Source: Acinetobacter phage Acj61. Taken from it: a stretch of 64,000 nt of DNA. The notes under the pieces were generated by a model. The model did no database searches, was not told where the DNA came from, and saw only the letters and a program-made list of their open reading frames with translations. Positions within the stretch are counted from its first letter, which is position 1, and every line of letters starts with the position of its first letter. Where the stretch lies: sequence record GU911519.1; one strand, 5' to 3'. The translations under genes were made by a program, and so were the position numbers. Of this stretch, positions 1 to 64,000 are shown piece after piece.

Positions 1-608
1 CTGCAAGCCCAATGATCGTTGAAGGAAAACCAGGTGAATGCGTAGTGTTTGTGAACACAAATGGCTCATTCTCTGTCAATAGTCCACTTTCAATTGGCGT
101 TGCTTCTGGTTCATTTGTTGGAGTTCAAGGCGCATTAAATATTACTGTACCATTTGCACGAGTCGAATGCTGGTGTATCAAGAAAGAGAATGGCGTTGCT
201 GTTTGGGATTATTCTGTTTCGTCATTATTTGGTGACAAACAAACTCCAATCAACAAAACTGTTGCTGTTACAGGTGCCGAATCCAAAGTTCGAATTGCAC
301 ACGTGGATGAGTACAACACAATCAAATTGATGCTAACAGCTATGAACACAAATAGTTCAAAAATGCGTCAATCCGAAATTAACTTACTGATCGAAAACAC
401 ACCAGGTATTGAGCACACAAAGAAAAAGGTTCATGCAACTGAGTTCGCAGTTTTCCGAGTTGGAAACATCAATGAAGATGATGAGATCATCAAAATTGGA
501 TTCGATATCGATGCGAATGGATTCGTCAATGCTGTAGTGTCATCATCAGTAGCAGGTATTAAACTTGCAATCAAGAGTATTGCAACACAGAGAGTTGGAG
601 CTGCATAA
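1..608 (+). CDS. gp9: baseplate wedge protein gp9, 3' part (the ORF runs off the left edge of the window with no stop upstream in frame)
   Basis: Its position immediately upstream of gp10 matches T4 synteny 9-10-11-12. The window holds 198+ aa, compatible with the C-terminal two thirds of the 288-aa gp9. No motif-level confirmation was possible. Confidence 0.45.
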   Translation, partial: ASPMIVEGKPGECVVFVNTNGSFSVNSPLSIGVASGSFVGVQGALNITVPFARVECWCIKKENGVAVWDYSVSSLFGDKQTPINKTVAVTGAESKVRIAHVDEYNTIKLMLTAMNTNSSKMRQSEINLLIENTPGIEHTKKKVHATEFAVFRVGNINEDDEIIKIGFDIDANGFVNAVVSSSVAGIKLAIKSIATQRVGAA

Positions 609-2410
609 TGAAGCAAAATTTAAACGTCGGTAACATGGTCGATGATGGTACAGGTGACTACCTACGTGAAGGTGGTTTGAAGCTCAATAACAACTTCGAT
701 GACTTGTATTTTGAACTCGGTGATGGGACTAATCCACATCCAGCTGGTGCTTGGAAAACTACAAAATCAAATGTGGTAACTGCTGCATTTGGTAAGTCAT
801 ATGCTCTTGATACATCATCAAATGCTATCCAAGTCAAGCTTCCTAAAGGCACAACAGCTGATTACAACAAAGTAATTCGTATTCGTGACGTGTTCGGTAC
901 ATGGCAGACTAATGCTGTTACATTGACTCCTGGTTCTGGCGATACACTCAAAGGTGATGCTGGTTCTAAAGTGTTCCAAGTCAATCTTACAGACTTAGAA
1001 CTTGTCTATTGTGCTCCTGGTCGCTGGGAATACATTGCAAACAAGCAATTGAACAAAATTTCAAATGGCGACGTAGCAACAGTTATTCGTAAAGAGTACA
1101 TCGCAACAGCAGGTCAAACTGACTTTTTAGACATCTTTGGCGGTAACATGTTCAATACATCGAACACTCAAGTTTATCGTCGTGGTAACTTGTTGTTCTA
1201 TGGTGACACGTTCACTGACAATTCTGACTATGGTTCTGTAGGACCTGGTGCAACGATCACTGAACTTGATGGCGTGAATATTCGTTTGCGTACACCTTGT
1301 GAAGAAGGCGATGCATTGATTGTAATTACATACTTAGATGGAATTGCACAATGGCGTTCAACGTACAATCGTTTGTCTGCTACTCTTTTAGACATCAAAC
1401 AAACCAATGGCGTTACGAATCCTGGCTCACAAATCGTTGCTGATCTTTCAACATTGAAAGAAATCAAAGTTGCTGATCTTGGTTACGCGTTGACATCAAA
1501 CACTGGTTTGATTAACCCTAACACATTCGAAGTCTATGTCAACGGTGTTATTTTGAATGAAGCAGGTCGAGCTGGCTTACCAGTTTTCCGCTGTGAAGGT
1601 GCATCAGCACTAAACAAAGATGACTGTGAACTTCAAAATAGTGTATGGGTAGAATCTCACACAGACTATACGTTTGAACAAGATGATGCTGGTGGTATTG
1701 AAACAATCAAATTTGACCGTACTTTCGAGCATGGCGATGTATTGATGATCAAATGGTACAATAATGACATTGGTACCACAATGACTATTGATGAAATTCT
1801 TGATGTTACAGACCCTCGATACATCAACCGTGGTCCACAGATTGAATTGACAGGCACAGTACGTGTAACTGACTACAACAAACCTCAATGGCCAAACGTT
1901 GAAGCAAATGGTAACACAGTAGTTGATGTCTCATCACCATCAAATATTTTCGATTTGATTTATCCAGTCGGAACTATCTACGAAAATGCTATCAACCCAA
2001 ATAACCCTGTTACGTACATGGGCTTTGGTTCATGGAAGCTTTGGGGAGAGAAACAAGTCACTGTCGGTTGGACTCAAGATACGCAAGACACGCTCTTTGG
2101 TTTAAATAATAATGACATTGATTCAAATGGCAACCCTAGCCATACAGCTGGTGGTACTGGTGGAAATCGAAACGTCACATTGACAAACGATAACTTGCCA
2201 CGAACTCAGACTGATGAGAAAGTACTTGTCGTTGATGCAAATGGTCCTATCATTGTAGGTGGATGTCAATTCGATCCTGGTGAAAGTGGTCCTGCATACG
2301 ATAAATATCGTGAAGCAAATGCAGTTACAAATGCTACACATACTCCTCCAACTGAGATCAGTGTAGTTCAGCCATACATCACAGTTTATCGTTGGATGAG
2401 GATTTCTTAA
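608..2410 (+). CDS. gp10: baseplate wedge subunit / tail pin gp10
   Basis: 600 aa, versus 602 aa for T4 gp10. It lies between gp9 and gp11, and its TAATG stop/start overlaps the gp11 start. Confidence 0.75.
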   Translation: MKQNLNVGNMVDDGTGDYLREGGLKLNNNFDDLYFELGDGTNPHPAGAWKTTKSNVVTAAFGKSYALDTSSNAIQVKLPKGTTADYNKVIRIRDVFGTWQTNAVTLTPGSGDTLKGDAGSKVFQVNLTDLELVYCAPGRWEYIANKQLNKISNGDVATVIRKEYIATAGQTDFLDIFGGNMFNTSNTQVYRRGNLLFYGDTFTDNSDYGSVGPGATITELDGVNIRLRTPCEEGDALIVITYLDGIAQWRSTYNRLSATLLDIKQTNGVTNPGSQIVADLSTLKEIKVADLGYALTSNTGLINPNTFEVYVNGVILNEAGRAGLPVFRCEGASALNKDDCELQNSVWVESHTDYTFEQDDAGGIETIKFDRTFEHGDVLMIKWYNNDIGTTMTIDEILDVTDPRYINRGPQIELTGTVRVTDYNKPQWPNVEANGNTVVDVSSPSNIFDLIYPVGTIYENAINPNNPVTYMGFGSWKLWGEKQVTVGWTQDTQDTLFGLNNNDIDSNGNPSHTAGGTGGNRNVTLTNDNLPRTQTDEKVLVVDANGPIIVGGCQFDPGESGPAYDKYREANAVTNATHTPPTEISVVQPYITVYRWMRIS

Positions 2411-3066
2411 TGAGCAAAAATCAAACATTATCTCAAAACTCTACTCGTGATGCAAATCATCACGAGTTTACTGTCGATCAGAATAGCATCATCGTTGCTA
2501 ACACGCAGCCATATGGTGCTGTTGCAATCGAACAAGTTGCAAAAGGTGTCAATTATCCAAACGTTCAATCAGCCATCGATGACATGGCTGCTCTGTTCAT
2601 TTTGCCGGTAAACACAATTCTTACTACTTCAGATGGTATCAGCCCTGCAGGTGTATCACAAATTGATCAGTTCAAATTCACTGGAACTGTTCGTGCTGAT
2701 GGCAAAACCACAGGTCAAAAGACAATCATTAACTTCTATGGATTCTACACAGAAGTTACAATTGGCGATACCGCTGAAGAAGCTGCATCGAAGATCAAGT
2801 TCACACTTGAACAGGCTGCTCAAAAGGGAATTGCTATTGCCGAAGTTACGACTGGTGCGACACTCGACATTCTCCAATTACGTTACTCAGATTTCAAAAC
2901 TCACAATTTGAAACCTTACTCAGATCAAGGCATCACAATCACTCCAACGACCGCTACACCTGCTAAAGCTGGTTATGGTATGTGGACAAAGATTGGTACT
3001 GAAACTCGTACACTCGATGCTGCGACAGGTCCTGTAACATTCTACTACTTCCGAAGAGATAACTAA
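2410..3066 (+). CDS. gp11: baseplate wedge / tail pin gp11
   Basis: 218 aa from the ATG at 2410, versus 219 aa for T4 gp11. The C-terminal TFYYFRR resembles T4 TVFYHFER. The track start at 2392 lies inside gp10. The real start is the ATG that overlaps the gp10 stop. Confidence 0.75.
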   Translation: MSKNQTLSQNSTRDANHHEFTVDQNSIIVANTQPYGAVAIEQVAKGVNYPNVQSAIDDMAALFILPVNTILTTSDGISPAGVSQIDQFKFTGTVRADGKTTGQKTIINFYGFYTEVTIGDTAEEAASKIKFTLEQAAQKGIAIAEVTTGATLDILQLRYSDFKTHNLKPYSDQGITITPTTATPAKAGYGMWTKIGTETRTLDAATGPVTFYYFRRDN

Positions 3067-4571
3067 TGGCTCAAAATAATACTTTTAAGCATATTTCTGA
3101 CGAGTCAAAGTATTCGATTTTTAACCCAGCAGGGACTCAGTTCCCTGCTTCTGTTAAGAACGTTCAAGAAGCTTTGGCTCTCACATCACCTACCAGCCCA
3201 GCTACAGAGCAGGCGTATGGCGTTATCAAACTATCTACTCTTCAACAAGTTATGGATGGTACTGATGACACGACTGCTGTTACACCACTCAAGTTGAATC
3301 AACGTTTGCAATATCCTGATGCTACCACTGCTCAGAAAGGTATCATTCAAGTTGCAACAAATGATGAAGCTCTTGCTGGTACTTCAACAAATAAAGCTAT
3401 TGTTGCATCATCACTCAAATATGTTAATGATTGGAATTTCGCTAATCGTACATCAACTGAAAATGCAAATGGCGTTCTAAAACTTTCAACAGAAGCTGCT
3501 GCAAAGGCTGGTACCGACCATACAACAGCAATGACTCCATTACGAGTTCATCAAGCTATTGCCGAAGCAACTAAACTTATCCCGTCATATACGACAGCAA
3601 CTGAAACTGTCGCAGGTCTTGTTCAGTTGGCAACAGCAGGTCAAGTCCAACAAGGTACTTTACGAGCAGGCGTAGCTGTTTCTCCATACTCATTAGCTCA
3701 ATTGACCGGTAATGATACACGTCGTGGTATTGTTCAGGCTGCAACTTTGGCTCAAGCTAATGCTGGTACTGATCACGGAGTATACATCTCTGCTGCTGGA
3801 TTCCGAAATTTCAATGCCACAATCAACACATTTGGTACAGTCAAATTAACTGACGTTCCGGGTCAAGGTGGAGCTGGTACTGCATTGAGTTCAAATGCAC
3901 AAGTACTTCGATTGGCTGAAGGTTCTCAAACTGTTACAGGTAATGTAAACATCAATGGTGCTCTGTCTGAAAATGGCAAACGTTTGGTAAATGAAGACAT
4001 CTTAGATGATCATATGCCTATCGGTGCTGTTATGATGTGGACTGCTGATACATTGCCAAGTTCAAAATGGGCTATTTGTGATGGCGGTTCAGAGAACAAA
4101 GATACCCGAGCTATTTTGTTCCAGCGTATTGGATACAAGTATGGCGGTGGTGGCAACTTGTTCAAACGCCCTGACTTGCGTGGTCTTTTTGTACGTGGTG
4201 CTGGCACGGGCCAAGACATCTTGGATGCACGCGGATATGACAATAAAAATAAACCTCTTTTAGGTAATGGTTGTGATGGCGGTTACCTAGGACAAGTTCA
4301 AAAGCAACAGATTGCTGAACACAAACACGCAACCGGTTGGGGAGAACGATACACCGGTAATGAAGCACGATATGGACGATCTGCTGGTACAGGCTACTAT
4401 GGTTCTGCGAAATCCGACTGGGACAACTTCATGTACTTCACAAACGACGGATACGAAATCGACGCTGACTGGCAACGAAGCGAAGTAAGTACATTAAACC
4501 GTAAAGATTTGATTGGTACTGAAGTTCGTCCATGGAATATGTCTCTTTATTACATTATCAAGGTAGCTTAA
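3066..4571 (+). CDS. gp12: short tail fibre gp12
   Basis: 501 aa, versus 527 aa for T4 gp12. The N-terminal two thirds is built of reiterated approximately 28-aa fibre repeats (GVIKLSTLQQV..TTAVTPLKL, GIIQVATNDEA..AIVASSLKY, GVLKLSTEAAAKAGTDHTTAMTPLRV and others). The C-terminus is glycine-rich and globular. Confidence 0.85.
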   Translation: MAQNNTFKHISDESKYSIFNPAGTQFPASVKNVQEALALTSPTSPATEQAYGVIKLSTLQQVMDGTDDTTAVTPLKLNQRLQYPDATTAQKGIIQVATNDEALAGTSTNKAIVASSLKYVNDWNFANRTSTENANGVLKLSTEAAAKAGTDHTTAMTPLRVHQAIAEATKLIPSYTTATETVAGLVQLATAGQVQQGTLRAGVAVSPYSLAQLTGNDTRRGIVQAATLAQANAGTDHGVYISAAGFRNFNATINTFGTVKLTDVPGQGGAGTALSSNAQVLRLAEGSQTVTGNVNINGALSENGKRLVNEDILDDHMPIGAVMMWTADTLPSSKWAICDGGSENKDTRAILFQRIGYKYGGGGNLFKRPDLRGLFVRGAGTGQDILDARGYDNKNKPLLGNGCDGGYLGQVQKQQIAEHKHATGWGERYTGNEARYGRSAGTGYYGSAKSDWDNFMYFTNDGYEIDADWQRSEVSTLNRKDLIGTEVRPWNMSLYYIIKVA

Positions 4572-5822
4572 ATGATTGCATTACACAAAATCCCATTCGT
4601 AACTGGTCTTCCAGACGATGGTCAAAAAAGTATCACTTGGGTTCGCAATGGCGAACTCTTGGAAGGTGCTTCAACTAAAAAAGGACATGATGGAGTATTG
4701 AATGCTGCAGGTGTCCAAATTCAAGAAAACGTCGTTGTATTGGACGAGAATCTTCGTCTAATCTCTGGCACACTGGATGTGTCAAACGAAAAAATCGAAA
4801 AGATTGAAGAAATTCTTGCTGTCACAGGTAACCTTGATTTGGTCGAACAAGTTAAGAAAAATACCGAGTCAATTGAAGGAATCAATTTCCATTTAGAACA
4901 AACCAATGAGCGTGTCGATCGTATCAGTGCTGATAGTTCACAATTGGTTCTTGATGTTGGTACACGAACAATCAGTTCAGGTACTCGTACCATTTTTGAT
5001 GACTTAGTTTTTGTCAAGTCTACTATTGGACAGAACACAGGCGAAGACATCAATGGTAACACAGTTCCAGGTAATGAAGCAACAGGTCTGACACGTAAAG
5101 TACTCGATGTTACAAAACAGTCACTGAAAAACAAAGATGACGTAGCAATCGTTTCTGCTATTGTTGAATCAGCTGACTTGCCTCAATTGATTGCTAATGA
5201 TGCTCAAATTCGTGCTGAACTTGGTACAAAACCTGTCGATCCAAATGTTCCACCAATCTATTTCCGAATCAACACATTGGAAAATTCTCATATTGAGAAT
5301 AAAGACAAGATTGCTGAAATCTCAACAGAAATTGGACTCGGTGCACGTCATATTGGTACTGAAGTGACATCAAACACAACTCGAATTTTGGCTCTTGAGG
5401 GTACAATCAACACTCCTTCAACAGGTTTGAAACCTCGTGTTGAAGTTCTTGAAGCTACTATTGCTACACCTGGTACAGGCCTCTCAGATCGAGTTGCTAA
5501 GAACACACTTGATATCTCAACAATAAATACAAAAATCGATACCGAACTTACAACAAACATTAAAAACGTTTCAGATTTCGTAGGTTATGGCACTGTTCCT
5601 GCTCCAAAAACATCACTTGCTGGCAAATTGGACACATTGACTGCTCTTCATAACGATACGGCAGCATCAGTACAAGATTTGCAAGTTGAGATTGGAAACA
5701 ACTCAAGTGGTATGAAGGCGGACATCAAGAAACTTCAAGATTCTGTAGCTGCACAAGCTCTAGAAATTAAAGCAATTGATGCTCGATTAAAACTTGTAGA
5801 AGATAAAGTCGCAAATCTTTAA
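4572..5822 (+). CDS. wac: fibritin (whisker/neck fibre) Wac
   Basis: 416 aa. The sequence is coiled-coil throughout and heptad-like, rich in E, K, L and I. It lies between gp12 and gp13 exactly as in T4. A GC hairpin follows at 5830-5843. Confidence 0.8.
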   Translation: MIALHKIPFVTGLPDDGQKSITWVRNGELLEGASTKKGHDGVLNAAGVQIQENVVVLDENLRLISGTLDVSNEKIEKIEEILAVTGNLDLVEQVKKNTESIEGINFHLEQTNERVDRISADSSQLVLDVGTRTISSGTRTIFDDLVFVKSTIGQNTGEDINGNTVPGNEATGLTRKVLDVTKQSLKNKDDVAIVSAIVESADLPQLIANDAQIRAELGTKPVDPNVPPIYFRINTLENSHIENKDKIAEISTEIGLGARHIGTEVTSNTTRILALEGTINTPSTGLKPRVEVLEATIATPGTGLSDRVAKNTLDISTINTKIDTELTTNIKNVSDFVGYGTVPAPKTSLAGKLDTLTALHNDTAASVQDLQVEIGNNSSGMKADIKKLQDSVAAQALEIKAIDARLKLVEDKVANL

Positions 5823-5854
5823 GGCGATAGGGCCTTCGGGCCCATTGAGGTATT

Positions 5855-6784
5855 ATGTTTACAGAACCAAAAAATCCACAACAGCTAAAGGACTATATCC
5901 TTGAACGACTTGGTGCTCCGATTATCAATATCGAAGTCACAGAATCTCAAGTATATCAATGCATACAACGTTCTCTAGAGCTGTTTGGTGAATATCACTA
6001 TAATGGACTCAACCGAACTTTCAAAGTAATCTACATTGGCGAAGATGAAAAATGGAAAGACGGCGTGTTCGACCTTCAAGACGACAATATTTTTGCTGTT
6101 ACAAAGATTCTTCGTTCAAACACGTCTATGACAAGTTTAATGACAATGGATGGTTCAGCAACTTATCCATGGGCTCAAGACTTTATTTTAGGCATGACTG
6201 GATTCAATGGCGGTAACTCATGTTCTCGTACATTTGGTCCTAACATGTTTGGTGGCGAGCTTGGTTATTTCACAATGATCATGCAGTACTGGAATTTGAT
6301 GCAGAAGATGTTCAATCCAGAGCCTGACTATTGGTACAATGACACAACAGGTCAATTGAAAATCATTGGCAATTTCAAGAAAAATGATTTCTTAGTTCTT
6401 GAAGTATGGACTAAAGCATTTGTTGATACCGAACGTTCAGTTGGAGCTTATGCTGGCTATGGCTATGCTGGCTCACAACAAACGAATAATTGGGGAGTTT
6501 CAGACATTTATGATAATGCTGATCGTCAACAAACCGGTTATTACGCAGGTGAGGAATCAAGTTTGAAACATGGAGCGTTCAATAATCGCTGGGTTAAAGA
6601 CTATGCAACATGTCTAGTTAAGTACACGAATGGCCAAATTCTTGCCAAGCATCAAGGCATGGCATTACCAGGCGGTACAACAGTCGATGGAGTTCGATTG
6701 ATTGATGAGGCTGAACGAGAAATGCTTCGATTACGAGAAGAGCTCGATTCATTGTCACCAGGCTGCCCAATCTTAATAGGATAA
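5855..6784 (+). CDS. gp13: neck protein gp13
   Basis: 309 aa, identical in length to T4 gp13. Synteny is wac-13-14. Confidence 0.8.
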   Translation: MFTEPKNPQQLKDYILERLGAPIINIEVTESQVYQCIQRSLELFGEYHYNGLNRTFKVIYIGEDEKWKDGVFDLQDDNIFAVTKILRSNTSMTSLMTMDGSATYPWAQDFILGMTGFNGGNSCSRTFGPNMFGGELGYFTMIMQYWNLMQKMFNPEPDYWYNDTTGQLKIIGNFKKNDFLVLEVWTKAFVDTERSVGAYAGYGYAGSQQTNNWGVSDIYDNADRQQTGYYAGEESSLKHGAFNNRWVKDYATCLVKYTNGQILAKHQGMALPGGTTVDGVRLIDEAEREMLRLREELDSLSPGCPILIG

Positions 6785-6787
6785 ATT

Positions 6788-7555
6788 ATGAACACATACG
6801 ATAGTTCACTGTTTGCTAAACTCGGAAACGACACAGGCTACAATCAAACTAATGTTCACAACATCCTCAATCCATACGTAAACTTCCATAAATTTGAAAA
6901 CACTCAAACTCTTCAAGACGCATTGGTTGCAGAATCAGTGCAGATGAGAGGAGTTGAGTGTTACTATTTGCCTCGTGAATTTGCTAATCTTGATTTGCTG
7001 TTCGGTGAAGACCCACAATCAAAATTCAACAAAGCATGGAAATTTGCAGCATATCTACAGTCATTCGAAAATTATAGTGGCTCAAATACTTTCTTTGGAA
7101 AGTTTGGTATGCAGGTCAATGATGAAGTAACATTAGCTATCAATCCAAACTTGTTCAAACACCAATGTAATGGCAAAGAGCCTATCGAAGGTGATTTGAT
7201 CTATTTCGCAATGGACAATTCATTGTTTGAAATCACTTGGGTTGAGCCTTACGATCCATTCTACCAAGTCGGTAAGAACGCAATTCGACGTATAACAGCA
7301 CAAAAATTCATCTACTCAGGTGAAGAGATCAAACCAGAGCTGCAACGAAATGAAGGAATCCACATCCCGGAATTTGATGAGCTTGAACTCAATCCAATCC
7401 ATAATCTCAATGGACGCGCTGACATTTACGAAGACGAGTTCCAAGAATCAAAATTGCTTCAAAAAGAATCGAGTGAATTTGTTCAGCCACATGTTGTCAT
7501 CAACAACAGAGGAACTGAAGCAACTCCATTTGACGATGACTTTATGAGCATGTAA
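6788..7555 (+). CDS. gp14: neck protein gp14
   Basis: 255 aa, versus 256 aa for T4 gp14. It is supported by synteny. Confidence 0.8.
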
Positions 7556-7562
7556 CAGCATT

Positions 7563-7570
7563 TATAAATA
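7563..7570 (+). promoter_or_regulatory. T4-type late promoter TATAAATA for gp15, followed by a 7-bp-stem hairpin at 7571-7593
   Basis: An exact TATAAATA lies 36 nt upstream of the gp15 ATG. The inverted repeat CCTATTAC/GTAATAGG sits immediately downstream. Confidence 0.6.
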
Positions 7571-7605
7571 CCTATTACAGAGACGTAATAGGTATAGGAG
7601 GCGCC

Positions 7606-8429
7606 ATGTTTGGCTATTGGTACAATTCTGCGATGAGACGTTACATCGTCATGATGGGAGATTTGTTTTCACATGTCCAAGTCATGCGTCGCCGAGATGA
7701 TAAGATTGAACTTCAACGAGTTCCTATCACTTATGCATCAAAAGAACGATTCGTAGAAAAATTAAGAGCGATCACATCAGTCAATTCTGAGATGCCGATT
7801 GCTAAAGTAGAAACTATTCTGCCGCGCATGTCACTTCACTTAGTTGACATCGTATACAATGCACCGTATAAGACGAACATTCAAAATCGCTTGGTGCGAA
7901 ATAAGCCAGGTTCTATTGAGACGATTTCTCAGTACAACCCAACGCCAGTCAAAATGATTTTCGAACTCGGTATTTTTACTCGTCATCAAGACGACATGTT
8001 CCAAATCATTGAACAAATTTTTCCATACTTCCAACCACACTTTAATGTTAAGATGACTGAATTGCATCAGAATGACATTAAAATCGATCGTGATATTCGA
8101 GTTGTGTTGCAATCAACAGCAATTGATGAAATGATCGAAACCGACAATTTAACACGTCGTCGATTGGAATGGACACTAATTTTCGAAGTCAATGGATGGA
8201 TTTATCCACCAGTTGCAGACATCGAAGGTGAAATTCGTACGATTTATCTCGATTTCTTTTCAAACGAAAAAGAACTCTCGCCAGAAGGCAGTTTTGAATC
8301 AGTTGACTTCCAAGTCGACCCAGTAGATTCATCACGTGAGGAGTGGGAGAAAAATCGTAAAGTTATAACCTCTCAGAGCGCTGGAAAACCAATTCCACAA
8401 GACCCTGAGCCACCACATGTGAGAGAGCC

Positions 8430-8433
<4 letters not shown>
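7606..8433 (+). CDS. gp15: tail sheath stabiliser / tail completion protein gp15
   Basis: 275 aa, versus 272 aa for T4 gp15. It is supported by synteny and its own late promoter. Confidence 0.8.
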
Positions 8434-10750
<2,317 letters not shown>

Positions 10751-10782
10751 TTGAAAAAGCACTCAAATTAAGAGGATTAATA

Positions 10783-12765
10783 ATGCCTTTATTATCTCCG
10801 GGCGTTGAGCTCAAAGAAAATACCACACAAAGCACAGTGGTTCAAAACGCTACTGGTCGTGCAGCTATGGCCGGTAAGTTCCAATGGGGTCCAGCATTCC
10901 AAGTCATCCAAGTTACAAACGAAGTTGAACTTGTTGAAATGTTCGGTCAACCAGACACTCATACTTCTGACTATTTCTTGTCAGCATCAAACTTCTTAGC
11001 GTATGGTAATGACCTTCGTATCGTTCGTGTCGTTAACGTCGAAACAGCTAAGAACGCATCGCCTTTAACCGGTAACCTTAATTGGACAATCACTGCTGGA
11101 GGTTCGAACTATGCTGTTGGTGATACAGTTCGTGTAAAATATCTCACAACTGTTGTTGAACCTGCTGGTAAAGTTACAAAAGTCGACCGTGATGGTAAAA
11201 TTTTGTCTGTGTTCATCCCAAGTGCAAAAATTTCGCAATATGCTAAATCGATTAGCCAATTCCCAGCCCTTAGTGATTCTTGGACAGTTGAGATCGTTTC
11301 AACAGGTTCTGGTATCTCAGGCGCAATCACTGTAGGTGAAGTTGTTACTGATTCTGGAATTATTTTGACAGACCCAGACACATCACTTGAAACCGTGAAC
11401 AGCACTAAGTTCCAAACCGCTATCAAAAAATACGAAATGCCTTCAATCGTTGCATTGTATCCAGGTGAGACTGGTGATCAACTTGAAGTAGAAGTAATTT
11501 CTAAAGATGGTTATGAAGCCGGCGCTGGTAAAGAACTCAACATCTATCCAGATGGCGGTACTCGTACTTCAACAGCAAAAGCAGTATTTGGTTATGGTCC
11601 ACAAACTGAAAACCAATATGCGTTGATCGTTCGTCGTAATGATGCAATCGTTGAGTCAGTTGTTCTTTCAACAGTACGCGGTGAAAAAGACGTGTATGGC
11701 AACAACATCTTCATGGATGACTACTTTGCTAAAGGTTCATCAAACTTCATTTTCGCATCATCAATGAACTGGCCTAAAGGCTTCTCAGGTATTGTGAAAT
11801 TACGTGGTGGTGTATCTGCAAATGATAAAGTTACTGCAGGCGATTTGATGCTTGGTTGGGACAAATTCGTTGATCGCGAAGCATTGTTCGTAAACTTGCT
11901 TATCGCTGGTTCATGCGCTGGTGAATCTGATGAAGTTGCTTCAACAGTTCAGAAACACGTAGTTGCTATTGCTGATGAACGTCAAGATGTATTGGCTCTT
12001 GTATCACCTCCATGTGGCACAATTGTTAATGTACCTCTTATTCGTGCTGTTGATAACCTTATCGATTGGCGTACAGGTCAAGGTACTTATGATACAGCAA
12101 ACATGAACATTGGTTCAACTTACGTTGAAATTGATGGTAACTACAAGTACCAATACGACAAATATAATGACGTGAACCGTTGGGTTCCATTGGCAGCTGA
12201 TATTGCTGGTTTATGTGCTCGTACAGACAACGTATCACAGCCTTGGATGTCACCAGCTGGTTATAACCGTGGTCAAATCTTGAACTGCATCAAATTGGCT
12301 ATCGAACCTCGTCAAGCACAACGTGATCGTTTGTATCAAGAAGGAATCAACCCAGTGACTGGCTTCTCTGGTGGTGATGGCTTCATTCTATTTGGTGATA
12401 AGACAGCTACAAAAGCTCCTACACCATTCGATCGTATCAACGTTCGTCGTTTGTTCAACATGCTCAAGAAAAACATTGGCGATGCTTCAAAATATCGTTT
12501 GTTTGAGATGAATGACGCGTTCACTCGTAGTTCATTCCGTATGGAGACATCTCAATACTTAAGTGGTATTAAAGCATTGGGTGGTATCTATGACTTCCGA
12601 GTTGTATGTGATACTACTAACAACACGCCTGCAGTTATTGATCGTAATGAATTTGTTGCTACGTTTTATATCAAACCGGCGCGGTCGATTAATTACATCA
12701 CTCTTAACTTTGTTGCAACTGCAACAAGTGCAGACTTTGACGAGTTGATTGGCACAAATAATTAA
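10783..12765 (+). CDS. gp18: contractile tail sheath protein gp18
   Basis: 660 aa, versus 659 aa for T4 gp18. An AGGATTAA RBS precedes it. Synteny is 17-18-19. Confidence 0.9.
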   Translation: MPLLSPGVELKENTTQSTVVQNATGRAAMAGKFQWGPAFQVIQVTNEVELVEMFGQPDTHTSDYFLSASNFLAYGNDLRIVRVVNVETAKNASPLTGNLNWTITAGGSNYAVGDTVRVKYLTTVVEPAGKVTKVDRDGKILSVFIPSAKISQYAKSISQFPALSDSWTVEIVSTGSGISGAITVGEVVTDSGIILTDPDTSLETVNSTKFQTAIKKYEMPSIVALYPGETGDQLEVEVISKDGYEAGAGKELNIYPDGGTRTSTAKAVFGYGPQTENQYALIVRRNDAIVESVVLSTVRGEKDVYGNNIFMDDYFAKGSSNFIFASSMNWPKGFSGIVKLRGGVSANDKVTAGDLMLGWDKFVDREALFVNLLIAGSCAGESDEVASTVQKHVVAIADERQDVLALVSPPCGTIVNVPLIRAVDNLIDWRTGQGTYDTANMNIGSTYVEIDGNYKYQYDKYNDVNRWVPLAADIAGLCARTDNVSQPWMSPAGYNRGQILNCIKLAIEPRQAQRDRLYQEGINPVTGFSGGDGFILFGDKTATKAPTPFDRINVRRLFNMLKKNIGDASKYRLFEMNDAFTRSSFRMETSQYLSGIKALGGIYDFRVVCDTTNNTPAVIDRNEFVATFYIKPARSINYITLNFVATATSADFDELIGTNN

Positions 12766-12772
12766 TCTTGAT

Positions 12773-12803
12773 GGCTCTCTATAAATAATCAATATAGAGA
12801 GCC
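12773..12803 (+). promoter_or_regulatory. perfect 11-bp inverted repeat GGCTCTCTATA/TATAGAGAGCC carrying a late promoter TATAAATA (12780-12787) that spans its 5' arm and loop. It is a probable gp18 terminator plus promoter for the HNH gene.
   Basis: The structure was read directly. It has an 11-bp stem and 9-nt loop and lies 8 nt after the gp18 stop and 14 nt before the HNH ATG. Confidence 0.55.
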
Positions 12804-12816
12804 TATTGAGATAGAG

Positions 12817-13443
12817 ATGATTATTGATCAAACTGTTAAAGTTAAAATTGTCGCAAGTAACTTCAAATATTTTTCTGAACTTGGATATGAGTTGAAGAAG
12901 CTCGAACGTCGTGGTGCTAACCCTCAAATTCTTGATGTCAAAATTGAGCATTTGAAACCAGGATCAAATATGCAAGTTTCATGTCAATGTGATAGATGTT
13001 CAGAAGTGTACACGCAGAGATTCTGTCGAGACACTGACACCTGTTATGCATGTAGAAAACATTTAAGTCTTTTAGGTAACAAGCATGGTGCAGGTGGTGG
13101 ATATACTATCCCTTCTATGCAAGGCGAAAATCACCCTCGTTGGAACCCTAATAAATCTGAAAAACGAAAGTACACAAATGCGTGCAATAAAGTAACAGCA
13201 CAATTTGATTTAAGCGTACTTGAAAATTCTGATAAGCCTAGAGGTTTATGTGGTGTTGAAGGCGCATATCAACTTGATCATATCATTCCTATCCAATACG
13301 GATTTGAAAATAGTATCCCGCCAGAAATTATTGGACATATCGATAATCTCCAATTTATTCCATGGGAAGAAAATAATGCTAAACGAGACAAATTACTAAA
13401 GGAGATTCCTAATGGAATTGACCGATTTAACACGCGCGTTTGA
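12817..13443 (+). mobile_element. free-standing HNH-family homing endonuclease inserted between gp18 and gp19
   Basis: 208 aa. It has a zinc-ribbon CQCDRCSEV...CYACRKH, an HNH core AYQLDHIIPIQYG...GHIDNLQFIPWEENNAKRDK, and a basic N-terminal DNA-binding region. T4 has no gene at this position. Its 3' end overlaps the gp19 start by 32 nt. Confidence 0.75.
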
Positions 13444-13903
13444 GTCTGGCGACTTTGCACGTCCGAACTTGTTTGAAGTAGAAATCCCTTATCTTGGTAA
13501 GAATTTTAGCTTCAAATGTAAAGCTGCTGCGATGCCAGCTGCTAATGTAGACAAAATTGCTGTTGGCTACATGAACCGAAAATTAAACGTTGCTGGTGAC
13601 CGAACATTTGATGATTGGAACTGCACAATTTATTCTGATGACAAGCATGAAACACGTCAAGCGATTCTCGATTGGCAAAACATGGCACATGGTCAGGGTA
13701 ACGAAATCACTGGTGCTACACCGGCTGAGTACAAGAAACAAGCTATTGTTCGTCAATTTGCTCGTGATGGTAAGACAATTACAAAAGAGTACACCATCTA
13801 CGGTCTGTGGCCTACAGTTGTTGGTGAAGTACAACTTGACTGGGATACCAACTCAGAAGTTGAAACGTTCGAATCAACATTCGCATTAGACTGGTGGTTG
13901 TAA
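13412..13903 (+). CDS. gp19: tail tube protein gp19
   Basis: 163 aa, identical in length to T4 gp19. TRAFESGDFARPNLFEVEIPYLG aligns with T4 TRAFESGDFARPNLFQVEISYLG. An AAGGAG RBS precedes it. Confidence 0.95.
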   Translation: MELTDLTRAFESGDFARPNLFEVEIPYLGKNFSFKCKAAAMPAANVDKIAVGYMNRKLNVAGDRTFDDWNCTIYSDDKHETRQAILDWQNMAHGQGNEITGATPAEYKKQAIVRQFARDGKTITKEYTIYGLWPTVVGEVQLDWDTNSEVETFESTFALDWWL

Positions 13904-13923
13904 TCTGATGTGCACCTGATTGG

Positions 13924-13931
13924 TATAAATA
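13924..13931 (+). promoter_or_regulatory. late promoter TATAAATA for gp20
   Basis: An exact octamer lies 36 nt upstream of the corrected gp20 ATG at 13967. Confidence 0.6.
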
Positions 13932-13966
13932 ATCTTATCAATCGGGTGCAATCTGTAGGAGGATAT

Positions 13967-15532
13967 ATGCTAGGAGATCAAAACGTTTTAAAAATGTTTA
14001 GTTTTTGGCAGAAAGTAGACACCACAGAATACGACAACCTTATCAATAACAACTCAGAATCAATCACCGCTCCAAAATTTGATGACGGAGCTCAAGAAAT
14101 TGAGTCAGGCTCAGTTGAAGCAGCTTACACAGGTGTAATGCAGCAACTATATGGTGGTACTGATTCAAATGCGAAATCGACTCGTGAGTTAATTGACGTT
14201 TATCGTAGTTTGATGAATAACTACGAAGTTGATAATGCTGTTCAGGAAATCGTTTCCGATGCAGTTGTGTATGAAGAAGGGCATAATCCTGTCTCAATTG
14301 GTTTAGATCAAACTGGATTCAGTGCTAACATTAAAGACAAAATTTTAGAAGAGTTCAATGTCATTTTGAATTCGTTGAATTTCCAACGAAAGGGTGCTGA
14401 TCATTTCAGACGTTGGTATGTCGATTCTCGTGTGTTCTTCCACAAAATTATCGACCCTAAACGCCCTAAGGATGGTATTCTCGAACTTCGACGTCTCGAT
14501 CCGCGAAATGTTCAATTCATTCGTGAAATCGTAACTGAGAATGAGGCAGGTGTCAAAGTTGTTAAAGGCTATAAAGAGTACTTTATTTACGACACAGCCA
14601 ATGAATCGTATGCGTGTGGAGCTCAAATCTTTGCACCTGGTACCAAAATCAAGATTCCTTACTCGGCAATGGTCTATGCTCATTCTGGCTTAGTTGATTG
14701 TTGTGGTAAAAATATTATTGGCTACTTGCATCGTGCAATTAAGCCAGCGAACCAATTAAAAATGCTTGAAGATGCGATGGTAATTTATCGTATCACACGT
14801 GCACCTGATCGTCGAATTTTCTACATCGATACAGGGAACATGCCTTCTAAAAAGGCTGCTCAGCACATGCAGCACATTATGAATTCGATGCGAAATCGTG
14901 TAGTTTATGATGCTGCTACAGGTAAAATCAAAAATAATCAGAACAACATGGCGTTGACTGAAGATTATTGGTTGCAACGACGTGATGGTAAGGCTGTTAC
15001 TGAAGTTGATACATTGCCTGGTATGACGGGAATGAATGAGATGGATGACATCTTATACTTCCGTAAAGCTCTTTATATGGCTCTTCGTGTGCCTTTATCT
15101 CGTATCCCAGACGAACAGACTCAATCAATGTTCGATGCAGGTACAACGATTTCACGTGATGAGTTGCAATTTGACAAATTTATTGCTTCGCTTCAACATA
15201 AGTTTGAAGAGATTTTTCTCAATCCTCTTAAGTCGAACCTATTGCTTAAACGCATTATCACAGACGATGAGTGGAAAGACGAAATAAATAATATAAAGAT
15301 TGTGTTCCACAAAGATTCGTATTTCGCTGAATTGAAAGACGTTGAACTTGACGAACGCAGAATCAACATTCTATCTTTAGCAGAACCGTATGTTGGTAAG
15401 TACATTTCTCACCAAACAGCGATGCGTAAGTACTTACGTATGTCTGACGAAGACATTGAGACCGAGCAAAAGCTAATTAAAGAAGAATTGTCGAACAAAA
15501 TTTTTAATCCACCAGACGAAGAGGAAATCTAA
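13967..15532 (+). CDS. gp20: portal vertex protein gp20
   Basis: 521 aa from the ATG at 13967, which has a [42 protein letters not shown] aligns with T4 gp20 [33 protein letters not shown]. The track start at 13910 is upstream of the late promoter and is rejected. Confidence 0.95.
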
Positions 15533-15756
15533 TGGATGATCTAATTCAAGCCATTGCTTCCAGCGATTTTGTTAAAGTAAAGCAATGTTTTAATGAAGCG
15601 ATGGAACAGCGTAAAGAGTCAGTTATTGCTGAACAACGCAAACTCATTGCATCAAGCGTTATGATCGAAGGCGAAGTAGTTGTTGAAGCCGAAGACGACG
15701 TTGATGACGATGGCAAAACTAAAGACGAAGATGACGAAGATGACGAGGACGAGTAA
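15532..15756 (+). CDS. gp67: prohead core protein gp67 (acidic C-terminus)
   Basis: 74 aa with a poly-D/E C-terminal tail. It lies between gp20 and gp68 as in T4. Confidence 0.75.
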
Positions 15757-16175
15757 TGATTATTGTCGAAAACCAAGTTGTTTTTGATGACGTTAATGCC
15801 TTGCTACCTGAAGCCCAGTCTCGTTTTGATAGCCTTTCAAAGGTGTTTAGCCAAGACGAGATTCGTTCTTTGACTGAAAATTTGGTAAAATCAGAACCAT
15901 TAGTTGCTATTGCGCTCGGTTCGATTAACGAAAATATTCAGTTGAATGAGTTCATTGTTAAACATGTATCCGCTAAGGGTGAAGTTACAAAAACTCAAGA
16001 CCGAAAAACTCGTGAACGTAAAGCGTTCCAAACAACTGGCCTTTCAAAATCAGCACGTCGTCAAATTGCTCGCAAGGCTGCCAAGACAAAAAAGGCTAAT
16101 CCATCTGAAAAAGTTCGCACTGTCAAAAAACACAAAAAGGCGATGGATAAGCGTAAACGATTAGGACTTGACTAA
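15756..16175 (+). CDS. gp68: prohead core protein gp68
   Basis: 139 aa, versus 141 aa for T4 gp68. It has a basic C-terminus, TAATG overlaps on both sides, and the expected synteny. Confidence 0.75.
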
Positions 16176-16819
16176 TGACACAAGAACTCCAATTGCTCGT
16201 TGAGCATTGGGGTCAGCCTTACGATGTATCAGAAATCAAAGCTACTCAGTTAGATGAATCTTCATCAACTGGACTGCGACCTGGGCTGTACATTGAAGGA
16301 ATTTTCTTGCAAGCCAACGTTGTGAATCGAAACAAGCGAATGTACCCGAAGTCAATTTTGGAACAAGCGATTGATCGTTATATGACTGAGCAAGTGAAGA
16401 CCTGTCAAGCTTTAGGTGAATTAAATCATCCACCTCGAGCTATGGTTGACCCAATGCAAGCTGCCATTATTATCGAAGATATGTGGTGGGAAGGCGATAA
16501 TGTTTATGGTCGGGCTCGAGTCGTCGAAGGCGATAACGGAGCTGGAGATAAATTAGCCGCATTGATTCGTGCTGGGTGGAAACCTGGTGTATCGAGTCGT
16601 GGACTCGGACAAGTCAAATCTTCAGGACGAGGTTATAATATCGTTCAGGAAGGATTCCGTCTCACCGTAGGTGTGGACGTAGTTTGGGGACCTAGTGCTC
16701 CAGATGCATGGGTAACTCCTAAAGAGATTACCGAAAGCGTTGTGGAAGACACAGTGGTTACAAAACCAAGCGCTGATTCTGCATTTAATTCTCTCATTGA
16801 GAACATGAATGCGTTATAA
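16175..16819 (+). CDS. gp21: prohead core protease gp21
   Basis: 214 aa, versus 212 aa for T4 gp21. A catalytic His/Ser-containing core LGELNHPPR is present. It lies between gp68 and gp22. Confidence 0.85.
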   Translation: MTQELQLLVEHWGQPYDVSEIKATQLDESSSTGLRPGLYIEGIFLQANVVNRNKRMYPKSILEQAIDRYMTEQVKTCQALGELNHPPRAMVDPMQAAIIIEDMWWEGDNVYGRARVVEGDNGAGDKLAALIRAGWKPGVSSRGLGQVKSSGRGYNIVQEGFRLTVGVDVVWGPSAPDAWVTPKEITESVVEDTVVTKPSADSAFNSLIENMNAL

Positions 16820-16822
16820 ATA
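16815..16822 (+). promoter_or_regulatory. late promoter TATAAATA for gp22
   Basis: An exact octamer overlaps the gp21 stop, 29 nt upstream of the gp22 ATG. Confidence 0.6.
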
Positions 16823-16850
16823 AAATTATACAAAATCACAGGAACTTGAA

Positions 16851-17675
16851 ATGCTGAAAGATCAATTACTTAAAGAAGCTCAAGAAATTGAAGCTTCTGT
16901 AGAATTAGACAGTATTTTTGAATCAGTAGAACTTTCTGAAGATGTTAAAAGCAAATTCAGCACTGTATTCGAATCTACCGTCAAAAAACACGCTATTGCG
17001 TTAGCGGAAAGCCACATCATTGCAATCGCTGAAAAAGCTGATGCTCTAGTCGAATCACAAGTTGAAGCTAAGGCAACTGAAGCTGAGCAAAAATTTGTTG
17101 AAAAAGCCGACAAATTTTTCGAGCACATCGCAAAAGAATGGCTTACTGAAAACCAAGTCGAAATCCATAAAGGCATCAAAGCTGACTTATTTGAGTCAAT
17201 GTTCAGTGGTCTTAAGACTTTAGTCGTTGAACATAATGTTGTACTTCCTGAAGAATCTGTTGACATCGTTGCAGAAATGGAAGACGAACTTACTGAATCT
17301 AAGCAAGAAGCAACAAACTTGTTTGAACAAACAGTTGCACTTCGTAAAGAAGTTGATACACTTAAACGTGATCAAGCTATTGTTGAAGCAACCCGCGAAT
17401 TGACTGAAAGCCAAAAAGAAAAGGTAGAAGGTTTGATCGAAGGACTTGCGTATAGCGATTCATTTGAGACCAAATTGACTGCTATCGTCGAAATGGCTAC
17501 TGCCGCTAAGACTGCAGAAAAACCACTCGTTGAAAGCGAAATAAATAAAAATGTAACTGCTGACACGCCAGATGGCCTTGATTATGTTGTTGAAGCTGTT
17601 GAACCAGCATCAGACACTAAGGCAACTACTTCACCACGTATGTCATCATATGTGAACTCAGCAACTCGTATCTAA
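16851..17675 (+). CDS. gp22: prohead scaffolding core protein gp22
   Basis: 274 aa, versus 269 aa for T4 gp22. It is highly alpha-helical and rich in E, K and A, as is typical of the scaffold. Confidence 0.85.
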   Translation: MLKDQLLKEAQEIEASVELDSIFESVELSEDVKSKFSTVFESTVKKHAIALAESHIIAIAEKADALVESQVEAKATEAEQKFVEKADKFFEHIAKEWLTENQVEIHKGIKADLFESMFSGLKTLVVEHNVVLPEESVDIVAEMEDELTESKQEATNLFEQTVALRKEVDTLKRDQAIVEATRELTESQKEKVEGLIEGLAYSDSFETKLTAIVEMATAAKTAEKPLVESEINKNVTADTPDGLDYVVEAVEPASDTKATTSPRMSSYVNSATRI

Positions 17676-17700
17676 TTTTCTACCACAGGTAATTTAACAC

Positions 17701-19275
17701 ATGTCTACTCAAATCAAAACTAAAGCACAACTTGTTGCAGATTGGAAACCTCTTTTAGAAGCTGAAGGCGCTCCAGAGATTGCACAAGGCAAACATGCGA
17801 TCATCGCAAAAATGTTCGAAAACCAAGAAGCCGATATCAAATCTGATGCTGCTTATCGTGATGAAAAACTTGCTGAAGCATTCGGTGGTTTTTTAACTGA
17901 AGCGGAAATTGGCGGAGACCATGGTTACGATCCTCAAAATATCGCAGCTGGTCAAACTTCTGGTGCTGTAACCCAGATCGGGCCTGCAGTCATGGGTATG
18001 GTACGTCGTGCAATTCCTAACTTAATTGCATTCGATATCTGTGGTGTACAACCTATGCAAGGTCCGACTGGTCAAGTATTTGCTCTTCGCGCTGTATATG
18101 GCAAAGACCCAATCGCTGCTGGTGCTAAAGAAGCATTCCACCCAATGTATGCACCAGATGCAATGTTCTCTGGTCGTGGTTCGCACGAAGTATTTGCACC
18201 ACTTGCATCAGGCACTGTAGTTGCTCAAGGTACTATCTACAAACACGAATTTGTAGCAACTGGTACTGCATTCCTTCAAGCAACTGGCGCTGTAACATTG
18301 GCTACAACTGCTGATGCTGCTGAACTTGATGCTGAAGTTATTAAGCAAATGGATGCTGGTATTCTCGTTGAAATTGCTGAAGGTATGGCTACTTCAATCG
18401 CGGAATTGCAAGAAGGCTTCAATGGCTCAAATAACAACCCATGGAATGAAATGGGCTTCCGTATCGATAAGCAAGTTATCGAAGCTAAATCTCGTCAATT
18501 GAAAGCTCAATACTCAATTGAACTTGCTCAAGACTTACGCGCTGTACATGGTATGGATGCCGATGCTGAGCTTGCAAACATTCTTGCTACTGAGATCATG
18601 TTGGAAATCAACCGTGAAGTTATCGATTGGATTAACTACTCAGCACAAGTTGGTAAAACTGGTCAAACATTGACAGTTGGTTCTAAAGCCGGTGTATTCG
18701 ACTTCCAAGACCCTATCGATGTACGTGGTGCTCGTTGGGCTGGTGAATCATTCAAAGCGTTACTGTTCCAAATCGACAAAGAATCTGCAGAGATTGCTCG
18801 TCAAACTGGACGTGGTGCTGGTAACTTCATCATCGCTTCTCGTAACGTAGTTAACGTATTAGCTTCAGTTGATACAAGCGTTACTCCAGCTGCACAAGGT
18901 CTTGCACGTGGTCTTAACACAGACACTACCAAAGCGGTATTTGCCGGTATTCTTGGTGGTCGTTATAAAGTGTACATTGACCAATATGCACGTCAAGATT
19001 ACTTCACAATTGGCTACAAAGGTGATAACGAAATGGATGCTGGTATCTACTACGCTCCGTACGTTGCCTTGACACCTTTACGTGGTGCTGATCCGAAGAA
19101 CTTCCAACCAGTATTGGGCTTCAAAACTCGTTACGGTATTGGTATCAACCCATTAGCTGATACAGCTGCTCAGCAACCTGCTGGTAATGCACGTATCGCA
19201 AACGGTATGCCATCAATTGCTAACTCTGTTGGTAAAAATGGTTACTTCCGTCGTGTACTTGTTAAAGGCATCTAA
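17701..19275 (+). CDS. gp23: major capsid protein gp23
   Basis: 524 aa, versus 521 aa for T4 gp23. It lies between gp22 and gp24 and is followed by a strong terminator. Confidence 0.9.
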   Translation: MSTQIKTKAQLVADWKPLLEAEGAPEIAQGKHAIIAKMFENQEADIKSDAAYRDEKLAEAFGGFLTEAEIGGDHGYDPQNIAAGQTSGAVTQIGPAVMGMVRRAIPNLIAFDICGVQPMQGPTGQVFALRAVYGKDPIAAGAKEAFHPMYAPDAMFSGRGSHEVFAPLASGTVVAQGTIYKHEFVATGTAFLQATGAVTLATTADAAELDAEVIKQMDAGILVEIAEGMATSIAELQEGFNGSNNNPWNEMGFRIDKQVIEAKSRQLKAQYSIELAQDLRAVHGMDADAELANILATEIMLEINREVIDWINYSAQVGKTGQTLTVGSKAGVFDFQDPIDVRGARWAGESFKALLFQIDKESAEIARQTGRGAGNFIIASRNVVNVLASVDTSVTPAAQGLARGLNTDTTKAVFAGILGGRYKVYIDQYARQDYFTIGYKGDNEMDAGIYYAPYVALTPLRGADPKNFQPVLGFKTRYGIGINPLADTAAQQPAGNARIANGMPSIANSVGKNGYFRRVLVKGI

Positions 19276-19292
19276 TAGCTTTAACTGATGAA

Positions 19293-19318
19293 CAGGAGCC
19301 TTATGGCTCCTGTTTTGC
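19293..19318 (+). terminator. rho-independent terminator after gp23
   Basis: The stem CAGGAGCC ttat GGCTCCTG is followed by TTTTGCAT. Confidence 0.75.
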
Positions 19319-19358
19319 ATTCCGGGTAATAAATACTCCTATATAACGAGAGATCACT

Positions 19359-20651
19359 ATGTCAATTTCAAACCTATTAAGTGAGTCAAACACAACTATT
19401 TCTAATGCACAAGGACGCCCTGCATTACTAGCGTTGACTCGAGCTACAACAAAATTGATTTATCAAGATTTAGTAGCAACACAATATACAAATCAGCCAA
19501 CAGCTGCGTTGTACGGCGTCAAATATTTAAACCCTAACAAAGAACTGTCATTCGTCACTGGTGCCACTTATTCAGGCCAATATGGTTCTAAAGACCGTGA
19601 AACCCTTGAAGAAATCACAACTGCAAACAAAGATTCGTTTACAAAAGGTAAACTATTCTTGTTCCAAGATGTTGTGTTCAAAAGTCTTTCTGATACTCCT
19701 TTCGCAGGCAGCACAGAAACAGAGATTTTCGATATCATCTCTGAAGCTAATGCAGCATCAACTATTCGTATGGCCCCTGAAGCAGCAGACACGTCCAAAT
19801 TTGAAACTCCAACCGGTGATGTCTCTGCAGCAGGATTTGTTGTCAATAAATGGCAAGCACCTGTCAAATCTCGTAAGTTTAAAACCGAGTTGACTGTTGA
19901 ATTAGCACAAGACATGGAAGCTGCTGGTTTTGATGCACCTACTATGCTAGAAGATATTCTTGCTACGCAAATGGCAGAAGAAGTAAACAAAGATGTTTTG
20001 CAATCACTTGTGACTGTTTCTAGTCGATTCAAAGTGAATGGTGTTTCTGACAAAGGCGTACTTGATCTTTCAACACTCGGTAGTTCAGTTGACCAGGCTC
20101 GTAACTTGTATCGATTCATTTGTGAAATGAATGCATCAATTCAACGTGCTACATCATACTCTGCTACATACGTAGTTGCCTCATCACGCGTTGCAGCTTT
20201 ACTAGCTTCTTCTGGCTGGTTACAACAAAAAGAAGGACAACCTGAAACATGTTATGGTGTTCTAAATAATAGTTTAGTTGTGTACTGCGATAACAACAGC
20301 CCAGTCGAATATGTCATCGTTGGTGTTAAAGATTCATACGGTCCTGAAGAAATGATTGGTTCGTTATTCTATGCACCGTATGCTGAAGGATTATCTAAAG
20401 ATGCTGACCCAACTGATCATATTGGAGCATACAAAGTCATCAATGATCCTGATAGTTTACAACCAAAATTAATGCTCTTGATTCGTTATGCACTTTGTGT
20501 TAATCCATACACAATGGGTCTAACTGATGAAGAAGCTCGAATTATCGATGCATCAGATATCGATAATTTCGCTGGTCGCAGCCAGATGTCAGTTTTCCTT
20601 GGTGTCAAATTACCAAAACTTAAAGGTGACGAATTACCAAAACAGGACTGA
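19359..20651 (+). CDS. gp24: capsid vertex protein gp24
   Basis: 430 aa, versus 427 aa for T4 gp24. It is a gp23 paralog at the expected position. Confidence 0.85.
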   Translation: MSISNLLSESNTTISNAQGRPALLALTRATTKLIYQDLVATQYTNQPTAALYGVKYLNPNKELSFVTGATYSGQYGSKDRETLEEITTANKDSFTKGKLFLFQDVVFKSLSDTPFAGSTETEIFDIISEANAASTIRMAPEAADTSKFETPTGDVSAAGFVVNKWQAPVKSRKFKTELTVELAQDMEAAGFDAPTMLEDILATQMAEEVNKDVLQSLVTVSSRFKVNGVSDKGVLDLSTLGSSVDQARNLYRFICEMNASIQRATSYSATYVVASSRVAALLASSGWLQQKEGQPETCYGVLNNSLVVYCDNNSPVEYVIVGVKDSYGPEEMIGSLFYAPYAEGLSKDADPTDHIGAYKVINDPDSLQPKLMLLIRYALCVNPYTMGLTDEEARIIDASDIDNFAGRSQMSVFLGVKLPKLKGDELPKQD

Positions 20652-20660
20652 ATAATACAT

Positions 20661-20694
20661 ACCGCAATGGGACTCATATGAGTCCCATTGCGGT
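20661..20694. terminator. 16-bp perfect palindromic hairpin centred on CATATG, between the convergent gp24 and the 106-aa ORF
   Basis: The sequence is ACCGCAATGGGACTCA TA TGAGTCCCATTGCGGT. The last 6 codons of the minus-strand ORF lie in the stem. Confidence 0.55.
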
Positions 20695-20994
20695 ATTAGT
20701 CACCCCATAAATGATGCCATGTTCAAGTGCAGATCGATGTACAATCCGTCCATGACGAGATTCTTGTACATCAACTTCTGGATAGTCAGTAATCATTTTT
20801 GCAAGTGCTGCAAGATGTGGTTTGTATTTGCTATCCTCAGGAGGATCCTTCCAATCTTTGCCTTCACTTGTGAGTTTTTCAATTTCATCCATAACCCACC
20901 AACCTACCCAGATGTATGCTGAATTACGGCAAGGCAAAGGATGAATTACAGGTGGTTTGTCTTTTTCTACCATTGAGTTGTTCGGTGTAGCCAT
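20674..20994 (-). CDS. hypothetical Trp-rich protein, a paralog of the C-terminal domain of the adjacent 219-aa ORF
   Basis: 106 aa. A GGAGA RBS precedes it. The motif WVGWWVMDEIEKL...KDWKDPP resembles WWIYDWITKNPQWKTDP in the upstream gene. Confidence 0.55.
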   Translation of the reverse strand: MATPNNSMVEKDKPPVIHPLPCRNSAYIWVGWWVMDEIEKLTSEGKDWKDPPEDSKYKPHLAALAKMITDYPEVDVQESRHGRIVHRSALEHGIIYGVTNTAMGLI

Positions 20995-21007
20995 ATTATC
21001 TCCAAAA

Positions 21008-21026
21008 GGGCCCGAAGGCCCGTGGT
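21008..21026 (-). terminator. terminator hairpin GGGCCCGAAGGCCC plus T-run on the minus strand, between the two paralogous ORFs
   Basis: On the minus strand the hairpin is followed by TTTTGG. It lies directly 3' of the 219-aa gene. Confidence 0.55.
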
Positions 21027-21685
21027 TATTCTAGTACAACAAAGCTTGAATTTCGAGTTTCTCGAATTCGTACAAATCCATCACGTTGGATGTAATAGAT
21101 TAAGCTTAAAAGTGTTTTCACTCCATGAAAATCATGGAATGAATTTGGATCGGTTTTCCATTGTGGATTTTTAGTGATCCAATCATAAATCCACCAAGGC
21201 AGTGTCACATACGCTGTGTGAGCACGTCCTAGCATTTGAATAGTCGGAGAAAAATTTGGTGGCAATTGGAATGCTGGCTGTTCAACAACTTCTTGAACTT
21301 CAGGTTCGTCTTGCTTAATTTCTTCCTTTTGTTCGACAACTTCAACTTGTTCCGTTGGAGCTGTCTCTACAGGTTTTTCTTCAACAATTTCACCACGAAG
21401 AGCAGCAAGTGCTGATTCTTTGGCTTCACCTTCAAAAACTGATTTGCCTGAAATTTCATCACTTGCTTGAATTAAGTCAGTGATTGTTAAACCTTCAGAA
21501 GGCTGTTCTGGCATTGGTTCATTAGCAAGCTTGGCCAATTCATCTTTGATGTCAGCAACCATGTTGTCGAATGAACGAGTTTTCTTTACGGAAATGTTGA
21601 ACTGAGCTGCATACTCAGCGAGTTTCTCTTTAGATTCTTTAACACCTAAAGTTTTGATTTCATCAATGTACGCTTTATCTAACAT
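21026..21685 (-). CDS. hypothetical late protein with an N-terminal helical domain, an acidic E/Q/V-rich linker and a C-terminal Trp-rich domain
   Basis: 219 aa. An exact TATAAATA lies on the minus strand 28 nt upstream (21713-21720). It occupies the slot where T4 has rnlB/hoc/inh. Confidence 0.55.
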   Translation of the reverse strand: MLDKAYIDEIKTLGVKESKEKLAEYAAQFNISVKKTRSFDNMVADIKDELAKLANEPMPEQPSEGLTITDLIQASDEISGKSVFEGEAKESALAALRGEIVEEKPVETAPTEQVEVVEQKEEIKQDEPEVQEVVEQPAFQLPPNFSPTIQMLGRAHTAYVTLPWWIYDWITKNPQWKTDPNSFHDFHGVKTLLSLIYYIQRDGFVRIRETRNSSFVVLE

Positions 21686-21712
21686 AAGAAATTTTCCATG
21701 TGTAATATGATT

Positions 21713-21739
21713 TATTTATACTATTGATGTTTATAAATA
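21713..21739. promoter_or_regulatory. divergent back-to-back late promoters: TATAAATA on the minus strand (21713-21720) for the 219-aa ORF, and TATAAATA on the plus strand (21732-21739) for uvsW
   Basis: Both octamers are exact and 11 nt apart. Confidence 0.55.
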
Positions 21740-21785
21740 CTTTTATCATTTCCACTAGTATGGATTGCAAATTAGGAAACTTATC

Positions 21786-23288
21786 ATGGCAGACATCAAC
21801 TTAGAATTTTATGACTACAGTTTTGTCTACATTGATGCACCTGACGGATTGTTCAGAGAAATTCGAGATTATTTTTCATTCTTCGCAGACGGGTATCAAT
21901 TTAGCAACAAATTCAAATATGGCACTTGGGATGGCAAAATTCGATTAGTTGAAAACGATCGATTGCTTCCTATTGGACTCGTAACTCAACTATGCAAATT
22001 CGCATCAAACAACGATCTATCAATTGCTGTACATCATGACGTCAAACATAAAAATAGTTTGAGTCGTGATCAATTCGATACATGGGTCAATTCAATGACA
22101 TACTGGTCTGGCAATCGTGAAATTATGCCTTATTGGTATCAAATGAATGCGGTCTATGAAGCTCTTGTTCACAAACGTCGAATTTTGAACTTGCCAACTT
22201 CTGCTGGTAAATCTTTGATTCAAGCTCTTTTGTCTAAAAAGACAATCGAAGAATCAGATCGTTCAGTACTCATTTTGGTTCCGACCACTGCTCTCGTTAC
22301 TCAAATGAAAGATGATTTTGTTGATTATCGATTGTTCAAAGCTGATGAGATTGCTGAAGTTCGTTCTGGATGCAAACAAACGAATGAACGCGTCGTAGTT
22401 GCAACATGGCAATCAGCTATCAAGAAACCTCAATCATGGTTCAATCAATTTGGTATGCTGTTATGTGATGAGATGCATCTTGCTATTGGTAAGTCGATTT
22501 CAACAATCATCAAAAAGTTAGCATATTGCGAATACAAGATCGGTTTGTCTGGTTCACTTCGTGATGGCAAAGCTAACTTGATGCAGTACGTCGGATTATT
22601 CGGTGAGATTTATAATCCTGTTTCAACAGCTGATTTGATGGCTGCAGGTCAAGTAACTCAGCTCAGAATCAATGCTTTGTTTTTGAAGTATCCTGAACAT
22701 GTTTCATCAACAATGAAATCTCTTGACTATGCTGCTGAAATCAAATTCATCACATCGCTCAACAAACGAACTCAATGGGTATCACGTCTTGCTGTTAAAC
22801 TAGCAAATCGTAATGAAAATGCATTTGTTATGTTTAAACATATTGAGCATGGTAAATCGATTTATGATGCAATTAAGAGTGCTGGACACGAGAAAGTGTA
22901 CTATGTATCGGGTGAAATTGATACTGATACACGAACAAAATTGAAGAAGATTGCAGAAGAACAAACAGGTGTCATTATTATTGCATCATATGGAGTGTTC
23001 TCAACTGGTATTTCTGTAAAGAATCTTCATCATGTCATTTTGGCTCATCCGGTTCGCTCAAAAGTTATTGTGCTTCAAACAATTGGCCGTGTGTTACGTA
23101 TTCACGGTTCAAAGAAATTAGCACAGATCTGGGATTTGATTGATGATATGTCACTCACTAAAGACAAACACGGAATCAAAACTCGAGTCAATGTCAACTA
23201 CGCTCTAAAGCACGGTGTTGAACGTATCGAAAGATATGGCCTTGAAAAATTTGACTACGTCATGAAAACTATCGAATTTTTGAAATAG
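21786..23288 (+). CDS. uvsW: UvsW RNA-DNA/DNA helicase (SF2)
   Basis: 500 aa from the ATG at 21786, which has an AGGAAA RBS. ILNLPTSAGKSLIQALL, LLCDEMH and QTIGRVLR align with T4 UvsW motifs I, II and VI. T4 UvsW is 502 aa. Confidence 0.95.
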   Translation: MADINLEFYDYSFVYIDAPDGLFREIRDYFSFFADGYQFSNKFKYGTWDGKIRLVENDRLLPIGLVTQLCKFASNNDLSIAVHHDVKHKNSLSRDQFDTWVNSMTYWSGNREIMPYWYQMNAVYEALVHKRRILNLPTSAGKSLIQALLSKKTIEESDRSVLILVPTTALVTQMKDDFVDYRLFKADEIAEVRSGCKQTNERVVVATWQSAIKKPQSWFNQFGMLLCDEMHLAIGKSISTIIKKLAYCEYKIGLSGSLRDGKANLMQYVGLFGEIYNPVSTADLMAAGQVTQLRINALFLKYPEHVSSTMKSLDYAAEIKFITSLNKRTQWVSRLAVKLANRNENAFVMFKHIEHGKSIYDAIKSAGHEKVYYVSGEIDTDTRTKLKKIAEEQTGVIIIASYGVFSTGISVKNLHHVILAHPVRSKVIVLQTIGRVLRIHGSKKLAQIWDLIDDMSLTKDKHGIKTRVNVNYALKHGVERIERYGLEKFDYVMKTIEFLK

Positions 23289-23290
23289 CA

Positions 23291-23317
23291 ATGGGACCTT
23301 TCGGTCCCATTTTTGTT
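23291..23317 (+). terminator. rho-independent terminator after uvsW
   Basis: The stem ATGGGACC tttc GGTCCCAT is followed by TTTTGTTG. Confidence 0.7.
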
Positions 23318-23318
23318 G

Positions 23319-23606
23319 CTAAGAAATAAGTTCGTCACATTCTTCACAAACAGTCATTGCAGCAATCTCATTGTGAACTCGAACATACGGGTCATGCCAG
23401 ATGTCACAGTTCTCACATAAGAATGTGTATTGTTCTAATGCATCGGTGAATATTTGACTGTGAACAACTTCAAAGTCGATTCCCAAATCTTCGAGAACTG
23501 AACGTATAGCACCAGTTTTGCCATGGGCTCCACCTGTCTCTTGACAGCCTTGAAGTTCATTTGCTATTTCGCGATATTGATCGTCGGTTGGATAAACTAA
23601 ACTCAT
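23319..23606 (-). CDS. hypothetical small zinc-ribbon protein
   Basis: 95 aa with the motifs CENCDIWHD...CEECDE. An ATGA overlap links it to the upstream ORF. Confidence 0.45.
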   Translation of the reverse strand: MSLVYPTDDQYREIANELQGCQETGGAHGKTGAIRSVLEDLGIDFEVVHSQIFTDALEQYTFLCENCDIWHDPYVRVHNEIAAMTVCEECDELIS

Positions 23607-23920
23607 TTGTACACCTTTTCGTCTACATAAAATTCTAACTCTTTAGTGACGCCATCAACAATGACTACACCACGTTCAAAATCAAACTCTTTAACAAGCA
23701 AACGAGTTTGCCATGGGTCGATGCCCCATCCCCAATCAAATTTACGATATGGGCAAACGTAATGAACGTTGGTGAGATTTTTACACCCGTCCATAGTAGC
23801 AAAATTCAATCCAGGTGCTCCAACGAATTGTACTACCCAGCGTTCTGACAAGTTGCGTACAGTCGGTTCGTCGCAAGTCAATTTAACTTGTTCTGCACGA
23901 AAAGATGATACCTTACCCAT
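23603..23920 (-). CDS. hypothetical protein
   Basis: 105 aa. An early-type promoter element lies upstream at 23948-23983. No similarity to UvsY was recognised. Confidence 0.45.
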   Translation of the reverse strand: MGKVSSFRAEQVKLTCDEPTVRNLSERWVVQFVGAPGLNFATMDGCKNLTNVHYVCPYRKFDWGWGIDPWQTRLLVKEFDFERGVVIVDGVTKELEFYVDEKVYK

Positions 23921-23982
23921 AATGTTTTACTCATTAATTGTTGATAGGACTATTATAACACAGTCCTATCTCGATGTAAACT

Positions 23983-24151
23983 GCTATAGCAACAATTCTG
24001 TTTCTAGAAGCACATCGCTATCGCTTTCAAAAACTGGCATCTGTTCTACATGCTGTAAGCATACACCAGGATGCACAGGACCATTTGCAGTTTCAACTAC
24101 TAACAAGTCATCAATAGGCTGCTTACACACAGCACAAATTTGCTTTTCCAT
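23983..24151 (-). CDS. possible small zinc-ribbon ORF (56 aa, below the track cutoff)
   Basis: An ATG with a GAGG RBS leads to MEKQICAVCKQPIDD...HPGVCLQH. It was found by manual translation only. Confidence 0.3.
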
Positions 24152-24316
24152 GATAATTCCTCTAAATTAATTTAACCAAGTCCATAACCATCTAATATCA
24201 TCTGAACACCTATCTATTCCGACCAAATAATAATGGGTGGATCTTAGCATTGATAGCATTGTATCATACAAATAAATACAGCATAGGCTCGCGAAAACCA
24301 AGTGTCTATTTTTTGA

Positions 24317-24715
24317 TCAAGCTAAGCCATTGCTAAGCTGTAACTTCAATGCTTCTAACGTGTCCGGGTTATCCAAAATGCTAAACCGTACGTCGACGAT
24401 AATTGTGTTAAGGTCATATTGTGGAATGACATTGACACCTAATCGCACGATTCGAGGCTCGTATGTTCTAACTGCAGCAGTGATACTCTTTTCAAGCGTG
24501 TTTGCTGTTAGAGGAGACAAGTTCTCAAATAATTGATCTGACATATCACAACCAAATTCTGGGTCAAAAGGTTTTGAACCTTTTCGTGTTGTGATAATCC
24601 CTAAAAGAGAGTTCTTGACAGCACGTGTGCCAACACTCTTTGCGACATCTCGGTTCCATGCCATTGACATTTCAGGCGAGATGTCTGTGTACATCTGATT
24701 GATTGATACGCTCAT
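24317..24715 (-). CDS. gp25: baseplate wedge protein gp25
   Basis: 132 aa, identical in length to T4 gp25. It lies adjacent to gp26 and is divergent from gp51, as in T4. Confidence 0.85.
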   Translation of the reverse strand: MSVSINQMYTDISPEMSMAWNRDVAKSVGTRAVKNSLLGIITTRKGSKPFDPEFGCDMSDQLFENLSPLTANTLEKSITAAVRTYEPRIVRLGVNVIPQYDLNTIIVDVRFSILDNPDTLEALKLQLSNGLA

Positions 24716-25359
24716 TATAAAATCCGAATGAATTCGCTAAAACCTTCAATGACGTGTACATGCTTCTTGCCGCATTTAGGACAAGTAATTGGCACCGCCA
24801 ACTGCACCTTTGGTGCTAATAAGAATTTTTTGATAGAATTAATATCATCAGGCGTAATAGCTTTGTGAATGTCATCGAGCTCGGATTCAGTCAATTCATC
24901 AACTGGAATTCGATCGTCGCCTACGTACGCAGCTTCAATTGCTTTAACGAGCATAAGAGGCACGTTGTCATCATCAAACAGTTCTGGCCAGTTGAATGAC
25001 AATTTAAAGTTCGGGAACGCATATAAATTTTCTGTGCTCTCGCCTTTGAAGTCAATACCTGCATGTGATAGATCGAGTTTGACTTGGAACTCGTGCTTAC
25101 ATTCACAGACATAATCCTGAAGAATTTCGTCTTGGTTGATGCTTCGTCCAATAAGATTAACGAGCAATAATTCTGCATCGTGTTTGGAAAGCTTAGAAGC
25201 ATTTGTGTATTTCTCGATAACTTCTCGAGACCATTTTTTGATCAAGTCTGAATTATCAGAGCCTCGTGACAGCAGCAATTTCACATAGTCTTCTAACGTG
25301 ATTGTTGTACACTCGACAGTTTGATCACTAAGTTTAACGCTAAATTTTGTTTCGTACAT
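24715..25359 (-). CDS. gp26: baseplate hub subunit gp26
   Basis: 214 aa from the ATG at 25359, versus 208 aa for T4 gp26. The track start at 25371 is a GTG. A late promoter on the minus strand lies at 25381-25388. Confidence 0.7.
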   Translation of the reverse strand: MYETKFSVKLSDQTVECTTITLEDYVKLLLSRGSDNSDLIKKWSREVIEKYTNASKLSKHDAELLLVNLIGRSINQDEILQDYVCECKHEFQVKLDLSHAGIDFKGESTENLYAFPNFKLSFNWPELFDDDNVPLMLVKAIEAAYVGDDRIPVDELTESELDDIHKAITPDDINSIKKFLLAPKVQLAVPITCPKCGKKHVHVIEGFSEFIRIL

Positions 25360-25380
25360 AATAGTCACCACTTTATTGAG

Positions 25381-25392
25381 TATTTATAAATA
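25381..25392. promoter_or_regulatory. palindromic divergent late promoters TATTTATAAATA: the minus-strand octamer (25381-25388) serves gp26/25 and the plus-strand octamer (25385-25392) serves gp51
   Basis: Two exact, overlapping TATAAATA octamers lie on opposite strands. Confidence 0.55.
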
Positions 25393-25412
25393 TTTTAAAC
25401 ACGGAGGCTTGT

Positions 25413-26171
25413 ATGGCTAATATTATTCGATGCAAACTACCTGATGGCATTCATCGTTTCAAACCATTCACAGTGGCTGATTATCGAGATTTCTTGTTAG
25501 TGCGCAACGACATGCTTTCTAAAGAGATCAAAGAGCAAAAAGAACTTGTCAATGAACTGGCTGCTGATTATTTCAGTGAGTACCCAGAAACTTGGCAGCA
25601 ATACATTTTCTTGAATGTGTTCACAGGCTCGATCGGCAAAACGAAAATTCCAATTGTGTATGATTGTCCTAAATGTGGCAAAACACATAAGAGAATCTTC
25701 AATCTCGAGCAAGAACCACTAAGTGACCCAATACTTGAAATCAATGAAAGCACATCAGTACATTTCAAATTCCCTGAAGTCAATTCTGAAAACTTGCAAG
25801 AGTTAGTACTTCAAAATATCAAAGGCGTTACTCATGACGAAAAATTCTATGAGTGGTCTTCTCTTGATGAGCAAACAAAAGAGAATATTATTGATAGCAT
25901 TGATTTTGAATCGTTCGAGAAATTGATCAAGAATTTGAAGCCTATTCACTTTCAACTTAAATTGAAATGCTGTGGTAATGAGTCAAAAATTGTGTATGAT
26001 GACTTGCATTCAGTTTTCAATTTGCTAATTAATCCAGATGAAGTCTTTTCATTCTACGAGATCAATCACATTCTGATCAAGAACAAGTATGATCAACAAG
26101 CAGTGATGAACATGATTCCGATTGAACGAAGTATGGCTCTATCACTTATTGAAAGGGACAATAAAAAATGA
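25413..26171 (+). CDS. gp51: baseplate hub assembly catalyst gp51
   Basis: 252 aa, versus 249 aa for T4 gp51. An ATGA overlap links it to gp27. Confidence 0.75.
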   Translation: MANIIRCKLPDGIHRFKPFTVADYRDFLLVRNDMLSKEIKEQKELVNELAADYFSEYPETWQQYIFLNVFTGSIGKTKIPIVYDCPKCGKTHKRIFNLEQEPLSDPILEINESTSVHFKFPEVNSENLQELVLQNIKGVTHDEKFYEWSSLDEQTKENIIDSIDFESFEKLIKNLKPIHFQLKLKCCGNESKIVYDDLHSVFNLLINPDEVFSFYEINHILIKNKYDQQAVMNMIPIERSMALSLIERDNKK

Positions 26172-27754
26172 CAACTATGCAGAAGCCTGGGTATCCTAAC
26201 GTCAGTATCAAATTATACGAAAGTTACGATGCTTGGAAAGAAAATCGATTTGTTGAACTTGGCGCTACGTTCACAACACTCACTATTCGTGATGGGCTGT
26301 TCGGGCGAAATGAAGGCATGTTGCAATTCTATGACAATAAGAACATTCATACAAAAATGGATGGCGAACAGATTATTCAAATCTCATTGTCAAATGCTAA
26401 CACAAATGATGTCTTCAACCGAATTTATGGCATCAAACACTTTGCGACATCAGTCGATGAAAAAGGTGACAACATTATCGGTGTCGACTTAGCTCCATTG
26501 CACATTGTTGAACACTTGAAATTTTCTCGTGCGTTCTTTGCCAACGCTACTGAATCGATTCAAGAAATGATTCGAGTCATCTACGCTAAACGAGCCGAGA
26601 TTGCTCCTAAAGTTGAAGGAATCAACGTCTACGTACCTAAAGTTGCTTGGGTCAATGATATCGAAATGTACATGGACTATGTACGTGAGATCGGCATGGC
26701 TGTTGAATCAGAGACATTCGTATTCGCATGGGAAGACATGATCGGAATTCACTTACAGGACTACAAACAAATCAGCGAACAAGAAGCTCGTAAAATGGTT
26801 GTAGGTGACATCAATCAAATTGGTACATTCGTCCAGTCAATGGATATTGGACTTGCATACGAGTTTGTATGGCTTTCAAAAGCTAATAGATACGATCGTA
26901 ATCCAATGGAGAACGTGACGATTTATTCTCACTCATTCAATGACAAAGAAATCCAACGTGTGACACAAGACGAAGGTGCTAACTCGATTTATGTAACTCG
27001 TTCTGGCGGATATTCTGACATGACATATCGTAATGGATATGAAGAAGCTATTCGATTGCTTACAATGGCTCAATATGATGGTTATGCTCAGTGCAAAACT
27101 GTCGGTGATTTCACAATTCGTCCTGGCATGAAAATCAATTTTGGTGATCAGAAAAATCAGTTCAAGACTGATTTCTACGTCGATGAAGTCATTCATGAAA
27201 TTTCTAACAACTCATCTGTAACGAACATGTATATGTTCACTAACGGTAAGGCATTAAAACCTGTGGAAATCGAAAAAATCAAAAATGAAATTCCTACTTT
27301 GGAAACACCGAGCGAATCTGTTCAGCCTGAACCATCTGGCGACATTAAAGGTTCTGACTGGGACCTTGATAAAATGGCAACAGTTGTTACAAAGAATGCT
27401 CAAGGACGTAGTTCGACTGGTGATTGTGCATTATATGTTCGTAAAGCATTACAAGCATCTCAAATCAAACAGTTCTTTGCTGGTGGACTTGGACACGCTA
27501 ACCAAATGCCAACTCAACTTATTCGAATGAACTGGGTTGCGGTAGGCCAAAATGTAACCTCATGGAAGAAAGGCGACATCGTTGTTTTCCAACGAACAAA
27601 TACACGACTTGGACAAAAATATGGTCATGTTGCTATTTTCAACGGCTCACAGTGGGTATCAGATTTCATTCAACCAAGCGTCCAACCAAATCTAAAAGAT
27701 AATTTAACGTACACGCTGTACAGAGCTCGTTACGGCTACACTAAAGGTGCATAA
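26168..27754 (+). CDS. gp27: baseplate hub protein gp27 fused to a C-terminal CHAP/NlpC-P60-like cysteine peptidase domain
   Basis: 528 aa, versus 391 aa for T4 gp27. The N-terminus MTTMQKPGYPNVSIKLYESYDAWKENRFVELGATF is gp27-like. Residues approximately 395-528 (STGDCALYVRKAL...YGHVAIFNG) carry the Cys...His signature of CHAP-type amidases/peptidases, after a Pro/Glu-rich linker ETPSESVQPEPSGD. Confidence 0.8.
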   Translation: MTTMQKPGYPNVSIKLYESYDAWKENRFVELGATFTTLTIRDGLFGRNEGMLQFYDNKNIHTKMDGEQIIQISLSNANTNDVFNRIYGIKHFATSVDEKGDNIIGVDLAPLHIVEHLKFSRAFFANATESIQEMIRVIYAKRAEIAPKVEGINVYVPKVAWVNDIEMYMDYVREIGMAVESETFVFAWEDMIGIHLQDYKQISEQEARKMVVGDINQIGTFVQSMDIGLAYEFVWLSKANRYDRNPMENVTIYSHSFNDKEIQRVTQDEGANSIYVTRSGGYSDMTYRNGYEEAIRLLTMAQYDGYAQCKTVGDFTIRPGMKINFGDQKNQFKTDFYVDEVIHEISNNSSVTNMYMFTNGKALKPVEIEKIKNEIPTLETPSESVQPEPSGDIKGSDWDLDKMATVVTKNAQGRSSTGDCALYVRKALQASQIKQFFAGGLGHANQMPTQLIRMNWVAVGQNVTSWKKGDIVVFQRTNTRLGQKYGHVAIFNGSQWVSDFIQPSVQPNLKDNLTYTLYRARYGYTKGA

Positions 27755-28312
27755 ATGAACAAAATCAATTTAGACATTCGTCCAGTATTTCGTATGCTTT
27801 CAATTAATGGCAAAGACATCAAGATTCCTCGTCTCGGTTTAAAGCACCACGCAATTTTAAAGGACCCTAATGATCACGAGGACGCTATGAAAAAATTGAT
27901 GGCGTCTATCCATCCTAATTTATCTGCTGCAGAACGTGATTTGGTATCACTTCATTTGTTGGCATATAATGAACGTCTGAAACACTCAGTGGTCATTGAT
28001 GGCAATACATATACGGTGGATGATGTAATTATCAATCAAAAACTCAGATTCAATATAGGTGAAACTGAGTTCAAGTTCAAAACACCGAAACTTGAGAACT
28101 TGAATGCTACAATCCCGGAATTGTTACGTTCAAGTTGTGTGAGTGTTAAAGATGGTAATGGAAATCCACAGGAAATTCCAGACTTCTTACAAATGCCTGC
28201 ATATACATACAAATGGGCTGATGACATCTGTTCAACTATTGAACTTCGTACTTCTACAGGTAGTGTCAAAGGTCTTTATAAATTAATGGAGCTATTCGAT
28301 GGCGCAGCCTAA
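27755..28312 (+). CDS. gp28: baseplate hub distal subunit gp28
   Basis: 185 aa, versus 177 aa for T4 gp28. It is supported by synteny. Confidence 0.75.
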   Translation: MNKINLDIRPVFRMLSINGKDIKIPRLGLKHHAILKDPNDHEDAMKKLMASIHPNLSAAERDLVSLHLLAYNERLKHSVVIDGNTYTVDDVIINQKLRFNIGETEFKFKTPKLENLNATIPELLRSSCVSVKDGNGNPQEIPDFLQMPAYTYKWADDICSTIELRTSTGSVKGLYKLMELFDGAA

Positions 28313-30092
28313 TCCACCAAAATCAGAACTTTTAGGAGTCAGTGGAGCAAATGATGAAGCAGTTACACGTAACGTACCAGCGCCTTTGAAGCGTCCGGCT
28401 GCTCAAACATCGTTTCGAAAAACACCAGCTCCTGATATGAAGGCAGCAAATGATGCATTAGATGATATTCGTGATCAAGTCTCTGATAAAGCTGACGATC
28501 CAATCGATACTCTTGATGCATCAAAACAGTCATTGGCATCTATTGACAATAAGATGTCACAACAAATCTCTGATAATTTAGCAAGTTCGATTGTTCAACG
28601 CCGATATGAAGGTACAATGATTGGCGAGACACAGAATATTTCTGCTAAGTTATCTTTGCTGTTAGGTAAATTGACCGAGATGCATGTTGATGCACAAGTC
28701 GAAGCAGCACAAAAGGATAACATCAAGTCTGAGCCAACTACATCTGAAGTGATTGGAGACTTGATCAAAAAGGAACAGCCAGAGCAAAAACCTGAAATTG
28801 CTGAAAAAATTCTCCCAACAGAAGAAAAGCCATCAACTAAATTACTTGATGAAAATGCTGGTAAGTCCGGCAAAGAGTTAGTTGGTAAAGCAAATCCAAT
28901 TGTGATGGGACTTGATAAAGTTGGTGGTCTATTAAAGACTGGCTTCAAATCAAGTATCGGAGTCATGGACAAAATTTCTGGTATGTTGTTCAAGTTCACA
29001 GCTACCCAAGCAATCAATGCAGCTAAAGTCGCAGCAGCGATCTTTGCAATTATTCTTGCTATCGATTTGATCAAAATTTACTGGTCAGTCTGGGGCGAGA
29101 AAATTATGGCTAAGTTGTCTGAATGGGCTGAAATTTTCAAAGGTTGGTGGGATACATTTACCGACTGGGGCTCTCAATTTTCTGACTTCAAGACAGCATT
29201 TGAAGGTATGGGTGCTAATTTGATGGAAATCAAAAATGCTTGGGTATCAGGAGATTTTCCTGCTCTGGCTAAAGCACTTGGTAATGCAATCATTGATATG
29301 GGCAAGACAATTTCGGGTATCATTGGCCGAACTCTGGCATCGCTTTTTGGTCCTCTGTTGCGAAAATTAGGCTTTGGAGAAACTGCTGATAATCTCGAAG
29401 CTGCTGGTCTGCGTCATTATCAAAATATGACTGACAACCGATTGAGTCCAGAGAACCAACGAAAACTTGCTGAAAATCAGGTCAAGCAAGAAGCTAAAGA
29501 TGGCAAAACAGCTACTGAACGTGGAATGACTGATTTCTTGCCTAACACATGGCGTAACAAACTTGGATTTATTTCCGATAACGAATTGAGTCAAATCAAT
29601 GCAGAGAAGAAAGATCAAAGTGCTCGTTCGAATTTATCACAAGAGCAAAAAGTTGATTCTGTTGCAGCTACAAATGAAGCTCGAGAAGCAATTGCCCGAT
29701 ATAAGAAATTTGCAGATGCAGCTAACCCTGATAATGCCGGAGATATGGCCAAAGTTGATAAATACAAGAAAGAAGCCGCACAATACTTGAGCAATAAAGC
29801 TCTGGATTTGACACCTTCAATCAAGTCTGAACTTCAAACGCAATACAACGCGATTAAAGTCAAGTCTAAAAAGGACGATGTCAAACCAGAAACTTCAGCA
29901 GCGAGTAAAGACACTCAAACCGTCAACTCGATCAAAACTGCCGAAGCAGCTAAAGCTAATCAGCAAACACAACAAACTAACGTCGCAAACGTTCAGAATA
30001 ATGTTGTCAAGAATAGCAAAACTGTTCATGTTCAGGCTCCAACAACTAGTACACGAGCTCCAGGTGTCCATAAGGCTACCGGAGTCAACTAA
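28299..30092 (+). CDS. gp29: baseplate hub / tail length determinator (tape measure) gp29
   Basis: 597 aa, versus 590 aa for T4 gp29. It is helical and Ala/Lys-rich with a hydrophobic central segment. Confidence 0.8.
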   Translation: MAQPNPPKSELLGVSGANDEAVTRNVPAPLKRPAAQTSFRKTPAPDMKAANDALDDIRDQVSDKADDPIDTLDASKQSLASIDNKMSQQISDNLASSIVQRRYEGTMIGETQNISAKLSLLLGKLTEMHVDAQVEAAQKDNIKSEPTTSEVIGDLIKKEQPEQKPEIAEKILPTEEKPSTKLLDENAGKSGKELVGKANPIVMGLDKVGGLLKTGFKSSIGVMDKISGMLFKFTATQAINAAKVAAAIFAIILAIDLIKIYWSVWGEKIMAKLSEWAEIFKGWWDTFTDWGSQFSDFKTAFEGMGANLMEIKNAWVSGDFPALAKALGNAIIDMGKTISGIIGRTLASLFGPLLRKLGFGETADNLEAAGLRHYQNMTDNRLSPENQRKLAENQVKQEAKDGKTATERGMTDFLPNTWRNKLGFISDNELSQINAEKKDQSARSNLSQEQKVDSVAATNEAREAIARYKKFADAANPDNAGDMAKVDKYKKEAAQYLSNKALDLTPSIKSELQTQYNAIKVKSKKDDVKPETSAASKDTQTVNSIKTAEAAKANQQTQQTNVANVQNNVVKNSKTVHVQAPTTSTRAPGVHKATGVN

Positions 30093-30101
30093 GGAATAAG
30101 T

Positions 30102-31196
30102 ATGTTAGTAAAAGAAATCGTAGATTCCGAAACTAACCTCATCGAGCGAATCGGTAGCTTTGTTGCTGCCGGTCGCAGCTCAAAAGAGGAAGAATCAAAG
30201 ACAAAAATCTTTGAAGCACAATATCCCGATGGACGTGCAGCAGCGACAGATTCTGTTGACGATGCACGAATCCAAGACCTTTATGCAAATGGTTTGCTGT
30301 TCACTGCTGTCGAGTACAAAGGACGTACAACTCCTGAAATGACCGACATGCGTGGACAAGTAATGAAGAATATGGTCGATGCTATTGATCAAGCCAAAGG
30401 TGTCTTCAATCAACTTCGTGGTAAGAGCGGTGGCAATAAGAAAATTTCAAGTGCCATCAAAAATCCAGTTTGTCAAATTTTGTTGCCTCGTTCAAAGACA
30501 GACACTGACACAATTTCTCACAAGTTCAATGATGTTAATGAATCTCTTATCACACGTGGTAACGGTACAGCAACAGGCATCTTGTCGAACTTAGCATCAA
30601 CAGCAGTTTTTGGTGCAGTTGAGTCAATTTCACAAGGCGTTATGGCTGACCATGGTGAGCAAATTTATAACACATCACGTGCAATGTATGGCGGTGCTGA
30701 AAATCGTACAAAGACATACACATGGGAATTGACACCTCGAACTGAAGGTGACTTAGTACAAATCATTCGAATTTATGAGTTGTTCTCTTTCTTTTCATAT
30801 GGCGTGACAGGTAACTCTGCCTATGCTAAAGAAATCAAAGGACAAATTGATGATTGGTACAAAAAGACATTCATCAATAATTTGACACCAGAAGGTGCAG
30901 ATCGATCTGGGACAATGATGGAATCTGTTACTTCATTCTTGTCGAACGTGATTGTTGTCTCTAATCCGACAGTTTGGTTCATTCAAAACTTCGGTACAAT
31001 GACTACATACGATAAGCATGCTGACGTGTTTGGCCCAGCTCAAATTTCAAACATTCGTTTTGATAAAGCACCTGATGGAAATTTCAGTGGTCTTGCTATT
31101 GCACCTAACATGCCATCAACATTCGTATTAGAAATCACATTCCGAGAAATTCTTACACTTAACCGTGGCTCATTATATGGACGAGACGTACTATGA
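30102..31196 (+). CDS. gp48: baseplate tail-tube cap gp48
   Basis: 364 aa, identical in length to T4 gp48. Confidence 0.8.
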   Translation: MLVKEIVDSETNLIERIGSFVAAGRSSKEEESKTKIFEAQYPDGRAAATDSVDDARIQDLYANGLLFTAVEYKGRTTPEMTDMRGQVMKNMVDAIDQAKGVFNQLRGKSGGNKKISSAIKNPVCQILLPRSKTDTDTISHKFNDVNESLITRGNGTATGILSNLASTAVFGAVESISQGVMADHGEQIYNTSRAMYGGAENRTKTYTWELTPRTEGDLVQIIRIYELFSFFSYGVTGNSAYAKEIKGQIDDWYKKTFINNLTPEGADRSGTMMESVTSFLSNVIVVSNPTVWFIQNFGTMTTYDKHADVFGPAQISNIRFDKAPDGNFSGLAIAPNMPSTFVLEITFREILTLNRGSLYGRDVL

Positions 31197-32098
31197 ATGG
31201 TATTGCATTTACATTAGATGAATTCAATAGCCAGGTTATCAATGCAGACTTTCAGAGAACAAATATGTTCTCTATGGTCTTCGCAACAAAACCTAATGGC
31301 AAGACACAAGAGTTACTCAACAACGTCGGTAACTCAGTAGCTGAAATGATTCCAGAAACGTTAGATGCGTTAGGAGTTACACAAGGTGTCTTGACACAGG
31401 CTATCACAACAGTCATTACAATGGGCAGTCGTAAGATTGTCCGTAAAGCAGGTGTTAGTAAGGTTCTAATTGGCGCTATGACTAACCGAGTATTTCAGTC
31501 ACTTCTCGGTGAATTGAAAGTTGGTACATACTTACTCGATTACTTCAACATGGTCTTTCCAACGTCAGGTTTAATGGTCCAAGCGGTTAAAATCCCAGAC
31601 AATAAGTTAAACCATGAAATGGATCGTTTGCATAACTCTCCTAATATCAAAATTACCGGCCGAGATTTCGAACCACTTGTAATTACGTTCCGAATGGACT
31701 CGGCTGCTGTCAACTATCGTTCGATGAATGATTGGGTCAACTCGGTTGAAGACCCAGTTACAGGTTTACGAGCTCTACCAAGTTCAGTAGAAGCTGACTT
31801 GCAAATCAATTTGCACGCGCGTAATGGGCTCCCACACTCGGTTGTGCTGTTCACAGGTTGTGTACCAGTTGGAGTCACGTCGCCTCAATTGTCATATGAA
31901 GACAATAACCAAATCACTACATTTGATGTCATCTTTGCATACCGAACCATGTCGATGGGACCTGTTGAATTGCAAGCTGCCAAAGAATGGATGGAAGATA
32001 CTGCCATCAAATTAGGCAAACAAGCAATGGACCCAAATATTAACTTATCATCTCATTCTCGTTTGAGTGGTAGTGCAAATGGTATCGCTAAGCTATAA
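31193..32098 (+). CDS. gp54: baseplate tail-tube initiator gp54
   Basis: 301 aa, versus 320 aa for T4 gp54. It is a gp19/gp48 paralog by position. Confidence 0.75.
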   Translation: MNGIAFTLDEFNSQVINADFQRTNMFSMVFATKPNGKTQELLNNVGNSVAEMIPETLDALGVTQGVLTQAITTVITMGSRKIVRKAGVSKVLIGAMTNRVFQSLLGELKVGTYLLDYFNMVFPTSGLMVQAVKIPDNKLNHEMDRLHNSPNIKITGRDFEPLVITFRMDSAAVNYRSMNDWVNSVEDPVTGLRALPSSVEADLQINLHARNGLPHSVVLFTGCVPVGVTSPQLSYEDNNQITTFDVIFAYRTMSMGPVELQAAKEWMEDTAIKLGKQAMDPNINLSSHSRLSGSANGIAKL

Positions 32099-32101
32099 AT
32101 A
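32094..32101 (+). promoter_or_regulatory. late promoter TATAAATA for alt
   Basis: An exact octamer lies 26 nt upstream of the ATG at 32127. Confidence 0.55.
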
Positions 32102-32126
32102 CAATTAAACATATTTGGAGAATATC

Positions 32127-34214
32127 ATGGATCAATTTGATCTTGAACAATTGAATGAAGTATTCGATGGCCCAGAAGACAATAATTATGACGTTGTAGA
32201 TTTAATGCCTAAAGCAAAAACGCCTCAAATGTTTTTGCTTAAAGGTGAAGGAATCCACAATCTAGTAGTTCGTTTGATGGCACAAAAAGAAGGTGGTGAT
32301 ACTCTTCGTAATTTGATGCCTAATGACAAGAACGTCGTTGTTTTCGTCATGACATTGAATGACAAAGGTAACCTTGGTGAGTTGAAAGGTGGACTTGGTG
32401 GAAATCCAGTTCGTGCTCTTGTAACTATCTTTGACACAGTTTATAAAGCAATCAATCCTACTGTTACACAAACAATCATGTTCCGATTCCCAGCCAAGAA
32501 AATGGGTGGTCAAGAACGATCAGTTCGTCGTGTACTTGAACGTTTGATTAAAGTTCGTGGTAAGAATCACTTTGCCGTACTTTCTGAACTTGCAAATTAT
32601 TCAGCAAAATATTCATATGTTGTAGCTCACAAACGCAACATGGAATATACCGATTTGCCAGGCGCATCTGTTGACACAGAAAAATTTAAGAAAGTAGATA
32701 CTAAAGTTGGTGACGTTTATATCGATAACGACACAGGAAAAGAAACTACCTTGGCTAATGCCGTTGCTGGAGAAATAGCTAAAAAGTATGACAAGATCAC
32801 AACTGCGTCGGTTATTTCAAAAACTAAGTTGAGTCGTAAAGTTTTGATGGGTGCTATGTACTCAGCTGAAGTATTCAATACTAAACGTAATTCTGAGAAT
32901 CAAGAGCTGTTTGATAATTTCTCGGATAGCAACTCAGTTCATGAATCGACTGGTACAAAGTCGCCGATTCAAAAGGACATCAATACCATCGATATGCCTG
33001 CTCTCGGCAAATACTTAGAAGACTTCCAAGTCAAAGGCTGGAAAACTTCGGACTCGGTTTCACAAATGCATACTTTCAAACTTAAAGATGCTATTGAAGG
33101 TATCGCTAAGAGCAAATTAGCATTTAAACCAGGTGGAAAGGACAGTGCAGCAATTACTAACACATTGATTAATGGAGTTGGTGCTATTATTTCTAAGGCT
33201 AGCCCGAAGAACTTACAAGCAGCAATCGTTGAAATTTCTGAGTTAGTTTCTCGTACGGACTTTGGCGAAATGGAAAAGTGGGAACGTATTTCTATAACAC
33301 GAACAATCATTGCAGCAGTTCTTAACGGTCCTGTTGGAAATCGAATTCGTGAAGCATACACATCAGATGCATCAAAAAAGGAAACTTACTACCAATATCC
33401 TAAAGAGCAGATTGAAGCTATCGAAACATATACAGGTTATCGATATGAGAACATCAACAATTTCTTGATTGGACTCGACGAGAAGCTCCACCCCGAAGAT
33501 TTGAAGACTATTCGGAATCTTGATGAAGCATTCAAAAATGGTTCAACATTGGAAAAGGGCACAGTTCTTTATCGTGGTCAAAAGATGAAGATCGATCAAG
33601 TACGCCCTATGCTTGACAACAAAGTACTTTATTTCAAGAACTTTGTTTCAACATCATTGCAGCCGGTGATTTATTCACAATTTGCAAATAGTACTCCAAA
33701 CATCGAACCTGGTGCTCAGGACCAGACCGATTTCACGTCTGCTGATTTAGCTCAATCTACATCATTTGATGATGGTGATAAAGAACGAATTGAAGACAAC
33801 GATTCACGAGTATCTGTTGATTGTGGTATTGTAATCAAAGGTGCTGATAAAATCAACGTTATTATTCCAGGTGCTGTTTCATCATATCCAATGGAATGTG
33901 AAGTAATTCTTCCTCGTGGTACAGCTCTCAAAATCACTAAAGCATTAGGTGAACGAGCCGATGGAAGTTCTGAAGGTACTATGTTGCTTGAAACAAATGT
34001 CATTTCAGCCGATCAACTTGATGAAAGCACTGACGTTTATGATGGTGACACATTCTTGACTGAAGGACGTCTCGAAAAGATCAATCCATTTAGTTTCTCT
34101 GCGTTCTACAACAACGAGGTTATAAGTGAAGCGATAATTCCTGATGATAGTTCTGCCGCAGAGTTATTGTTAGCCATTATTGATTTAAGTGATCTATCAA
34201 ACAAGTTTAAGTGA
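32127..34214 (+). CDS. alt: Alt, packaged mono-ADP-ribosyltransferase
   Basis: 695 aa from the ATG at 32127, versus 682 aa for T4 Alt. The track start at 32115 is a TTG. The C-terminal ART core carries YRGQKM and an ExE-type VILPRG...EGTMLLE, as in T4 Alt. Synteny is 54-alt-30. Confidence 0.8.
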   Translation: MDQFDLEQLNEVFDGPEDNNYDVVDLMPKAKTPQMFLLKGEGIHNLVVRLMAQKEGGDTLRNLMPNDKNVVVFVMTLNDKGNLGELKGGLGGNPVRALVTIFDTVYKAINPTVTQTIMFRFPAKKMGGQERSVRRVLERLIKVRGKNHFAVLSELANYSAKYSYVVAHKRNMEYTDLPGASVDTEKFKKVDTKVGDVYIDNDTGKETTLANAVAGEIAKKYDKITTASVISKTKLSRKVLMGAMYSAEVFNTKRNSENQELFDNFSDSNSVHESTGTKSPIQKDINTIDMPALGKYLEDFQVKGWKTSDSVSQMHTFKLKDAIEGIAKSKLAFKPGGKDSAAITNTLINGVGAIISKASPKNLQAAIVEISELVSRTDFGEMEKWERISITRTIIAAVLNGPVGNRIREAYTSDASKKETYYQYPKEQIEAIETYTGYRYENINNFLIGLDEKLHPEDLKTIRNLDEAFKNGSTLEKGTVLYRGQKMKIDQVRPMLDNKVLYFKNFVSTSLQPVIYSQFANSTPNIEPGAQDQTDFTSADLAQSTSFDDGDKERIEDNDSRVSVDCGIVIKGADKINVIIPGAVSSYPMECEVILPRGTALKITKALGERADGSSEGTMLLETNVISADQLDESTDVYDGDTFLTEGRLEKINPFSFSAFYNNEVISEAIIPDDSSAAELLLAIIDLSDLSNKFK

Positions 34215-34220
34215 TACACG

Positions 34221-34248
34221 AATGGGACTCAATTGAGTCCCATTTTTT
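34221..34248 (+). terminator. rho-independent terminator after alt
   Basis: The stem AATGGGACTCA at TGAGTCCCATT is followed by TTTTGG. Confidence 0.75.
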
Positions 34249-34251
34249 GGC

Positions 34252-34428
34252 TTAGATGATAGTGGCTTTTCGATGAATTACGAATCCAACACCTTCTTCT
34301 GCATGTACTAATTCATTCAAGAATTTCTCTTGAGCAGCCTTAGTTTTGATGTTGAGTTCAATTAATTGAACTGCTGGACTGACGCCTTGTTCTTTGCTTA
34401 CTACGATAACTTCTAATAAGATTGCCAT
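34252..34428 (-). CDS. hypothetical small protein (58 aa from the internal ATG)
   Basis: A GAGGTG RBS precedes it. The context TAACATG overlaps the gp30 stop. Confidence 0.35.
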   Translation of the reverse strand: MAILLEVIVVSKEQGVSPAVQLIELNIKTKAAQEKFLNELVHAEEGVGFVIHRKATII

Positions 34429-34429
34429 G

Positions 34430-35893
34430 TTACACCTCTTGGAATACGAATTTAGCATCAGGGAATGCTTCTTCGAATGTGTTAGTTTCAGTTTTGTCAA
34501 TACGAAGTTTTTGGATGATTGGTAAGAATAAGCTTACGTTCGAAGTACGACCTTCTGCAGCAACCCATCCATTACATTTGATTTCTGCAATAGTACCAAT
34601 CAATTGATCTTTGATTGTCCATAAACGTTTGCGGTTCAATTCATCAAGTTCTTCAAATGGAATATCGATCCATTGTCCTTTAACTTTGATTTGATCTGTG
34701 TCTGTGAAGCCAGAACCACAACGTACTTTGATTTTTCCATCGTCTGACGCAAGAATCACTGCACCAAGTTTATTTTCATCTTTTGAATGGACTTGAACAT
34801 CGACAATACGTAGATCGACCATCAATTCTTCTTTGAACTTCACCAAGTTCTTAGAACGTTTGTTTTCCCAGATCGAATCGATATTTTTGAGGATGATACC
34901 TTCAAGACCTTGTTCAACATAATTTTTGTAGATATCCTTAGCTTCTTCAAGGTTGTTGACTAATGTGTTTTCGATTGTTAAGATTCGTGGAGAACCTTCA
35001 AACAATGATTCAAGTTGTTCAAAACGAACTTTGTATGAACTTGATTTTTCTGAATCATAAATCGCTGTAGTTGGAACCAAATCCCAAACTTGGAAGCTCA
35101 TGTATGCAGCTTCTTGCTGATTGATTGTACCTTTAAGAGATTTGTTTGCAATGCCGTTTGATTCAGAACGAAGAACTACTGCCTTTTGATCTTGTTCTCC
35201 CATCATCGTTTCAAGTGCAGTTTTTGGAGCAGATGGAGCGATGTAAACAAGTTCGCCATCAACCATTACTGAACCATGAACTTCACGATATGCTTTAGTA
35301 CGAGCAATCAATTCTTTTTTGAGGTTGTCGAGGCCTTTGTACTCATTACCTGCACGAGAGTACATTTTGACATCTTCGACGTCATCGCCATAAATTTCAG
35401 CGAAACAACGAGCTCCATCAGCTTTTAACTGCGCATACGCTGGGAATTTGATGAATGATAACGCCTTTTCTGAATATGAACTTGCAAGCATTTGAGGTTG
35501 TTTTGGAATCAAATCTTTCCAAACTTTGTTAGCCATAGTAGCTGAAGCACCACATTCAAGATCACGTTTGATGATTCGTTCAACGATAATTGCATCGGCT
35601 TGTGGAAGACCAGATAGATAATCAGCTAACATTGTAATTGCAGCATTGCCGGTTACTTTACGAGTAGCAATAACTTTTTCAAGTAAATGAAGAACTTCTT
35701 CCAGTGTACGTTCGGTATCAGAACCTTGAATATCGTATGCAGGAATCTTTTTGATACCATATTGGAGACGCGGATGATATGCTAAACGATATACGTCGAT
35801 CATATTGGTTCGATTAGCATTAAGTTTCAAAATTGCTAACTTTTCATTAGTAGAATCAGTTGCAGCAATTTTATTCAGAACTTCTAAAATCAT
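34430..35893 (-). CDS. gp30: ATP-dependent DNA ligase gp30
   Basis: 487 aa, identical in length to T4 ligase. MILEVLNKIA, the adenylation motif QLKADGARCFAE, ASNGIANKSLKGTI and LPIIQKLRIDKT align with T4 gp30. Confidence 0.95.
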   Translation of the reverse strand: MILEVLNKIAATDSTNEKLAILKLNANRTNMIDVYRLAYHPRLQYGIKKIPAYDIQGSDTERTLEEVLHLLEKVIATRKVTGNAAITMLADYLSGLPQADAIIVERIIKRDLECGASATMANKVWKDLIPKQPQMLASSYSEKALSFIKFPAYAQLKADGARCFAEIYGDDVEDVKMYSRAGNEYKGLDNLKKELIARTKAYREVHGSVMVDGELVYIAPSAPKTALETMMGEQDQKAVVLRSESNGIANKSLKGTINQQEAAYMSFQVWDLVPTTAIYDSEKSSSYKVRFEQLESLFEGSPRILTIENTLVNNLEEAKDIYKNYVEQGLEGIILKNIDSIWENKRSKNLVKFKEELMVDLRIVDVQVHSKDENKLGAVILASDDGKIKVRCGSGFTDTDQIKVKGQWIDIPFEELDELNRKRLWTIKDQLIGTIAEIKCNGWVAAEGRTSNVSLFLPIIQKLRIDKTETNTFEEAFPDAKFVFQEV

Positions 35894-35919
35894 GGAATAA
35901 TTCCTTTGTTTGATTTGAT

Positions 35920-35957
35920 AGGACCATTATATCATGGTCCCTTAGAGATGTAAACTG
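35920..35957 (-). promoter_or_regulatory. T4 early-type promoter for gp30: -35 GTTTAC (rc of 35950-35955) and -10 TATAAT inside the palindrome GGACCATgATATAATGGTCC
   Basis: Read on the minus strand: GTTTAC, then 18 nt, then TATAAT. The element is a member of a family repeated at least 8 times. Confidence 0.6.
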
Positions 35958-35961
35958 CTGC

Positions 35962-36633
35962 TTATGATCTTTTTGGTGGACGTGCATAAGTTTTTGGAAT
36001 AACTTCGCTTGCTGCTACAGCTCCGACACATCCAGGATGGATAGCATTTAAATTCGAGATTTGTATGCAATTGATGCCTTCTGTCTTGACTGGCTCGCGT
36101 GGACCTCGAATGATGTGATAGTAGTTGATGCCTTTAGGCAGAACTTCAGCGGCATCTTCGATATTGATTGCAAGATCATCAATAAATGAAACTATACGTC
36201 CATCATATTTTTTGACAGCACTCTTGAACATGTCTGTCTTTGATTCACCAAAACCACAGCTCATGATGTCGATGAATGCACCAGGGAATAATGCATTGAG
36301 ATTTGACAGACGATTAAGAATTGCTTCAGGCTTGTCTGATAATGCTGTTACTGCAACAAAGTCATAAGTTTTCTTTGCTTCATTGACCCATGACAACGCA
36401 TCACGATACGCACTAAGGTAACGAATGAATTTACTGTTATTGTACTCTTTCAATAACTTTGTAGCAATTTCTGGATTGAGACCAAACATTTCAGCAGGTG
36501 AAATGAATGCTTCAGTACGCATTGATTCAATAGCTTTTTCAGTGTTGAGACTATGTTTAGCCAAGAAATAAGGCAAACCTGATTGCCATTGAATGAGGCA
36601 TCCATCGATATCGGTTAAAATTACATCTTTCAT
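35962..36633 (-). CDS. HAD-superfamily hydrolase/phosphatase-like protein
   Basis: 223 aa. An N-terminal DIDGCL matches HAD motif I DxDG, and SFIDD matches motif III. Confidence 0.5.
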   Translation of the reverse strand: MKDVILTDIDGCLIQWQSGLPYFLAKHSLNTEKAIESMRTEAFISPAEMFGLNPEIATKLLKEYNNSKFIRYLSAYRDALSWVNEAKKTYDFVAVTALSDKPEAILNRLSNLNALFPGAFIDIMSCGFGESKTDMFKSAVKKYDGRIVSFIDDLAINIEDAAEVLPKGINYYHIIRGPREPVKTEGINCIQISNLNAIHPGCVGAVAASEVIPKTYARPPKRS

Positions 36634-36733
36634 GCGTAAGGCCCTGCCATCAAACGAAGTGTTGAGTTGTGTGAGTTGTTTAAAGAATTTCGCAGTTTTG
36701 CTAAAAGCTCTACCAATTTTTGGTGTTCAGATT

Positions 36734-37207
36734 TCATACCATTTCCTTTAAATACAGTTCAAATTTAGAACGAACGTAGTTTAAAGCAAAAATAAATTCT
36801 TGCTCGGTTAAGATTGTATCAAATGGGTCACTTTTACCAATTGAATGAGTCAATGTGCTTCCTAATGATGCAGCCAGAGCTTGTTGGAATAACTCATTTT
36901 GTGCAAAACATTTTAGATACGCACGTGTGTACAGGCTGCGATAGTAGTCGCTATGCCGGTTGAAGGGCTGTCCTTTCCAATACAATGTTTGATCTTTAAT
37001 AACAATAGCTCGGCCCAGTTGTTTTGCTTCGATTCCGCTTTTAGAAAATAGAACCAATTGTTTTGCAGGGTCCTTTTCACGAAGTCCTTGCAAGAAGCCT
37101 TCAATTGATCCGAACACTACATCATCCATGATAAATGAGTTAGCCCATAAGTTCGAGAGAACATTAGCTGGGTATTGACCACGAGAATTAATATCAATTA
37201 CTTTCAT
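36734..37207 (-). CDS. NADAR (YbiA/DUF1768)-like protein, a putative ADP-ribose N-glycosidase/hydrolase
   Basis: 157 aa. Three segments match the three conserved NADAR blocks recalled from E. coli YbiA: LSNLWANSF versus FSNFAAWPI, SIEGFLQGLRE versus TSEHYFQAQKF, and ELFQQAL...TLTHSIGKSDP versus ELRELLL...LVEHTENDAYWG. Confidence 0.45.
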   Translation of the reverse strand: MKVIDINSRGQYPANVLSNLWANSFIMDDVVFGSIEGFLQGLREKDPAKQLVLFSKSGIEAKQLGRAIVIKDQTLYWKGQPFNRHSDYYRSLYTRAYLKCFAQNELFQQALAASLGSTLTHSIGKSDPFDTILTEQEFIFALNYVRSKFELYLKEMV

Positions 37208-37278
37208 ACTGATTTCCTCTTTAGTAGTTGATGGATTAATTATACCACAAAAGGCAGTCTAAGTAAACTGCCTTTTAA

Positions 37279-37598
37279 TTATTTTCCAACTAATTTTGAA
37301 CTCTTTTTAGGTATATGAATTGATACCCAGAGATCACGATACATTTCAACTGATTCAATGTGGACCTCTTCGCCTTCATGATGAGAATACTGGAAGAACT
37401 CATCATCAGCCTTCAAGATATGTGAACCTTCTAAAACTCGTCCCTTGATGTCTAGAACTGCTTCACCAACAGATCGACCTCGATTCACGTCAACAAATAT
37501 GTAATCCTTAGGACCCAATTGACGAGGTGTTTCCAATGTTGTAGAGTATCCAGCATCTTGGCTGTCTTCGTATAGTTGTGCAAATGAAATTGTCATTG
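37279..37598 (-). CDS. hypothetical protein (106 aa from the ATG at 37598)
   Basis: A GAGGAAA RBS precedes the ATG. The first 15 codons of the track ORF are encoded by a terminator hairpin and are rejected. Confidence 0.45.
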
Positions 37599-37610
37599 AC
37601 TTTCCTCTGA

Positions 37611-37643
37611 TACAAAAATGGCTGATAAAAATATCAGCCATTT
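37611..37643 (-). terminator. rho-independent terminator between the 82-aa and 106-aa ORFs
   Basis: A 12-bp stem AAATGGCTGATA/TATCAGCCATTT with a 4-nt loop is followed by a T-run on the minus strand. Confidence 0.6.
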
Positions 37644-37646
37644 GAA

Positions 37647-37895
37647 TTATTTAAGCGTTACAACAAAGTGACGTACTGCTTTATGAGCACGAGAGCAAAG
37701 TCGTTTTGCAAACTTGAGTTCATCAAGTTGAGATAGCTCTTCTTCCAACGCCTTTTGAGCAGGATTAAGATGCTTGAAATACTTCAAGAAGTATAGCGTC
37801 GCAGCCTGTACATCGATCGATGCACCATAATTGTCGTGGCCATTGCGCCATGCTTGACGTTGAATTGTTAGAATGTGTTTGATATTTTCTTGCAT
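37647..37895 (-). CDS. hypothetical protein
   Basis: 82 aa and helical. It is followed by a terminator. Confidence 0.4.
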   Translation of the reverse strand: MQENIKHILTIQRQAWRNGHDNYGASIDVQAATLYFLKYFKHLNPAQKALEEELSQLDELKFAKRLCSRAHKAVRHFVVTLK

Positions 37896-37955
37896 TTCGT
37901 TATCCTCAGGAGAGGTTGATCTTCAATAACATGTTGTTATTACCTAAAGATATTT

Positions 37956-37978
37956 ATAACGAAAAAAGGAGCCTTAAG
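37956..37978. terminator. bidirectional terminator-like hairpin AAAGGAGCC TTAA GGCTCCTTTT, 3' of gp31
   Basis: It is flanked by A-runs and T-runs. It sits 24 nt downstream of the gp31 stop on the minus strand. Confidence 0.55.
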
Positions 37979-38001
37979 GCTCCTTTTAAAAATTTCAAAC
38001 G

Positions 38002-38328
38002 TTAGTTTGCATATAACGCTGGCACATTGGTATAATGTACAGAAATGAATTTTTCATCGATTTCTTTTGCCAATTTTTCTTTTGTTGCAACAAGTGGATG
38101 TGGAATGTTAGCCATTTTTCCGAGAGGTACTGGAGTCATGTCACCAATTTTGAAGATACCTTCTGGGACGCCAGGACCAATGTCATGTACATAACATACT
38201 TCAGGAATTTCGCCTTGTTCACGTACACCTACAACTAAACCTGGAACAGTGTCTGAATAAATTTCAGAACCAGCTGGTTTTGCGATTGCACGTAGTACTA
38301 AGAATTCGCCTAATGCTTTAATTTGCAT
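38002..38328 (-). CDS. gp31: co-chaperonin gp31 (GroES analogue)
   Basis: 108 aa, versus 111 aa for T4 gp31. GEIPEVCYVHDIGPGVPEGIFKIGDMT aligns with T4 [27 protein letters not shown]. Confidence 0.9.
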   Translation of the reverse strand: MQIKALGEFLVLRAIAKPAGSEIYSDTVPGLVVGVREQGEIPEVCYVHDIGPGVPEGIFKIGDMTPVPLGKMANIPHPLVATKEKLAKEIDEKFISVHYTNVPALYAN

Positions 38329-38330
38329 GG

Positions 38331-38693
38331 TTATACCTCTAAATCAATGTCTGCTTGTTTAAGAACTGTATCGATATTTATACCGTCCACAGAAATTAAT
38401 TTGTCAAAGCTGAATGAACGCCATGCTGATGCTTCAACGTCGAATGTTGGTAGTGAAGTTGTACTTTCACTTCGCTCAGCGCCATCTTTACGTGGAGGTG
38501 GATTCATGAACTGTTCGAACAATTCTGCAGAAATAAGAGCAGAATCACGAGTTCCACGAAGTACACGAATCGATTTGTCTTTCTTTTCAAACACAATTTC
38601 GTGTGTACCAACTGAAAGTTTTGCTTTCAAAAATTCGCGAAGCTTGATCGAATCGCCGGTAGTTAAAATTAAATTAGTCATGTTGACCTCCAA
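38331..38693 (-). CDS. hypothetical protein
   Basis: 120 aa. It lies between cd and gp31, where T4 has rIII/31.x. No similarity was recognised. Confidence 0.4.
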   Translation of the reverse strand: MEVNMTNLILTTGDSIKLREFLKAKLSVGTHEIVFEKKDKSIRVLRGTRDSALISAELFEQFMNPPPRKDGAERSESTTSLPTFDVEASAWRSFSFDKLISVDGINIDTVLKQADIDLEV

Positions 38694-39228
38694 AATTGAT
38701 GATGTTTTCCCAATTCAGGGATGTGAGTTTTGATTTAGGCAATTGATGAACTTCAACGCCTGCATCAATAAGTTCTTGGTCCCAACCAGGTTGATTTCGG
38801 TCATACAATTCACTATACACAAGTTTCTTGATGCCGGTTTGAAGAATTGATTTCGCACATTCTCGACAAGGAGATAATGTGACATACATCGTTGCTCCAT
38901 CGATAGGAAGACCATTTTTTGCTGCGAATAAGATTGCATTCAATTCAGCATGAATTTCATGTGCTGACGACCAAGCGGAGTGAACTTCACGAAATTCGTT
39001 TTTCAAAACAACTTGATTCACATGAGGCGGCACCGGATTGTAACGCTGTTCAGTCCATCCTTGTTCATGAGCATGATCACAACAGTTCACTCCACCTTCA
39101 CGAGTACCATTATAGCCAGTCGAAATAATTCGGCCATTTTTAGCGATCACTGCTCCAACTTTCCATGATACGCATTTTGATTCTTGTGAAACAAGGTATG
39201 CGATTTGCATAAATGAACTTGGCTTCAT
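38674..39228 (-). CDS. cd: dCMP deaminase
   Basis: 184 aa. The zinc motifs HAELNAILFAA and PCRECAK are present. Long alignment with T4 Cd (AYLVSQESKC.SWKVGAVI.KNGRIISTGYNG...). Confidence 0.95.
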   Translation of the reverse strand: MKPSSFMQIAYLVSQESKCVSWKVGAVIAKNGRIISTGYNGTREGGVNCCDHAHEQGWTEQRYNPVPPHVNQVVLKNEFREVHSAWSSAHEIHAELNAILFAAKNGLPIDGATMYVTLSPCRECAKSILQTGIKKLVYSELYDRNQPGWDQELIDAGVEVHQLPKSKLTSLNWENIINFGGQHD

Positions 39229-39668
39229 ATGTTACATCCTGGTGCTGGTTCACCGAACAGTTCCCAATGCAAACGATTCTTTTGAAGATCGCATGTATCT
39301 TTGATGCTTGGCTTAGGTTTTGGAGTTTCTTTAACAGCTGGTTCAGGAACTGGGTCATTTGAACCTTCAGAATAATCGATTTCTGGATGACGCTCGATCG
39401 CTTGATTATAGTTGCTGCGTTCGTCCATCATTGTATCAACTTCATCAAATGTAGGACGTTTGAGATTTGAATCAGTTAGACGTTTTTCTGTTGCTGCATT
39501 CAAAACTTTGAGATATTGAATATCAGCTGAATAGTCTTGGCTATTCACAACTGCTAATGTTGCAGATGTAGCGCTGGCGATAGAAATGATTGATGCAAGC
39601 AAAAGATGCTTTAGCGATGCTGGAGCATTTAGGTTCATTTTGATTTCCTCTATTTCATGAATAGCCAT
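39225..39668 (-). CDS. hypothetical secreted/periplasmic protein
   Basis: 147 aa. The N-terminal hydrophobic segment LKHLLLASIISIASATSATLA is signal-peptide-like. An early promoter element lies upstream at 39680-39720. Confidence 0.45.
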   Translation of the reverse strand: MAIHEIEEIKMNLNAPASLKHLLLASIISIASATSATLAVVNSQDYSADIQYLKVLNAATEKRLTDSNLKRPTFDEVDTMMDERSNYNQAIERHPEIDYSEGSNDPVPEPAVKETPKPKPSIKDTCDLQKNRLHWELFGEPAPGCNI

Positions 39669-39723
39669 TAGGTTATGTTGATAGGACTATTATAACATAG
39701 TCCTATCATGAAGTAAATAGCTG

Positions 39724-40050
39724 TTAGGCTAATTTAACAACTAAATAACGAGTATTGCGGGTAACCAGAACTTCAAGATCAGTGTCAAGAACTTCGACTT
39801 GAGCAATACGAGATGTACGGACATAGTCTGCATCTTCGAATCGTCCAAGAGAATCACTGAACACATGACCATAGGCAACATTTGCATAAGGACGTTCAAC
39901 GATAAGAACTGCATGACAGTGATTGTCTTCTACCAACTGTTCGATATCGACATGAGCACGAATATCTTCCATGATTTCTGCTGCATCTTCATGAAGATCG
40001 TCGCTGATGAAATTATACTTTGCTTTAAGTGCTTTAACTAATGCAGTCAT
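39724..40050 (-). CDS. hypothetical acidic protein
   Basis: 108 aa. No motif was recognised. Confidence 0.4.
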   Translation of the reverse strand: MTALVKALKAKYNFISDDLHEDAAEIMEDIRAHVDIEQLVEDNHCHAVLIVERPYANVAYGHVFSDSLGRFEDADYVRTSRIAQVEVLDTDLEVLVTRNTRYLVVKLA

Positions 40051-40418
40051 TAGATTACTCCAAAATGTTTAAGGGCTAAGTTGTTATAGGCTGCGAATGA
40101 GCCTGTTAATAAAACTGTTGGATCGAGCCATTCAACTAGTCCAGTCTCCGTGTCATCAACGCCTGCATTAATATCAGAGATTCGACACAAGAATGTAGTA
40201 ACTTCATGGCTTCCACATTGATGAGTAAAGGTCATTTCGCTTGTATGAATGACTGAATAACCTGTTTCTTCAAGAACTTCGCGTTCCATTGCATCTTCGA
40301 GAGATTCATTACCATCGACCTTTCCACCAGGCATTCCAAAATCATTGTGATCATCTTTACGAGATACACACAACGCTTTACCATTACGAAGAATCAGAGC
40401 ACATACTGCTTTTTTCAT
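40050..40418 (-). CDS. Nudix hydrolase
   Basis: 122 aa. The Nudix box is GGKVDGNESLEDAMEREVLEETG. Confidence 0.8.
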   Translation of the reverse strand: MKKAVCALILRNGKALCVSRKDDHNDFGMPGGKVDGNESLEDAMEREVLEETGYSVIHTSEMTFTHQCGSHEVTTFLCRISDINAGVDDTETGLVEWLDPTVLLTGSFAAYNNLALKHFGVI

Positions 40419-40419
40419 A

Positions 40420-40608
40420 TCAACAAGTCCAAAAGATAATTAGTGGGAGACAGATAATTGCTATGATAGCAATTCCCCATCCGAATAATTTCAATACGTC
40501 AATCACAGCTGCCTTTAAGCGTTCAATGATTGTGCCGTGTTCAAATGCAAAACTAATTGCGGTCATTATGACGAAGGCAGCCCAGATAAGGAATATGCAT
40601 TCAGCCAT
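40420..40608 (-). CDS. small two-TM membrane protein
   Basis: 62 aa with two hydrophobic helices. The stop/start pair TAA/ATG overlaps pseT. Confidence 0.4.
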   Translation of the reverse strand: MAECIFLIWAAFVIMTAISFAFEHGTIIERLKAAVIDVLKLFGWGIAIIAIICLPLIIFWTC

Positions 40609-41531
40609 TAGAATTCACCGAATGCGATTTGAGCGCAGTTTACGCCGATGCGTCGCCACATTTCAACTACCCTGTCGCGGTCATCTACTGCGAGGACTAC
40701 ATTGTATCGAGGTGCAATATGCTCATAGAAGATTTCTTCTTTAATGATGTCATCCTTTCGACTATCGCCAGTTTTACGCATCCATAGCTCATCAGGTAAG
40801 ATGCCATGCTCGTTTAACCATGCGTCGGTCATATCAAAGTACTTGCGTTCATCTGCTTTGATACCTGAATGACGTCCTGATACACAGATGATTTTGTGAC
40901 CTGAAGCACGATACATATTCAACATATCTACAACAAATTCAATAGGGCTATCTTTATGGAGTTCCCATAACGCATACGGAGATCGATGATCGTTGTTAGC
41001 CAATGTACCGTCAATATCAAAAATGACTGCTTTAGGCAACTCTTTGTTAGGAACGTATGCAACATGTTCACCTAAATACTTTTTCATTTTCAAGTACATA
41101 GAACGCAATACGTCTTTAGGAACAGCTTTGTTGCCGCGAGTTAGGTTACGCTTTTCAAGTTCAACCCAAGGCACATCAAATGTCTTTTCTTCGACAGCGA
41201 TTGTAGGGATTTTCAAACCTGAATTTTTGATTTTGGCGTTCTTTGTTTCAACAACCTTTTTGTAACCATTGCGAGTTGACTCGTTCAAGTTCGTATCGGC
41301 AATGATCATAGTTTCAAAATGATCTTGTTCCAAGAACTGTTCTAATGCCTGTTTAACATGAGCAGTAACTGCTTGTTCTTTGGCACGTGAGTATTTGTAC
41401 TCTCCACCGAACATCATTTGGCGTAAGTCATCACGACATACGATAAACACTTTAGGATTTTTAGCTTGTTCGGTAGCCCAGGTAGATTTACCGGCTCCAG
41501 GAGCTCCGATTGTTAAAATGACTTTCTTCAT
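40608..41531 (-). CDS. pseT: polynucleotide 5'-kinase/3'-phosphatase
   Basis: 307 aa, versus 301 aa for T4 PseT. An N-terminal P-loop GAPGAGKST is followed by a C-terminal HAD phosphatase with DIDGTL. Confidence 0.9.
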   Translation of the reverse strand: MKKVILTIGAPGAGKSTWATEQAKNPKVFIVCRDDLRQMMFGGEYKYSRAKEQAVTAHVKQALEQFLEQDHFETMIIADTNLNESTRNGYKKVVETKNAKIKNSGLKIPTIAVEEKTFDVPWVELEKRNLTRGNKAVPKDVLRSMYLKMKKYLGEHVAYVPNKELPKAVIFDIDGTLANNDHRSPYALWELHKDSPIEFVVDMLNMYRASGHKIICVSGRHSGIKADERKYFDMTDAWLNEHGILPDELWMRKTGDSRKDDIIKEEIFYEHIAPRYNVVLAVDDRDRVVEMWRRIGVNCAQIAFGEF

Positions 41532-41554
41532 GTCTATACCTTCTTGGTAGATTT

Positions 41555-41595
41555 GATAGGACCATTATATCATAGTCCTATCATAAAGTAAACTA
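41555..41595 (-). promoter_or_regulatory. early-type promoter for pseT: GTTTAC (rc of 41588-41593), a spacer, then TATAAT within the palindrome GGACTATGATATAATGGTCC
   Basis: It belongs to the same repeated element family as the gp30 promoter. Confidence 0.55.
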
Positions 41596-41604
41596 TTTTC
41601 GAAA

Positions 41605-42762
41605 TTAATATTCGTTTTTGAGTGTTTCAAAACCTGCTGGAACATATTTCTTGTAGTTCTTCATGAAAACTACGTTGATGTTTTTGATGGTTTGCTCTTG
41701 GTCCGCACCTTTATAGAGTTCCATCATGACACCGAATAATTCAAGTTGATCTGTGTTACGAAGAATTGTCTGGCATTCGATTGCATAGGTTTTGCGATCT
41801 GAACCAATCAATTGACGTTGCAAATCGAATACAAAGTTAGATGTCTTTTTGAGATAATCTAAGAATGCAGTTTCAAATGATTCAATTTTTGTTCGAGACA
41901 AGTCATCAGTGAACAGAGATTTCATGTCGTCAGAACCACCAGCAACAACGACCATGAATAACGCTTCGCTATTATTGAGAGTGTCTTTGACACGATGCAA
42001 GTTTGAGTACCATTCAGTTTTGAGTTTGAATTTCAGACCTGACGCATGCTGGAACACAAAACCTTCGATGTCAACCATTTCACGAATTTCTTTGATCATT
42101 TCGTTAGTATCAATGTCTTCACGTGGTGGATAAACATCTATCAAATAATTACGAAGAACTGGGTCCTTCTGCAATTCAGCCATTGGCACGTATTCACCGG
42201 TTTCGTTATGACGAACGTTAAGTAGAATTAAATCTTTCTTAGCATAGTTCAACACAATTCGGTTATTTGGTGCAACATATTCAAAGTTACAAGTGAAGCC
42301 ATCTTTAGCTAATTCAAGTGCACGTTCAGCCAATGGTTTGTAATTGATATCGAGCAACAACTGTTTTGATTCAATTGCTTGAGATGAGCTAATAGAACCT
42401 TTTGATTTCGTGTACAAATATCCTTGATCGACATAAGTAGAAATCAATGACCCATCAGCTTTAGTCATTGCATATTCAAGCTGAGAAAGATCTAAATCCA
42501 TTGTGAATGGATTCTCTTCTAAGTTGAAGAATTTCTCCATTGGGCGAGCCATTACACGAACTGGCTGATTGTCGGCATCTAATTCGAACATGATACCACG
42601 AGATTCTAGAGCACCTGGCAATAACCAATCAGAGTACGCTGCATAGTTATATGAGAAGATGCGACACTTTGTGCCAGGCTGTGTTACAACGTCTTTATAG
42701 AAAAACTTCGAGATGTCGTTTGGGTCTTGGAGAGCCATTAAATTGTCAAATAATTCTTTCAT
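41605..42762 (-). CDS. rnlA: RNA ligase 1
   Basis: 385 aa, versus 374 aa for T4 Rnl1. The adenylation motif AMTKADGSLIS (KxDG) is present. It lies downstream of pseT as in T4. Confidence 0.85.
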   Translation of the reverse strand: MKELFDNLMALQDPNDISKFFYKDVVTQPGTKCRIFSYNYAAYSDWLLPGALESRGIMFELDADNQPVRVMARPMEKFFNLEENPFTMDLDLSQLEYAMTKADGSLISTYVDQGYLYTKSKGSISSSQAIESKQLLLDINYKPLAERALELAKDGFTCNFEYVAPNNRIVLNYAKKDLILLNVRHNETGEYVPMAELQKDPVLRNYLIDVYPPREDIDTNEMIKEIREMVDIEGFVFQHASGLKFKLKTEWYSNLHRVKDTLNNSEALFMVVVAGGSDDMKSLFTDDLSRTKIESFETAFLDYLKKTSNFVFDLQRQLIGSDRKTYAIECQTILRNTDQLELFGVMMELYKGADQEQTIKNINVVFMKNYKKYVPAGFETLKNEY

Positions 42763-42780
42763 GATGTATCCTCTTCGTTA

Positions 42781-42830
42781 ATATGATCATTATATAACGA
42801 ATAAATTAAAAGCAACAAATATTCGCTACG
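42781..42830 (-). promoter_or_regulatory. possible MotA-dependent middle promoter for rnlA: a MotA-box-like TTGCTTTTA about 14 nt upstream of TATATAAT on the minus strand
   Basis: The minus strand reads tgttGCTTTTAatttattcgtTATATAATgatc, about 30 nt upstream of the rnlA ATG. Confidence 0.35.
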
Positions 42831-42835
42831 CGAAA

Positions 42836-42899
42836 GGGCCGTGAGGCCCTGTATCTTGTCGCCATTACTTCTGAGTCAGCTGGTCCGGACCCGGACCAG
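42836..42899. repeat. two GC-rich perfect hairpins (GGGCCGTGAGGCCC and CTGGTCCGG ac CCGGACCAG) in the rnlA-nrdB spacer
   Basis: They were read directly in a 250-bp non-coding gap at the position of T4 denA. Confidence 0.5.
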
Positions 42900-43012
42900 A
42901 AATACACTTCGTAAATAACTAACGAAGTTATTTATAACTTTTAAAAGTTGACTTGCACGAAAAGTGATCAAAAATGATTAGTTCTTGATCACTTAGTGTA
43001 AAGATTTGTAAC

Positions 43013-44146
43013 TTACTTACGTAGATACTTTTTGTATTTTTCCATGATCGCATCAGTGATGTCATTGTCAATCTGTGACACCAGGTATGATCCGATTTCA
43101 ACTTCTTGAGGTGCTGCTTGTACAGTGTTAGATTTCAAGAATTTAGTCAACCATGGGAACGGGTTACGTTTTGGTGCTACAATTGAAGATGAGTCAAGAC
43201 CGAGTTCATTCATACGAGGTACTGTCGCATAGTCAATATAATCACTTACTAGCCCAACGCTGAGACCTTGTGGAGCACCTGATTGGTATACATACTTACA
43301 CCATTCTTTCTCTTGCTCATTAGTTGCTAAGAAAATATTCGTAGCTTCTTCACGGCATTCTTCAGCAATTTTAATCCATTCAGGACCTTCTTCACCTGAT
43401 TGTAGGCGTTTGATCATATAACGAGTACCTTGGTGATGCAGGTTTTCATCTCGTGCAATGAACGTCATGATTTTGCTGTTACCTTCCATGACCTTTTGAG
43501 TTTCAAAGAAGTTGAATGTGTTAATAAACGATACGAAGAATCGAATTGCTTCTAAGGCATTGATTGTGTGTAAGCATAAGTAGAACGCCTTTTTCAATTC
43601 GTAAAGTTGTTCTTCAGTTGCAATACCACGGATTTTATCTGCAGAGTACAGAGTCCATTTAATTTCCAATTCATCGTAGTACTTACAAATTGATGCAGCA
43701 CGAGCCATGATTTGATCGTCAAGAACTACACTGTCGAAAATTTCTGTTGGATTATTATACAGATTTCGAATGATGTGAGTGTATGAACGTGAATGGATAG
43801 TCTCAAAGAATGTCCATGTTTGAATCCATGTGTCGAGACCAATGTCTGAACAAATTGGACCAAGAATTTCAGATGGAGCAGAACCTTGTACAGTGTCCAT
43901 GATTGCTTGGTATAACAAATTCAATGTGAATGTACGTTGATCACGTGGATGTAATTTTTTGAATTGAGAACTATCGGTTGTCAAGTTGATCTCTTCTGGA
44001 CGCCAGAAAAAACTCAATGCTTGAACTGTCAAATTTTCGATAGTTGGATGCTTTGGACTTTCATAACGTGCAATTGATGTTGACTCACCAAAGAACATAG
44101 GCTGTTGTGCATAGTCATAGTTGGAGTCACGGTTGAAAACTGTCAT
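43013..44146 (-). CDS. nrdB: ribonucleotide reductase small (beta) subunit
   Basis: 377 aa, versus 388 aa for T4 NrdB. Di-iron ligand segments of the ferritin-like fold are present. It lies adjacent to nrdA. Confidence 0.9.
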   Translation of the reverse strand: MTVFNRDSNYDYAQQPMFFGESTSIARYESPKHPTIENLTVQALSFFWRPEEINLTTDSSQFKKLHPRDQRTFTLNLLYQAIMDTVQGSAPSEILGPICSDIGLDTWIQTWTFFETIHSRSYTHIIRNLYNNPTEIFDSVVLDDQIMARAASICKYYDELEIKWTLYSADKIRGIATEEQLYELKKAFYLCLHTINALEAIRFFVSFINTFNFFETQKVMEGNSKIMTFIARDENLHHQGTRYMIKRLQSGEEGPEWIKIAEECREEATNIFLATNEQEKEWCKYVYQSGAPQGLSVGLVSDYIDYATVPRMNELGLDSSSIVAPKRNPFPWLTKFLKSNTVQAAPQEVEIGSYLVSQIDNDITDAIMEKYKKYLRK

Positions 44147-44218
44147 TGTATTTCCTCATTAAAACTTTTAGACATTATAACATAAATTGAAGGAAGCGGG
44201 ACCGAAGTCCCGAATCAT

Positions 44219-46471
44219 TTACAGTTTGCAACCTTCACAACCTTCATCACTTGAATCAAGACCAGAACCATCGTCTGTGTTATGATAGTACATGTTCTTG
44301 TTACCATAGAAGTTGGCAAACAAGATGTCATCAATAATTTCTGACATTGGAACTTTACCATTCTCGTAACGAGACGGCAAGTAGTACGTGTTCAGTGAGA
44401 TTGCTTGGTCATTCCATTTTTGGATAATCGAACATTGAGTCAGATATCCTTTGTTGCCAGTTTTAGCAAGTTCCCATGCGAAGTCATAGAACAACTGATT
44501 TTCTGCATAGTTAGGAACTACTTGGTTGAATGCACCACCCTTAGATGACTTGACTGATACTGGACCACGTGGTGGCTCAAGACCATTTGTTGAATTACTT
44601 ACTTGACTTGATGATTCACAAGGCATCATCGCAGACAATGTAGTATTTCTCATTCCATAAAGAATCAAATCTTCACGAAGGGCTTCCCAATCAAGAACAT
44701 AGACTGGCTCAACAAGTTCATCAACTGATGGACGATACCAATCGATCGGAAGTTTGCCTTGTCCGTATTTGGTCATGTACAATCGAGGACTTGGACCTTT
44801 TTCTTTCGCTAATTGAATCGATGCTTTGATCAATGCGTATTGCAAACGTTCAAACAATTCATGAGTAATTTCATTGGCGTCATTGTATGATGCGCTGTTT
44901 GAAGCTAACCATGCTGCATAGTTTGTGACACCTACACCGAGTGATCGATATTCTTTGGCACTTAATGCTTTCTCATGAGGATAATCTTGGTAGTCGAGTA
45001 AGTTATCTAATGATCGAACCATAACCATAGCGATTCGGTTGATTTCATCTTGATTTTTCCAATCGAACGAATCAAGAACGAAGGCGCTAAGCGTGCAGAG
45101 GGCGATTTCACCATCTTCACGACCAATGTCTTTAGTATGAAGTGCGATTTCCATACACAAGTTCGATTGACGAACTGGAGCAATTTCACGAATCCAAGGA
45201 CCGTATTCGTTAATGTTGTCTACAAATGAAGGGTAGATACGAGCTGTGTTAGCACGTTCGGTTGCAAACATTTCTTCCCAAAGTGTACGAGCTTTCATAC
45301 GTTTCTTGCGAACAAGAGGCTGTTTTTCAAGGTCTTCGTAAATTTCACGGAAGCGTTCTGGGTTGCTAAAATATGAGTCATACAACTCAGGATGAGCATC
45401 TGGACTGAACAAAGTAATGTAGTCGTTATTGATATAACGCTCAATAAGTAACTCATTGATTTGAAGGCCATAATCCATGTGACGAATACGGTTTTCTTCA
45501 ACACCTTTGTTGTTCTTCAACACAATCAAGTTTTCCACTTCAAGGTGCCACATAGGGAAGAACATTGTTGCCGAACCTTTACGAATACCACCTTGAGAAC
45601 AGCAATGAACCGCTGAGTTAAAGTGCTTCCAGAAAGGTACTACGCCAGTGTGTTTGACTTCGCCTGGGCCAATTTTCGAACCTTCAGCTCGAATCATGCC
45701 TGCGTTAATCCCGATACCTGCTCGCTTAGAAACATACTTAACAATAGCAGAGTTTGCATCATTGATTGAGTCAAGGCTGTCACCAGATTCAATAACTACA
45801 CATGAACTGAATTGACGAGTTGGGGTACGAACACCAGCCATAATTGGAGTAGGCAACGAGATTTTACGAGTTGAAACAGCTTCATAAAATTCTTTGACTG
45901 CTTGTAGACGAGTTGATTTGTCTTCATCTTGATGCAAACACATACCGATGAGCATGAATGCAAATTGTGGAGTTTCATAAATCTTGCCAGTTGAACGATC
46001 TTTGACAAGATATTTGTCCATTAACTGACAAGTGCCTGCATAGGTAAACGTGAAGTCACGTGAATGGTCGATGGCTTCTTCGAGTTCTTCAAATTCCGCT
46101 GGCGAATATTTAAGTAGGATTTCGGAGTCGTATAAGCCATGGGCTGTGACACTTGTAACATGATCAATAAATTTAGGCGGGTCAAATTGGCCAAATACTG
46201 CTTTACGTAAACCAAACTGTGCGAGATTTGATGCAACATATTGATAATCCTGTTCTTCCAATGTGATTGAGTCAGCTGCAACTTTAACAATTGCATCTTG
46301 AATTTCTGATGTGGTCATCTCATCTTTCAAATGAGGAATGATGCGATCGAACAAATCATATACATCGATGTCGCTGGTAAACTCGATACCTTCGAGAGCC
46401 CAGTTCAATACCTGCATGATTTTGTTTTGATCAAATTCTTGAGCGATACCGCTCGACTTAATTACTTTCAT
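44219..46471 (-). CDS. nrdA: ribonucleotide reductase large (alpha) subunit, class Ia
   Basis: 750 aa, versus 754 aa for T4 NrdA. It has an N-terminal ATP-cone and a C-terminal CEGCKL-type redox tail. Confidence 0.9.
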   Translation of the reverse strand: MKVIKSSGIAQEFDQNKIMQVLNWALEGIEFTSDIDVYDLFDRIIPHLKDEMTTSEIQDAIVKVAADSITLEEQDYQYVASNLAQFGLRKAVFGQFDPPKFIDHVTSVTAHGLYDSEILLKYSPAEFEELEEAIDHSRDFTFTYAGTCQLMDKYLVKDRSTGKIYETPQFAFMLIGMCLHQDEDKSTRLQAVKEFYEAVSTRKISLPTPIMAGVRTPTRQFSSCVVIESGDSLDSINDANSAIVKYVSKRAGIGINAGMIRAEGSKIGPGEVKHTGVVPFWKHFNSAVHCCSQGGIRKGSATMFFPMWHLEVENLIVLKNNKGVEENRIRHMDYGLQINELLIERYINNDYITLFSPDAHPELYDSYFSNPERFREIYEDLEKQPLVRKKRMKARTLWEEMFATERANTARIYPSFVDNINEYGPWIREIAPVRQSNLCMEIALHTKDIGREDGEIALCTLSAFVLDSFDWKNQDEINRIAMVMVRSLDNLLDYQDYPHEKALSAKEYRSLGVGVTNYAAWLASNSASYNDANEITHELFERLQYALIKASIQLAKEKGPSPRLYMTKYGQGKLPIDWYRPSVDELVEPVYVLDWEALREDLILYGMRNTTLSAMMPCESSSQVSNSTNGLEPPRGPVSVKSSKGGAFNQVVPNYAENQLFYDFAWELAKTGNKGYLTQCSIIQKWNDQAISLNTYYLPSRYENGKVPMSEIIDDILFANFYGNKNMYYHNTDDGSGLDSSDEGCEGCKL

Positions 46472-46821
46472 AAATCCTCGATACTAAATTCGTCTTTAAA
46501 AACTTTGTTAACAATCTTAGCTATTATATCACCATGACACGAAAGCGGATGACATGTACAACCTAATTTCATTCCTCTTAAAACTTCCAAATGGTCCATA
46601 GTGATTTCTCTGGCCTTGATCTTTTTGATAAAATATTCTTTGAAGAGAGGAATCGCTTGGTCTCCGTGCTCTTCTCGTGTAAATGGATTTCCCCAGATCG
46701 TTCCTCTCTGGATATTGACATCAAAATCGGAATTGTATTTATTCACAACTCGACAGACTTCGTGCGACCTCCAGAGACGAACTTCTTTAGGAATCATTTT
46801 TGCTCTCCATGAAGCATCCAA
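46468..46821 (-). CDS. DUF4326-like hypothetical protein
   Basis: 117 aa. GTIWGNPF resembles the GxPFGNPF signature of DUF4326. An ATGA overlap links it to nrdA. Confidence 0.4.
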   Translation of the reverse strand: MDASWRAKMIPKEVRLWRSHEVCRVVNKYNSDFDVNIQRGTIWGNPFTREEHGDQAIPLFKEYFIKKIKAREITMDHLEVLRGMKLGCTCHPLSCHGDIIAKIVNKVFKDEFSIEDL

Positions 46822-46963
46822 TAACTAGAGCTAGCATTGCAATAGCAAATACTAGTCCAGTTGCCATGAACCCGTAGTTCATGTTATTGGTGCTTGTGTA
46901 AGTTATGGCACCAACTAAGATGCCAAACCAAAACACAATTTCCAGATCAAATAGCCCTTTCAT
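46787..46963 (-). CDS. small two-TM membrane protein (58 aa from the internal ATG)
   Basis: It has two hydrophobic helices. The context TGA-T-ATG is coupled to the td stop. Confidence 0.35.
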   Translation of the reverse strand: MKGLFDLEIVFWFGILVGAITYTSTNNMNYGFMATGLVFAIAMLALVIGCFMESKNDS

Positions 46964-46964
46964 A

Positions 46965-47918
46965 TCAAACCGCGATATCAAACTTGATTGGTGGCAATGG
47001 ATTGTAGTCAATCAATTCAAAATCTTCAGGAACGTAATCATAAATTGAATCACGTTTATTGAGCTTCAAAATCGGCGAATCGGGTTCATCTTCACGTTCA
47101 AGATACTCAACTGTTGCATCGATAGCATTTTTGTACACATGACAGTGAGCACCTGAGTGGTACACATGACCAGGTTTCATGCCAAGCTGCTGAGCAATCA
47201 TATATGTGAACAATGTTGCTGTCCAAATATTACCCATGCCAACTCCAATAGGATAATCAGCACTTCGTTGGAATAAATGACAGTTGAGTACGTTCATTTC
47301 TCCATTTTCGTCCGGACTAACAATAAAACTATAAAACGCATGACAAGCAGGCAAAATGGCTTGATTGTTCGTGTCTGGGCGCCAAAATGTGAAACAGGCT
47401 TGTCGTGATTTTGGATTAGCTCGTAACGTGTTTATCACATAATCAAGTTGGTTGAATCCTTTAGATTTCGGATAAATCTTATCTAACATGTGCTCATCAA
47501 CATTGTTAAACGGATTTTGTTCTGCAAGTCTACGACTTTCAACTTGCTTGACATCTGCACCGAAATGAATTAAATTGAACCCGTAAACATAACCTGCTGA
47601 ACCTTCGACAAAACCGTGCTTTGTTTCAAATTCTTTAGATTTCCAAGGCGTCCAGATTTTAGCACCCATTGCTTCGAGATCATTAATGTTTGATGAACCT
47701 GAAATATACCAAAGGACTTCTTTGACAATTGATTTCCATGCAACCTTTCGTTTGGTCAAAACAGGAACACGTTCTGAAATATCATACTTTGTGTTGATAC
47801 CGAATTTGGCGACTGTACCTACCCCAGTCCGGTCGCCATCGATATCGAACCCATTGTCAATGATATCACGAAGAGCTAAATCATATTCGCGCATTACATA
47901 ATTAGGGTTCGATTGCAT
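46965..47918 (-). CDS. td: thymidylate synthase (intact, no intron)
   Basis: 317 aa. DRTGVGT, RKVAWKS and ILPACHAFYSF align with T4 Td DRTGTGT, KKLAWKA and ALPPCHMFYQF. Confidence 0.9.
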   Translation of the reverse strand: MQSNPNYVMREYDLALRDIIDNGFDIDGDRTGVGTVAKFGINTKYDISERVPVLTKRKVAWKSIVKEVLWYISGSSNINDLEAMGAKIWTPWKSKEFETKHGFVEGSAGYVYGFNLIHFGADVKQVESRRLAEQNPFNNVDEHMLDKIYPKSKGFNQLDYVINTLRANPKSRQACFTFWRPDTNNQAILPACHAFYSFIVSPDENGEMNVLNCHLFQRSADYPIGVGMGNIWTATLFTYMIAQQLGMKPGHVYHSGAHCHVYKNAIDATVEYLEREDEPDSPILKLNKRDSIYDYVPEDFELIDYNPLPPIKFDIAV

Positions 47919-48130
47919 TAGATTGCTCCTTTCAATTCATAAACCTTGTTTGCGATGAAGCCAATTGCAGTGTTCAGATTTTCATCAGTTTCTACATAGG
48001 TTGAAGTACCAGTGTCGTTAACAAATGATAGTGACACTGTGAACTCATTGTCTACAGAACAGAATTGGATATCGAGAGAAGCCATTTCTTCGTTTTTGAA
48101 TGCGCGTAAGATATTTTTTGCAATGTTCAT
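47918..48130 (-). CDS. hypothetical small protein (71 aa from the ATG at 48130)
   Basis: A GAGG RBS lies inside the frd 3' end. The context TAA-T-ATG is coupled to the frd stop. Confidence 0.4.
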   Translation of the reverse strand: MNIAKNILRAFKNEEMASLDIQFCSVDNEFTVSLSFVNDTGTSTYVETDENLNTAIGFIANKVYELKGAI

Positions 48131-48131
48131 A

Positions 48132-48656
48132 TTAACCTCGTAGGATGATTTCTTCAGTAACAGTAGTTGTTGGATCAATTATATAACAATGTGATTCAGA
48201 AGCACGATATTTTTCAATATCATTTAAGAAATTTGATGTCAAAAATTGAGTGACGTCTTTCAGATCAAGTGGATGTACTTTGATCTTAGTTTTGATTACC
48301 TTCTTAGCGAATGGCAATGCAAGTTCAAGAATTTGAGCTCCTCCAATAACAGAGATGACTTTGTCATTGAACTCATTGTTGCGAAGAATCTGTTCGAAGC
48401 CAGTGATTGAAACATATTGATGCGCTTCAGAACCATCTTTCGCTTTAGGACGTCCACGAACTGGGTCATAGACTACAACGTGCTTGCGTCCAGGCAAGAT
48501 TCCAGGCAGAGTAGAGAAGGTCTTTGCACCCATAACAAGAGTTGAGCCTTCAGTACGTGCTTTAAAATTTTTGAAGTCTTGACTGATGTGTGGCCAAGGC
48601 ATTCCATCTTTGGAGCCAAAGTAGTAACCACAATGAGCGAATACTAATTGAATCAT
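48132..48656 (-). CDS. frd: dihydrofolate reductase
   Basis: 174 aa from the ATG at 48656, which has a GAGGAAA RBS. MIQLVFAHCGYYFGSKDGMPW aligns with T4 Frd MIKLVF...GDGLPW. The track start at 48689 lies inside the promoter. Confidence 0.9.
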   Translation of the reverse strand: MIQLVFAHCGYYFGSKDGMPWPHISQDFKNFKARTEGSTLVMGAKTFSTLPGILPGRKHVVVYDPVRGRPKAKDGSEAHQYVSITGFEQILRNNEFNDKVISVIGGAQILELALPFAKKVIKTKIKVHPLDLKDVTQFLTSNFLNDIEKYRASESHCYIIDPTTTVTEEIILRG

Positions 48657-48677
48657 TTCAATTTCCTCTATTTCAGA

Positions 48678-48719
48678 TGATAGGACCATTATAACAAACA
48701 GTTCTAAGAAAGTAAACTG
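48678..48719 (-). promoter_or_regulatory. early-type promoter for frd: GTTTAC (rc of 48712-48717), about 17 nt, then TTATAAT
   Basis: It belongs to the same element family and lies 20-60 nt upstream of the frd ATG. Confidence 0.55.
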
Positions 48720-48721
48720 CT

Positions 48722-49210
48722 TTATGGCTTAAATTTATATGCATTTGTAACATCAATCAATTGCATCAGGATAGCACGAGGTTGGTCAGATTCTTCCAAA
48801 TTATCAGTGATAATCCGAGTACGGTTTCTGAAATCCTCATAATGATATGAATCGTCAGGGCCATCAGGAACTGAATGTGTCAGTCTCCACAGAAGACTTA
48901 AAAGGTCCCTATTGATATTCCATTTGGAAACAAGTTCAGTACCATCCTGACACTCCAGAATGACCTGCTTGAGTTCAAAGTCAACGACCACATTATAGTT
49001 ATTCATCAACCAGAGAGCCTTGGTGATGATCATATGTGACTCGACTTTATAATGATTACTATTTGACCATAGTCGTTCTAAGTACCACCACAAACCTTCT
49101 AACTGAGCATCATCAAAATGCTGTTTAAGATTTAAACAAGGTGCATCAAGTATGCCACCGCAGTTCTTAATCTCCTTTTGAAGTTTGAACAAATCATTTA
49201 TCTGTTTCAT
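48722..49210 (-). CDS. hypothetical Trp-rich protein
   Basis: 162 aa. It has its own promoter and hairpin cassette upstream. Confidence 0.45.
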   Translation of the reverse strand: MKQINDLFKLQKEIKNCGGILDAPCLNLKQHFDDAQLEGLWWYLERLWSNSNHYKVESHMIITKALWLMNNYNVVVDFELKQVILECQDGTELVSKWNINRDLLSLLWRLTHSVPDGPDDSYHYEDFRNRTRIITDNLEESDQPRAILMQLIDVTNAYKFKP

Positions 49211-49229
49211 TTTCTCACCTACACAAAAA

Positions 49230-49271
49230 GGGTATGATAAGATTATATCATACCCTTTTCAAATCGTAAAC
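49230..49271 (-). promoter_or_regulatory. combined gp32 terminator and early promoter: a 10-bp perfect hairpin GGGTATGATA/TATCATACCC with a T-run, whose loop and 3' arm contain the -10 TATAAT, with -35 GTTTAC at 49266-49271
   Basis: The minus strand reads GTTTAC gatttgaaaa GGGTATGATATAATCTTATCATACCC TTTTGTGT aggtgag ATG. Confidence 0.55.
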
Positions 49272-49281
49272 TAATTATTGA

Positions 49282-50190
49282 TTAGATTTCGTCAAGAAGA
49301 TCATCAAGTGAATCAGTTGCAGCAGGTTTAGTTTCAGCTGGTTGTTCAGCAGTTTGAGTTGGAGCGGCATTAAATTCAGCCATTTGAGAATCAAAGTTAT
49401 CCAATTCATCAGCTAATGCATCAGCTTGTTTTGCAGCGTTTGCAGCAGCTCCACCAGAAGCAGAAGTACCAAGAACAGCTTTAAATTCTTCGGTTAATTT
49501 ATCCAAAGGTTTGAATTGATCTGGAGAAGCGATAGTTGCAAGATCGAACATGTCGGCATCAAGTGTAGTTTGGAATGCTTCATCATCAATTTTTGGAATC
49601 GCAGTTTGCTTAGCGAATTTAGATTCGTCATAGTTACTGAATCCACCAACTTGTTTCACTTTAAGAACAAAGTTAGCACCATCCCATGGGCAAGTTACAT
49701 CAACTGGAGTTTCACCAACTGAAGTATCTACTTCAACCATTGCATTGATTTTGTCCATTACCTTTTGACCAAAACGATATTTGAACACTTTACCTTCATT
49801 TTCAGGAGTAGTTGGGTCTTTAACAACTAAGATGTTAGCCCAGAATGAAGTTTTGCGTTTGAATTTACCGTAAGCAGCTTTGTCAGTATTGTACAAGTCG
49901 TTTTCTGAAATGTGTTTACATACTGGGCAGTTATCGAAATCGCCATGAGTAGAAGAACAGTTTTCAGAGTAATATTTTTTGCCAGTACCTTTGAAGAAGT
50001 GATTTACCAATTTAACAAATGGTAGACCTTCAGCACCTTTACCAGGCAAGAAACGAATTAGAGCAGAACCATTACCTTGTGGGTCAAGAGCAAGTTTCCA
50101 TTCTTTACCATCAGCTTGATTGTAAGAATTACCACCTTTTAAAGATTGAAGTTGAGCTTGAAGTTGTGCAGGGTCTTTACGTTGAAACAT
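49282..50190 (-). CDS. gp32: single-stranded DNA-binding protein gp32
   Basis: 302 aa, versus 301 aa for T4 gp32. MFQRK...[22 protein letters not shown] aligns with T4 MFKRK...[21 protein letters not shown]. The C-terminus is acidic. Confidence 0.95.
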
Positions 50191-50338
50191 AATAATTTCC
50201 TTTGGAAGTTTTAAAAGATTTTGAAAGTTGTTTGATGTACGTTTCCGGTTACTACATTCAATTTGATGTACATCGATCAGAATGAATGTTTATTATATCA
50301 TAACAATTTTGAAGCAATCGTTATGATATTATTTATAC
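50191..50338 (-). promoter_or_regulatory. gp32 5' leader, a candidate translational autoregulatory operator
   Basis: A 148-nt untranslated leader ends in the A/U-rich unstructured tract AACUUUCAAAAUCUUUUAAAACUUCCAAAGGAAAUUAUU AUG, preceded by repeated GAUGUACAUC elements capable of pairing. Confidence 0.45.
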
Positions 50339-50989
50339 TCAATATTTCACCGACTTTATCGTTTCCATAAAGAGTTCTTTGCATTGATCGGAATCAACAA
50401 CAAAGAGTTTTCGATAGGCTTTGAGCCGTGTCGAGTATGATGACCAAATGATGTTATCGTGTTGATCATGGTTGTCGACGATATTCATAAAACTGTCAAG
50501 CATAACAAAGGTTTCAAATGAAATGATACCGCTTTGCAATAATTTGAAGATGTATGATGTTTGTACCTGTTCATTATATACAAAAATTTCTTTCAGCGCA
50601 CTGACTTCAACTTTCTTTGCAAAATAATAAATGTTCTTAACATCATCAGCAAATCTAGATTTCACAGCTTTCAGTCTTGCAAGATAGAGTTTGTAGAATT
50701 CGACGGCATCAGAATCACTGATCTCACCGATCCATGCGTTTTCGTTTGCGACTAAGTTGCTGATAAAAATCAAACAAAGTTCTTTAAGGCGATATTTCTG
50801 ACTAAGCTTTTCAAAGAAAAACTTGTCTCGACGACTGGCATATGATTTATCAGAAACATTCATATTCCAGTCGTACTTAACTACATCATATCGTCCATTG
50901 AAATGGTTTTTCAATTGAAGGTACAGTTTGTATACACTTTTACCATCAATGAATATATTGTTGTTTGGAGGCAACAATAATCTAACCAT
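50339..50989 (-). CDS. gp59: helicase-loading protein gp59
   Basis: 216 aa from the ATG at 50989, versus 217 aa for T4 gp59. IDGKSVYKLYLQLKNHFNGRYDVVKYDWNMNVSD aligns with T4 IDGKSVYKLYLMIKQHMNGKYDVIKYNWCMRVSD. The track N-terminal extension is rejected. Confidence 0.95.
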   Translation of the reverse strand: MVRLLLPPNNNIFIDGKSVYKLYLQLKNHFNGRYDVVKYDWNMNVSDKSYASRRDKFFFEKLSQKYRLKELCLIFISNLVANENAWIGEISDSDAVEFYKLYLARLKAVKSRFADDVKNIYYFAKKVEVSALKEIFVYNEQVQTSYIFKLLQSGIISFETFVMLDSFMNIVDNHDQHDNIIWSSYSTRLKAYRKLFVVDSDQCKELFMETIKSVKY

Positions 50990-51293
50990 ACATAAATTCC
51001 AATGAAGAATGAGTGTTGACCTTTGTCTGAGACGGACGCAATAATCCATCTTCAACAGTTTCGATTTTGATTTTTTCAATTATTGTTGAAGGAACATATT
51101 TCGAGAACTGATTCTCTGGTATAGATCGTTCTTCCATCCATTGACTCGTTGCTTCGAGATATGTCATCCCTTGTGCAACGTACTCATCAATTTCTGCTGC
51201 AGCCTGTTGTTTATCGACTGCATCAAGAATTGCTTTGTGAGTAGGTTGTTCGGGCTCAAGGCCCGATTCATCACTTAGTAAAAACTGCGTCAT
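50982..51293 (-). CDS. gp33: late transcription accessory protein gp33
   Basis: 104 aa from the ATG at 51293. MTQFLLSDESGLEPEQ...GMTYLEATSQWMEERSIPENQFSKYVPSTIIEKI aligns with T4 gp33 MTQFSLNDIRPVDETGLSE...GMSYLEATTAFLEENSIPETQFAKFIPSGIIEKI. Confidence 0.9.
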   Translation of the reverse strand: MTQFLLSDESGLEPEQPTHKAILDAVDKQQAAAEIDEYVAQGMTYLEATSQWMEERSIPENQFSKYVPSTIIEKIKIETVEDGLLRPSQTKVNTHSSLEFMYG

Positions 51294-51537
51294 AATCTTC
51301 CAATACCTCTTCCGATGCATTTTCAAATTCTTCACGTTGATCTTTGTGATACATGTTCAACATTTTATTGAACTTACCACCTGGATATCCGAGTTCATCT
51401 TGAGCAGTTTTACGCAGTTCACGAATTGCTTCATTTGCACTTTCGATGATAGCACGATGATCAGAGCATTGCTTGATGATGTGATGAAGCTGTTCACCAT
51501 GTACCGCTGCGTTATATTCTACTTTCTCTTTAGCCAT
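51271..51537 (-). CDS. dsbA: dsDNA-binding protein DsbA
   Basis: 88 aa, versus 89 aa for T4 DsbA. It lies between rnh and gp33 as in T4. Confidence 0.8.
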   Translation of the reverse strand: MAKEKVEYNAAVHGEQLHHIIKQCSDHRAIIESANEAIRELRKTAQDELGYPGGKFNKMLNMYHKDQREEFENASEEVLEDYDAVFTK

Positions 51538-51613
51538 TTGAAGCTCCTCAATTAAATTAACTGGATTTGAATAAATTTGATAAGACCATTATATCACTTC
51601 CTTGTGATAGCAA

Positions 51614-52681
51614 TCAGAATTGATTGATGTCCTTTAACAATTTTGACATGCCTGATTTCACGAAGTAACCATACATTTTTCCACGAGGCGCAGGCTTGTA
51701 GTTTTTGTACGTTTCGAGAATTGCATCAACCATATCCTGACGAATGTAATCAAAGTCAATCAAGACTCGATTCTGTTTGAAACGAATGAACTGAGCATCA
51801 GCAATGAACTTACCGAGTTTTTCATTGTCGTTGATAAATGGTTCAAAATCTTCAGATTTCAGGCCTTGTAACTTGATGAGTTTGAGAGCTTCAGTCACAC
51901 CGTGTTTCTTATGTCCAACTTTCTTCATAACTTCTGCATGAATAGTTTCATACACTTGCTCGTCAGTTTTGCCGACCATTGCTTCGATATAACTTGTCGA
52001 TGTCGGAGGAGTACGTTCAACATCGACTTCATAATTCAACCAGAAATCACCACGAACTTTAATCGCTGCAACACAGTCTTTTCGGTCGCCTTTAAGAATT
52101 TTGACCATACAATCCATTTCTGGAGACTTAGTCTTAACTTTGACGAATTTTTTCTGCATCGGTGAATATTGATCTACATCTTGTAACTTGTGAAGTTGCG
52201 TGAAGTCACCATCTGATGAAATGATACGAACTTTGAAATTACCAGTTGTCGTTAGGTATTTTGCTAAAACTGCAATACAGTCATCGGCCTCAGCATGATT
52301 GACATCTAAGACAATGTATGGCATGTAGTCTTTCAACTCTTGAATTGTGGTCGATAGACCTTCGAAATAACCATCCCAATCGAAAGTTTCTGCTGACTCT
52401 TCACGAGCGATAGCACGATTTCGTTTGTAATAATCTTGTTCTTGGCGTCGCCAATACCCGTAACGGGCGTTATCAACACAGATCACTACTTTGTTGAAGC
52501 CTTCATTTTTGAATTTGAATGCATTGTGCTTTAAGGTACTCAAAATCATATGTCGTACTTCATGAACTGTGAATTTCATTCCAGGTTCGTATGTTTGCAT
52601 CACTGTCGCTAATGCGATCTGTGATAAATCGACAAGAAGAACGCCTTCTTTGTCATCGAATAAATGATCTAAATTCATCAT
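51614..52681 (-). CDS. rnh: RNase H (5'-3' exonuclease / flap endonuclease)
   Basis: 355 aa, versus 305 aa for T4 Rnh. KEGVLLVDLSQIALATV, VICVDNARYGYWRR, IISSDGDFTQLHK and ILKGDRKD align with T4 RNase H. Confidence 0.9.
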   Translation of the reverse strand: MMNLDHLFDDKEGVLLVDLSQIALATVMQTYEPGMKFTVHEVRHMILSTLKHNAFKFKNEGFNKVVICVDNARYGYWRRQEQDYYKRNRAIAREESAETFDWDGYFEGLSTTIQELKDYMPYIVLDVNHAEADDCIAVLAKYLTTTGNFKVRIISSDGDFTQLHKLQDVDQYSPMQKKFVKVKTKSPEMDCMVKILKGDRKDCVAAIKVRGDFWLNYEVDVERTPPTSTSYIEAMVGKTDEQVYETIHAEVMKKVGHKKHGVTEALKLIKLQGLKSEDFEPFINDNEKLGKFIADAQFIRFKQNRVLIDFDYIRQDMVDAILETYKNYKPAPRGKMYGYFVKSGMSKLLKDINQF

Positions 52682-52955
52682 GAACTCCGTTCGTTAATGT
52701 TGGTACCATTATATTATACTACGCATTAAGCAATAAATAAATACAAGATAATCGAATCTTTTGTGCACAGCACAAACTGCGCAGCAGACAGTCTATCTGA
52801 CCGAACAGATAAATTAGAGCGGATGAAGCAGCTGAAGCTATTATAACATATCAAAAATATTAAGCCCTAGCTTTGTCGGTTTGATCGATCAAATTTTAAT
52901 CACACACAGATACGATCACATTTAATAAATAGTTCATATACTAAAAGGAACTCAC

Positions 52956-55900
52956 ATGTCTGAATTAATCAAAACCAAATTCCGTGCATCATATGGTCTC
53001 GATGCAGCAGGTGAGAAAGTTGTAAACGTTGCATTGGCTGATCGTACAGTGATGACCGATGGCGTTAACGTTGCATATCTCATCCAAGAAAATACTCTTC
53101 AAAAGTATGACCCAACACGTTCATACCCAGAAGGATTTGCTGTCATCTACCAAAACCGTACATGGACAGCAGTACGTGATACGCCTAACCCAGCTGGCCC
53201 ATTCGATGAATTGTACTGGAAAGCTCTTCGTAGTGACCCAAAATGGATTCCAATCAATGCAGGTGTTCGTGCTTTAGAAGTAGGTAACTACATCGCAGTC
53301 GACACCGCTCCAGGCAACGATGTTGAACTAACACTCCCATCCAATGCACAAACAGGCGATACCATTGTTGTCAAAGATATTGGTGGTCGTACAGGTTATG
53401 CTTCAGTAATCATCAAAGCTGGTCAACAATCGATTATCGATCGTGGTAAGCAACTTCAACAAGCACAAATGACAGTTCCTTACTCAGAATATGTGTTTGT
53501 CTTCGTAAATCGTTTATGGCACTTATACAACGGCTCAGAAGCTGATGGTGTCAAATATGTCACTACAGCAGGTTTAGGTGAACTCCAAGCATCAGACGTA
53601 GTTGTTCGTCAATATGATCGCTTGCAGCCAATCAAAGTGCGTTTCCCTAAGTATGCTAATTCTGGTGACATTATCTATTTCATGGGTATGAATAACATCA
53701 ATGCTTTAGAACCATACTACCACTTAGAACTTGAAACTGCTGATGCTAACTCAAGTATCTTTGAACCGGGTGTGAAATCTCGAGTTATCTATCGTTCATT
53801 GAGTGGTTACTTCGTATTCGATTCTTCAACCAAAACTTGGATTCTATTTGACAGCGACACAACAGATCGTCTTCGTACCGTTTCAGGCGACACAAACTTG
53901 TTCCCGAACGAGACTGTTTCTGTAGTAGGCACAAATAACACAGACCCATCTTCATTGACTTTGACTCTTCCAAAGAATGTTGATGCTGGTGCTCAGATCA
54001 CAGTTGCATTGAATTATATGCGTCGTGGTCAAACTGTAAACATTGCTACACTTGCTCCTGACATGATCTTGACAAGTAAAGAATTGATGCAGTTCCCTAA
54101 ACGTTCAAAATATCCGCCAGAAGGCAACTGGGTCAACACAAATAAATTGACTTTCAACGGTGCTGCTGATTATCCACCAATCATCACATTCGCTTATATC
54201 CCTATGGGACCAGTAGGTGCTCCACCAGTTCTTGGTCAATGGATGGTTGTAGAAAACGTTCCACAGTTAGAACGTGTTGACCCATCAACTGATGCTACTC
54301 GTGCTCGTTTAGGTGTTATCGCATTAGCGACTCAAGACCAAGCAAACTTGAATCATGAAGACATCACTGATGCATCTCGTGAAATTGCTATCACACCAGA
54401 AACTTTAGCGAATCGTACAGCGAATAAAACTCGTCGCGGTATTGCTCGAATTTCAACTGATGCAGAGAATCAATATCCAACTAATGACTCACGTTATTTA
54501 GACGATGTTATTGTAACTCCAAAAATGTTGAATAACAAGCAAGCTACTGAAATCATGCGTGGTATTGCTGAAATCGCTGATCAAGGTGAAGCGAATGGTT
54601 CAACTGATGATGCACGAATCATCACAGCTAAGAAATTAGATGCTCGACGTGCTAACCCTGACATGGCTGGTGTAGCTCCGGTTGTACGTGCAGGCGGTGC
54701 ACCTGTAACAGGCACAGGTAAGACTCGTGATGATAAAGGTACATTGATTTATGATTTTGATGACTACTCAAATATCGTAACTCCAAAAACTCTTCGTGAA
54801 TACATTGCTACCACATTATCTCTTGGTTCTGTGTACATTGCTACAAATGCCGAAGTTATCGCTGGAACAGCTACAGATGCTAAGCATCCTATCGTTGTTA
54901 CACCTGCTGATTTGCATTCAAAAACTGCTACAGAAGCTCGAATTGGTTTCTCTGAAATTGCTACACAAGATGAAACGAATGCTGGTACCGATGACTTCCG
55001 ATTCATCACTCCAAGGAAACTTGCTGGACGTGGTTCATCAGAAACAATGACAGGCGTCGTTCGAATTGCTACACAAGGTGAATTCGATGCAGGTGTTCTT
55101 GACAACGTATTCAGTTCTCCATTGAAAGTTAAGACTCATTTTAACTCAACTGCACGTACAACTGTTGATCAAACTTCTGGTCTTCGTGAATCTGGTACAT
55201 TATGGGGACAATATTCTCTTAATATCCTTCAATCAACTGAAGCTCAACGTGGTTCATTACGAGTTGCTTCACAAGCATTGACTGATGCAGGTGTTGATGA
55301 CCTGACCGCTGTGACTCCTAAAAAGTTACAAGCTAAGAAAGCGACAGAAGCTGTTGAAGGTATTGTACAAATCGCTGATAACGCTGTTACTGCAGCTGGT
55401 GCATCAAACAGCCGTGCTGTGAGTCCACAAAGTCTCAAATACGTGATGCAAGATCATATTGACTGGGAAGCTACTACAACTCGTCGTGGTACAGTTAAGA
55501 TGACTGAAGGCGCATTGACTTGGTCAGGTAACGATACACAGGGTAACACAAAACCTGTCGATCAGTTCTTCAAGTCAGGTTATGCAATTTCACCATTTGA
55601 ATTCATCTCAACATTGTCTCATTACTTGCCTATCAAAGGTAAAGCATTTGATTCTGATTTGTTAGATGGAATTGACAGTACTCAATTCATTCGTCGTGAT
55701 ATTGATCAAGTTGTTGATGGAGCTTTGACTCTTAATAAGACATTGACTACTAAGAATGTAGTTGCTAGTGGTAACTCTACAGTTACAATAGGCACAACTG
55801 GTTCTGGTGTATTAAATGACGATCAAGATAAATTGTTATTGACTCCGCCTACTCACACAGCAGGTCCTTGGAAATTTGCTATCAACGATGGCGCATTAAG

Positions 55901-56810
55901 TACTTTGAAAATCAAGTATGGTGCAACAGCAACTCCGGTTGAATTTGGTTCTGAAGGCGATACAAAATTCAATGGCAATGTAACCATTAGCAAAGCGTTA
56001 AATGTTGGAACTACATTAACTGTAACAAACAACATCAACACAGCTTCTGGGTTATATGCAATCAACAGCAAACCTGTTGTTCAAATCGCATCTAACGTAT
56101 CAACGTTTGGCGACACATCCATTTCTACTTCTATTCGGAGCTCAGATGCTAATGCTATAACTGCGGTCGATGGAACTGGTGGATATGTTATTGTAACATC
56201 AAAGAATATGCAGACTCAATTGAATCCACTTTACGTTCGACGTGATGGGTCAACAATGAGTGGTCGTTTGACAAGTACAGCACCTTCTGTATTTGCTATC
56301 CCGCAAACTTCTGCTGCTATTCGTGATCCGCTGGATGCCTCAAACTTTGGTACATGGACTACTGAGATCACAACAGACACACTCTACAAGCAATTACCGG
56401 GGTATGTCGTTCCAGTTCCAGACTTGAACAATGATACTGGTGAGCCAACAGGCTTCATCAAAGAGTACAAAGAATTTGCAGGTCCTGGTACTCTGTCTCA
56501 ATTCGGTTCAAGCGCTTCAAATGGTTCCGGTACATATCAAATGTGGGCTCCACGTCCAACAGTTACGACTGATAACCACCAAGCTCAGACATTCTACATG
56601 CGTTCTTGGAACACAGTTAAAGGTCAATTTGATGGATGGGGACGAGTGTATACTTCGAACAACCCACCAACAGCAAATGAAATTGGTGCTATGTCTGATA
56701 ATGGTTCAATCTTCTCTTCATTGAAGATTCGTGATTGGATTCAAATCGGTAATGTACGCATCTATGCTGACCCATTATCTCGTTCAGTTAAATTTGACTG
56801 GATTGATTAA
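52956..56810 (+). CDS. gp34: long tail fibre proximal subunit gp34
   Basis: 1284 aa, versus 1289 aa for T4 gp34. It contains eight or more reiterated (V/I)TP(K/E)xLxx(K/R)xAT...G(I/V)xxIAT repeats, shared with gp12. Confidence 0.9.
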   Translation: MSELIKTKFRASYGLDAAGEKVVNVALADRTVMTDGVNVAYLIQENTLQKYDPTRSYPEGFAVIYQNRTWTAVRDTPNPAGPFDELYWKALRSDPKWIPINAGVRALEVGNYIAVDTAPGNDVELTLPSNAQTGDTIVVKDIGGRTGYASVIIKAGQQSIIDRGKQLQQAQMTVPYSEYVFVFVNRLWHLYNGSEADGVKYVTTAGLGELQASDVVVRQYDRLQPIKVRFPKYANSGDIIYFMGMNNINALEPYYHLELETADANSSIFEPGVKSRVIYRSLSGYFVFDSSTKTWILFDSDTTDRLRTVSGDTNLFPNETVSVVGTNNTDPSSLTLTLPKNVDAGAQITVALNYMRRGQTVNIATLAPDMILTSKELMQFPKRSKYPPEGNWVNTNKLTFNGAADYPPIITFAYIPMGPVGAPPVLGQWMVVENVPQLERVDPSTDATRARLGVIALATQDQANLNHEDITDASREIAITPETLANRTANKTRRGIARISTDAENQYPTNDSRYLDDVIVTPKMLNNKQATEIMRGIAEIADQGEANGSTDDARIITAKKLDARRANPDMAGVAPVVRAGGAPVTGTGKTRDDKGTLIYDFDDYSNIVTPKTLREYIATTLSLGSVYIATNAEVIAGTATDAKHPIVVTPADLHSKTATEARIGFSEIATQDETNAGTDDFRFITPRKLAGRGSSETMTGVVRIATQGEFDAGVLDNVFSSPLKVKTHFNSTARTTVDQTSGLRESGTLWGQYSLNILQSTEAQRGSLRVASQALTDAGVDDLTAVTPKKLQAKKATEAVEGIVQIADNAVTAAGASNSRAVSPQSLKYVMQDHIDWEATTTRRGTVKMTEGALTWSGNDTQGNTKPVDQFFKSGYAISPFEFISTLSHYLPIKGKAFDSDLLDGIDSTQFIRRDIDQVVDGALTLNKTLTTKNVVASGNSTVTIGTTGSGVLNDDQDKLLLTPPTHTAGPWKFAINDGALSTLKIKYGATATPVEFGSEGDTKFNGNVTISKALNVGTTLTVTNNINTASGLYAINSKPVVQIASNVSTFGDTSISTSIRSSDANAITAVDGTGGYVIVTSKNMQTQLNPLYVRRDGSTMSGRLTSTAPSVFAIPQTSAAIRDPLDASNFGTWTTEITTDTLYKQLPGYVVPVPDLNNDTGEPTGFIKEYKEFAGPGTLSQFGSSASNGSGTYQMWAPRPTVTTDNHQAQTFYMRSWNTVKGQFDGWGRVYTSNNPPTANEIGAMSDNGSIFSSLKIRDWIQIGNVRIYADPLSRSVKFDWID

Positions 56811-56820
56811 GGAGTAATCA

Positions 56821-57972
56821 ATGGCTGAAACACTAATGATGAACGTTGATAAAGATCTTATCAGCGTTCGCATGGTGTCAGAATCAAATTCTGTCGCCTA
56901 TAAAATGAACATTGGAGTGCCTTCTTCAGGAAATCCTAAGAATGCATATTTGAAAATCAATGACAAAGAATTGCACAGTTCACCTGGTTCTGTTACATCA
57001 TCAACAGGCTTGAACATTCGAACATTCAATACTCCCGATAAATGGAATGAAGTTAAAAATTTCACATTGAGTTCTAATGACGCTTCGACAATCAATACAG
57101 GTTTTATTGACTATATGAATAGCGTTACTGATAAACTTGTTGTGATTTATTCAGGAACAGCACTTCGATCTAGCGCTCGAATCGATGATTGGTTTGCTAG
57201 TGTTAGTTCAAAGAACTGGCCTGGTGCTGATCGATGTAATCGATTTAGTTTTACGTACATCGGATTGTACTCACCTTCTAAACGAAAAATTATTGCCGAA
57301 GCTTACAAAGGCTACCATGATTTATTGCCAAACGATTCATTCAATACTCTCGAAGTTGTGTATGATTCATTAGATGACATTGGTGCTGTTGGATTTGCTA
57401 AAAGTGCAGTGTATGATTCTAAAGAGTACGTGACGACATCAGAATATGAATTCGTTCGATATCCTACTGATGCTGGTCTTGTAGCTCCACTTGCGGATTA
57501 TGGACTTCGTCCTAACTCGCTTGTTATGTTGTCAGGTGAATTATTTCAAAGTGCTGAACTTGTTGCAGCAGGACTTGTTACACGTCTGAATGTTCGATGG
57601 TATCGTGGTACTACTTTACGAGATTCATTTTCCATCTCGCCTCCTGTTGATGTCAAAGAGACTTGGTGGAAAATGCCAGACACGTTCTTGAATATCCCAG
57701 CTGACGCAGATGGATTCACTATCGTTGCAGCTCGATATCCTCGAAATGATGCATTAAATGCATTAGCTGGTATCAAGAACATTGCACTTACAGAAGTTGG
57801 TCGTAAAGATGAGAAATCTACCCCAGCATCGATTGGCGTTAATGGTATCAAAACCAACAATCTCGTTGAAGGTACAAATGCTCCTATGTTATTACAACTT
57901 GTTGACCCAGAAACATTCGCAGTCAATAATGTCCCTGTGGTAGCACTACGAGAACTTGAACTAGAGTACTAG
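56821..57972 (+). CDS. gp35: long tail fibre hinge connector gp35
   Basis: 383 aa, versus 372 aa for T4 gp35. An AAGGAG RBS precedes it and synteny supports it. Confidence 0.8.
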   Translation: MAETLMMNVDKDLISVRMVSESNSVAYKMNIGVPSSGNPKNAYLKINDKELHSSPGSVTSSTGLNIRTFNTPDKWNEVKNFTLSSNDASTINTGFIDYMNSVTDKLVVIYSGTALRSSARIDDWFASVSSKNWPGADRCNRFSFTYIGLYSPSKRKIIAEAYKGYHDLLPNDSFNTLEVVYDSLDDIGAVGFAKSAVYDSKEYVTTSEYEFVRYPTDAGLVAPLADYGLRPNSLVMLSGELFQSAELVAAGLVTRLNVRWYRGTTLRDSFSISPPVDVKETWWKMPDTFLNIPADADGFTIVAARYPRNDALNALAGIKNIALTEVGRKDEKSTPASIGVNGIKTNNLVEGTNAPMLLQLVDPETFAVNNVPVVALRELELEY

Positions 57973-57989
57973 GGACTTCGGTCCCTTTG
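57971..57989 (+). terminator. hairpin AGGGAC ttcg GTCCCT after gp35
   Basis: A tetraloop stem is followed by TTGTGG. Confidence 0.5.
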
Positions 57990-58025
57990 TGGTATGCATA
58001 AATAAAAAATATAAGAGGATAAATT

Positions 58026-58724
58026 ATGGCTGAGTTAAAAACAGGCACAACGATTGGTGGTACACTCGTTTGGACCCAGGGAAATTTCCCATTGTATCCT
58101 ACAGGGAATACACTTCTTTATAAGAGTTACATGATCTATTCTGAGTTCAACAAACCTCAGGCTGTAGACAATGACTTTGTATCAAAGGCTAATGGCGGTA
58201 CATATGGCGCAGCTCTGAATGCTAAATCACTAGGCATTACGAACACTGTTGGCAATGGGCAAGGTCTTAGCTTACATAACGGCGCTACTGATGGCGAACC
58301 AAACAATGGTATCCATTTTAGTAAGACCGCAGGACCTGCTGGTGGTAAGCACTCGTACGACAATATTACTTCGGATTGGGCTACGTATTTCAAGCATGAT
58401 GCTGCATATCCATGGAATTTCAAAGTCGGCAGTAATGTCGTGGCTTATGTTTCTGGTAATGGCACAATTGTTGGGTCTCAAATGGTATCAATGCTCGGCG
58501 CTATCAACCCAGAACACCTTACACGAAAAGATTATGTTGACTCATTAATAAATACTACTACAAACAACGCTAACTCACGAGTTCTTAAAGCTGGTGATAC
58601 AATGACAGGTACTCTGGTAACACCAGCAGTCGAGCTCAAAGCCGAAGCAGCAAATCCACTTCATGCAGCTCGTTTGAGCCAAGTCATTGTTAAAGGCACA
58701 GTACTAGATTACGGCGAATTTTAA
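58026..58724 (+). CDS. gp36: long tail fibre distal connector gp36
   Basis: 232 aa, versus 221 aa for T4 gp36. It is supported by synteny. Confidence 0.8.
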   Translation: MAELKTGTTIGGTLVWTQGNFPLYPTGNTLLYKSYMIYSEFNKPQAVDNDFVSKANGGTYGAALNAKSLGITNTVGNGQGLSLHNGATDGEPNNGIHFSKTAGPAGGKHSYDNITSDWATYFKHDAAYPWNFKVGSNVVAYVSGNGTIVGSQMVSMLGAINPEHLTRKDYVDSLINTTTNNANSRVLKAGDTMTGTLVTPAVELKAEAANPLHAARLSQVIVKGTVLDYGEF

Positions 58725-58733
58725 GGAATAATT

Positions 58734-61700
58734 ATGGCTTTAGACCCAAACATCGGAAGAATTAAGTTTCTTCGTACAAAGACTATCGGTCGCAAACCGA
58801 CTACAAATGACATCCAAGAAGGCGAATTAGCTCTTAACCTTACTGATCGCACAATTTTTTCTCGTAGCGGCGATAATATTGTCGATCTTGGGTTTGGACG
58901 TGGCGGTAAAATTGAAGGTTCTATTACTGCTACTGGTGATATAACTTCGAATAATGCTAACTTCACTCGTGTGTATTCGACTAATTACTATTCACCAAAC
59001 AATTTCAAATTCTACACACCAAATAATGGTGCGCAGAATATTGTTGCAGGCGGCATAGGTGTCATGGGTGAGTATGCTAACGAAGGCAAGATTCCGGGTA
59101 ACGGCATCTACTCACAAGGACAAATCAAAAGTGATTCGTCTGTAACTGCTCCTTCATTTGTTGGCGAATTGACAGGCAACTCTGCAACTACATCAAAATT
59201 GAAAAATGCTGTTCGAATCAATAGTGTTCTTTTTGATGGTACTACAAACATCACAACTCCGGGTTATATCAACGTGATTGCTGATGACAATCTCACTATT
59301 CGTCCATCGCAATTGACTCCAGGCTCGTTAGGTGTTTATTTTGCTTCTATTGCTGGTCTAAATGGCGTAGCTGATAGTAATTTTGCAGACGTTTTAGCGA
59401 TCAACACATATAAAGACAATACAGGCGGCCTGTTGTCAGGTTTAGCATTCCCGAAAACAGGTCTACAAAACCCTATCCATTATCGCACAGATTATGGTTC
59501 AGCTACATGGGGCACAGGACGTCGTTTAGCATATCTCGATGATGACTCAACTGGTAACTCAGCAACAGCGTCTCGTTTGAATAAAACTACACGAATCGCG
59601 ACAGTTCAAGCGGTGACTTGGTATCGTTTAGGTAAAGTCACAATTCCACAAAACGGGCGTACTCTTGCTATTCGAATGTATGGCGGTGTCGGATACAATG
59701 GCTTGTCAAATCAATCCGCAGCAGCAACAGTCATTTTCAAAACTGGTAATGCTAACCCTGTTAACGCTGGCGTCGCTATGGACGTTCTCGACGGTACTTC
59801 AATTCCAGGACAAGTTGGGTTGCTTAAACTCGATGATAGCAACTATGAAATCTTTGTTCAATTTGGCGGATATTCAACATTCAACTGTGTAGTTGAAGAA
59901 GAAGAAGGTACAACGTGGACTTGGCAGTATGCTTCATATGCGACACTTCCTGCTGGCTTCCAAGCAGGTACAGTACGTGTTTTAGCACAAACTACAAGTA
60001 ACGTTTCATCTGCTACTCGCCTTCAGACTCCACGCACAATCAACGGTGTTAGCTTTAACGGTACTTCTGATATTACTATTGCGGATAATACTAAATTACC
60101 GTTAACTGGTGGTACTTTAACTGGCGGTTTAACTGCACCTAATCTTACGGTTACTGGTAGTACAAAATCTACTACGATTAATGCTAGTGGAATGGGTAAT
60201 TATTCCCCATCAGAGCAGGGCGCATACCTTTCATGGAATAGAAATAATGGATCGGGTAAAACTGACTTTATTAATAATAGAGGTGGTGGTCCAGGCGGTT
60301 TTGATTGGTGGAATGGAAACGAAAGTAGTTACACCCAGGTAATGACTCTAGACCAAAGCGGAGTATTATCAACTATAGGTGGTTTTAACGGTAATGCTAC
60401 TACTGCTACTAGTCTACAAACTGCAAGAACTATTAATGGCGTAGCATTTAACGGTACAGCAAATATCACTATTGCAGATTCCACAAAGTTACCAACGGCA
60501 GGCGGCACAGTTACAGGTGCATTGGCGGTTAATGGACTGCTGACGGCAAATGGTGGATTCAAAGGACATTATGTAGCAACTGACAACCGCGCTTTAGTGC
60601 CAAGTGCAACACCTAAAGGTGCGATTGGCGCCTATTTCACCTCGCAAGGTGGACTGACGGGCGCAGCCAATGCAGCCTATGGCGACCTGTTGATGTTGAA
60701 CTCCTACCATGACACATCAGGCGGCAATGCAAATGCTTTGTTCTTCTCCAAAGGTGGCAAGTCAATCTTTCACTACCAAGCATCGCAAGATGCAACAAGT
60801 TGGGGAGCCGCAAGTCAGCTTGCCTATGTGACCGACAATGTGGCTTCTGCAACCAAGTTAGCCACAGCCCGCACGATCAACGGTGTTAGCTTTGACGGTA
60901 CATCCAATATTACTATTGCGGATAGTACTAAATTACCGTTAACTGGCGGCACAATTACAGGCAGTTTAAATGTAAGCGATACAATCACTATTACAAATGT
61001 AGGTGATCAGGCAGGTGCATTTAAGAAACTTATTCAAGCTGATACTACTACGGATGGTGGATATCTTGCAGTAGGTAATAATGCTGCAGATAGAGGCTAC
61101 GTTGAAATCGGCACTATTGATGATGCGGATGCAGAGATTTATGCTTCGCAGCGAACTAGTGCAAATGCTGTAATACGTAGAGCAAAATTATTAGATGGTG
61201 CTGGTAATACAAGCTTTCCGGGCAACCTATCTGCTAACTCTTTGGGTGTAAACAACACCTCAAACTCAAGTGGTTTAGGTGTTTCGCTTTACGATGGTGC
61301 GACTGGTGGAATGCCTAGTTACGGTCTTGCGTTCTCAGGTACAGCAACCTTTGGTACGCATGGGGGTGTAGTTGGAGATTGGGCAACATACTTCACTATG
61401 AGCGGCGCGACAAACCGAGGGTGGATTTTCAAATCAGGTAATACAGCCGGAGGAAATGTTGCGTCTATATCAGCATCTGGCGTGATTACTGCACCTCAAT
61501 TTGTGGGCAATTTATCGGGAAATGCTGATACTGCGTCTAACGCTGTTGGTGTAGGTCAAAGCTGGTATGTTTATACTGCACCTACACGTGAGCAAAATAC
61601 CTTATACACTAATACAACAGGTAGAACCATCACGGTTTCTATTTCTTTGGTTGCTATGGGTAACTATACAATGACTGTTGATATCAACGGCACAGCTATG

Positions 61701-61838
61701 CAGGAACATGCGGTTAACACAAGCTCGAATAACGGCGGAATATTATATTTCCAAGTTCCACCAGGTCAAACGTACAAAGTTTATTTCACTAGAGCATCTA
61801 ATGCAACACCTTTTCTGAAATGGGCAGAACTTAGATAA
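58734..61838 (+). CDS. gp37: long tail fibre distal subunit gp37 (receptor-recognising)
   Basis: 1034 aa, versus 1026 aa for T4 gp37. It contains three ~40-aa repeats ATxLxTxRTINGVxFxGTxxITIADxTKLPxxGGTxTG. The C-terminal ~100 aa form a compact tip. No gene 38 follows. Confidence 0.9.
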   Translation: MALDPNIGRIKFLRTKTIGRKPTTNDIQEGELALNLTDRTIFSRSGDNIVDLGFGRGGKIEGSITATGDITSNNANFTRVYSTNYYSPNNFKFYTPNNGAQNIVAGGIGVMGEYANEGKIPGNGIYSQGQIKSDSSVTAPSFVGELTGNSATTSKLKNAVRINSVLFDGTTNITTPGYINVIADDNLTIRPSQLTPGSLGVYFASIAGLNGVADSNFADVLAINTYKDNTGGLLSGLAFPKTGLQNPIHYRTDYGSATWGTGRRLAYLDDDSTGNSATASRLNKTTRIATVQAVTWYRLGKVTIPQNGRTLAIRMYGGVGYNGLSNQSAAATVIFKTGNANPVNAGVAMDVLDGTSIPGQVGLLKLDDSNYEIFVQFGGYSTFNCVVEEEEGTTWTWQYASYATLPAGFQAGTVRVLAQTTSNVSSATRLQTPRTINGVSFNGTSDITIADNTKLPLTGGTLTGGLTAPNLTVTGSTKSTTINASGMGNYSPSEQGAYLSWNRNNGSGKTDFINNRGGGPGGFDWWNGNESSYTQVMTLDQSGVLSTIGGFNGNATTATSLQTARTINGVAFNGTANITIADSTKLPTAGGTVTGALAVNGLLTANGGFKGHYVATDNRALVPSATPKGAIGAYFTSQGGLTGAANAAYGDLLMLNSYHDTSGGNANALFFSKGGKSIFHYQASQDATSWGAASQLAYVTDNVASATKLATARTINGVSFDGTSNITIADSTKLPLTGGTITGSLNVSDTITITNVGDQAGAFKKLIQADTTTDGGYLAVGNNAADRGYVEIGTIDDADAEIYASQRTSANAVIRRAKLLDGAGNTSFPGNLSANSLGVNNTSNSSGLGVSLYDGATGGMPSYGLAFSGTATFGTHGGVVGDWATYFTMSGATNRGWIFKSGNTAGGNVASISASGVITAPQFVGNLSGNADTASNAVGVGQSWYVYTAPTREQNTLYTNTTGRTITVSISLVAMGNYTMTVDINGTAMQEHAVNTSSNNGGILYFQVPPGQTYKVYFTRASNATPFLKWAELR

Positions 61839-61845
61839 ATGTGGT

Positions 61846-61893
61846 AATCGTGTATCATTCATTATAAATATTTTTTTTAAATGATACACGATT
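61846..61893 (+). promoter_or_regulatory. 14-bp perfect inverted repeat AATCGTGTATCATT/AATGATACACGATT whose 20-nt loop carries a late promoter TATAAATA (61863-61870), directly 3' of gp37
   Basis: The structure was read directly. It begins 8 nt after the gp37 stop. Confidence 0.5.
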
Positions 61894-61936
61894 AAAAATT
61901 AAAATGAATACTCAAGACAACAAACAACTAACACGA

Positions 61937-61963
61937 ACGGGGCTCAATTGAGTCCCGTTTTTC
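61937..61963 (+). terminator. rho-independent terminator ACGGGGCTCA at TGAGTCCCGT + TTTTT
   Basis: The stem has 10 bp and 2 unpaired nucleotides in the loop and is followed by a T-run. Confidence 0.7.
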
Positions 61964-61964
61964 G

Positions 61965-61972
61965 TATAAATA
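61965..61972 (+). promoter_or_regulatory. late promoter TATAAATA for the holin t
   Basis: An exact octamer lies immediately after the terminator. Confidence 0.55.
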
Positions 61973-62037
61973 TTATCATAAGTCATAAGACTGTAACTAC
62001 CAAGTTAATCCTATCAACGCTACAAAAGTATATAACG

Positions 62038-62718
62038 ATGAGCACTGATAATAACCAAACACCAGAACAGAAAAACACAGGGATTCCAGTCTTCGACTTT
62101 ATCTTCGGACTCCTTGATCGTATTTTCAAAGACAACGCTACTGGTAAAATTTTAGCGTCACGTGTCGTCGTTCTAATTGTTTTATTCGCAATGGGTATCA
62201 TTTGGACCAAAGGTGACCAATATTTGGCACTGTATAAAGAGTCGAGATACGAGACCTACGCAGCTATAATGCAAAAAGATAAAGACGCACGATTCGAAAC
62301 TGTAGCATTAGAACAACTACAAATTGTTCACGTTTCAAGCGGAGCAGACTTTTCAGCTGTGTACTCTTTCCGCCCAAAGAACTTTAACTATTTTGTAGAT
62401 TTGATCGCGTATGAAGGACAACTACCCGCATCTGTTGACCCGAAGAACCTAGGCGGGTTCCCTATTGATAAGACTTCAAACGAATATAGTAAACATTTAT
62501 CTGGCTCTTCTTTCAGTAGTGAAAATGAGTTCAAATATTTGCCGACTACTGATCATGAAGTTGGAGTGAAGTACATGTACTCATGCCCGTATTTCAACAT
62601 GGACAATGTCTATTCAGGAACAGTCGCAATGTACTGGTTTTCGAAGCCAGTACATTCTGAAGAAAAATTAAGTGCGATCTGTGGTCAAGCGGTGAGGGCG
62701 TTAGGAAGAGCTCGTTAA
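62038..62718 (+). CDS. t: holin T
   Basis: 226 aa from the ATG at 62038, versus 218 aa for T4 T. FGLLDRIFKDNATGKILASRVVVLIVLFAMGIIW...YKESRYETY...RFETVALEQLQIVHVSSGADFSAVYSFRPKN...YMYSCPYFNMDNVYSGT aligns with T4 holin nearly residue by residue. The track N-terminal extension is rejected. Confidence 0.95.
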   Translation: MSTDNNQTPEQKNTGIPVFDFIFGLLDRIFKDNATGKILASRVVVLIVLFAMGIIWTKGDQYLALYKESRYETYAAIMQKDKDARFETVALEQLQIVHVSSGADFSAVYSFRPKNFNYFVDLIAYEGQLPASVDPKNLGGFPIDKTSNEYSKHLSGSSFSSENEFKYLPTTDHEVGVKYMYSCPYFNMDNVYSGTVAMYWFSKPVHSEEKLSAICGQAVRALGRAR

Positions 62719-62993
62719 GCAGTTTTGACAGTATTGGTGTACATGGCCAATTTGCGATAGATTGGTTCATGTCCCATGTTGAATTCTTCGATCAATTGTT
62801 TCTTCTGAGAAGTAGTGATTTCTTGAGTCAACATGTAAAGATTTGCTGAAGTAACTTTCTTGCCTTGGATTGTGATCTCAAGTTCGTTGAGATATGCAAT
62901 GAACAAGTTGTGGTTTTCAAGAATGTCATCAAAACCGAATTTGATTAAGATTGAAGCAACGGCAATGATTTCAGCTAAAGTATTGAATAACAT
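62715..62993 (-). CDS. asiA: anti-sigma70 factor AsiA
   Basis: 92 aa, versus 90 aa for T4 AsiA. IIAVASILIKFGFDDILENHNLFIAYLNE and YRKLAMYTN align with T4 AsiA IITVASILIKFSREDIVENRANFIAFLNE and YRYLEMYTN. Confidence 0.9.
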   Translation of the reverse strand: MLFNTLAEIIAVASILIKFGFDDILENHNLFIAYLNELEITIQGKKVTSANLYMLTQEITTSQKKQLIEEFNMGHEPIYRKLAMYTNTVKTA

Positions 62994-63023
62994 AATAAGG
63001 ATTCCTTTAAAATTGAGTTAGAG

Positions 63024-63665
63024 TTAAGCGGTTTCGATTAATGCATCGATGATGTTGACAATGTTGTCTTCAGTACATTCGATATCGAAATAAGTTTGAG
63101 CAGGTGTTTGTCGATATTTCATGCCAATTGATGCAAGTTTCTCGACAACTTTATCAGATGGTTTTCTACCAACTACTCGTACTTCGCCTTTGTTTTTGAT
63201 TTCGAGTGCTCCAACTGAAGAGATTCGTTTAGCAAATAAGATTAAAAAATTGCTTCGATCTACGACAGTGTTCTTCACTTCGATTTTGTCTGTTAAATAT
63301 TCGAGTGCAAAATCTTTGAACGCTTCCATACATTCATGAATTTCTCGTTTCTTACGAGTACCTTTAGCTTCAAGAAGTTCTGGTCGTTCTGATTCAACCC
63401 AAGCTTTTGCTGCAGCTTCGATTGCATCATCACCTTCAGGCGTTGTCAAGAATTTGTCTACAGAGATTTCAACCAGGTTTAACGCTGAGTTCTGCATCTT
63501 AGTTAGAGATGATATAACATCAATAACATCAGATTCGATGATATCTGCAATCATCTGAGGAGTCTGAAATGACTGTTTGTACAACTCTTTCAGAATTTTG
63601 TAATCCAATTCGACAAGTTGACCTTTATCTCCAAGGATTTGATTTAAGTAATCAATCTGCTTCAT
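63024..63665 (-). CDS. motA: middle-transcription activator MotA
   Basis: 213 aa, versus 211 aa for T4 MotA. It is adjacent to asiA as in T4. The N-terminal domain architecture and the C-terminal double-wing region are conserved at the pattern level. Confidence 0.75.
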   Translation of the reverse strand: MKQIDYLNQILGDKGQLVELDYKILKELYKQSFQTPQMIADIIESDVIDVISSLTKMQNSALNLVEISVDKFLTTPEGDDAIEAAAKAWVESERPELLEAKGTRKKREIHECMEAFKDFALEYLTDKIEVKNTVVDRSNFLILFAKRISSVGALEIKNKGEVRVVGRKPSDKVVEKLASIGMKYRQTPAQTYFDIECTEDNIVNIIDALIETA

Positions 63666-63746
63666 AATAATTTATCCATATTTGATTTGATAAGACTATA
63701 ATAACACAAGTCAAAGCGTTTGTAAACCGTTACATACCACAAAAAG

Positions 63747-63767
63747 GGACCAATTGGTCCCTTTTTA
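63747..63767. terminator. bidirectional terminator AAAAA GGGACCAATTGGTCCC TTTTT
   Basis: A perfect 6-bp stem (GGGACC/GGTCCC) with loop AATT is flanked by an A-run and a T-run. On the minus strand an early promoter-like element follows. Confidence 0.6.
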
Positions 63768-63768
63768 A

Positions 63769-64000
63769 TCATTTAGATAACTCATCTAAATCTTTTTCAT
63801 ATTCGATCTGAACTGTGGTCTCTTTCCAATAATCGAGTTCAGTTTTTGCGGCGTGTGCGGCTTCACGAAGACGAACAACTTCATCATCAGTCAAATGATA
63901 GAGATTCATTGCCAATAGTTGATCTTCAAAGCCTTGGAAAACCGAGATTTTCGAAAGTTCTTCTTTCAACTCAGATTTTTTCTTGCCTTTGATGACGGTC
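63769..64000 (-). CDS. 3' end of a larger gene that continues beyond the window (the frame stays open to position 64000)
   Basis: The track start at 63969 is a TTG. Manual translation shows no stop up to the window edge. By T4 synteny it could be gene 52, but this is unverified. Confidence 0.35.
   Translation of the reverse strand, partial: TVIKGKKKSELKEELSKISVFQGFEDQLLAMNLYHLTDDEVVRLREAAHAAKTELDYWKETTVQIEYEKDLDELSK

What the first reader, a model, noticed from the sequence alone, without database searches (positions are those of the whole stretch)
20674..21685. Tandem pair of Trp-rich paralogous late genes replaces the rnlB-hoc-inh region after gp24
T4 has rnlB, 24.2/24.3, hoc and inh in this position. 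This window has only two minus-strand ORFs of 219 and 106 aa. Both carry a similar Trp-rich block (TLPWWIYDWITKNPQWKTDP versus YIWVGWWVMDEIEKLTSEGKDWKDPP). The larger adds an N-terminal helical domain and an acidic (E/Q/V) linker. It is driven by an exact minus-strand TATAAATA (21713-21720), so it is expressed late, and it has its own terminator (21008-21026). A late, acidic-linker protein next to the capsid genes is a candidate head decoration or internal head protein (an Hoc or Inh analogue). The duplicated Trp domain could bind carbohydrate or capsid.
Basis: partly seen in the sequence, partly recalled or inferred. Interest (0 to 1): 0.55.

Follow-up and report, generated by a model that had tools for sequence, protein, structure and literature searches.

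The report
Shortened Hoc and Inh head genes
The two "new" Trp-rich genes are the phage's own, already annotated hoc and inh head genes (Acinetobacter phage Acj61); hoc has lost all its fibre-forming Ig domains and keeps only the part that binds the capsid, and that same part also forms the tail end of Inh.

Summary
The interpretation that these ORFs replace hoc and inh is wrong. The window is Acinetobacter phage Acj61. The 219-aa ORF is 100% identical to its annotated Inh (ADG36152.1). The 106-aa ORF is its annotated Hoc (ADG36151.1). Gene order (24> <hoc <inh uvsW>) matches T4 and Acinetobacter phage AB-Navy71; only rnlB/24.2/24.3 are missing.

The 106-aa Hoc is just the capsid-binding domain: 68% identical to T4 Hoc 290-373, and the model matches PDB 8t1x_X at TM 0.68/0.74. 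It has no Ig domain. DNA comparison with a closely related Ig-bearing allele shows it arose by in-frame deletions. Most capsomer-contact residues are kept, and the gp23 docking loop is 18/19 identical to T4.

The shared Trp-rich block is true homology, but it is old and family-wide, not a local duplication. The Inh C-terminal domain is a diverged copy of the Hoc capsid-binding domain (hhalign E 2e-5; Foldseek top PDB hit is the Hoc C-domain; bridging sequences exist). I found no paper that discusses this, and it suggests Inh docks on gp23 capsomers.

Both genes are probably co-transcribed from the late promoter at 21720-21713. Overall this is already known, with low to moderate interest.

The parts
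21713..21720 (-). T4-type late promoter motif TATAAATA upstream of inh. It is the probable promoter for the inh-hoc transcript.
   Evidence: Exact match, 27 nt before the inh ATG. No other TATAAATA lies between here and hoc. Promoter function is inferred from the motif.
21026..21685 (-). inh, called the inhibitor of prohead protease gp21 / minor head protein. It is 219 aa plus the stop codon. Residues 1-97 are helical, about 98-138 are an acidic disordered linker, and 139-219 are a Hoc-type domain.
   Evidence: 100% identical to Acj61 Inh ADG36152.1. Matches phrog_1051 at E 6e-78 over 1-218. Precomputed Pfam hits are PF26097 and PF26098. AF2 model.
21029..21271 (-). Inh C-terminal domain (aa 139-219), a diverged homologue of the Hoc capsid-binding domain.
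   Evidence: hhalign E 2.2e-5, probability 76%. Top PDB Foldseek hit is 8t1x_X, the T4 Hoc C-domain on the gp23* capsomer (prob 0.89, TMt 0.57). BFVD ranks 8-24 are mostly Hoc proteins or unnamed entries. A Hoc-C HMM hits 184 of 218 proteins (214 Inh-type, 4 Hoc) at E<0.01.
21008..21021 (-). Intercistronic hairpin GGGCC-UUCG-GGCCC followed by UUUU, between inh and hoc. It is probably an attenuator or RNA-stability element rather than a full terminator.
   Evidence: -13.1 kcal/mol, z = -2.0. It does not meet the terminator rule on the minus strand.
21000..21003 (-). Shine-Dalgarno GGAG for hoc, 5 nt before the ATG.
   Evidence: Read from the sequence.
20674..20994 (-). hoc, an Ig-less allele of 106 aa plus the stop codon. 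It is the capsid-binding domain of Hoc alone.
   Evidence: Identical to Acj61 'Hoc head outer capsid protein' ADG36151.1. Residues 13-96 match T4 Hoc 290-373 at E 1.3e-34. Matches positions 1062-1149 of 1150 in phrog_1149. The AF2 model matches 8t1x_X at E 9e-9 with TM 0.68/0.74. No Pfam domain was found and no Ig remnant exists anywhere in the window.
20659..20696 (.). A 17-bp perfect palindrome, a bidirectional intrinsic terminator between convergent gene 24 and hoc. It overlaps the last codons of hoc.
   Evidence: -36.5 and -35.1 kcal/mol, z = -7.3 and -10.3. The same palindrome is kept in relatives L009 and L007.
18679..18735 (+). gp23 residues 327-345, equivalent to T4 gp23 Gly326-Arg344. 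This is the loop on which the T4 Hoc C-domain docks.
   Evidence: GSKAGVFDFQDPIDVRGAR against T4 GSKAGVFDFQDPIDIRGAR, 18 of 19 identical, with the Asp336 and Arg344 equivalents kept. The role of this loop comes from PMC10385173 section 3.4.

Best explanation
The region holds the orthologues of T4 inh and hoc in Acinetobacter phage Acj61. They sit in the ancestral position between gene 24 and uvsW.

inh encodes the usual three-part protein: a helical N-domain, an acidic disordered tether and a C-terminal domain.

hoc is a deletion allele. An in-frame deletion fused the first ~4 codons to the linker after the last Ig domain. A second 24-nt deletion, flanked by ATTC microhomology, removed 8 more codons. 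What remains is only the ~85-residue capsid-binding domain.

Inferred mechanism: both genes are transcribed late from TATAAATA at 21720-21713. Part of the transcript passes the small UUCG hairpin. hoc is translated from its own GGAG. Transcription ends at the 17-bp palindrome shared with gene 24. After head expansion, the 12-kDa Hoc most likely docks with its beta-sheet, the WW turn and the ESR(N/H)G loop at the centre of gp23* hexamers, as T4 Hoc does. It would form a low cap with no 180-A Ig fibre.

The Trp-rich block common to both proteins is this capsomer-binding fold. Inh carries an old, diverged copy of it. Inh is therefore probably anchored to gp23 capsomers through its C-domain.
For: Identity:
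- Both proteins match the Acj61 records exactly.
- PHROG matches and the PDB sequence match to T4 Hoc 290-373.
- The fold matches 8t1x_X.
- Gene order is the same as in AB-Navy71, which has a 361-aa hoc, and in T4.

Deletion origin:
- DNA alignment with the Ig-bearing allele L012 is near-identical from GAAGACAAACCACCTGTA onward, apart from a 24-nt gap.
- The first codons, ATGGCTACA, match the AB-Navy71 hoc start.
- No Ig remnant exists in the 64-kb window.

Binding competence:
- The equivalents of T4 H295, R300, Y304, W306, W309, W310, D313, Q354, E355, S356, R357 and G359 are kept (one search read).
- The gp23 docking loop is 18 of 19 identical.
- The same short ORF is intact in at least five other assembled contigs from different samples (L003, L004, L009, L010, L011).

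Inh/Hoc homology. Bridging Inh-type proteins such as P0227 carry GYWVVDEIDKLGDDWK and RESRNS. P0227 scores 42 bits against the Hoc-C HMM and E 3.5e-9 against the Inh-C profile.

Expression signals.
Against: - There are no expression or virion data. Promoter, read-through and capsid binding are all inferred.
- Four T4 contact residues differ: Y293 to V16, H299 to C22, N358 to H81 and Y360 to R83. H81 and R83 also occur in Ig-bearing Hocs. Tyr293 is nearly invariant elsewhere.
- Substitutions among the short alleles are too few to show purifying selection. The window against L009 has 6 non-synonymous and 1 synonymous change.
- A 163-kb relative lacks hoc altogether, so Hoc is dispensable in this clade.
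- The AF2 model of the short Hoc has only moderate confidence (mean pLDDT 68.6).
- The Inh-C profile did not reach any Hoc at E<=1e-3 in a library-wide search. T4's own Inh and Hoc are not similar by BLASTP.
Confidence: 0.85

Rival explanations
1. The 106-aa hoc is a decaying remnant. It is a recent deletion product that is no longer useful, whether or not it still binds, and is on its way to being lost.
For: - A close 163-kb relative (L007/L008) has inh directly followed by gene 24 with no hoc.
- The nearly invariant Tyr293 equivalent was lost in the second deletion.
- Non-synonymous changes outnumber synonymous ones among the short alleles: 6 to 1 and 3 to 1.
- The C-terminal tail is unstable. 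The window reads through into the terminator stem, while L009 stops at IYG.
- hoc is known to be non-essential and patchy across T4-like phages (PMC2839356).
Against: - The ORF, its SD and the contact motifs are intact in every sampled copy.
- The allele shows dS of about 0.015 while its flanks show 0.09-0.17. It has therefore spread across diverged backgrounds rather than drifting within one of them.
- The substitution counts are too small to distinguish a ratio of 1 from 0.2.
Confidence: 0.25
2. One reading: a novel tandem pair of paralogous Trp-rich late proteins took the place of hoc and inh. They would be analogues of those genes, possibly carbohydrate-binding.
For: The two ORFs do share a Trp-rich domain. 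rnlB, 24.2 and 24.3 are absent at this site.
Against: Both ORFs are full orthologues of Inh and of the Hoc C-domain, at E 6e-78 and 1.3e-34, and are annotated as such. The paralogy predates the split of T4-like phages, since Inh and Hoc families from many genera show it. No carbohydrate-binding family was hit.
Confidence: 0.02
3. The resemblance between the Inh C-domain and the Hoc C-domain is convergence or chance, not common descent. Inh would then not use it to bind capsomers.
For: - The library-wide profile search with Inh-C found no Hoc at E<=1e-3.
- T4 Inh against T4 Hoc-C gives BLASTP E 1.5.
- The Foldseek E-value against 8t1x_X is only 0.37.
- The Inh C-domain is basic (pI 9.2) whereas the Hoc domain has pI 6.2.
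Against: - The order of secondary-structure elements is the same, and the same motifs align: R, aY, WW, D, I, WK and E-[ST]-R-N.
- 8t1x_X is the single top hit in the whole PDB.
- About 17 Hoc-type models follow the Inh models directly in BFVD, at prob 0.84-1.0.
- 184 of 218 proteins (214 Inh-type, 4 Hoc) are hit by a Hoc-C HMM in the same register.
- Intermediate sequences exist.
- The two genes are adjacent in most T4-like genomes examined.
Confidence: 0.07

Closest known systems
T4 Hoc (highly immunogenic outer capsid protein; PDB 8t1x, 5vf3; Fokine et al. 2023, PMC10385173)
   Same: [quoted passage not shown] The WW turn, R300, D313 and the ES-R-G loop are kept. The gene sits in the same position downstream of inh and convergent with gene 24. 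The gp23 docking loop is conserved.
   Different: There are no Ig-like domains at all: 106 aa against 376. The Tyr293 equivalent is deleted. A 9-residue tail is encoded by the terminator stem. The shortest architecture described in PMC10385173 is one Ig domain plus the C-domain (233 aa). The pI is about 5.9-6.2, higher than the ~5 reported for full-length T4 Hoc.
Hoc of Acinetobacter phage AB-Navy71 (Hadassahvirus, UQS94260.1, 361 aa) and the metagenomic fragment L012
   Same: These are the closest Ig-bearing alleles. The AB-Navy71 C-domain is 73% identical. The L012 C-domain DNA is nearly identical to the short alleles. The locus layout is identical.
   Different: They carry Ig domains, which Acj61 has lost by in-frame deletion.
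T4 Inh (gene inh / lip / hoc.1; PHROG 1051; Pfam PF26097 + PF26098)
   Same: The match is full-length, with the same three-part architecture, the conserved end ...IRETRNSSFV and the same position and orientation. A late promoter motif lies upstream.
   Different: None of note; this is an ordinary orthologue. What I did not find discussed is that its C-domain is a diverged Hoc capsid-binding domain.
Hoc-like proteins that use the capsid-binding domain to display other modules (Enterobacter phage PG7 GDSL-lipase fusion, Serratia phage Muldoon; PMC10385173 section 3.6)
   Same: One capsid-anchoring domain is combined with variable passenger domains. Inh fits this pattern: a helical domain on an acidic tether plus the anchor.
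   Different: Those proteins are recognised as Hoc-like by sequence. Inh is far more diverged and is traditionally listed as a protease inhibitor or internal head protein.

Membership tests
Hoc (T4-type head outer capsid decoration protein) | Conserved capsid-binding domain homologous to T4 Hoc residues ~281-376 | tested here: met
   phmmer against PDB gives E 1.3e-34 to T4 Hoc 290-373. Matches phrog_1149 at E 3.6e-46. The AF2 model matches 8t1x_X at E 9e-9, TM 0.68/0.74.
Hoc (T4-type head outer capsid decoration protein) | Capsomer-contact motifs: His295, Arg300, Trp309-Trp310, Asp313 and the Glu-Ser-Arg-Asn-Gly loop (PMC10385173) | tested here: met
   H18, R23, W32-W33, D36 and E78-S79-R80-H81-G82 are present. 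Exceptions are Y293 to V, H299 to C, N358 to H and Y360 to R (one search read).
Hoc (T4-type head outer capsid decoration protein) | String of one or more N-terminal Ig-like domains forming the fibre. This is typical of the family; the published family search itself was done with the C-domain only. | tested here: not met
   No Pfam hit. T4 and AB-Navy71 Ig regions find nothing in the window at E<=10. Only 12 residues precede the domain. I therefore file it as a capsid-binding-domain-only variant of Hoc, on orthology by synteny and C-domain, and not as a canonical Hoc fibre.
Hoc (T4-type head outer capsid decoration protein) | Locus: downstream of inh, convergent with gene 24 | tested here: met
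Hoc (T4-type head outer capsid decoration protein) | Docking site on the major capsid protein (T4 gp23 Gly326-Arg344) present | tested here: met
   18 of 19 identical, with Asp336 and Arg344 kept.
Hoc (T4-type head outer capsid decoration protein) | Binds the centre of gp23* hexamers of expanded heads, about one copy per hexamer | not testable with these tools
   Needs cryo-EM, virion mass spectrometry or in vitro binding.
Inh (T4 inhibitor of prohead protease gp21 / minor head protein) | Full-length sequence match: Inh N-domain plus Inh C-domain | tested here: met
   phrog_1051 at E 6.2e-78 covering 1-218 of 219. Precomputed Pfam hits PF26097 and PF26098, and 100% identity to Acj61 Inh. 36 invariant columns across 23 homologues.
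Inh (T4 inhibitor of prohead protease gp21 / minor head protein) | Locus: divergent from uvsW, immediately upstream of hoc, with a late promoter | tested here: met
Inh (T4 inhibitor of prohead protease gp21 / minor head protein) | Inhibits the gp21 prohead protease; present in heads | not testable with these tools
   This function is taken from the annotation. I could not retrieve the primary T4 literature.

The most novel reading that the evidence does not exclude
Inh is an ancient paralogue of Hoc that uses the same capsomer-docking fold. On this reading the so-called prohead-protease inhibitor, or 'internal' head protein, is anchored to the centre of gp23 hexamers. It would present a small helical domain on an acidic tether and might compete with Hoc for sites, or occupy them at a different maturation stage. 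The Acj61 short Hoc would then be a natural minimal-anchor experiment: a capsid whose hexamer centres are capped without a fibre.
Probability: 0.35. Interest if true: 0.55.

Novelty: already known. Interest (0 to 1): 0.27.

Why it matters
The finding does not reveal a new gene pair. It recovers hoc and inh, which the Acj61 record has carried as annotations under accessions ADG36151.1 and ADG36152.1. Two by-products may interest T4 head specialists.

1. Acj61-like phages carry a naturally Ig-less Hoc. It arose by simple in-frame deletions and occurs in several environmental samples, alongside relatives with a full Hoc and relatives with none. That is a ready-made series for asking what the fibre contributes compared with the anchor, for example in aggregation, dispersion or mucus adherence. 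It also shows the minimal anchor is a stand-alone unit of about 85 residues, which is useful for capsid display.

2. The Inh C-domain is a diverged Hoc anchor. This gives a testable structural hypothesis for a T4 protein whose location and mechanism are poorly documented.

Tried and rejected
- Pfam-A and NCBIfam scans gave nothing useful for either ORF. The local Pfam copy did not report PF26097 or PF26098, which the precomputed table lists.
- Megablast against the phage collection found only 72%-identical Acinetobacter phages. Acj61 itself is not in that collection. The identity came from exact protein look-ups.
- The exact-product contig look-up for the window's Hoc returned nothing, although the sequence is in the cluster table.
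- The word-indexed homologue search with the short Hoc returned only 24 short proteins. It cannot be used to estimate how common Ig-less Hocs are.
- dN/dS on the short hoc alleles is uninformative, with only 1-7 substitutions.
- The library-wide profile search with the Inh C-domain found only Inh-type proteins (103 at E<=1e-3) and no Hoc. The link needs profile-profile comparison, fold comparison or bridging sequences.
- T4 Inh against the T4 Hoc C-domain by BLASTP is not significant.
- Literature searches for an Inh-Hoc relationship, or for primary data on Inh, found nothing. One search was too unspecific. The T4 genome review is not held. The absence of a paper in this library does not prove the relationship is unpublished.
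- I considered and rejected two ideas. A second Hoc-like or Ig-bearing gene elsewhere in the window was not found by tblastn. A separate late promoter for hoc inside inh does not exist as a TATAAATA motif.

Full report
**What is there**

Between the stop of gene 24 (20651, + strand) and the start of uvsW (21765/21786, + strand) lie exactly two minus-strand ORFs: 21026-21685 (219 aa) and 20674-20994 (106 aa).
- Both peptides are there.
- TATAAATA lies on the minus strand at 21720-21713.
- A GGGCC-UUCG-GGCCC-UUUU hairpin lies at 21021-21004.

**Identity**

The 219-aa protein is 100% identical to 'Inh inhibitor of prohead protease gp21' of Acinetobacter phage Acj61 (ADG36152.1). The 106-aa protein is identical to the 'Hoc head outer capsid protein' of the same phage (ADG36151.1). 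The window is therefore Acj61, a T4-like phage reported to use Acinetobacter johnsonii as host (PMC6147977).

Independent searches agree with these names:
- The large ORF matches PHROG 1051 ('minor head protein inhibitor of protease') at E 6e-78 over its whole length.
- The small ORF matches only the last 88 positions of the 1150-position Hoc PHROG 1149, at E 3.6e-46.
- The small ORF matches residues 290-373 of T4 Hoc in the PDB at E 1.3e-34.

The order 24> <hoc <inh uvsW> is the same as in AB-Navy71, whose hoc is 361 aa. It is also the order in T4 and RB49. So hoc and inh are not replaced. Only rnlB, 24.2 and 24.3 are missing at this site.

**The short Hoc**

Only 12 residues precede the capsid-binding domain. 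Several checks show no Ig domain:
- Pfam finds no domain.
- The Ig regions of T4 and AB-Navy71 Hoc find nothing anywhere in the 64-kb window, even at E 10.
- The inh-hoc spacer is 31 nt, which leaves no room for a pseudogene remnant.

A metagenomic fragment (L012) carries an Ig-bearing hoc whose C-domain DNA is almost identical to the short alleles. In the alignment the sequences coincide from GAAGACAAACCACCTGTA onward, except for a 24-nt gap flanked by ATTC. The first codons, ATGGCTACA, match the AB-Navy71 hoc start. The allele is therefore derived. One in-frame deletion removed the Ig domains. A second removed 8 codons, including the equivalent of the nearly invariant Tyr293.

The same short gene is intact in at least five other assembled contigs from different samples. 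A 163-kb relative has no hoc at all between inh and gene 24. Between the window and L010 the short hoc has dS of about 0.015, against 0.09-0.17 for inh, uvsW and gene 24. This suggests a young allele moved by recombination. The substitutions are too few to measure selection.

**Can the short Hoc still bind?**

Fokine et al. (PMC10385173) list the T4 Hoc residues that touch gp23*. Mapping them through the alignment gives:
- Conserved: H295, R300, Y304, W306, W309, W310, D313, Q354, E355, S356, R357 and G359.
- Changed: Y293, H299, N358 and Y360. The last two substitutions also occur in Ig-bearing Hocs.

The gp23 loop that Hoc docks on (T4 Gly326-Arg344) is 18 of 19 identical in the window's gp23. 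The AF2 model has moderate confidence (pLDDT 68.6). Its best PDB match is 8t1x_X, at E 9e-9 and TM 0.68/0.74. I infer that the protein caps hexamer centres without a fibre. This is not shown.

**The shared Trp-rich block**

The evidence for true homology between the two proteins is as follows:
- Pairwise BLASTP between the two window proteins gives E 3e-4.
- Each protein weakly hits the other's PHROG.
- Profile-profile comparison gives E 1.6e-4 for full-length Inh and 2.2e-5 (probability 76%) for the C-domain alone. The aligned motifs are R, aY, WW, D, I, WK and E-[ST]-R-N, which are the Hoc contact motifs.
- The AF2 model of Inh has a confident C-domain (pLDDT about 90) with the same order of strand, helices and strands as the Hoc model.
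- The single best hit of the Inh model in the whole PDB is the T4 Hoc C-domain bound to the capsomer (prob 0.89, TMt 0.57).
- Among viral models, the seven Inh hits are followed by about 17 Hoc-type hits.
- A Hoc-C HMM hits 184 of 218 proteins (214 Inh-type, 4 Hoc) in the same register. Some of these, such as P0227, have Hoc-like GYWVVDEIDKLGDDWK and RESRNS motifs and score 42 bits.

Two results set limits on this. The Inh-C profile did not reach Hoc at library-wide significance. In T4 itself the two proteins are not similar by BLASTP. The relationship is therefore real but old and family-wide, not a tandem duplication in this phage.

The Hoc structure paper never mentions Inh. It reports no structural neighbour for the Hoc C-domain. 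I found no paper that states the relationship, within a library that lacks most of the older T4 literature.

**Expression**

The only TATAAATA on the minus strand near these genes is the one before inh. A second, on the plus strand at 21732-21739, faces uvsW. hoc has a GGAG 5 nt before its ATG but no promoter motif. The hairpin before it has 5 bp and only four U. Co-transcription with partial read-through is the simplest reading. The true terminator is the 17-bp palindrome at 20659-20696, shared with gene 24. The last nine hoc codons lie in its stem and are missing in the L009 allele.

**Verdict**

The genes are already known and annotated. The Ig-less Hoc architecture and the Hoc-type anchor in Inh are modest side results that can be tested.

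Noticed in passing
window 21713-21739: Back-to-back T4 late-promoter motifs sit in the inh-uvsW spacer. TATAAATA at 21720-21713 (-) faces inh, and TATAAATA at 21732-21739 (+) faces uvsW, 11 nt away.
   Followed up: partly
window 20659-20705: The last nine codons of hoc (VTNTAMGLI) are encoded by the stem of the 17-bp palindromic bidirectional terminator. The related allele in L009 stops at ...IYG just before it, so this tail is a recent read-through extension.
   Followed up: partly
window 23319-24151 (-): Between uvsW and gene 25 there are three small ORFs of 95, 105 and 55 aa. They match only PHROGs of unknown function; the 55-aa one corresponds to DUF2685 in relatives. No UvsY-like ORF sits where T4 has uvsY.
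   Followed up: partly
L007 4631-4726; L008: A 163-kb metagenomic relative of Acj61 has no hoc at all. Only 96 nt separate inh from gene 24, and these hold a similar palindromic terminator.
   Followed up: yes
L012 1-447: This fragment carries an Ig-bearing hoc whose C-domain is identical to the short L009 allele. An in-frame stop lies two codons from the contig edge, which could be an assembly-edge error or a pseudogene.
   Followed up: no
window 20674-20994 vs L010 2310-2633 and flanks: Synonymous divergence of the short hoc (0.015) is about ten times lower than that of the flanking inh, uvsW and gene 24 (0.09-0.17). This points to recombinational mosaicism around hoc.
   Followed up: partly
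P0227, P0236, P0235, P0222 (metagenomic Inh-type proteins): These Inh-architecture proteins have C-domains much closer to Hoc (29-42 bits against a Hoc-C HMM). They bridge the two families.
   Followed up: partly
BFVD hits A0A482N0D1 (86 aa), A0A1S5R606 (107 aa), A0A2U7N8C7 (132 aa), E5EPX1 (Acj9 Hoc, 178 aa): Other very short Hoc-like proteins exist in coliphage, Pseudomonas and Acinetobacter phages. Ig-less or one-Ig Hocs may therefore be recurrent. I did not check whether any of them are split or mis-called genes.
   Followed up: no
L006 2480-2983 (Citrobacter phage Margaery): A 167-aa 'capsid decoration protein' has the Hoc capsid-binding domain at its N-terminus, followed by about 90 residues of other sequence.
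   Followed up: no
window 21765 vs 21786: The mechanical ORF for uvsW starts at TTG 21765 (507 aa). Gene calls in relatives use the ATG equivalent to 21786 (500 aa, MADINLEF...).
   Followed up: no

Follow-up and report, generated by a model that had tools for sequence, protein, structure and literature searches.

Early genes on the minus strand of Acinetobacter phage Acj61 are preceded by a recurring element whose -10 box often lies within a palindrome, and the question is what this element does. The original prediction described at least nine copies as a sigma70 early promoter set, with a palindrome outside the T4 consensus that may be an operator or an RNA structure. The whole 64,000-nucleotide stretch from record GU911519.1 (the window) was analyzed. 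The repeats are probably PeSL-type cassettes, in each of which a T4-type early promoter for the host sigma-70 RNA polymerase is packed into a short intergenic gap. A PeSL (promoter-early stem-loop) combines a sigma-70-like early promoter with a stem-loop in T4-type phages (Arbiol 2010, PMC2839356).

A pattern scan of both strands of the window for GTTTAC-N15-21-TATAAT gave 7 exact matches, all with an N18 spacer and on the minus strand, compared to 0.03 expected, and 0 of 100 shuffled sequences reached 7 matches. The pattern TATAAT-R-GTCCTATCA with up to 3 mismatches had 13 matches in the window versus 1.09 expected. The largest direct-repeat family of the region, D1, is the promoter element itself. 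These results verify that the predicted family exists beyond chance, and its restriction to one strand holds because the window scan detected no credible plus-strand copy. Eight T4-type sigma-70 early promoters, which were the top-ranked matches in an independent promoter scan, and four MotA-box middle promoters make up a clean promoter map of this T4-like phage lineage, which occurs in wastewater metagenomes (Table 1). Seven of the nine predicted early copies are retained; the other two, in front of dsbA and rnh, have MotA boxes and belong to the middle promoters. An early copy at 37239-37268 and the MotA-type promoters 42789 and 50292 were missing from the predicted list.

Table 1. Promoters and repeat copies in the window. 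Promoters are named by the first coordinate of the -10 box or, for 50292 and 42789, of the span. Hairpin energies are in kcal/mol; the last figure is the number of equally stable spacer shuffles.
Feature	Gene or ORF	Span	Strand	-35 or MotA box	-10 box	Hairpin or remark
Early promoter cassette 23952	ORF 23603-23920	23942..23981	-	GTTTAC 23976-23981	TATAAT 23952-23957	GATAGGACTGT / ATAGTCCTATC, 23943-23970; one G.T pair; -16.9 as RNA; 0/500
Early promoter cassette 35926	DNA ligase gp30 (34430-35893, PHROG)	35919..35955	-	35950-35955	35926-35931	GGGACCAT / ATGGTCC, 35920-35941; -13.1; 0/500
Early promoter 37239 (D1 member)	ORF 36734-37207	37232..37276	-	37263-37268	37239-37244	terminator-type, AAAAGGCAGT..ACTGCCTTTT, 37249-37276, around -35; T-run in spacer (terminator scan)
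Early promoter cassette 39689	ORFan 39225-39668	39679..39718	-	ATTTAC 39713-39718	39689-39694	perfect 12-bp arms TGATAGGACTAT / ATAGTCCTATCA, 39679-39708; -17.8; 0/500
Early promoter cassette 41564	polynucleotide kinase pseT (40608-41531, PHROG)	41554..41593	-	41588-41593	41564-41569	41554-41583; one T.G pair; -17.5; 0/500
Early promoter 48688	frd (PHROG)	48678..48717	-	48712-48717	48688-48693	
Early promoter 49242	ORFan 48722-49210	49221..49271	-	49266-49271	49242-49247	AAAAGGGTATGATA / TATCATACCCTTTT, 49226-49259, then T-run; -16.7; 0/500
Early promoter 63698	motA (PHROG)	63688..63766	-	63722-63727	TATTAT 63698-63703	intrinsic terminator AAAAAGGGACCaattGGTCCCTTTTT, 63741-63766, just upstream of -35
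MotA-box middle promoter 51588	dsbA	51578..51612	-	TGCTA 51608-51612	TATAAT 51588-51593	14 nt between boxes
MotA-box middle promoter 52708	rnh	52698..52732	-	TGCTT 52728-52732	TATAAT 52708-52713	
MotA-box middle promoter 50292	gene 32	50292..50316	-			outside GTTTAC repeat family
MotA-box middle promoter 42789	RNA ligase gene (41605-42762)	42789..42814	-			MotA-box scan
D1 repeat copies, 47 nt each		23939, 35913, 37226, 39676, 41551, 48675, 63685				7 copies; repeat search
Further copies, families D3 and D4		49242, 51572				repeat search

All early copies have an 18-nt spacer, rather than the predicted 17-19 nt, and TGn lies directly 5' of each -10 box. GTTTAC(N18)TATAAT is equivalent to TTTACN-N17-TATAAT, which places the boxes at all eight sites about 17 bp apart as in PeSLs. 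GTTTAC and TATAAT had been assigned to each copy, and most have both; the -35 is ATTTAC at 39689, the -10 is TATTAT at 63698, and GTTTAC is absent from 51588 and 52708. The upstream stop codon is 2-11 nt from the -35 in 7/8 early promoters (2 nt at 23952), and a start codon follows the -10 by ~20-50 nt in all eight, the intergenic position of a PeSL. Positions -61 to -37, inside the upstream coding sequence, have an AT content of 0.56-0.84 (mean ~0.70) compared to 0.60 for the whole window. The genes behind the early promoters include ligase, Pnk, Frd and MotA (PHROG), which are orthologues of T4 early genes, together with small ORFs; the ORFs behind 39689 and 49242 have no PHROG family, and those behind 23952 and 37239 have no known function. 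GTTTAC, TGn, TATAAT, the orientation to early-gene orthologues and the lack of a MotA box identify the eight elements as early promoters of the sigma-70 type in a T4-like phage. Early timing and start sites are predictions from these motifs, with the putative +1 of 23952 at ~23945. The predicted early promoter set therefore stands for ligase, Pnk, Frd, MotA and the small ORFs, but not for dsbA and rnh. T4 early promoters (UP, GTTTAC -35, TGn, TATAAT) agree with them in the -35, the extended -10, the -10 and the distance between the boxes, and both sets have conserved positions beyond the hexamers, including a C-rich -3 to -1 segment that is also reported for RB69, RB49 and 44RR early promoters (Hinton 2010, PMC2988021; Nolan 2006, PMC1524935).

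Promoters 51588 and 52708 were rejected as early promoters because they have no GTTTAC and carry TGCTA or TGCTT 14 nt upstream of the -10. In both, the MotA box replaces the -35 in front of a sigma-70 -10, and motA and asiA are both encoded in the window (PHROG). TGCTT or TGCTA 14-15 nt upstream of TATAAT is the arrangement of T4 MotA/AsiA middle promoters, whose MotA box is centered near -30, and is found at 51588, 52708, 50292 and 42789. The mapped T4 middle promoters PdsbA and P32 occupy orthologous places. The four middle promoters fall outside the GTTTAC repeat family, and 0/4 fold far better than spacer shuffles. Promoter 51588 is the sole one of the four that retains the downstream element GGTCTTATCAA, and 52708 has neither GTTTAC nor a hairpin.

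A palindrome around the -10 had been predicted for each copy. It is significant at 23952, 35926, 39689, 41564 and 49242 (0-2 equally good folds among 500 spacer shuffles), but absent by the same analysis at 48688, 63698, 51588 and 52708. Of the eight early promoters, five thus have the stem-loop over the -10, one over the -35 (37239) and one upstream of the -35 (63698, whose downstream element is AGTCTTATCAA). Promoter 48688 has none: it retains the whole right-arm element GGTCCTATCA but carries a degenerate left arm (TAGAACTGT), and consequently no significant hairpin forms (53/500 shuffles equally stable). With DNA parameters, the folds of the -10 palindromes reach -6 to -10 kcal/mol and are likewise significant. 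The compared phage DNA contains 603 GTTTAC-type sites, among which 24 stems with a score of at least 10 span the -10 versus 0.95 expected, a ~25-fold enrichment over shuffles. The palindrome is centered at about -11.5. The hairpin promoters of the coliphage N4 virion RNA polymerase likewise have an inverted repeat centered near -12 of an early promoter, but their short stems close a 3-nt loop and they are read as DNA hairpins by this phage-encoded enzyme. The resemblance is no more than an analogy: the window promoters are ordinary sigma-70 promoters, and a T4-like phage is not expected to encode an N4-type virion RNA polymerase.

A T-run follows the stem at 49242, at 37239 and in the terminator upstream of 63698, and only these copies look like intrinsic terminators. 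There is no T-run at 23952, 35926, 39689 and 41564, so four of the five -10 hairpins are not canonical intrinsic terminators. Promoter 49242 is fused with the terminator-like stem-loop that closely follows gp32 (PHROG), and the prediction that promoter and terminator share this hairpin was correct. The left arm is missing from about 60% of the promoters that share the right arm, and the hairpin is therefore dispensable for promoter function. The palindrome is not in the T4 consensus: the consensus descriptions of T4 early promoters consulted do not mention one (PMC2988021, PMC1524935), whereas over half of the window early promoters have it. It is not foreign to T4, however, because the -10 lies in a hairpin at T4 early promoters 20588 and 7191, two out of the 13 candidates in the first 50 kb of its genome.

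Arm covariation was analyzed in family members picked by the right arm alone. The left arm tracks the right arm (GATAGGAC/GTCCTATC, GATAAGAC/GTCTTATC, ATGAGAC/GTCTCAT and ATGAGGT/GCCTCAT), and the T4 arm pair is also complementary (GACAAGAC/GTCTTGTC). RNAalifold predicted 11 pairs, 6 with compensatory changes. There were 21 cells changed on both sides compared to 6.7 in shuffles (0/500 shuffles), statistics that are inflated because the sequences were selected for the stem and are phylogenetically related. One-sided changes at inner pairs gave 11 G.U and 0 A.C, the wider set had 17 G.T versus 7 A.C mismatches, and 18/20 hairpins were more stable as sense than as antisense RNA with a mean difference of 2.8 kcal/mol. 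The GGAC-GTCC distance differs among copies (12-17 nt) and the arm register shifts. One Acinetobacter-phage genome (L014, L201, L210) contains four different complementary arm pairs. The 49242 arms are unrelated in sequence to the other window arms, and many metagenomic phages also have hairpins of unrelated sequence at this promoter position. Covariation, register shift and sense-strand G.U pairs argue for a selected mRNA-sense hairpin rather than a protein operator. Of the two predicted roles, RNA structure is favored and operator disfavored. What this adds to the PeSL papers is evidence that the stem-loop is selected for pairing, on the mRNA-sense strand.

The commonest PeSL arrangements have the stem-loop over the -10 or between the boxes, the stems are drawn with G-T pairs, and terminator activity was found for one stem-loop (Arbiol 2010, PMC2839356). 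PeSLs are also characterized by an AT-rich tract upstream of the -35 and by a preference for hyperplastic regions and ORFans. The class was extended to T4/PST and KVP40/nt-1 (Comeau 2014, PMC4122927). Like PeSLs, the window cassettes fill the short stretch from an upstream stop codon to the next Shine-Dalgarno sequence and start codon, occur as many repeats in early regions with some copies flanking ORFans, tolerate G-T pairs, and place the stem-loop over the -10, over the -35 or upstream. RB49/phi1 PeSLs have polyG/polyC stems, whereas the 3' arm in the window is the promoter's own discriminator/start region GTCCTATC. The window cassettes also differ in mostly lacking a T-run, in a T4-type GTTTAC -35, in an arm sequence common to Acinetobacter phages, E. 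coli phages and the window lineage, and in that no recombination between copies was seen (11 relatives, ~27 kb). The promoter plus stem-loop arrangement is real but is an already published class (PeSL, 2010), and the window promoters reveal no new kind of element.

The cassette can be read as GCA-GTTTAC followed by 18 nt of spacer with TGn at its end, then TATAAT and the conserved discriminator/start region RGTCCTATCAA, with the A of ATCAA as the putative +1. The -8 to +4 segment is constrained by promoter function, and in 5/8 promoters the spacer from about -26 to -15 has become complementary to it; read-through RNA from the upstream gene would therefore fold around the -10. The predicted stem has 8-12 bp (14 bp at 49242) and a 6-nt loop and encloses the -10 sequence. 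A transcript initiated at the promoter itself would not contain the 5' arm and would not fold. The stem-loop thus most likely acts on upstream transcripts, and possible effects are attenuation, termination or a protective 3' hairpin. If pinned down, this role would clarify how dense early operons insulate neighboring transcription units.

An alternative is that the palindrome acts as DNA, either as a cruciform or single-strand hairpin that tunes promoter opening with supercoiling or as a recombination target in the PeSL mini-circle/modular-shuffling model. The sense-strand bias cannot tell these apart from RNA, since G.T pairs suit the non-template DNA strand equally well, and the palindrome is centered on the AT-rich -10 with the significant DNA folds given above. 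For extrusion as a cruciform, 8-12 bp arms and a 6-nt loop are marginal. Crossovers were mapped inside PeSLs, also within the loop of a stem-loop (Arbiol 2010, PMC2839356), and the gp32-frd slot in the window, which varies between distant relatives, holds an ORFan that lies between two cassettes and has no homologue in more distant relatives. Recombination was checked in 11 metagenomic relatives of 90-99% identity over ~27 kb of the window (~30.5-60.1 kb, with gaps). No insertion or deletion bounded by cassettes was found in this small sample; the relatives differed by a swapped td allele and by an insertion of GIY-YIG type, neither flanked by cassettes. A recombination role of the PeSLs thus has no support in these close relatives, and homologous recombination between repeats requires no palindrome. 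A DNA-level role is unlikely.

It is rather improbable that the palindrome is functionless, the remnant of an ancestral cassette spread by duplication or gene conversion with a slowly decaying left arm. The degenerate left arms of 48688 and 63698 do resemble decayed copies, and copies of one genome have genome-specific details in common: the window copies read ACTATG, those of Acinetobacter phages ACTATTG and those of Mosigvirus G53 TATAGT. Decay does not account for compensatory double changes that preserve pairing across phages of different host genera, for hairpins of unrelated sequence in the same place, or for the enrichment of -10-spanning stems over shuffles.

An operator, in which a dimeric phage or host protein binds the arms across the -10 and shuts the early promoters off, is very unlikely. 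Such an operator might account for the way T4-like phages shut down their early promoters, a mechanism that two reviews describe as not understood in T4; a protein bound at the symmetry center would block RNA polymerase, and none of the four middle promoters, in contrast to the early ones, carries the palindrome. However, it is present in only 5/8 early promoters (3/8 have no left arm) and 2/13 T4 candidate sites. Neither the half-site nor the spacing is constant, with arms that differ even within single genomes, and a sense-strand G.U bias is not expected from a duplex-binding protein. Equally doubtful is a DNA switch, in which a structure-specific phage factor extrudes or captures the -10 hairpin after infection to silence this promoter subset, although if true it would bear on the same shutdown.

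T4-like phages of Acinetobacter and the Mosigviruses of E. coli also contain the GATAGGAC...GTCCTATC promoter, which makes one specific hairpin promoter, with compensatory arm changes, common to T4-like phages of both hosts. Among closer relatives, the 49242 cassette is kept at 96-99% identity and the 41564 cassette is kept in relative L275. At the 39689 copy, relatives of 97% identity have G rather than A at position -6, which converts a T-A pair to T.G.

The window contains seven GTTTAC-N15-21-TATAAT matches where 0.03 would be expected, and all seven are on the minus strand. The element is also the top direct-repeat family in a repeat search of 23-64 kb, with seven copies of 47 nt each, and the repeat described in the original prediction is largely confirmed. 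The copies aligned on the -10 give the consensus gcaGTTTAC(w)t...gataGGACTaTGnTATAATrGTCCTATCAA, and TATAAT-R-GTCCTATCA has 13 matches with ≤3 mismatches (1.09 expected). A literature text search for literal GTCCTATCA, GATAGGAC, TATAATGGTCC and TATAATAGTCC returned primers and unrelated matches only.

The assignment of the repeats as early promoters was also right. Eight sites have T4-type early promoter anatomy, with a GTTTAC-to-TATAAT gap of 18 nt and a TGn ahead of the -10 in all eight. The genes behind them are those for ligase, polynucleotide kinase, dihydrofolate reductase and MotA together with small ORFs, two of which have no PHROG family. In seven of the eight, the upstream ORF stops 2-11 nt ahead of the promoter start, the next start codon follows the promoter end by ~20-50 nt in every case, and the promoter itself essentially makes up the intergenic gap. 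The asiA gene (anti-sigma factor; 62715-62993) adjoins motA (63024-63665) on the minus strand, both behind the early promoter at 63698. A perfect antisense GTTTAC-N17-TATAAT lies on the minus strand at 54013-54041 within the plus-strand late tail-fibre ORF 52956-56810, whose near-identical counterpart in the related contig L267 has a gp34 Pfam domain. This site has no downstream minus-strand gene, TGn, GTCCTATCA element or hairpin and may represent either an antisense promoter or a coincidental match.

Promoters in the window, named by -10 position, and further MotA-box sites
Feature	Position	Strand	Hairpin or sequence feature
T4-type early promoter	23952	minus	hairpin encloses -10
T4-type early promoter	35926	minus	hairpin encloses -10
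T4-type early promoter	37239	minus	terminator-type hairpin around -35 rather than -10
T4-type early promoter	39689	minus	hairpin encloses -10
T4-type early promoter	41564	minus	hairpin encloses -10
T4-type early promoter	48688	minus	left arm decayed, nothing more
T4-type early promoter	49242	minus	hairpin encloses -10
T4-type early promoter	63698	minus	terminator just upstream of -35
Middle promoter, dsbA	51588		TGCTA or TGCTT (MotA box) 14 nt upstream of TATAAT; no GTTTAC
Middle promoter, rnh	52708		TGCTA or TGCTT (MotA box) 14 nt upstream of TATAAT; no GTTTAC
Further MotA-box site, upstream of gene 32	50292
Further MotA-box site, upstream of RNA ligase gene	42789

Nine early copies had been claimed. 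The copies ahead of dsbA and rnh belong to the middle class, the rest stand as early promoters, and 37239, which had been missed, is now added. MotA and AsiA are both encoded within the window, and the mapped T4 middle promoters PdsbA and P32 are at orthologous positions. The dsbA promoter retains the downstream GGTCTTATCAA, which is thus part of a -10/discriminator/start module and not specific to the early class.

Hairpin formation was analyzed by folding positions -30 to +8 and shuffling the spacer alone (500 shuffles). The hairpin that encloses the -10 in five early promoters has RNA energies of -13 to -18 kcal/mol and was equalled by 0-2 of the 500 shuffles; a hairpin is absent from all four middle promoters. 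In the GATAGGAC copies a 6-nt loop separates arms at approximately -26 to -15 and -8 to +4, and the symmetry center is near -11.5. The 49242 arms (AAAAGGGTATGATA / TATCATACCCTTTT) are unrelated in sequence to the other copies and are followed by a T-run immediately downstream of gp32, in line with the earlier view that this copy doubles as the gp32 terminator. No Rfam family was detected in the window at gathering thresholds. In all fetched phage DNA (603 unique GTTTAC-type sites), 24 stems with a score ≥10 span the -10 compared to 0.95 after spacer shuffling, and at many other sites a terminator hairpin surrounds the -35 with its T-run in the spacer. Position 19287 of L153, a more distant T4-like contig, has another unrelated hairpin (GTTTACaACCCATTATGatttgtgCATAATGGGTttattcttttt), whose 3' arm contains the -10 and is followed by a T-run.

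Promoters for arm comparison were chosen by the right (downstream) arm alone, and ~40% of them have a matching left (spacer) arm. Where present, the left arm follows the right (GATAGGAC/GTCCTATC, GATAAGAC/GTCTTATC, ATGAGAC/GTCTCAT and ATGAGGT/GCCTCAT), and a single Acinetobacter-phage genome holds several of these different arm pairs. The GGAC-to-GTCC core distance is not constant, for example in contig L029. RNAalifold predicted 11 pairs from 18 hairpin-bearing members, 6 with compensatory changes. The structure-pair count gave 21 cells with two-sided changes versus 6.7 in shuffles (0/500), and shifting the partners by 1-3 columns makes the pairing signal collapse sharply. One-sided changes at the inner pairs comprise 11 G.U and 0 A.C, and the sense RNA is more stable than the antisense RNA in 18 of 20 hairpins. 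A wider, deduplicated set has 17 G.T versus 7 A.C (p ~0.03-0.05). The p-values of these covariation and strand-bias comparisons are generous because the sequences were picked for Watson-Crick stems and are related. These data favor a hairpin selected on the mRNA-sense strand and fit RNA or the non-template DNA strand equally; the evidence for such selection on sense-strand pairing is modestly new. How T4 early promoters are shut off is still called unknown in the literature, which leaves a small chance that the -10-centered hairpin is a DNA-level switch. The arm-sequence, core-distance, covariation and strand-bias data, taken together, argue against the palindrome being a sequence-specific operator for a dimeric protein.

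The 46-nt consensus matches 1,310 places in 348 phage records that include E. coli and Shigella phages, Acinetobacter T4-like phages and Aeromonas phages; G53, the one checked among the matched E. coli/Shigella phages, is a Mosigvirus. A view of the palindrome as foreign to T4 needs correction because the first 50 kb of T4 holds two examples, GTTTACaagctGACAAGACTAtggtatagTAGTCTTGTC upstream of dmd (at 20588) and GTTTACaaactcttGGGACCAgagtataaTGGTCCC upstream of motB (at 7191). No T4 transcript-end maps turned up in a literature search. The conservation of one specific promoter hairpin across genera is modestly new. TATAAT-RGTCCTATCAA also occurs behind GTGTAC-type -35 boxes in metagenomic viral contigs, L001, L002, L010 and L024 among them; these are short, unrelated-looking environmental phage contigs. 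The discriminator/start sequence is therefore conserved well beyond this phage group.

The window cassettes have the structure that defines PeSLs, the promoter-early stem-loop cassettes of T4-type phages. Five PeSL subclasses are set by stem-loop position, G-T pairs are drawn within the stems, one stem-loop has terminator activity, and inter-copy recombination was reported (Arbiol et al. 2010, PMC2839356). PeSLs in T4/PST have TTTACW...TAYWAT and stems that are often AGNA-loop-TCNT, and PeSLs also occur in KVP40/nt-1 (Comeau et al. 2014, PMC4122927). For the palindrome, the best reading is as the stem-loop component of a PeSL, which would act on read-through transcripts. No cassette-bounded insertions or deletions were found over ~27 kb of the window in relatives at 90-99% identity. 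The gp32-frd slot holds an ORFan between two cassettes that is missing in more distant relatives. The recombination role proposed for PeSLs has no support in the window data. A bidirectional promoter was dropped, the other strand having no -35 and the wrong spacing, as were GGACC/GGTCC arms as GGWCC restriction sites, most arms being GGACT/AGTCC.

A T4-like phage is the source of the window, and its major capsid protein is ~80% identical to those of RB69 and relatives. Megablast with 15 kb of the window (35-50 kb) found no close relative among 50,697 phage records (coverage ≤11%). Metagenomic contigs at 90-99% identity were found, including one wastewater assembly and one 163-kb contig, ERZ15232922 NODE_14 (163,481 bp), and a gp32-based search gave only three distant loci with few such promoters. 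ORFs 39724-40050 and 40420-40608 had no exact-protein match; the start codons used probably differed. The main difference among 96-99% identical relatives (L268, L269, L271 and L274) is td (window 46965-47918), which has 84% DNA identity to td of Acinetobacter phage Ac42. In L268 and L271, td fails to align to the window td at any point, the breakpoints coincide with the gene ends, and the product is 310 aa rather than 317; td of L269 and L274 is shorter (293 aa). The interval between td and the DUF4326 gene is only a 143-bp gap in the window (~46822-46964), holds a GIY-YIG homing-endonuclease gene in L273 (6546-7280) and L274 (6272-7072), and has an extra 56-aa ORF in L268, L269 and L271.

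Two 32-nt bidirectional terminator-like hairpins (ACACGAATGGGACTCAATTGAGTCCCATTTTT) with 91% mutual identity are located at 34216-34247 and 61931-61962; each follows a long plus-strand ORF (32115-34214 and 58734-61838, respectively) at a distance of ≤~100 nt. The latter ORF (1034 aa) contains three diverged ~103-nt direct repeats with nested 25-nt repeats at 60033-60972, which suggest a repeated protein domain. A palindrome with 25-nt arms and zero spacer (TAATCGTGTATCATTCATTATAAAT / ATTTTTTTTAAATGATACACGATTA) at 61845-61894 overlaps a late-promoter-like TATAAATA at 61863.

Follow-up and report, generated by a model that had tools for sequence, protein, structure and literature searches.

The window analyzed here, a stretch of 64,000 nucleotides from Acinetobacter phage Acj61 (GU911519.1), contains a block of baseplate genes in T4-like order: gp25(-), gp26(-), gp51, gp27, gp28, gp29 (Table 1). 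Genes 25 and 26 (24317..25371, minus strand) are divergent from the gene 51/27/28/29 block, whose order is identical in phages Acj9, 133, Ac42, ZZ1 and AB-Navy97. The start of gene 27 overlaps the stop codon of gene 51 (ATGA), the start of gene 28 follows directly after the gene 27 stop, and the reading frame between them is uninterrupted.

Both of the Pfam families that describe gp27 match this protein over their full length (Phage-tail_1 with 279 bits against a cut-off of 27, and Phage-tail_2 with 240 bits against a cut-off of 25), and the 528-aa protein matches the PHROG family annotated as 'baseplate hub' with an E-value of 3e-187. By both Pfam domains and by gene position it is thus classified as an ordinary T4-type baseplate hub subunit, in agreement with the original prediction of a 528-aa gp27 homolog. 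Residues 1-385 of T4 gp27 (PDB 1K28_D, 391 aa) align to residues 1-384 here with an E-value of 2.4e-157, indicating that the extension begins where T4 gp27 stops. T4 gp27 itself carries no enzyme, as the original prediction stated.

Table 1. Positions of the genes, domains and predicted catalytic residues at the gene 27 locus, numbered from the first nucleotide of the window.
Feature	Position	Strand	Remark
Gene 25 (context; genes 25 and 26 encode baseplate wedge and hub subunits)	24317-24715	-	Profile matches
Gene 26 (context; see gene 25)	24715-25371	-	Profile matches
Gene 51, baseplate hub assembly catalyst (context)	25413..26171	+	Profile matches
Gene 27, baseplate hub protein with predicted C-terminal enzyme domain	26168..27754	+	528 aa plus stop
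gp27 hub domain 1, residues 5-199	26180..26764	+	Pfam Phage-tail_1, full-length profile match, E 2.1e-83
gp27 hub domain 2, residues 204-374	26777..27289	+	Pfam Phage-tail_2, E 2.5e-71
Linker, residues 376-397, containing ETPSESVQPEPSGD	27293..27358	+	Predicted disordered, fast-evolving
Tae3-family papain-like cysteine peptidase domain (predicted), residues 398-528	27359..27751	+	Predicted peptidoglycan cross-link endopeptidase
Cys420 codon, predicted nucleophile	27425..27427	+	Aligns to Tae3 Cys23; invariant in 34/34 clusters
His487 codon, predicted general base	27626..27628	+	Aligns to Tae3 His81; invariant in 34/34 clusters
Ser498-Asp499 codons, candidate third triad residue	27659..27664	+	Opposite Tae3 Ser92/Asp93 by alignment numbering
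Gene 28, distal hub subunit (context)	27755..28312	+	Phage_hub_GP28, E 1e-31
Gene 29, tape measure/hub subunit (context)	28299..30092	+	Profile matches

The hub is joined to the C-terminal domain by a linker for which the predicted monomer models give pLDDT values below 50 (residues 375-386). Among relatives the sequence identity of this linker drops to 5-10% while that of the hub and of the C-terminal domain remains above 50%, the domain being as conserved as the hub itself. The string ETPSESVQPEPSGD, named in the original prediction, is indeed present, but it occupies residues 379-392 (nt 27302-27343), about 18 nt upstream of the interval of about 27320-27360 given for it. The domain is in frame with the gp27 coding sequence, and no conserved internal start is available for its separate expression, which we therefore rejected: the sole nearby methionine (Met403) is a leucine in relatives. 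Composition provides no signal of recent horizontal acquisition (GC content of 41.5% in the domain, 38.8% in the hub and 39.7% in the window).

The domain is predicted to adopt a papain-like fold of the NlpC/P60 type, with Tae3 as its nearest relative by both sequence and structure. A sequence search with the isolated domain matched the solved Tae3 structure with an E-value of 2.6e-7, and a profile built from 50 sequences did so with an E-value of 2e-29, so that a chance resemblance is ruled out. Scores for the Pfam families were judged by their gathering cut-offs. CHAP (PF05257, cut-off 26 bits) scored 26.9 bits with the whole protein and 29.7 bits with the isolated domain, which is marginal, and the gp27 of phage Acj9 scored 24.3 bits, below the cut-off. 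NlpC/P60 (PF00877), a member of the same superfamily by fold, reached 14.8 bits against a cut-off of 23, and Tae4 (PF14113) remained below its cut-off of 27; we rejected the canonical forms of both, given these scores and their greater structural distance in comparison to Tae3. PHROG matches bear the label 'endolysin'. By sequence and structure we assign the domain to the Tae3 family, rather than to canonical CHAP or NlpC/P60. The original prediction of a C-terminal cysteine peptidase of about 130 aa from the CHAP and NlpC/P60 superfamily is supported by the CHAP and Tae3 matches, and the suggested search with the CHAP profile did recover a cysteine-peptidase family; at the level of the family, however, that label does not hold, and the corresponding search with PF00877 gave no match above its cut-off.

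The domain resembles Tae3 of Ralstonia pickettii (PDB 4HZ9/4HZB) in fold, in its catalytic Cys-His pair and in the spacing of these residues, and the two share the motifs GxCAxYVRxA, GHxAI and W(V/I)SDF, in this order. Residue roles in Tae3-type enzymes (a catalytic Cys and His, and a Ser contacting the His) have been described previously (PMC11796386, PMC10318531), with Tae3 itself presented as a Cys-His-Ser triad (PMC10318531). In Acj61 the putative nucleophile C420 is located within STGDCALYVRKAL (residues 416-428), and H487 within YGHVAIFNGSQ (residues 485-495); these are the two residues that had been singled out from the sequence as the catalytic pair, and the alignment to Tae3 agrees with that choice. 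Cys420, His487, Ser498 and Asp499 are invariant across all 34 clusters of homologs, at overall identities down to 53%. The identity of the third triad residue is uncertain, since a gp27 cassette from sister phages has an alanine at the position of Ser498. Enzymes of the Tae3 family cleave the D-Ala4-mDAP3 cross-link of peptidoglycan (DD-endopeptidase activity), so the expectation of a bond specificity unlike that of a lysozyme is upheld as a prediction. The phage domain differs from Tae3 in carrying a clade-specific insert, FAGGLGHANQMP, and because its identity to Tae3 is only about 30%, its bond specificity may differ as well.

Although the original prediction treated the fusion as unusual, it is a clade-wide feature, present in about 70 deposited records of Acinetobacter T4-like phages, and it has a single origin. 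The fusion itself is already on deposit, as GenBank notes from 2010 describe gp27 as "fused to Acinetobacter hypothetical protein". In the open literature, including the 2010 review of T4 genomes and recent papers on Acinetobacter T4-like phages, we found no paper describing the fusion, its function or its activity, and hence no explanation of the domain. The GenBank wording implies an origin in the Acinetobacter chromosome. A pattern-limited genome scan, which can give only a weak negative, recovered no Acinetobacter chromosomal homolog; it returned only a mis-binned phage contig and homologs linked to type VI secretion systems (T6SS) in other genera, at 31-39% identity. One protein annotated by NCBI as "LysM domain protein [Acinetobacter baumannii]" falls in a cluster that includes a UniRef "Baseplate hub subunit" entry, which suggests that the "Acinetobacter" homologs may be phage sequence inside bacterial assemblies.

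Sister phages carry other cassettes at this site of gp27, namely a Tae3-like domain with VanY, and CHAP, and one sister lineage has an SLT domain at the position of the T4-type lysozyme in gp5. These cassettes show evolutionary turnover of the site. In the sister protein P0227 the fold is kept but the catalytic Cys is replaced by Ser and the His by Tyr, and the sole lineage that lacks both residues has gained a canonical CHAP domain downstream. In other viral contigs Tae3-like modules with 31-55% identity are found within tape-measure-like proteins and within virion proteins of 1,500-2,700 aa, and in one contig a VgrG3-type C-terminal domain adjoins the module. Bacterial relatives of the domain adjoin Hcp, VgrG or ClpV.

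The original prediction left open whether the domain would replace or supplement the lysozyme of gp5. Gene 5 of Acj61 is located upstream of the window, and our conclusions about gp5 rest on relatives. The exact gp10 product of Acj61 is absent from the records through which we sought its gp5, and a 40-mer from the start of the window is absent from IMG/VR. The contig encoding a 99%-identical gp10 begins at gp9 and that of an 84% relative begins in gp6/gp7, so that neither reaches gp5, and a metagenome scan with the gp5 of phage L068 returned nothing above 49% identity. Within the clade, the co-occurrence of the fusion with gp5 is general: gp5 is full length in all 60 Acinetobacter-clade records listed (100% coverage of Acj9 gp5), and Acj9 gp5 is above the cut-off for Pfam Phage_lysozyme. 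The catalytic Glu/Asp/Thr residues are canonical in the four phages checked (Acj9, AB-Navy97, ZZ1 and L084); the first three encode the fused gp27 and a canonical gp5 within one genome, and L084 probably carries the fusion too, judging by the matching lengths of its contig and of the contig with a 79%-identical gp27. Since gp5 is retained at full length and its catalytic residues are canonical in these four, the clade relatives support a supplementary role of the gp27 domain, and the idea that it replaces a missing lysozyme is not borne out.

These observations point to an injection device that probably carries two different wall-cutting enzymes, and we consider it likely that the gp27 domain is a hub-tethered Tae3-family peptidase acting at entry beside the gp5 lysozyme. 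According to this model, a disordered linker of about 22 residues joins the peptidase to the natural C-terminus of gp27, and since gp27 is trimeric each virion would bear three copies of the domain. The gp27-like module of VgrG proteins is directly followed by a gp5-type OB domain, and by analogy we infer that the C-terminus of gp27 points distally, towards gp5. The tethered domains would then be located at the tail-tube tip, beside the OB and lysozyme domains of gp5, where three extra 14-kDa domains would have to fit inside the baseplate. Upon sheath contraction the spike would pass through the outer membrane and bring both enzymes into the periplasm, where the gp5 lysozyme would sever glycan strands and the gp27 domain would sever peptide links, with the Tae3 target, the D-Ala4-mDAP3 cross-link, as the most likely one; the two cuts together would make an opening through which the tube can pass. 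The phage would have no need of an immunity protein, because virions are assembled in the cytoplasm, away from peptidoglycan; gp28 follows the domain with no intervening ORF, and no cognate immunity gene (Tai3) adjoins it. Cleavage during assembly could remove the domain from gp27. Its contribution may also be conditional, since infection is efficient in T4 and most relatives, which lack it.

A further, unlikely reading is that in the lineage of Acj61 itself the gp27 peptidase keeps injection working where something blocks or weakens the lysozyme of gp5, so that wall cutting has shifted from gp5 to gp27. Possible causes of such a block include lysozyme-resistant peptidoglycan, periplasmic lysozyme inhibitors and Spackle-type exclusion by a resident T4-like phage. 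If there has been such a shift, it would be marked by the altered gp5 motif of L068, which among the relatives with a readable gp5 is the nearest by gp10 (78% identity); this motif has a one-residue deletion at the position of Asp20 and His in place of Thr26. In a broader view, the gp27 C-terminus would correspond in phages to the site where evolved VgrG proteins are loaded with effectors, and toxin-type modules would be swapped between this site, T6SS effectors and the virion proteins of other phages.

We consider it improbable that the shift is complete, with the gp27 peptidase as the main or only wall-cutting enzyme and the gp5 lysozyme lost or inactive. The gp5 of Acj61 itself was not recovered, and both the altered L068 motif and the SLT domain of the sister lineage are compatible with such a replacement, but L068 gp5 keeps the lysozyme fold and the equivalent of Glu11, the sister-lineage gp5 still bears a glycan-cleaving domain, and the full-length, canonical gp5 proteins described above, three of them alongside a fused gp27, argue against it.

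Even less probable is a non-catalytic module, which would bind peptidoglycan as an anchor or have a structural or assembly role within the hub. Catalysis by any member of this group is a prediction, and catalytically dead papain-like domains exist, P0227 apparently being one; however, invariance of all four residues across 34 clusters, and the acquisition of CHAP by the only lineage to lose Cys and His, are what would be expected if catalysis were under selection, and a disordered, unconserved linker is more to be expected of an enzyme on a tether than of a fixed structural part.

There is similarly little to recommend an auxiliary endolysin that would reach the wall through the holin lesion at the end of infection, or an enzyme acting on neighboring cells. 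The PHROG label, the homology to antibacterial toxins that act in the periplasm and a t-type holin encoded within the window are in keeping with such roles, but the domain shares its reading frame with an essential structural protein and has no conserved internal start, the module elsewhere resides in tape-measure and giant virion proteins, which belong to the entry machinery, and no free-standing copy was found among the phage relatives examined.

Least probable of all is a protease that cuts gp5 (into gp5* and gp5C) or a host envelope protein instead of peptidoglycan: there are many proteases among the papain-like folds, and T4 gp5 is cleaved during assembly. T4, however, needs no domain of this kind to mature its gp5, every one of the nearest relatives in sequence or fold is an amidase or endopeptidase of peptidoglycan, and glycan-cleaving domains are recurrent partners of the module.

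The arrangement of a hub-tethered peptidase beside gp5 has parallels in several known systems. As in the T4 gp27-gp5 complex (PDB 1K28), with which it shares the hub protein and the gene neighborhood, a wall hydrolase is built into the central spike complex; T4 has the gp5 lysozyme only, whereas here gp27 bears a predicted second class of enzyme, a peptidase as opposed to a glycosidase. Evolved VgrG proteins, such as VgrG-3 of Vibrio cholerae with its C-terminal peptidoglycan hydrolase, likewise combine a hub/spike homolog with a C-terminal effector domain, but their extension follows the gp5-like beta-helix at the spike tip, while in Acj61 it follows the gp27 module and gp5 is separate. Fusions of hubs to hydrolases are also known from diffocin (Hub-Hydrolase CD1368, PDB 8V3W) and from Staphylococcus phage phi812 (hub and baseplate proteins with CHAP and NlpC-P60; PDB 9EUM, 9EUF), which differ in having unrelated hub families, Gram-positive thick-walled hosts and another peptidase subfamily, and in lacking a gp5-type lysozyme. 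The gp27-Tae3 fusion is thus a variant of hub-hydrolase fusions known elsewhere. In the tape-measure and giant virion proteins the same Tae3-like module is found, but carrier and route differ (tube lumen versus hub).

In comparison to Tae3, a free toxin exported by the T6SS and encoded next to Hcp, VgrG or PAAR genes, the phage domain is the C-terminal part of a structural protein, encoded inside gene 27 and without an adjacent cognate immunity gene; it should be regarded as a homologous domain and not as a T6SS effector. Tae17, a T6SS protein of Acinetobacter baumannii (PMC11796386) and hence of the same host genus, likewise pairs a glycan-cleaving enzyme, in this case a lytic transglycosylase, with a Tae3-like Cys/His amidase, although in a single bacterial polypeptide; we draw this likeness from its published description.

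Textbook accounts of how a contractile tail gets through the Gram-negative envelope are modeled on the cell-puncturing device of T4, in which the gp5 lysozyme is the sole enzyme. A whole T4-like clade, among whose members are many phages of Acinetobacter baumannii that are in therapeutic use or have been proposed for it (for example the AB-Navy set, KARL-1 and AM101), appears to bear a second hub enzyme of another class, homologous to a T6SS toxin. If the domain is active, the puncturing device of these phages would be a two-enzyme drill that attacks both glycan strands and cross-links, and the effector repertoires of the T6SS and the enzymes of phage virions would be directly linked in evolution. 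In that case the domain, 131 aa long, would also offer a ready candidate enzybiotic against Acinetobacter, and the C-terminus of gp27 a natural attachment site for engineered payloads.

The additional domain at the C-terminus of the gp27 baseplate hub protein (residues 398-528) shares ancestry, by sequence comparison, with the catalytic domain of Tae3, type VI amidase effector 3, and is predicted to have the same mode of action. T4 gp27 is defined by two Pfam families, and residues 5-199 and 204-374 of the present gp27 match them (E 2e-83 and 2.5e-71). The protein also matches the PHROG "baseplate hub" family (E 3e-187), and its residues 1-384 align to residues 1-385 of the solved T4 gp27 (1K28_D, 391 aa). 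In gene order, gp25 and gp26 (minus strand) are followed by gp51, gp27, gp28 and gp29 (plus strand), with the gp51 stop overlapping the gp27 start and the gp28 start directly after the gp27 stop. The remaining window has an ordinary T4-like layout, from gp9 (C-terminal part) to gp17, gp48, gp54, Alt, DNA ligase, gp34-37, holin t and MotA, and base composition shows no mark of recent transfer for the additional domain. The divergently encoded gp26 and gp51 appear to be paralogues, since they share a Pfam family. For holin t, alignment to the PHROG holin profile begins only at residue 45, and the true start of that gene is therefore probably downstream of the TTG.

The original prediction had described the domain as a CHAP/NlpC-P60-like hydrolase, quoting three sequence strings that are all found in gp27, although its linker string is at nt 27302-27343, some 18 nt upstream of the position given. 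The CHAP part of that assignment is marginally supported, as the Pfam CHAP score only just exceeds the gathering cut-off of 26 (26.9 bits for full-length gp27, 29.7 bits for the domain alone), while NlpC/P60, like Tae4, scores under its cut-off. A homologue search with the domain returned about 170 standalone proteins of ~150 aa (35-43% identity), most of those aligned having an N-terminal hydrophobic segment; P0066, the only one whose context was read, lies in a Bacteroidales-type chromosomal neighbourhood. A 50-sequence profile of these proteins matched PDB entries 4HZ9/4HZB with an E-value of 2e-29, and the gp27 domain by itself matched with an E-value of 2.6e-7, 4HZ9 being Tae3 from Ralstonia pickettii. 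A cysteine-peptidase relationship is thus upheld by both CHAP and the Tae3 structure, and structure prediction did not yield a non-catalytic beta-sandwich (pLDDT 86.2 for full-length gp27, with 82-92 over the additional domain, and 71.6 for the domain alone). The catalytic residues of Tae3 are Cys23 and His81 (PMC11796386), and a Cys-His-Ser triad has been described for it (PMC10318531). In the alignment Cys23 pairs with Cys420 of gp27 and His81 with His487, and by the alignment numbering Ser92 pairs with Ser498. We rejected the possibility that the domain is itself a type VI secretion (T6SS) effector, because it lacks the features of export and immunity that mark such effectors.

The domain is conserved among related hub proteins. 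A search with full-length gp27 recovered 34 cluster representatives (518-534 aa, 53-99% identity), every one of which carries the extension with Cys420, His487, Ser498 and Asp499 invariant; the other T4-like gp27 proteins listed have 343-406 aa, except for three longer variants (P0217, P0226 and P0227). Across the 34 clusters the domain is at least as conserved as the hub (e.g. 83% vs 77%), linker identity (residues 376-397) falls to 5-10%, and residues 375-386 are predicted to be disordered (pLDDT < 50). A conserved domain on an unconserved, disordered linker is the pattern expected of a flexibly tethered catalytic domain, as judged from the alignments and the model. In a neighbour-joining tree of the hub region only, midpoint-rooted and without bootstrap support, all 38 extension-bearing proteins fall in one clade, which suggests a single acquisition of the extension.

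Within this gp27 clade, a sister branch bears different C-terminal cassettes, which makes the gp27 C-terminus look like a site to which wall hydrolases are attached as modules. In P0227 a new module looks to have replaced a dead enzyme module at the same site. In the phage encoding P0226, gp5 has an SLT domain and the beta-helix is encoded separately. The table gives the gp5, Gp5_C and gp27 genes of the sister T4-like phage L066 (ENA ERZ27239165).

Positions and domain content of the features discussed
Feature	Source	Position (strand)	Content
gp27	window	26168-27754 (+)	open, 528 aa
gp26	window	24715-25371 (-)	T4_baseplate PF12322, E 1e-48
gp51	window	25413-26171 (+)	T4_baseplate PF12322, E 6e-57
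holin t	window	61948-62718 (+)	256 aa from listed TTG start
gp17	window	8912-10747	one intact 611-aa protein
gp13-gp14	window	6784-6788	gp13 adjoins gp14
gp5	L068	545-2293 (+)	
large terminase region	L068	18316-21370	458-aa ORF (weak ROS_MUCR match) and 563-aa terminase ORF (faint intein match)
extra ORF	L067	7105-7734	209 aa, between gp13 and gp14
gp5	L066	5147-6667 (-)	506 aa; OB, SLT lytic transglycosylase domain
beta-helix (Gp5_C)	L066	4437-5150 (-)	separate 237-aa gene
gp27	L066	8741-10975 (+)	744 aa; hub, Tae3-like domain, VanY/M15 peptidase
gp27	P0217, P0226		hub, Tae3-like domain (Cys and His kept), VanY/M15 peptidase
gp27	P0227, Logan contig of 8.4 kb		698 aa; hub, Tae3-like remnant (Cys to Ser, His to Tyr), canonical CHAP (residues 567-650)
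homologue	L014, Massilia		126 aa; Hcp immediately upstream
homologue	L027, Siccibacter	5923-8643	N-terminal domain of 906-aa effector with glucosaminidase domain; ClpV and VgrG flank
homologue	L013, Tahibacter		VgrG by Pfam; ClpV-like ORF by eye only
Tae3-like module	L050, viral contig		tape-measure protein; Phage_lysozyme2 27.9 bits, just under cut-off 28.2
Tae3-like module	L046, viral contig		VgrG3-like C-terminal domain
Tae3-like module	L058, viral contig		SLT domain
Tae3-like module	L048, viral contig		glucosaminidase match slightly under cut-off
Tae3-like module	L045, viral contig	7121-12640 (+)	1,839-aa protein; domain at aa 961-1091

Rarity, as implied by the original prediction, does not hold for the extension itself, since about 70 records of Acinetobacter T4-like phages already contain the sequence. 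Searching 50,697 phage records with the domain (tblastn) matched 76, of which 70 are T4-like Acinetobacter phages (69 so named plus OZ038340.1, labelled Tegunavirus), including Acj9, Ac42, 133, ZZ1, KARL-1, AM101, Lazarus and the AB-Navy set; the matches share 57-76% identity with the domain, and those listed fall in the gene annotated "baseplate hub". GenBank entries from 2010 for Acj9, 133 and Ac42 describe the gene as "fused to (conserved) Acinetobacter hypothetical protein", so the fusion is already on record; our literature search found no paper naming, testing or functionally explaining the domain. At the DNA level the phage collection does not contain the window phage, but a 99%-identical gp27 (P0121) is present in a public read-set assembly. 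Several public records seem to be affected by labelling. OZ038340.1 ('Tegunavirus sp. BRC001') has a gp5 of the Acinetobacter-phage type, 75% identical to that of Acj9, and gp27 cluster P0134 carries the NCBI name 'LysM domain protein [Acinetobacter baumannii]'; both are likely labelling problems. CAVJPU010000002.1 (167,038 bp), a complete-size T4-like genome with a 528-aa fused gp27 filed among bacterial genomes as 'bacterium isolate ... cleanbin', is a mis-binned phage.

In bacteria, relatives of the domain (31-39% identity) are located in T6SS loci, and in other viral contigs the module occurs inside large virion-type proteins, again paired with a glycan-cleaving domain. By domain content, a predicted cross-link cutter and a glycan cutter in one polypeptide form a recurrent pairing (L050, L046, L058, L048 and L027). 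In A. baumannii Tae17, too, a Tae3-like amidase is joined to a lytic transglycosylase (PMC11796386). The Acinetobacter T4-like phages split the pairing, with the lysozyme on gp5 and the Tae3-like domain on gp27, two chains of a single complex. In the 381-kb viral contig L045 (IMGVR_UViG_3300011242_000001), the Tae3-like domain is 55% identical to that of gp27 and shares the clade-specific GGLG(H/N)ANQMP insert, which suggests that the module has been exchanged between unrelated phages of similar hosts.

The domain had been proposed to replace or supplement the gp5 lysozyme. The window begins within gp9, with gp5 upstream of it, and the evidence on gp5 comes from relatives. Full-length gp5 is found in all 60 listed Acinetobacter-clade records (100% coverage of Acj9 gp5), and Acj9 gp5 contains OB, Phage_lysozyme (33.9 bits vs cut-off 22.3) and beta-helix domains. 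Compared with the T4 lysozyme sequence, the equivalents of Glu11, Asp20 and Thr26 are canonical in Acj9, AB-Navy97, ZZ1 and L084, the last probably being the phage that encodes P0124, a fused gp27 79% identical to that of the window. Because relatives retain full-length gp5, with canonical catalytic residues in these four, supplementing is, on the sequences compared, the rule in this clade. The exception is L068, by gp10 the closest relative with a readable gp5 (78% identity). Its gp5 lysozyme domain (DEMIMTKVYWVDEYPHIGIGHL) keeps Glu11, lacks one residue around Asp20 and has Thr26 changed to His; replacement in the lineage of the window phage is a minority possibility.

Relatives differ from the window elsewhere as well. 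The large terminase region of L068 is split, which may reflect a mobile-element or intein insertion. In L067, a 99%-identical strain (Logan SRR20680013), the extra ORF has no Pfam match and the gp14-gp15 spacer is longer; the gp13-gp14 difference is, from the two sequences, an indel between near-identical strains.

In architecture, the fused gp27 belongs with hub-borne hydrolases such as T4 gp5 lysozyme, evolved VgrGs, the diffocin Hub-Hydrolase (8V3W) and the phi812 hub CHAP (9EUM/9EUF). Unlike those, it would be a second enzyme, different in class from the first, borne on gp27 in a T4-type phage with a Gram-negative host. The Pfam domain order of VgrG is a gp27-like module followed by a gp5-type OB domain, so the gp27 C-terminus should be on the gp5-facing side. 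Three tethered 14-kDa peptidases would then sit next to the gp5 lysozyme domains at the tube tip. No immunity protein would be required, and none is encoded after gp27, where gp28 follows directly. After sheath contraction and passage of the outer membrane, the gp5 lysozyme would cut glycan strands, and D-Ala-mDAP cross-links, the target of the Tae3 family, would be cleaved by the Tae3-like domain.
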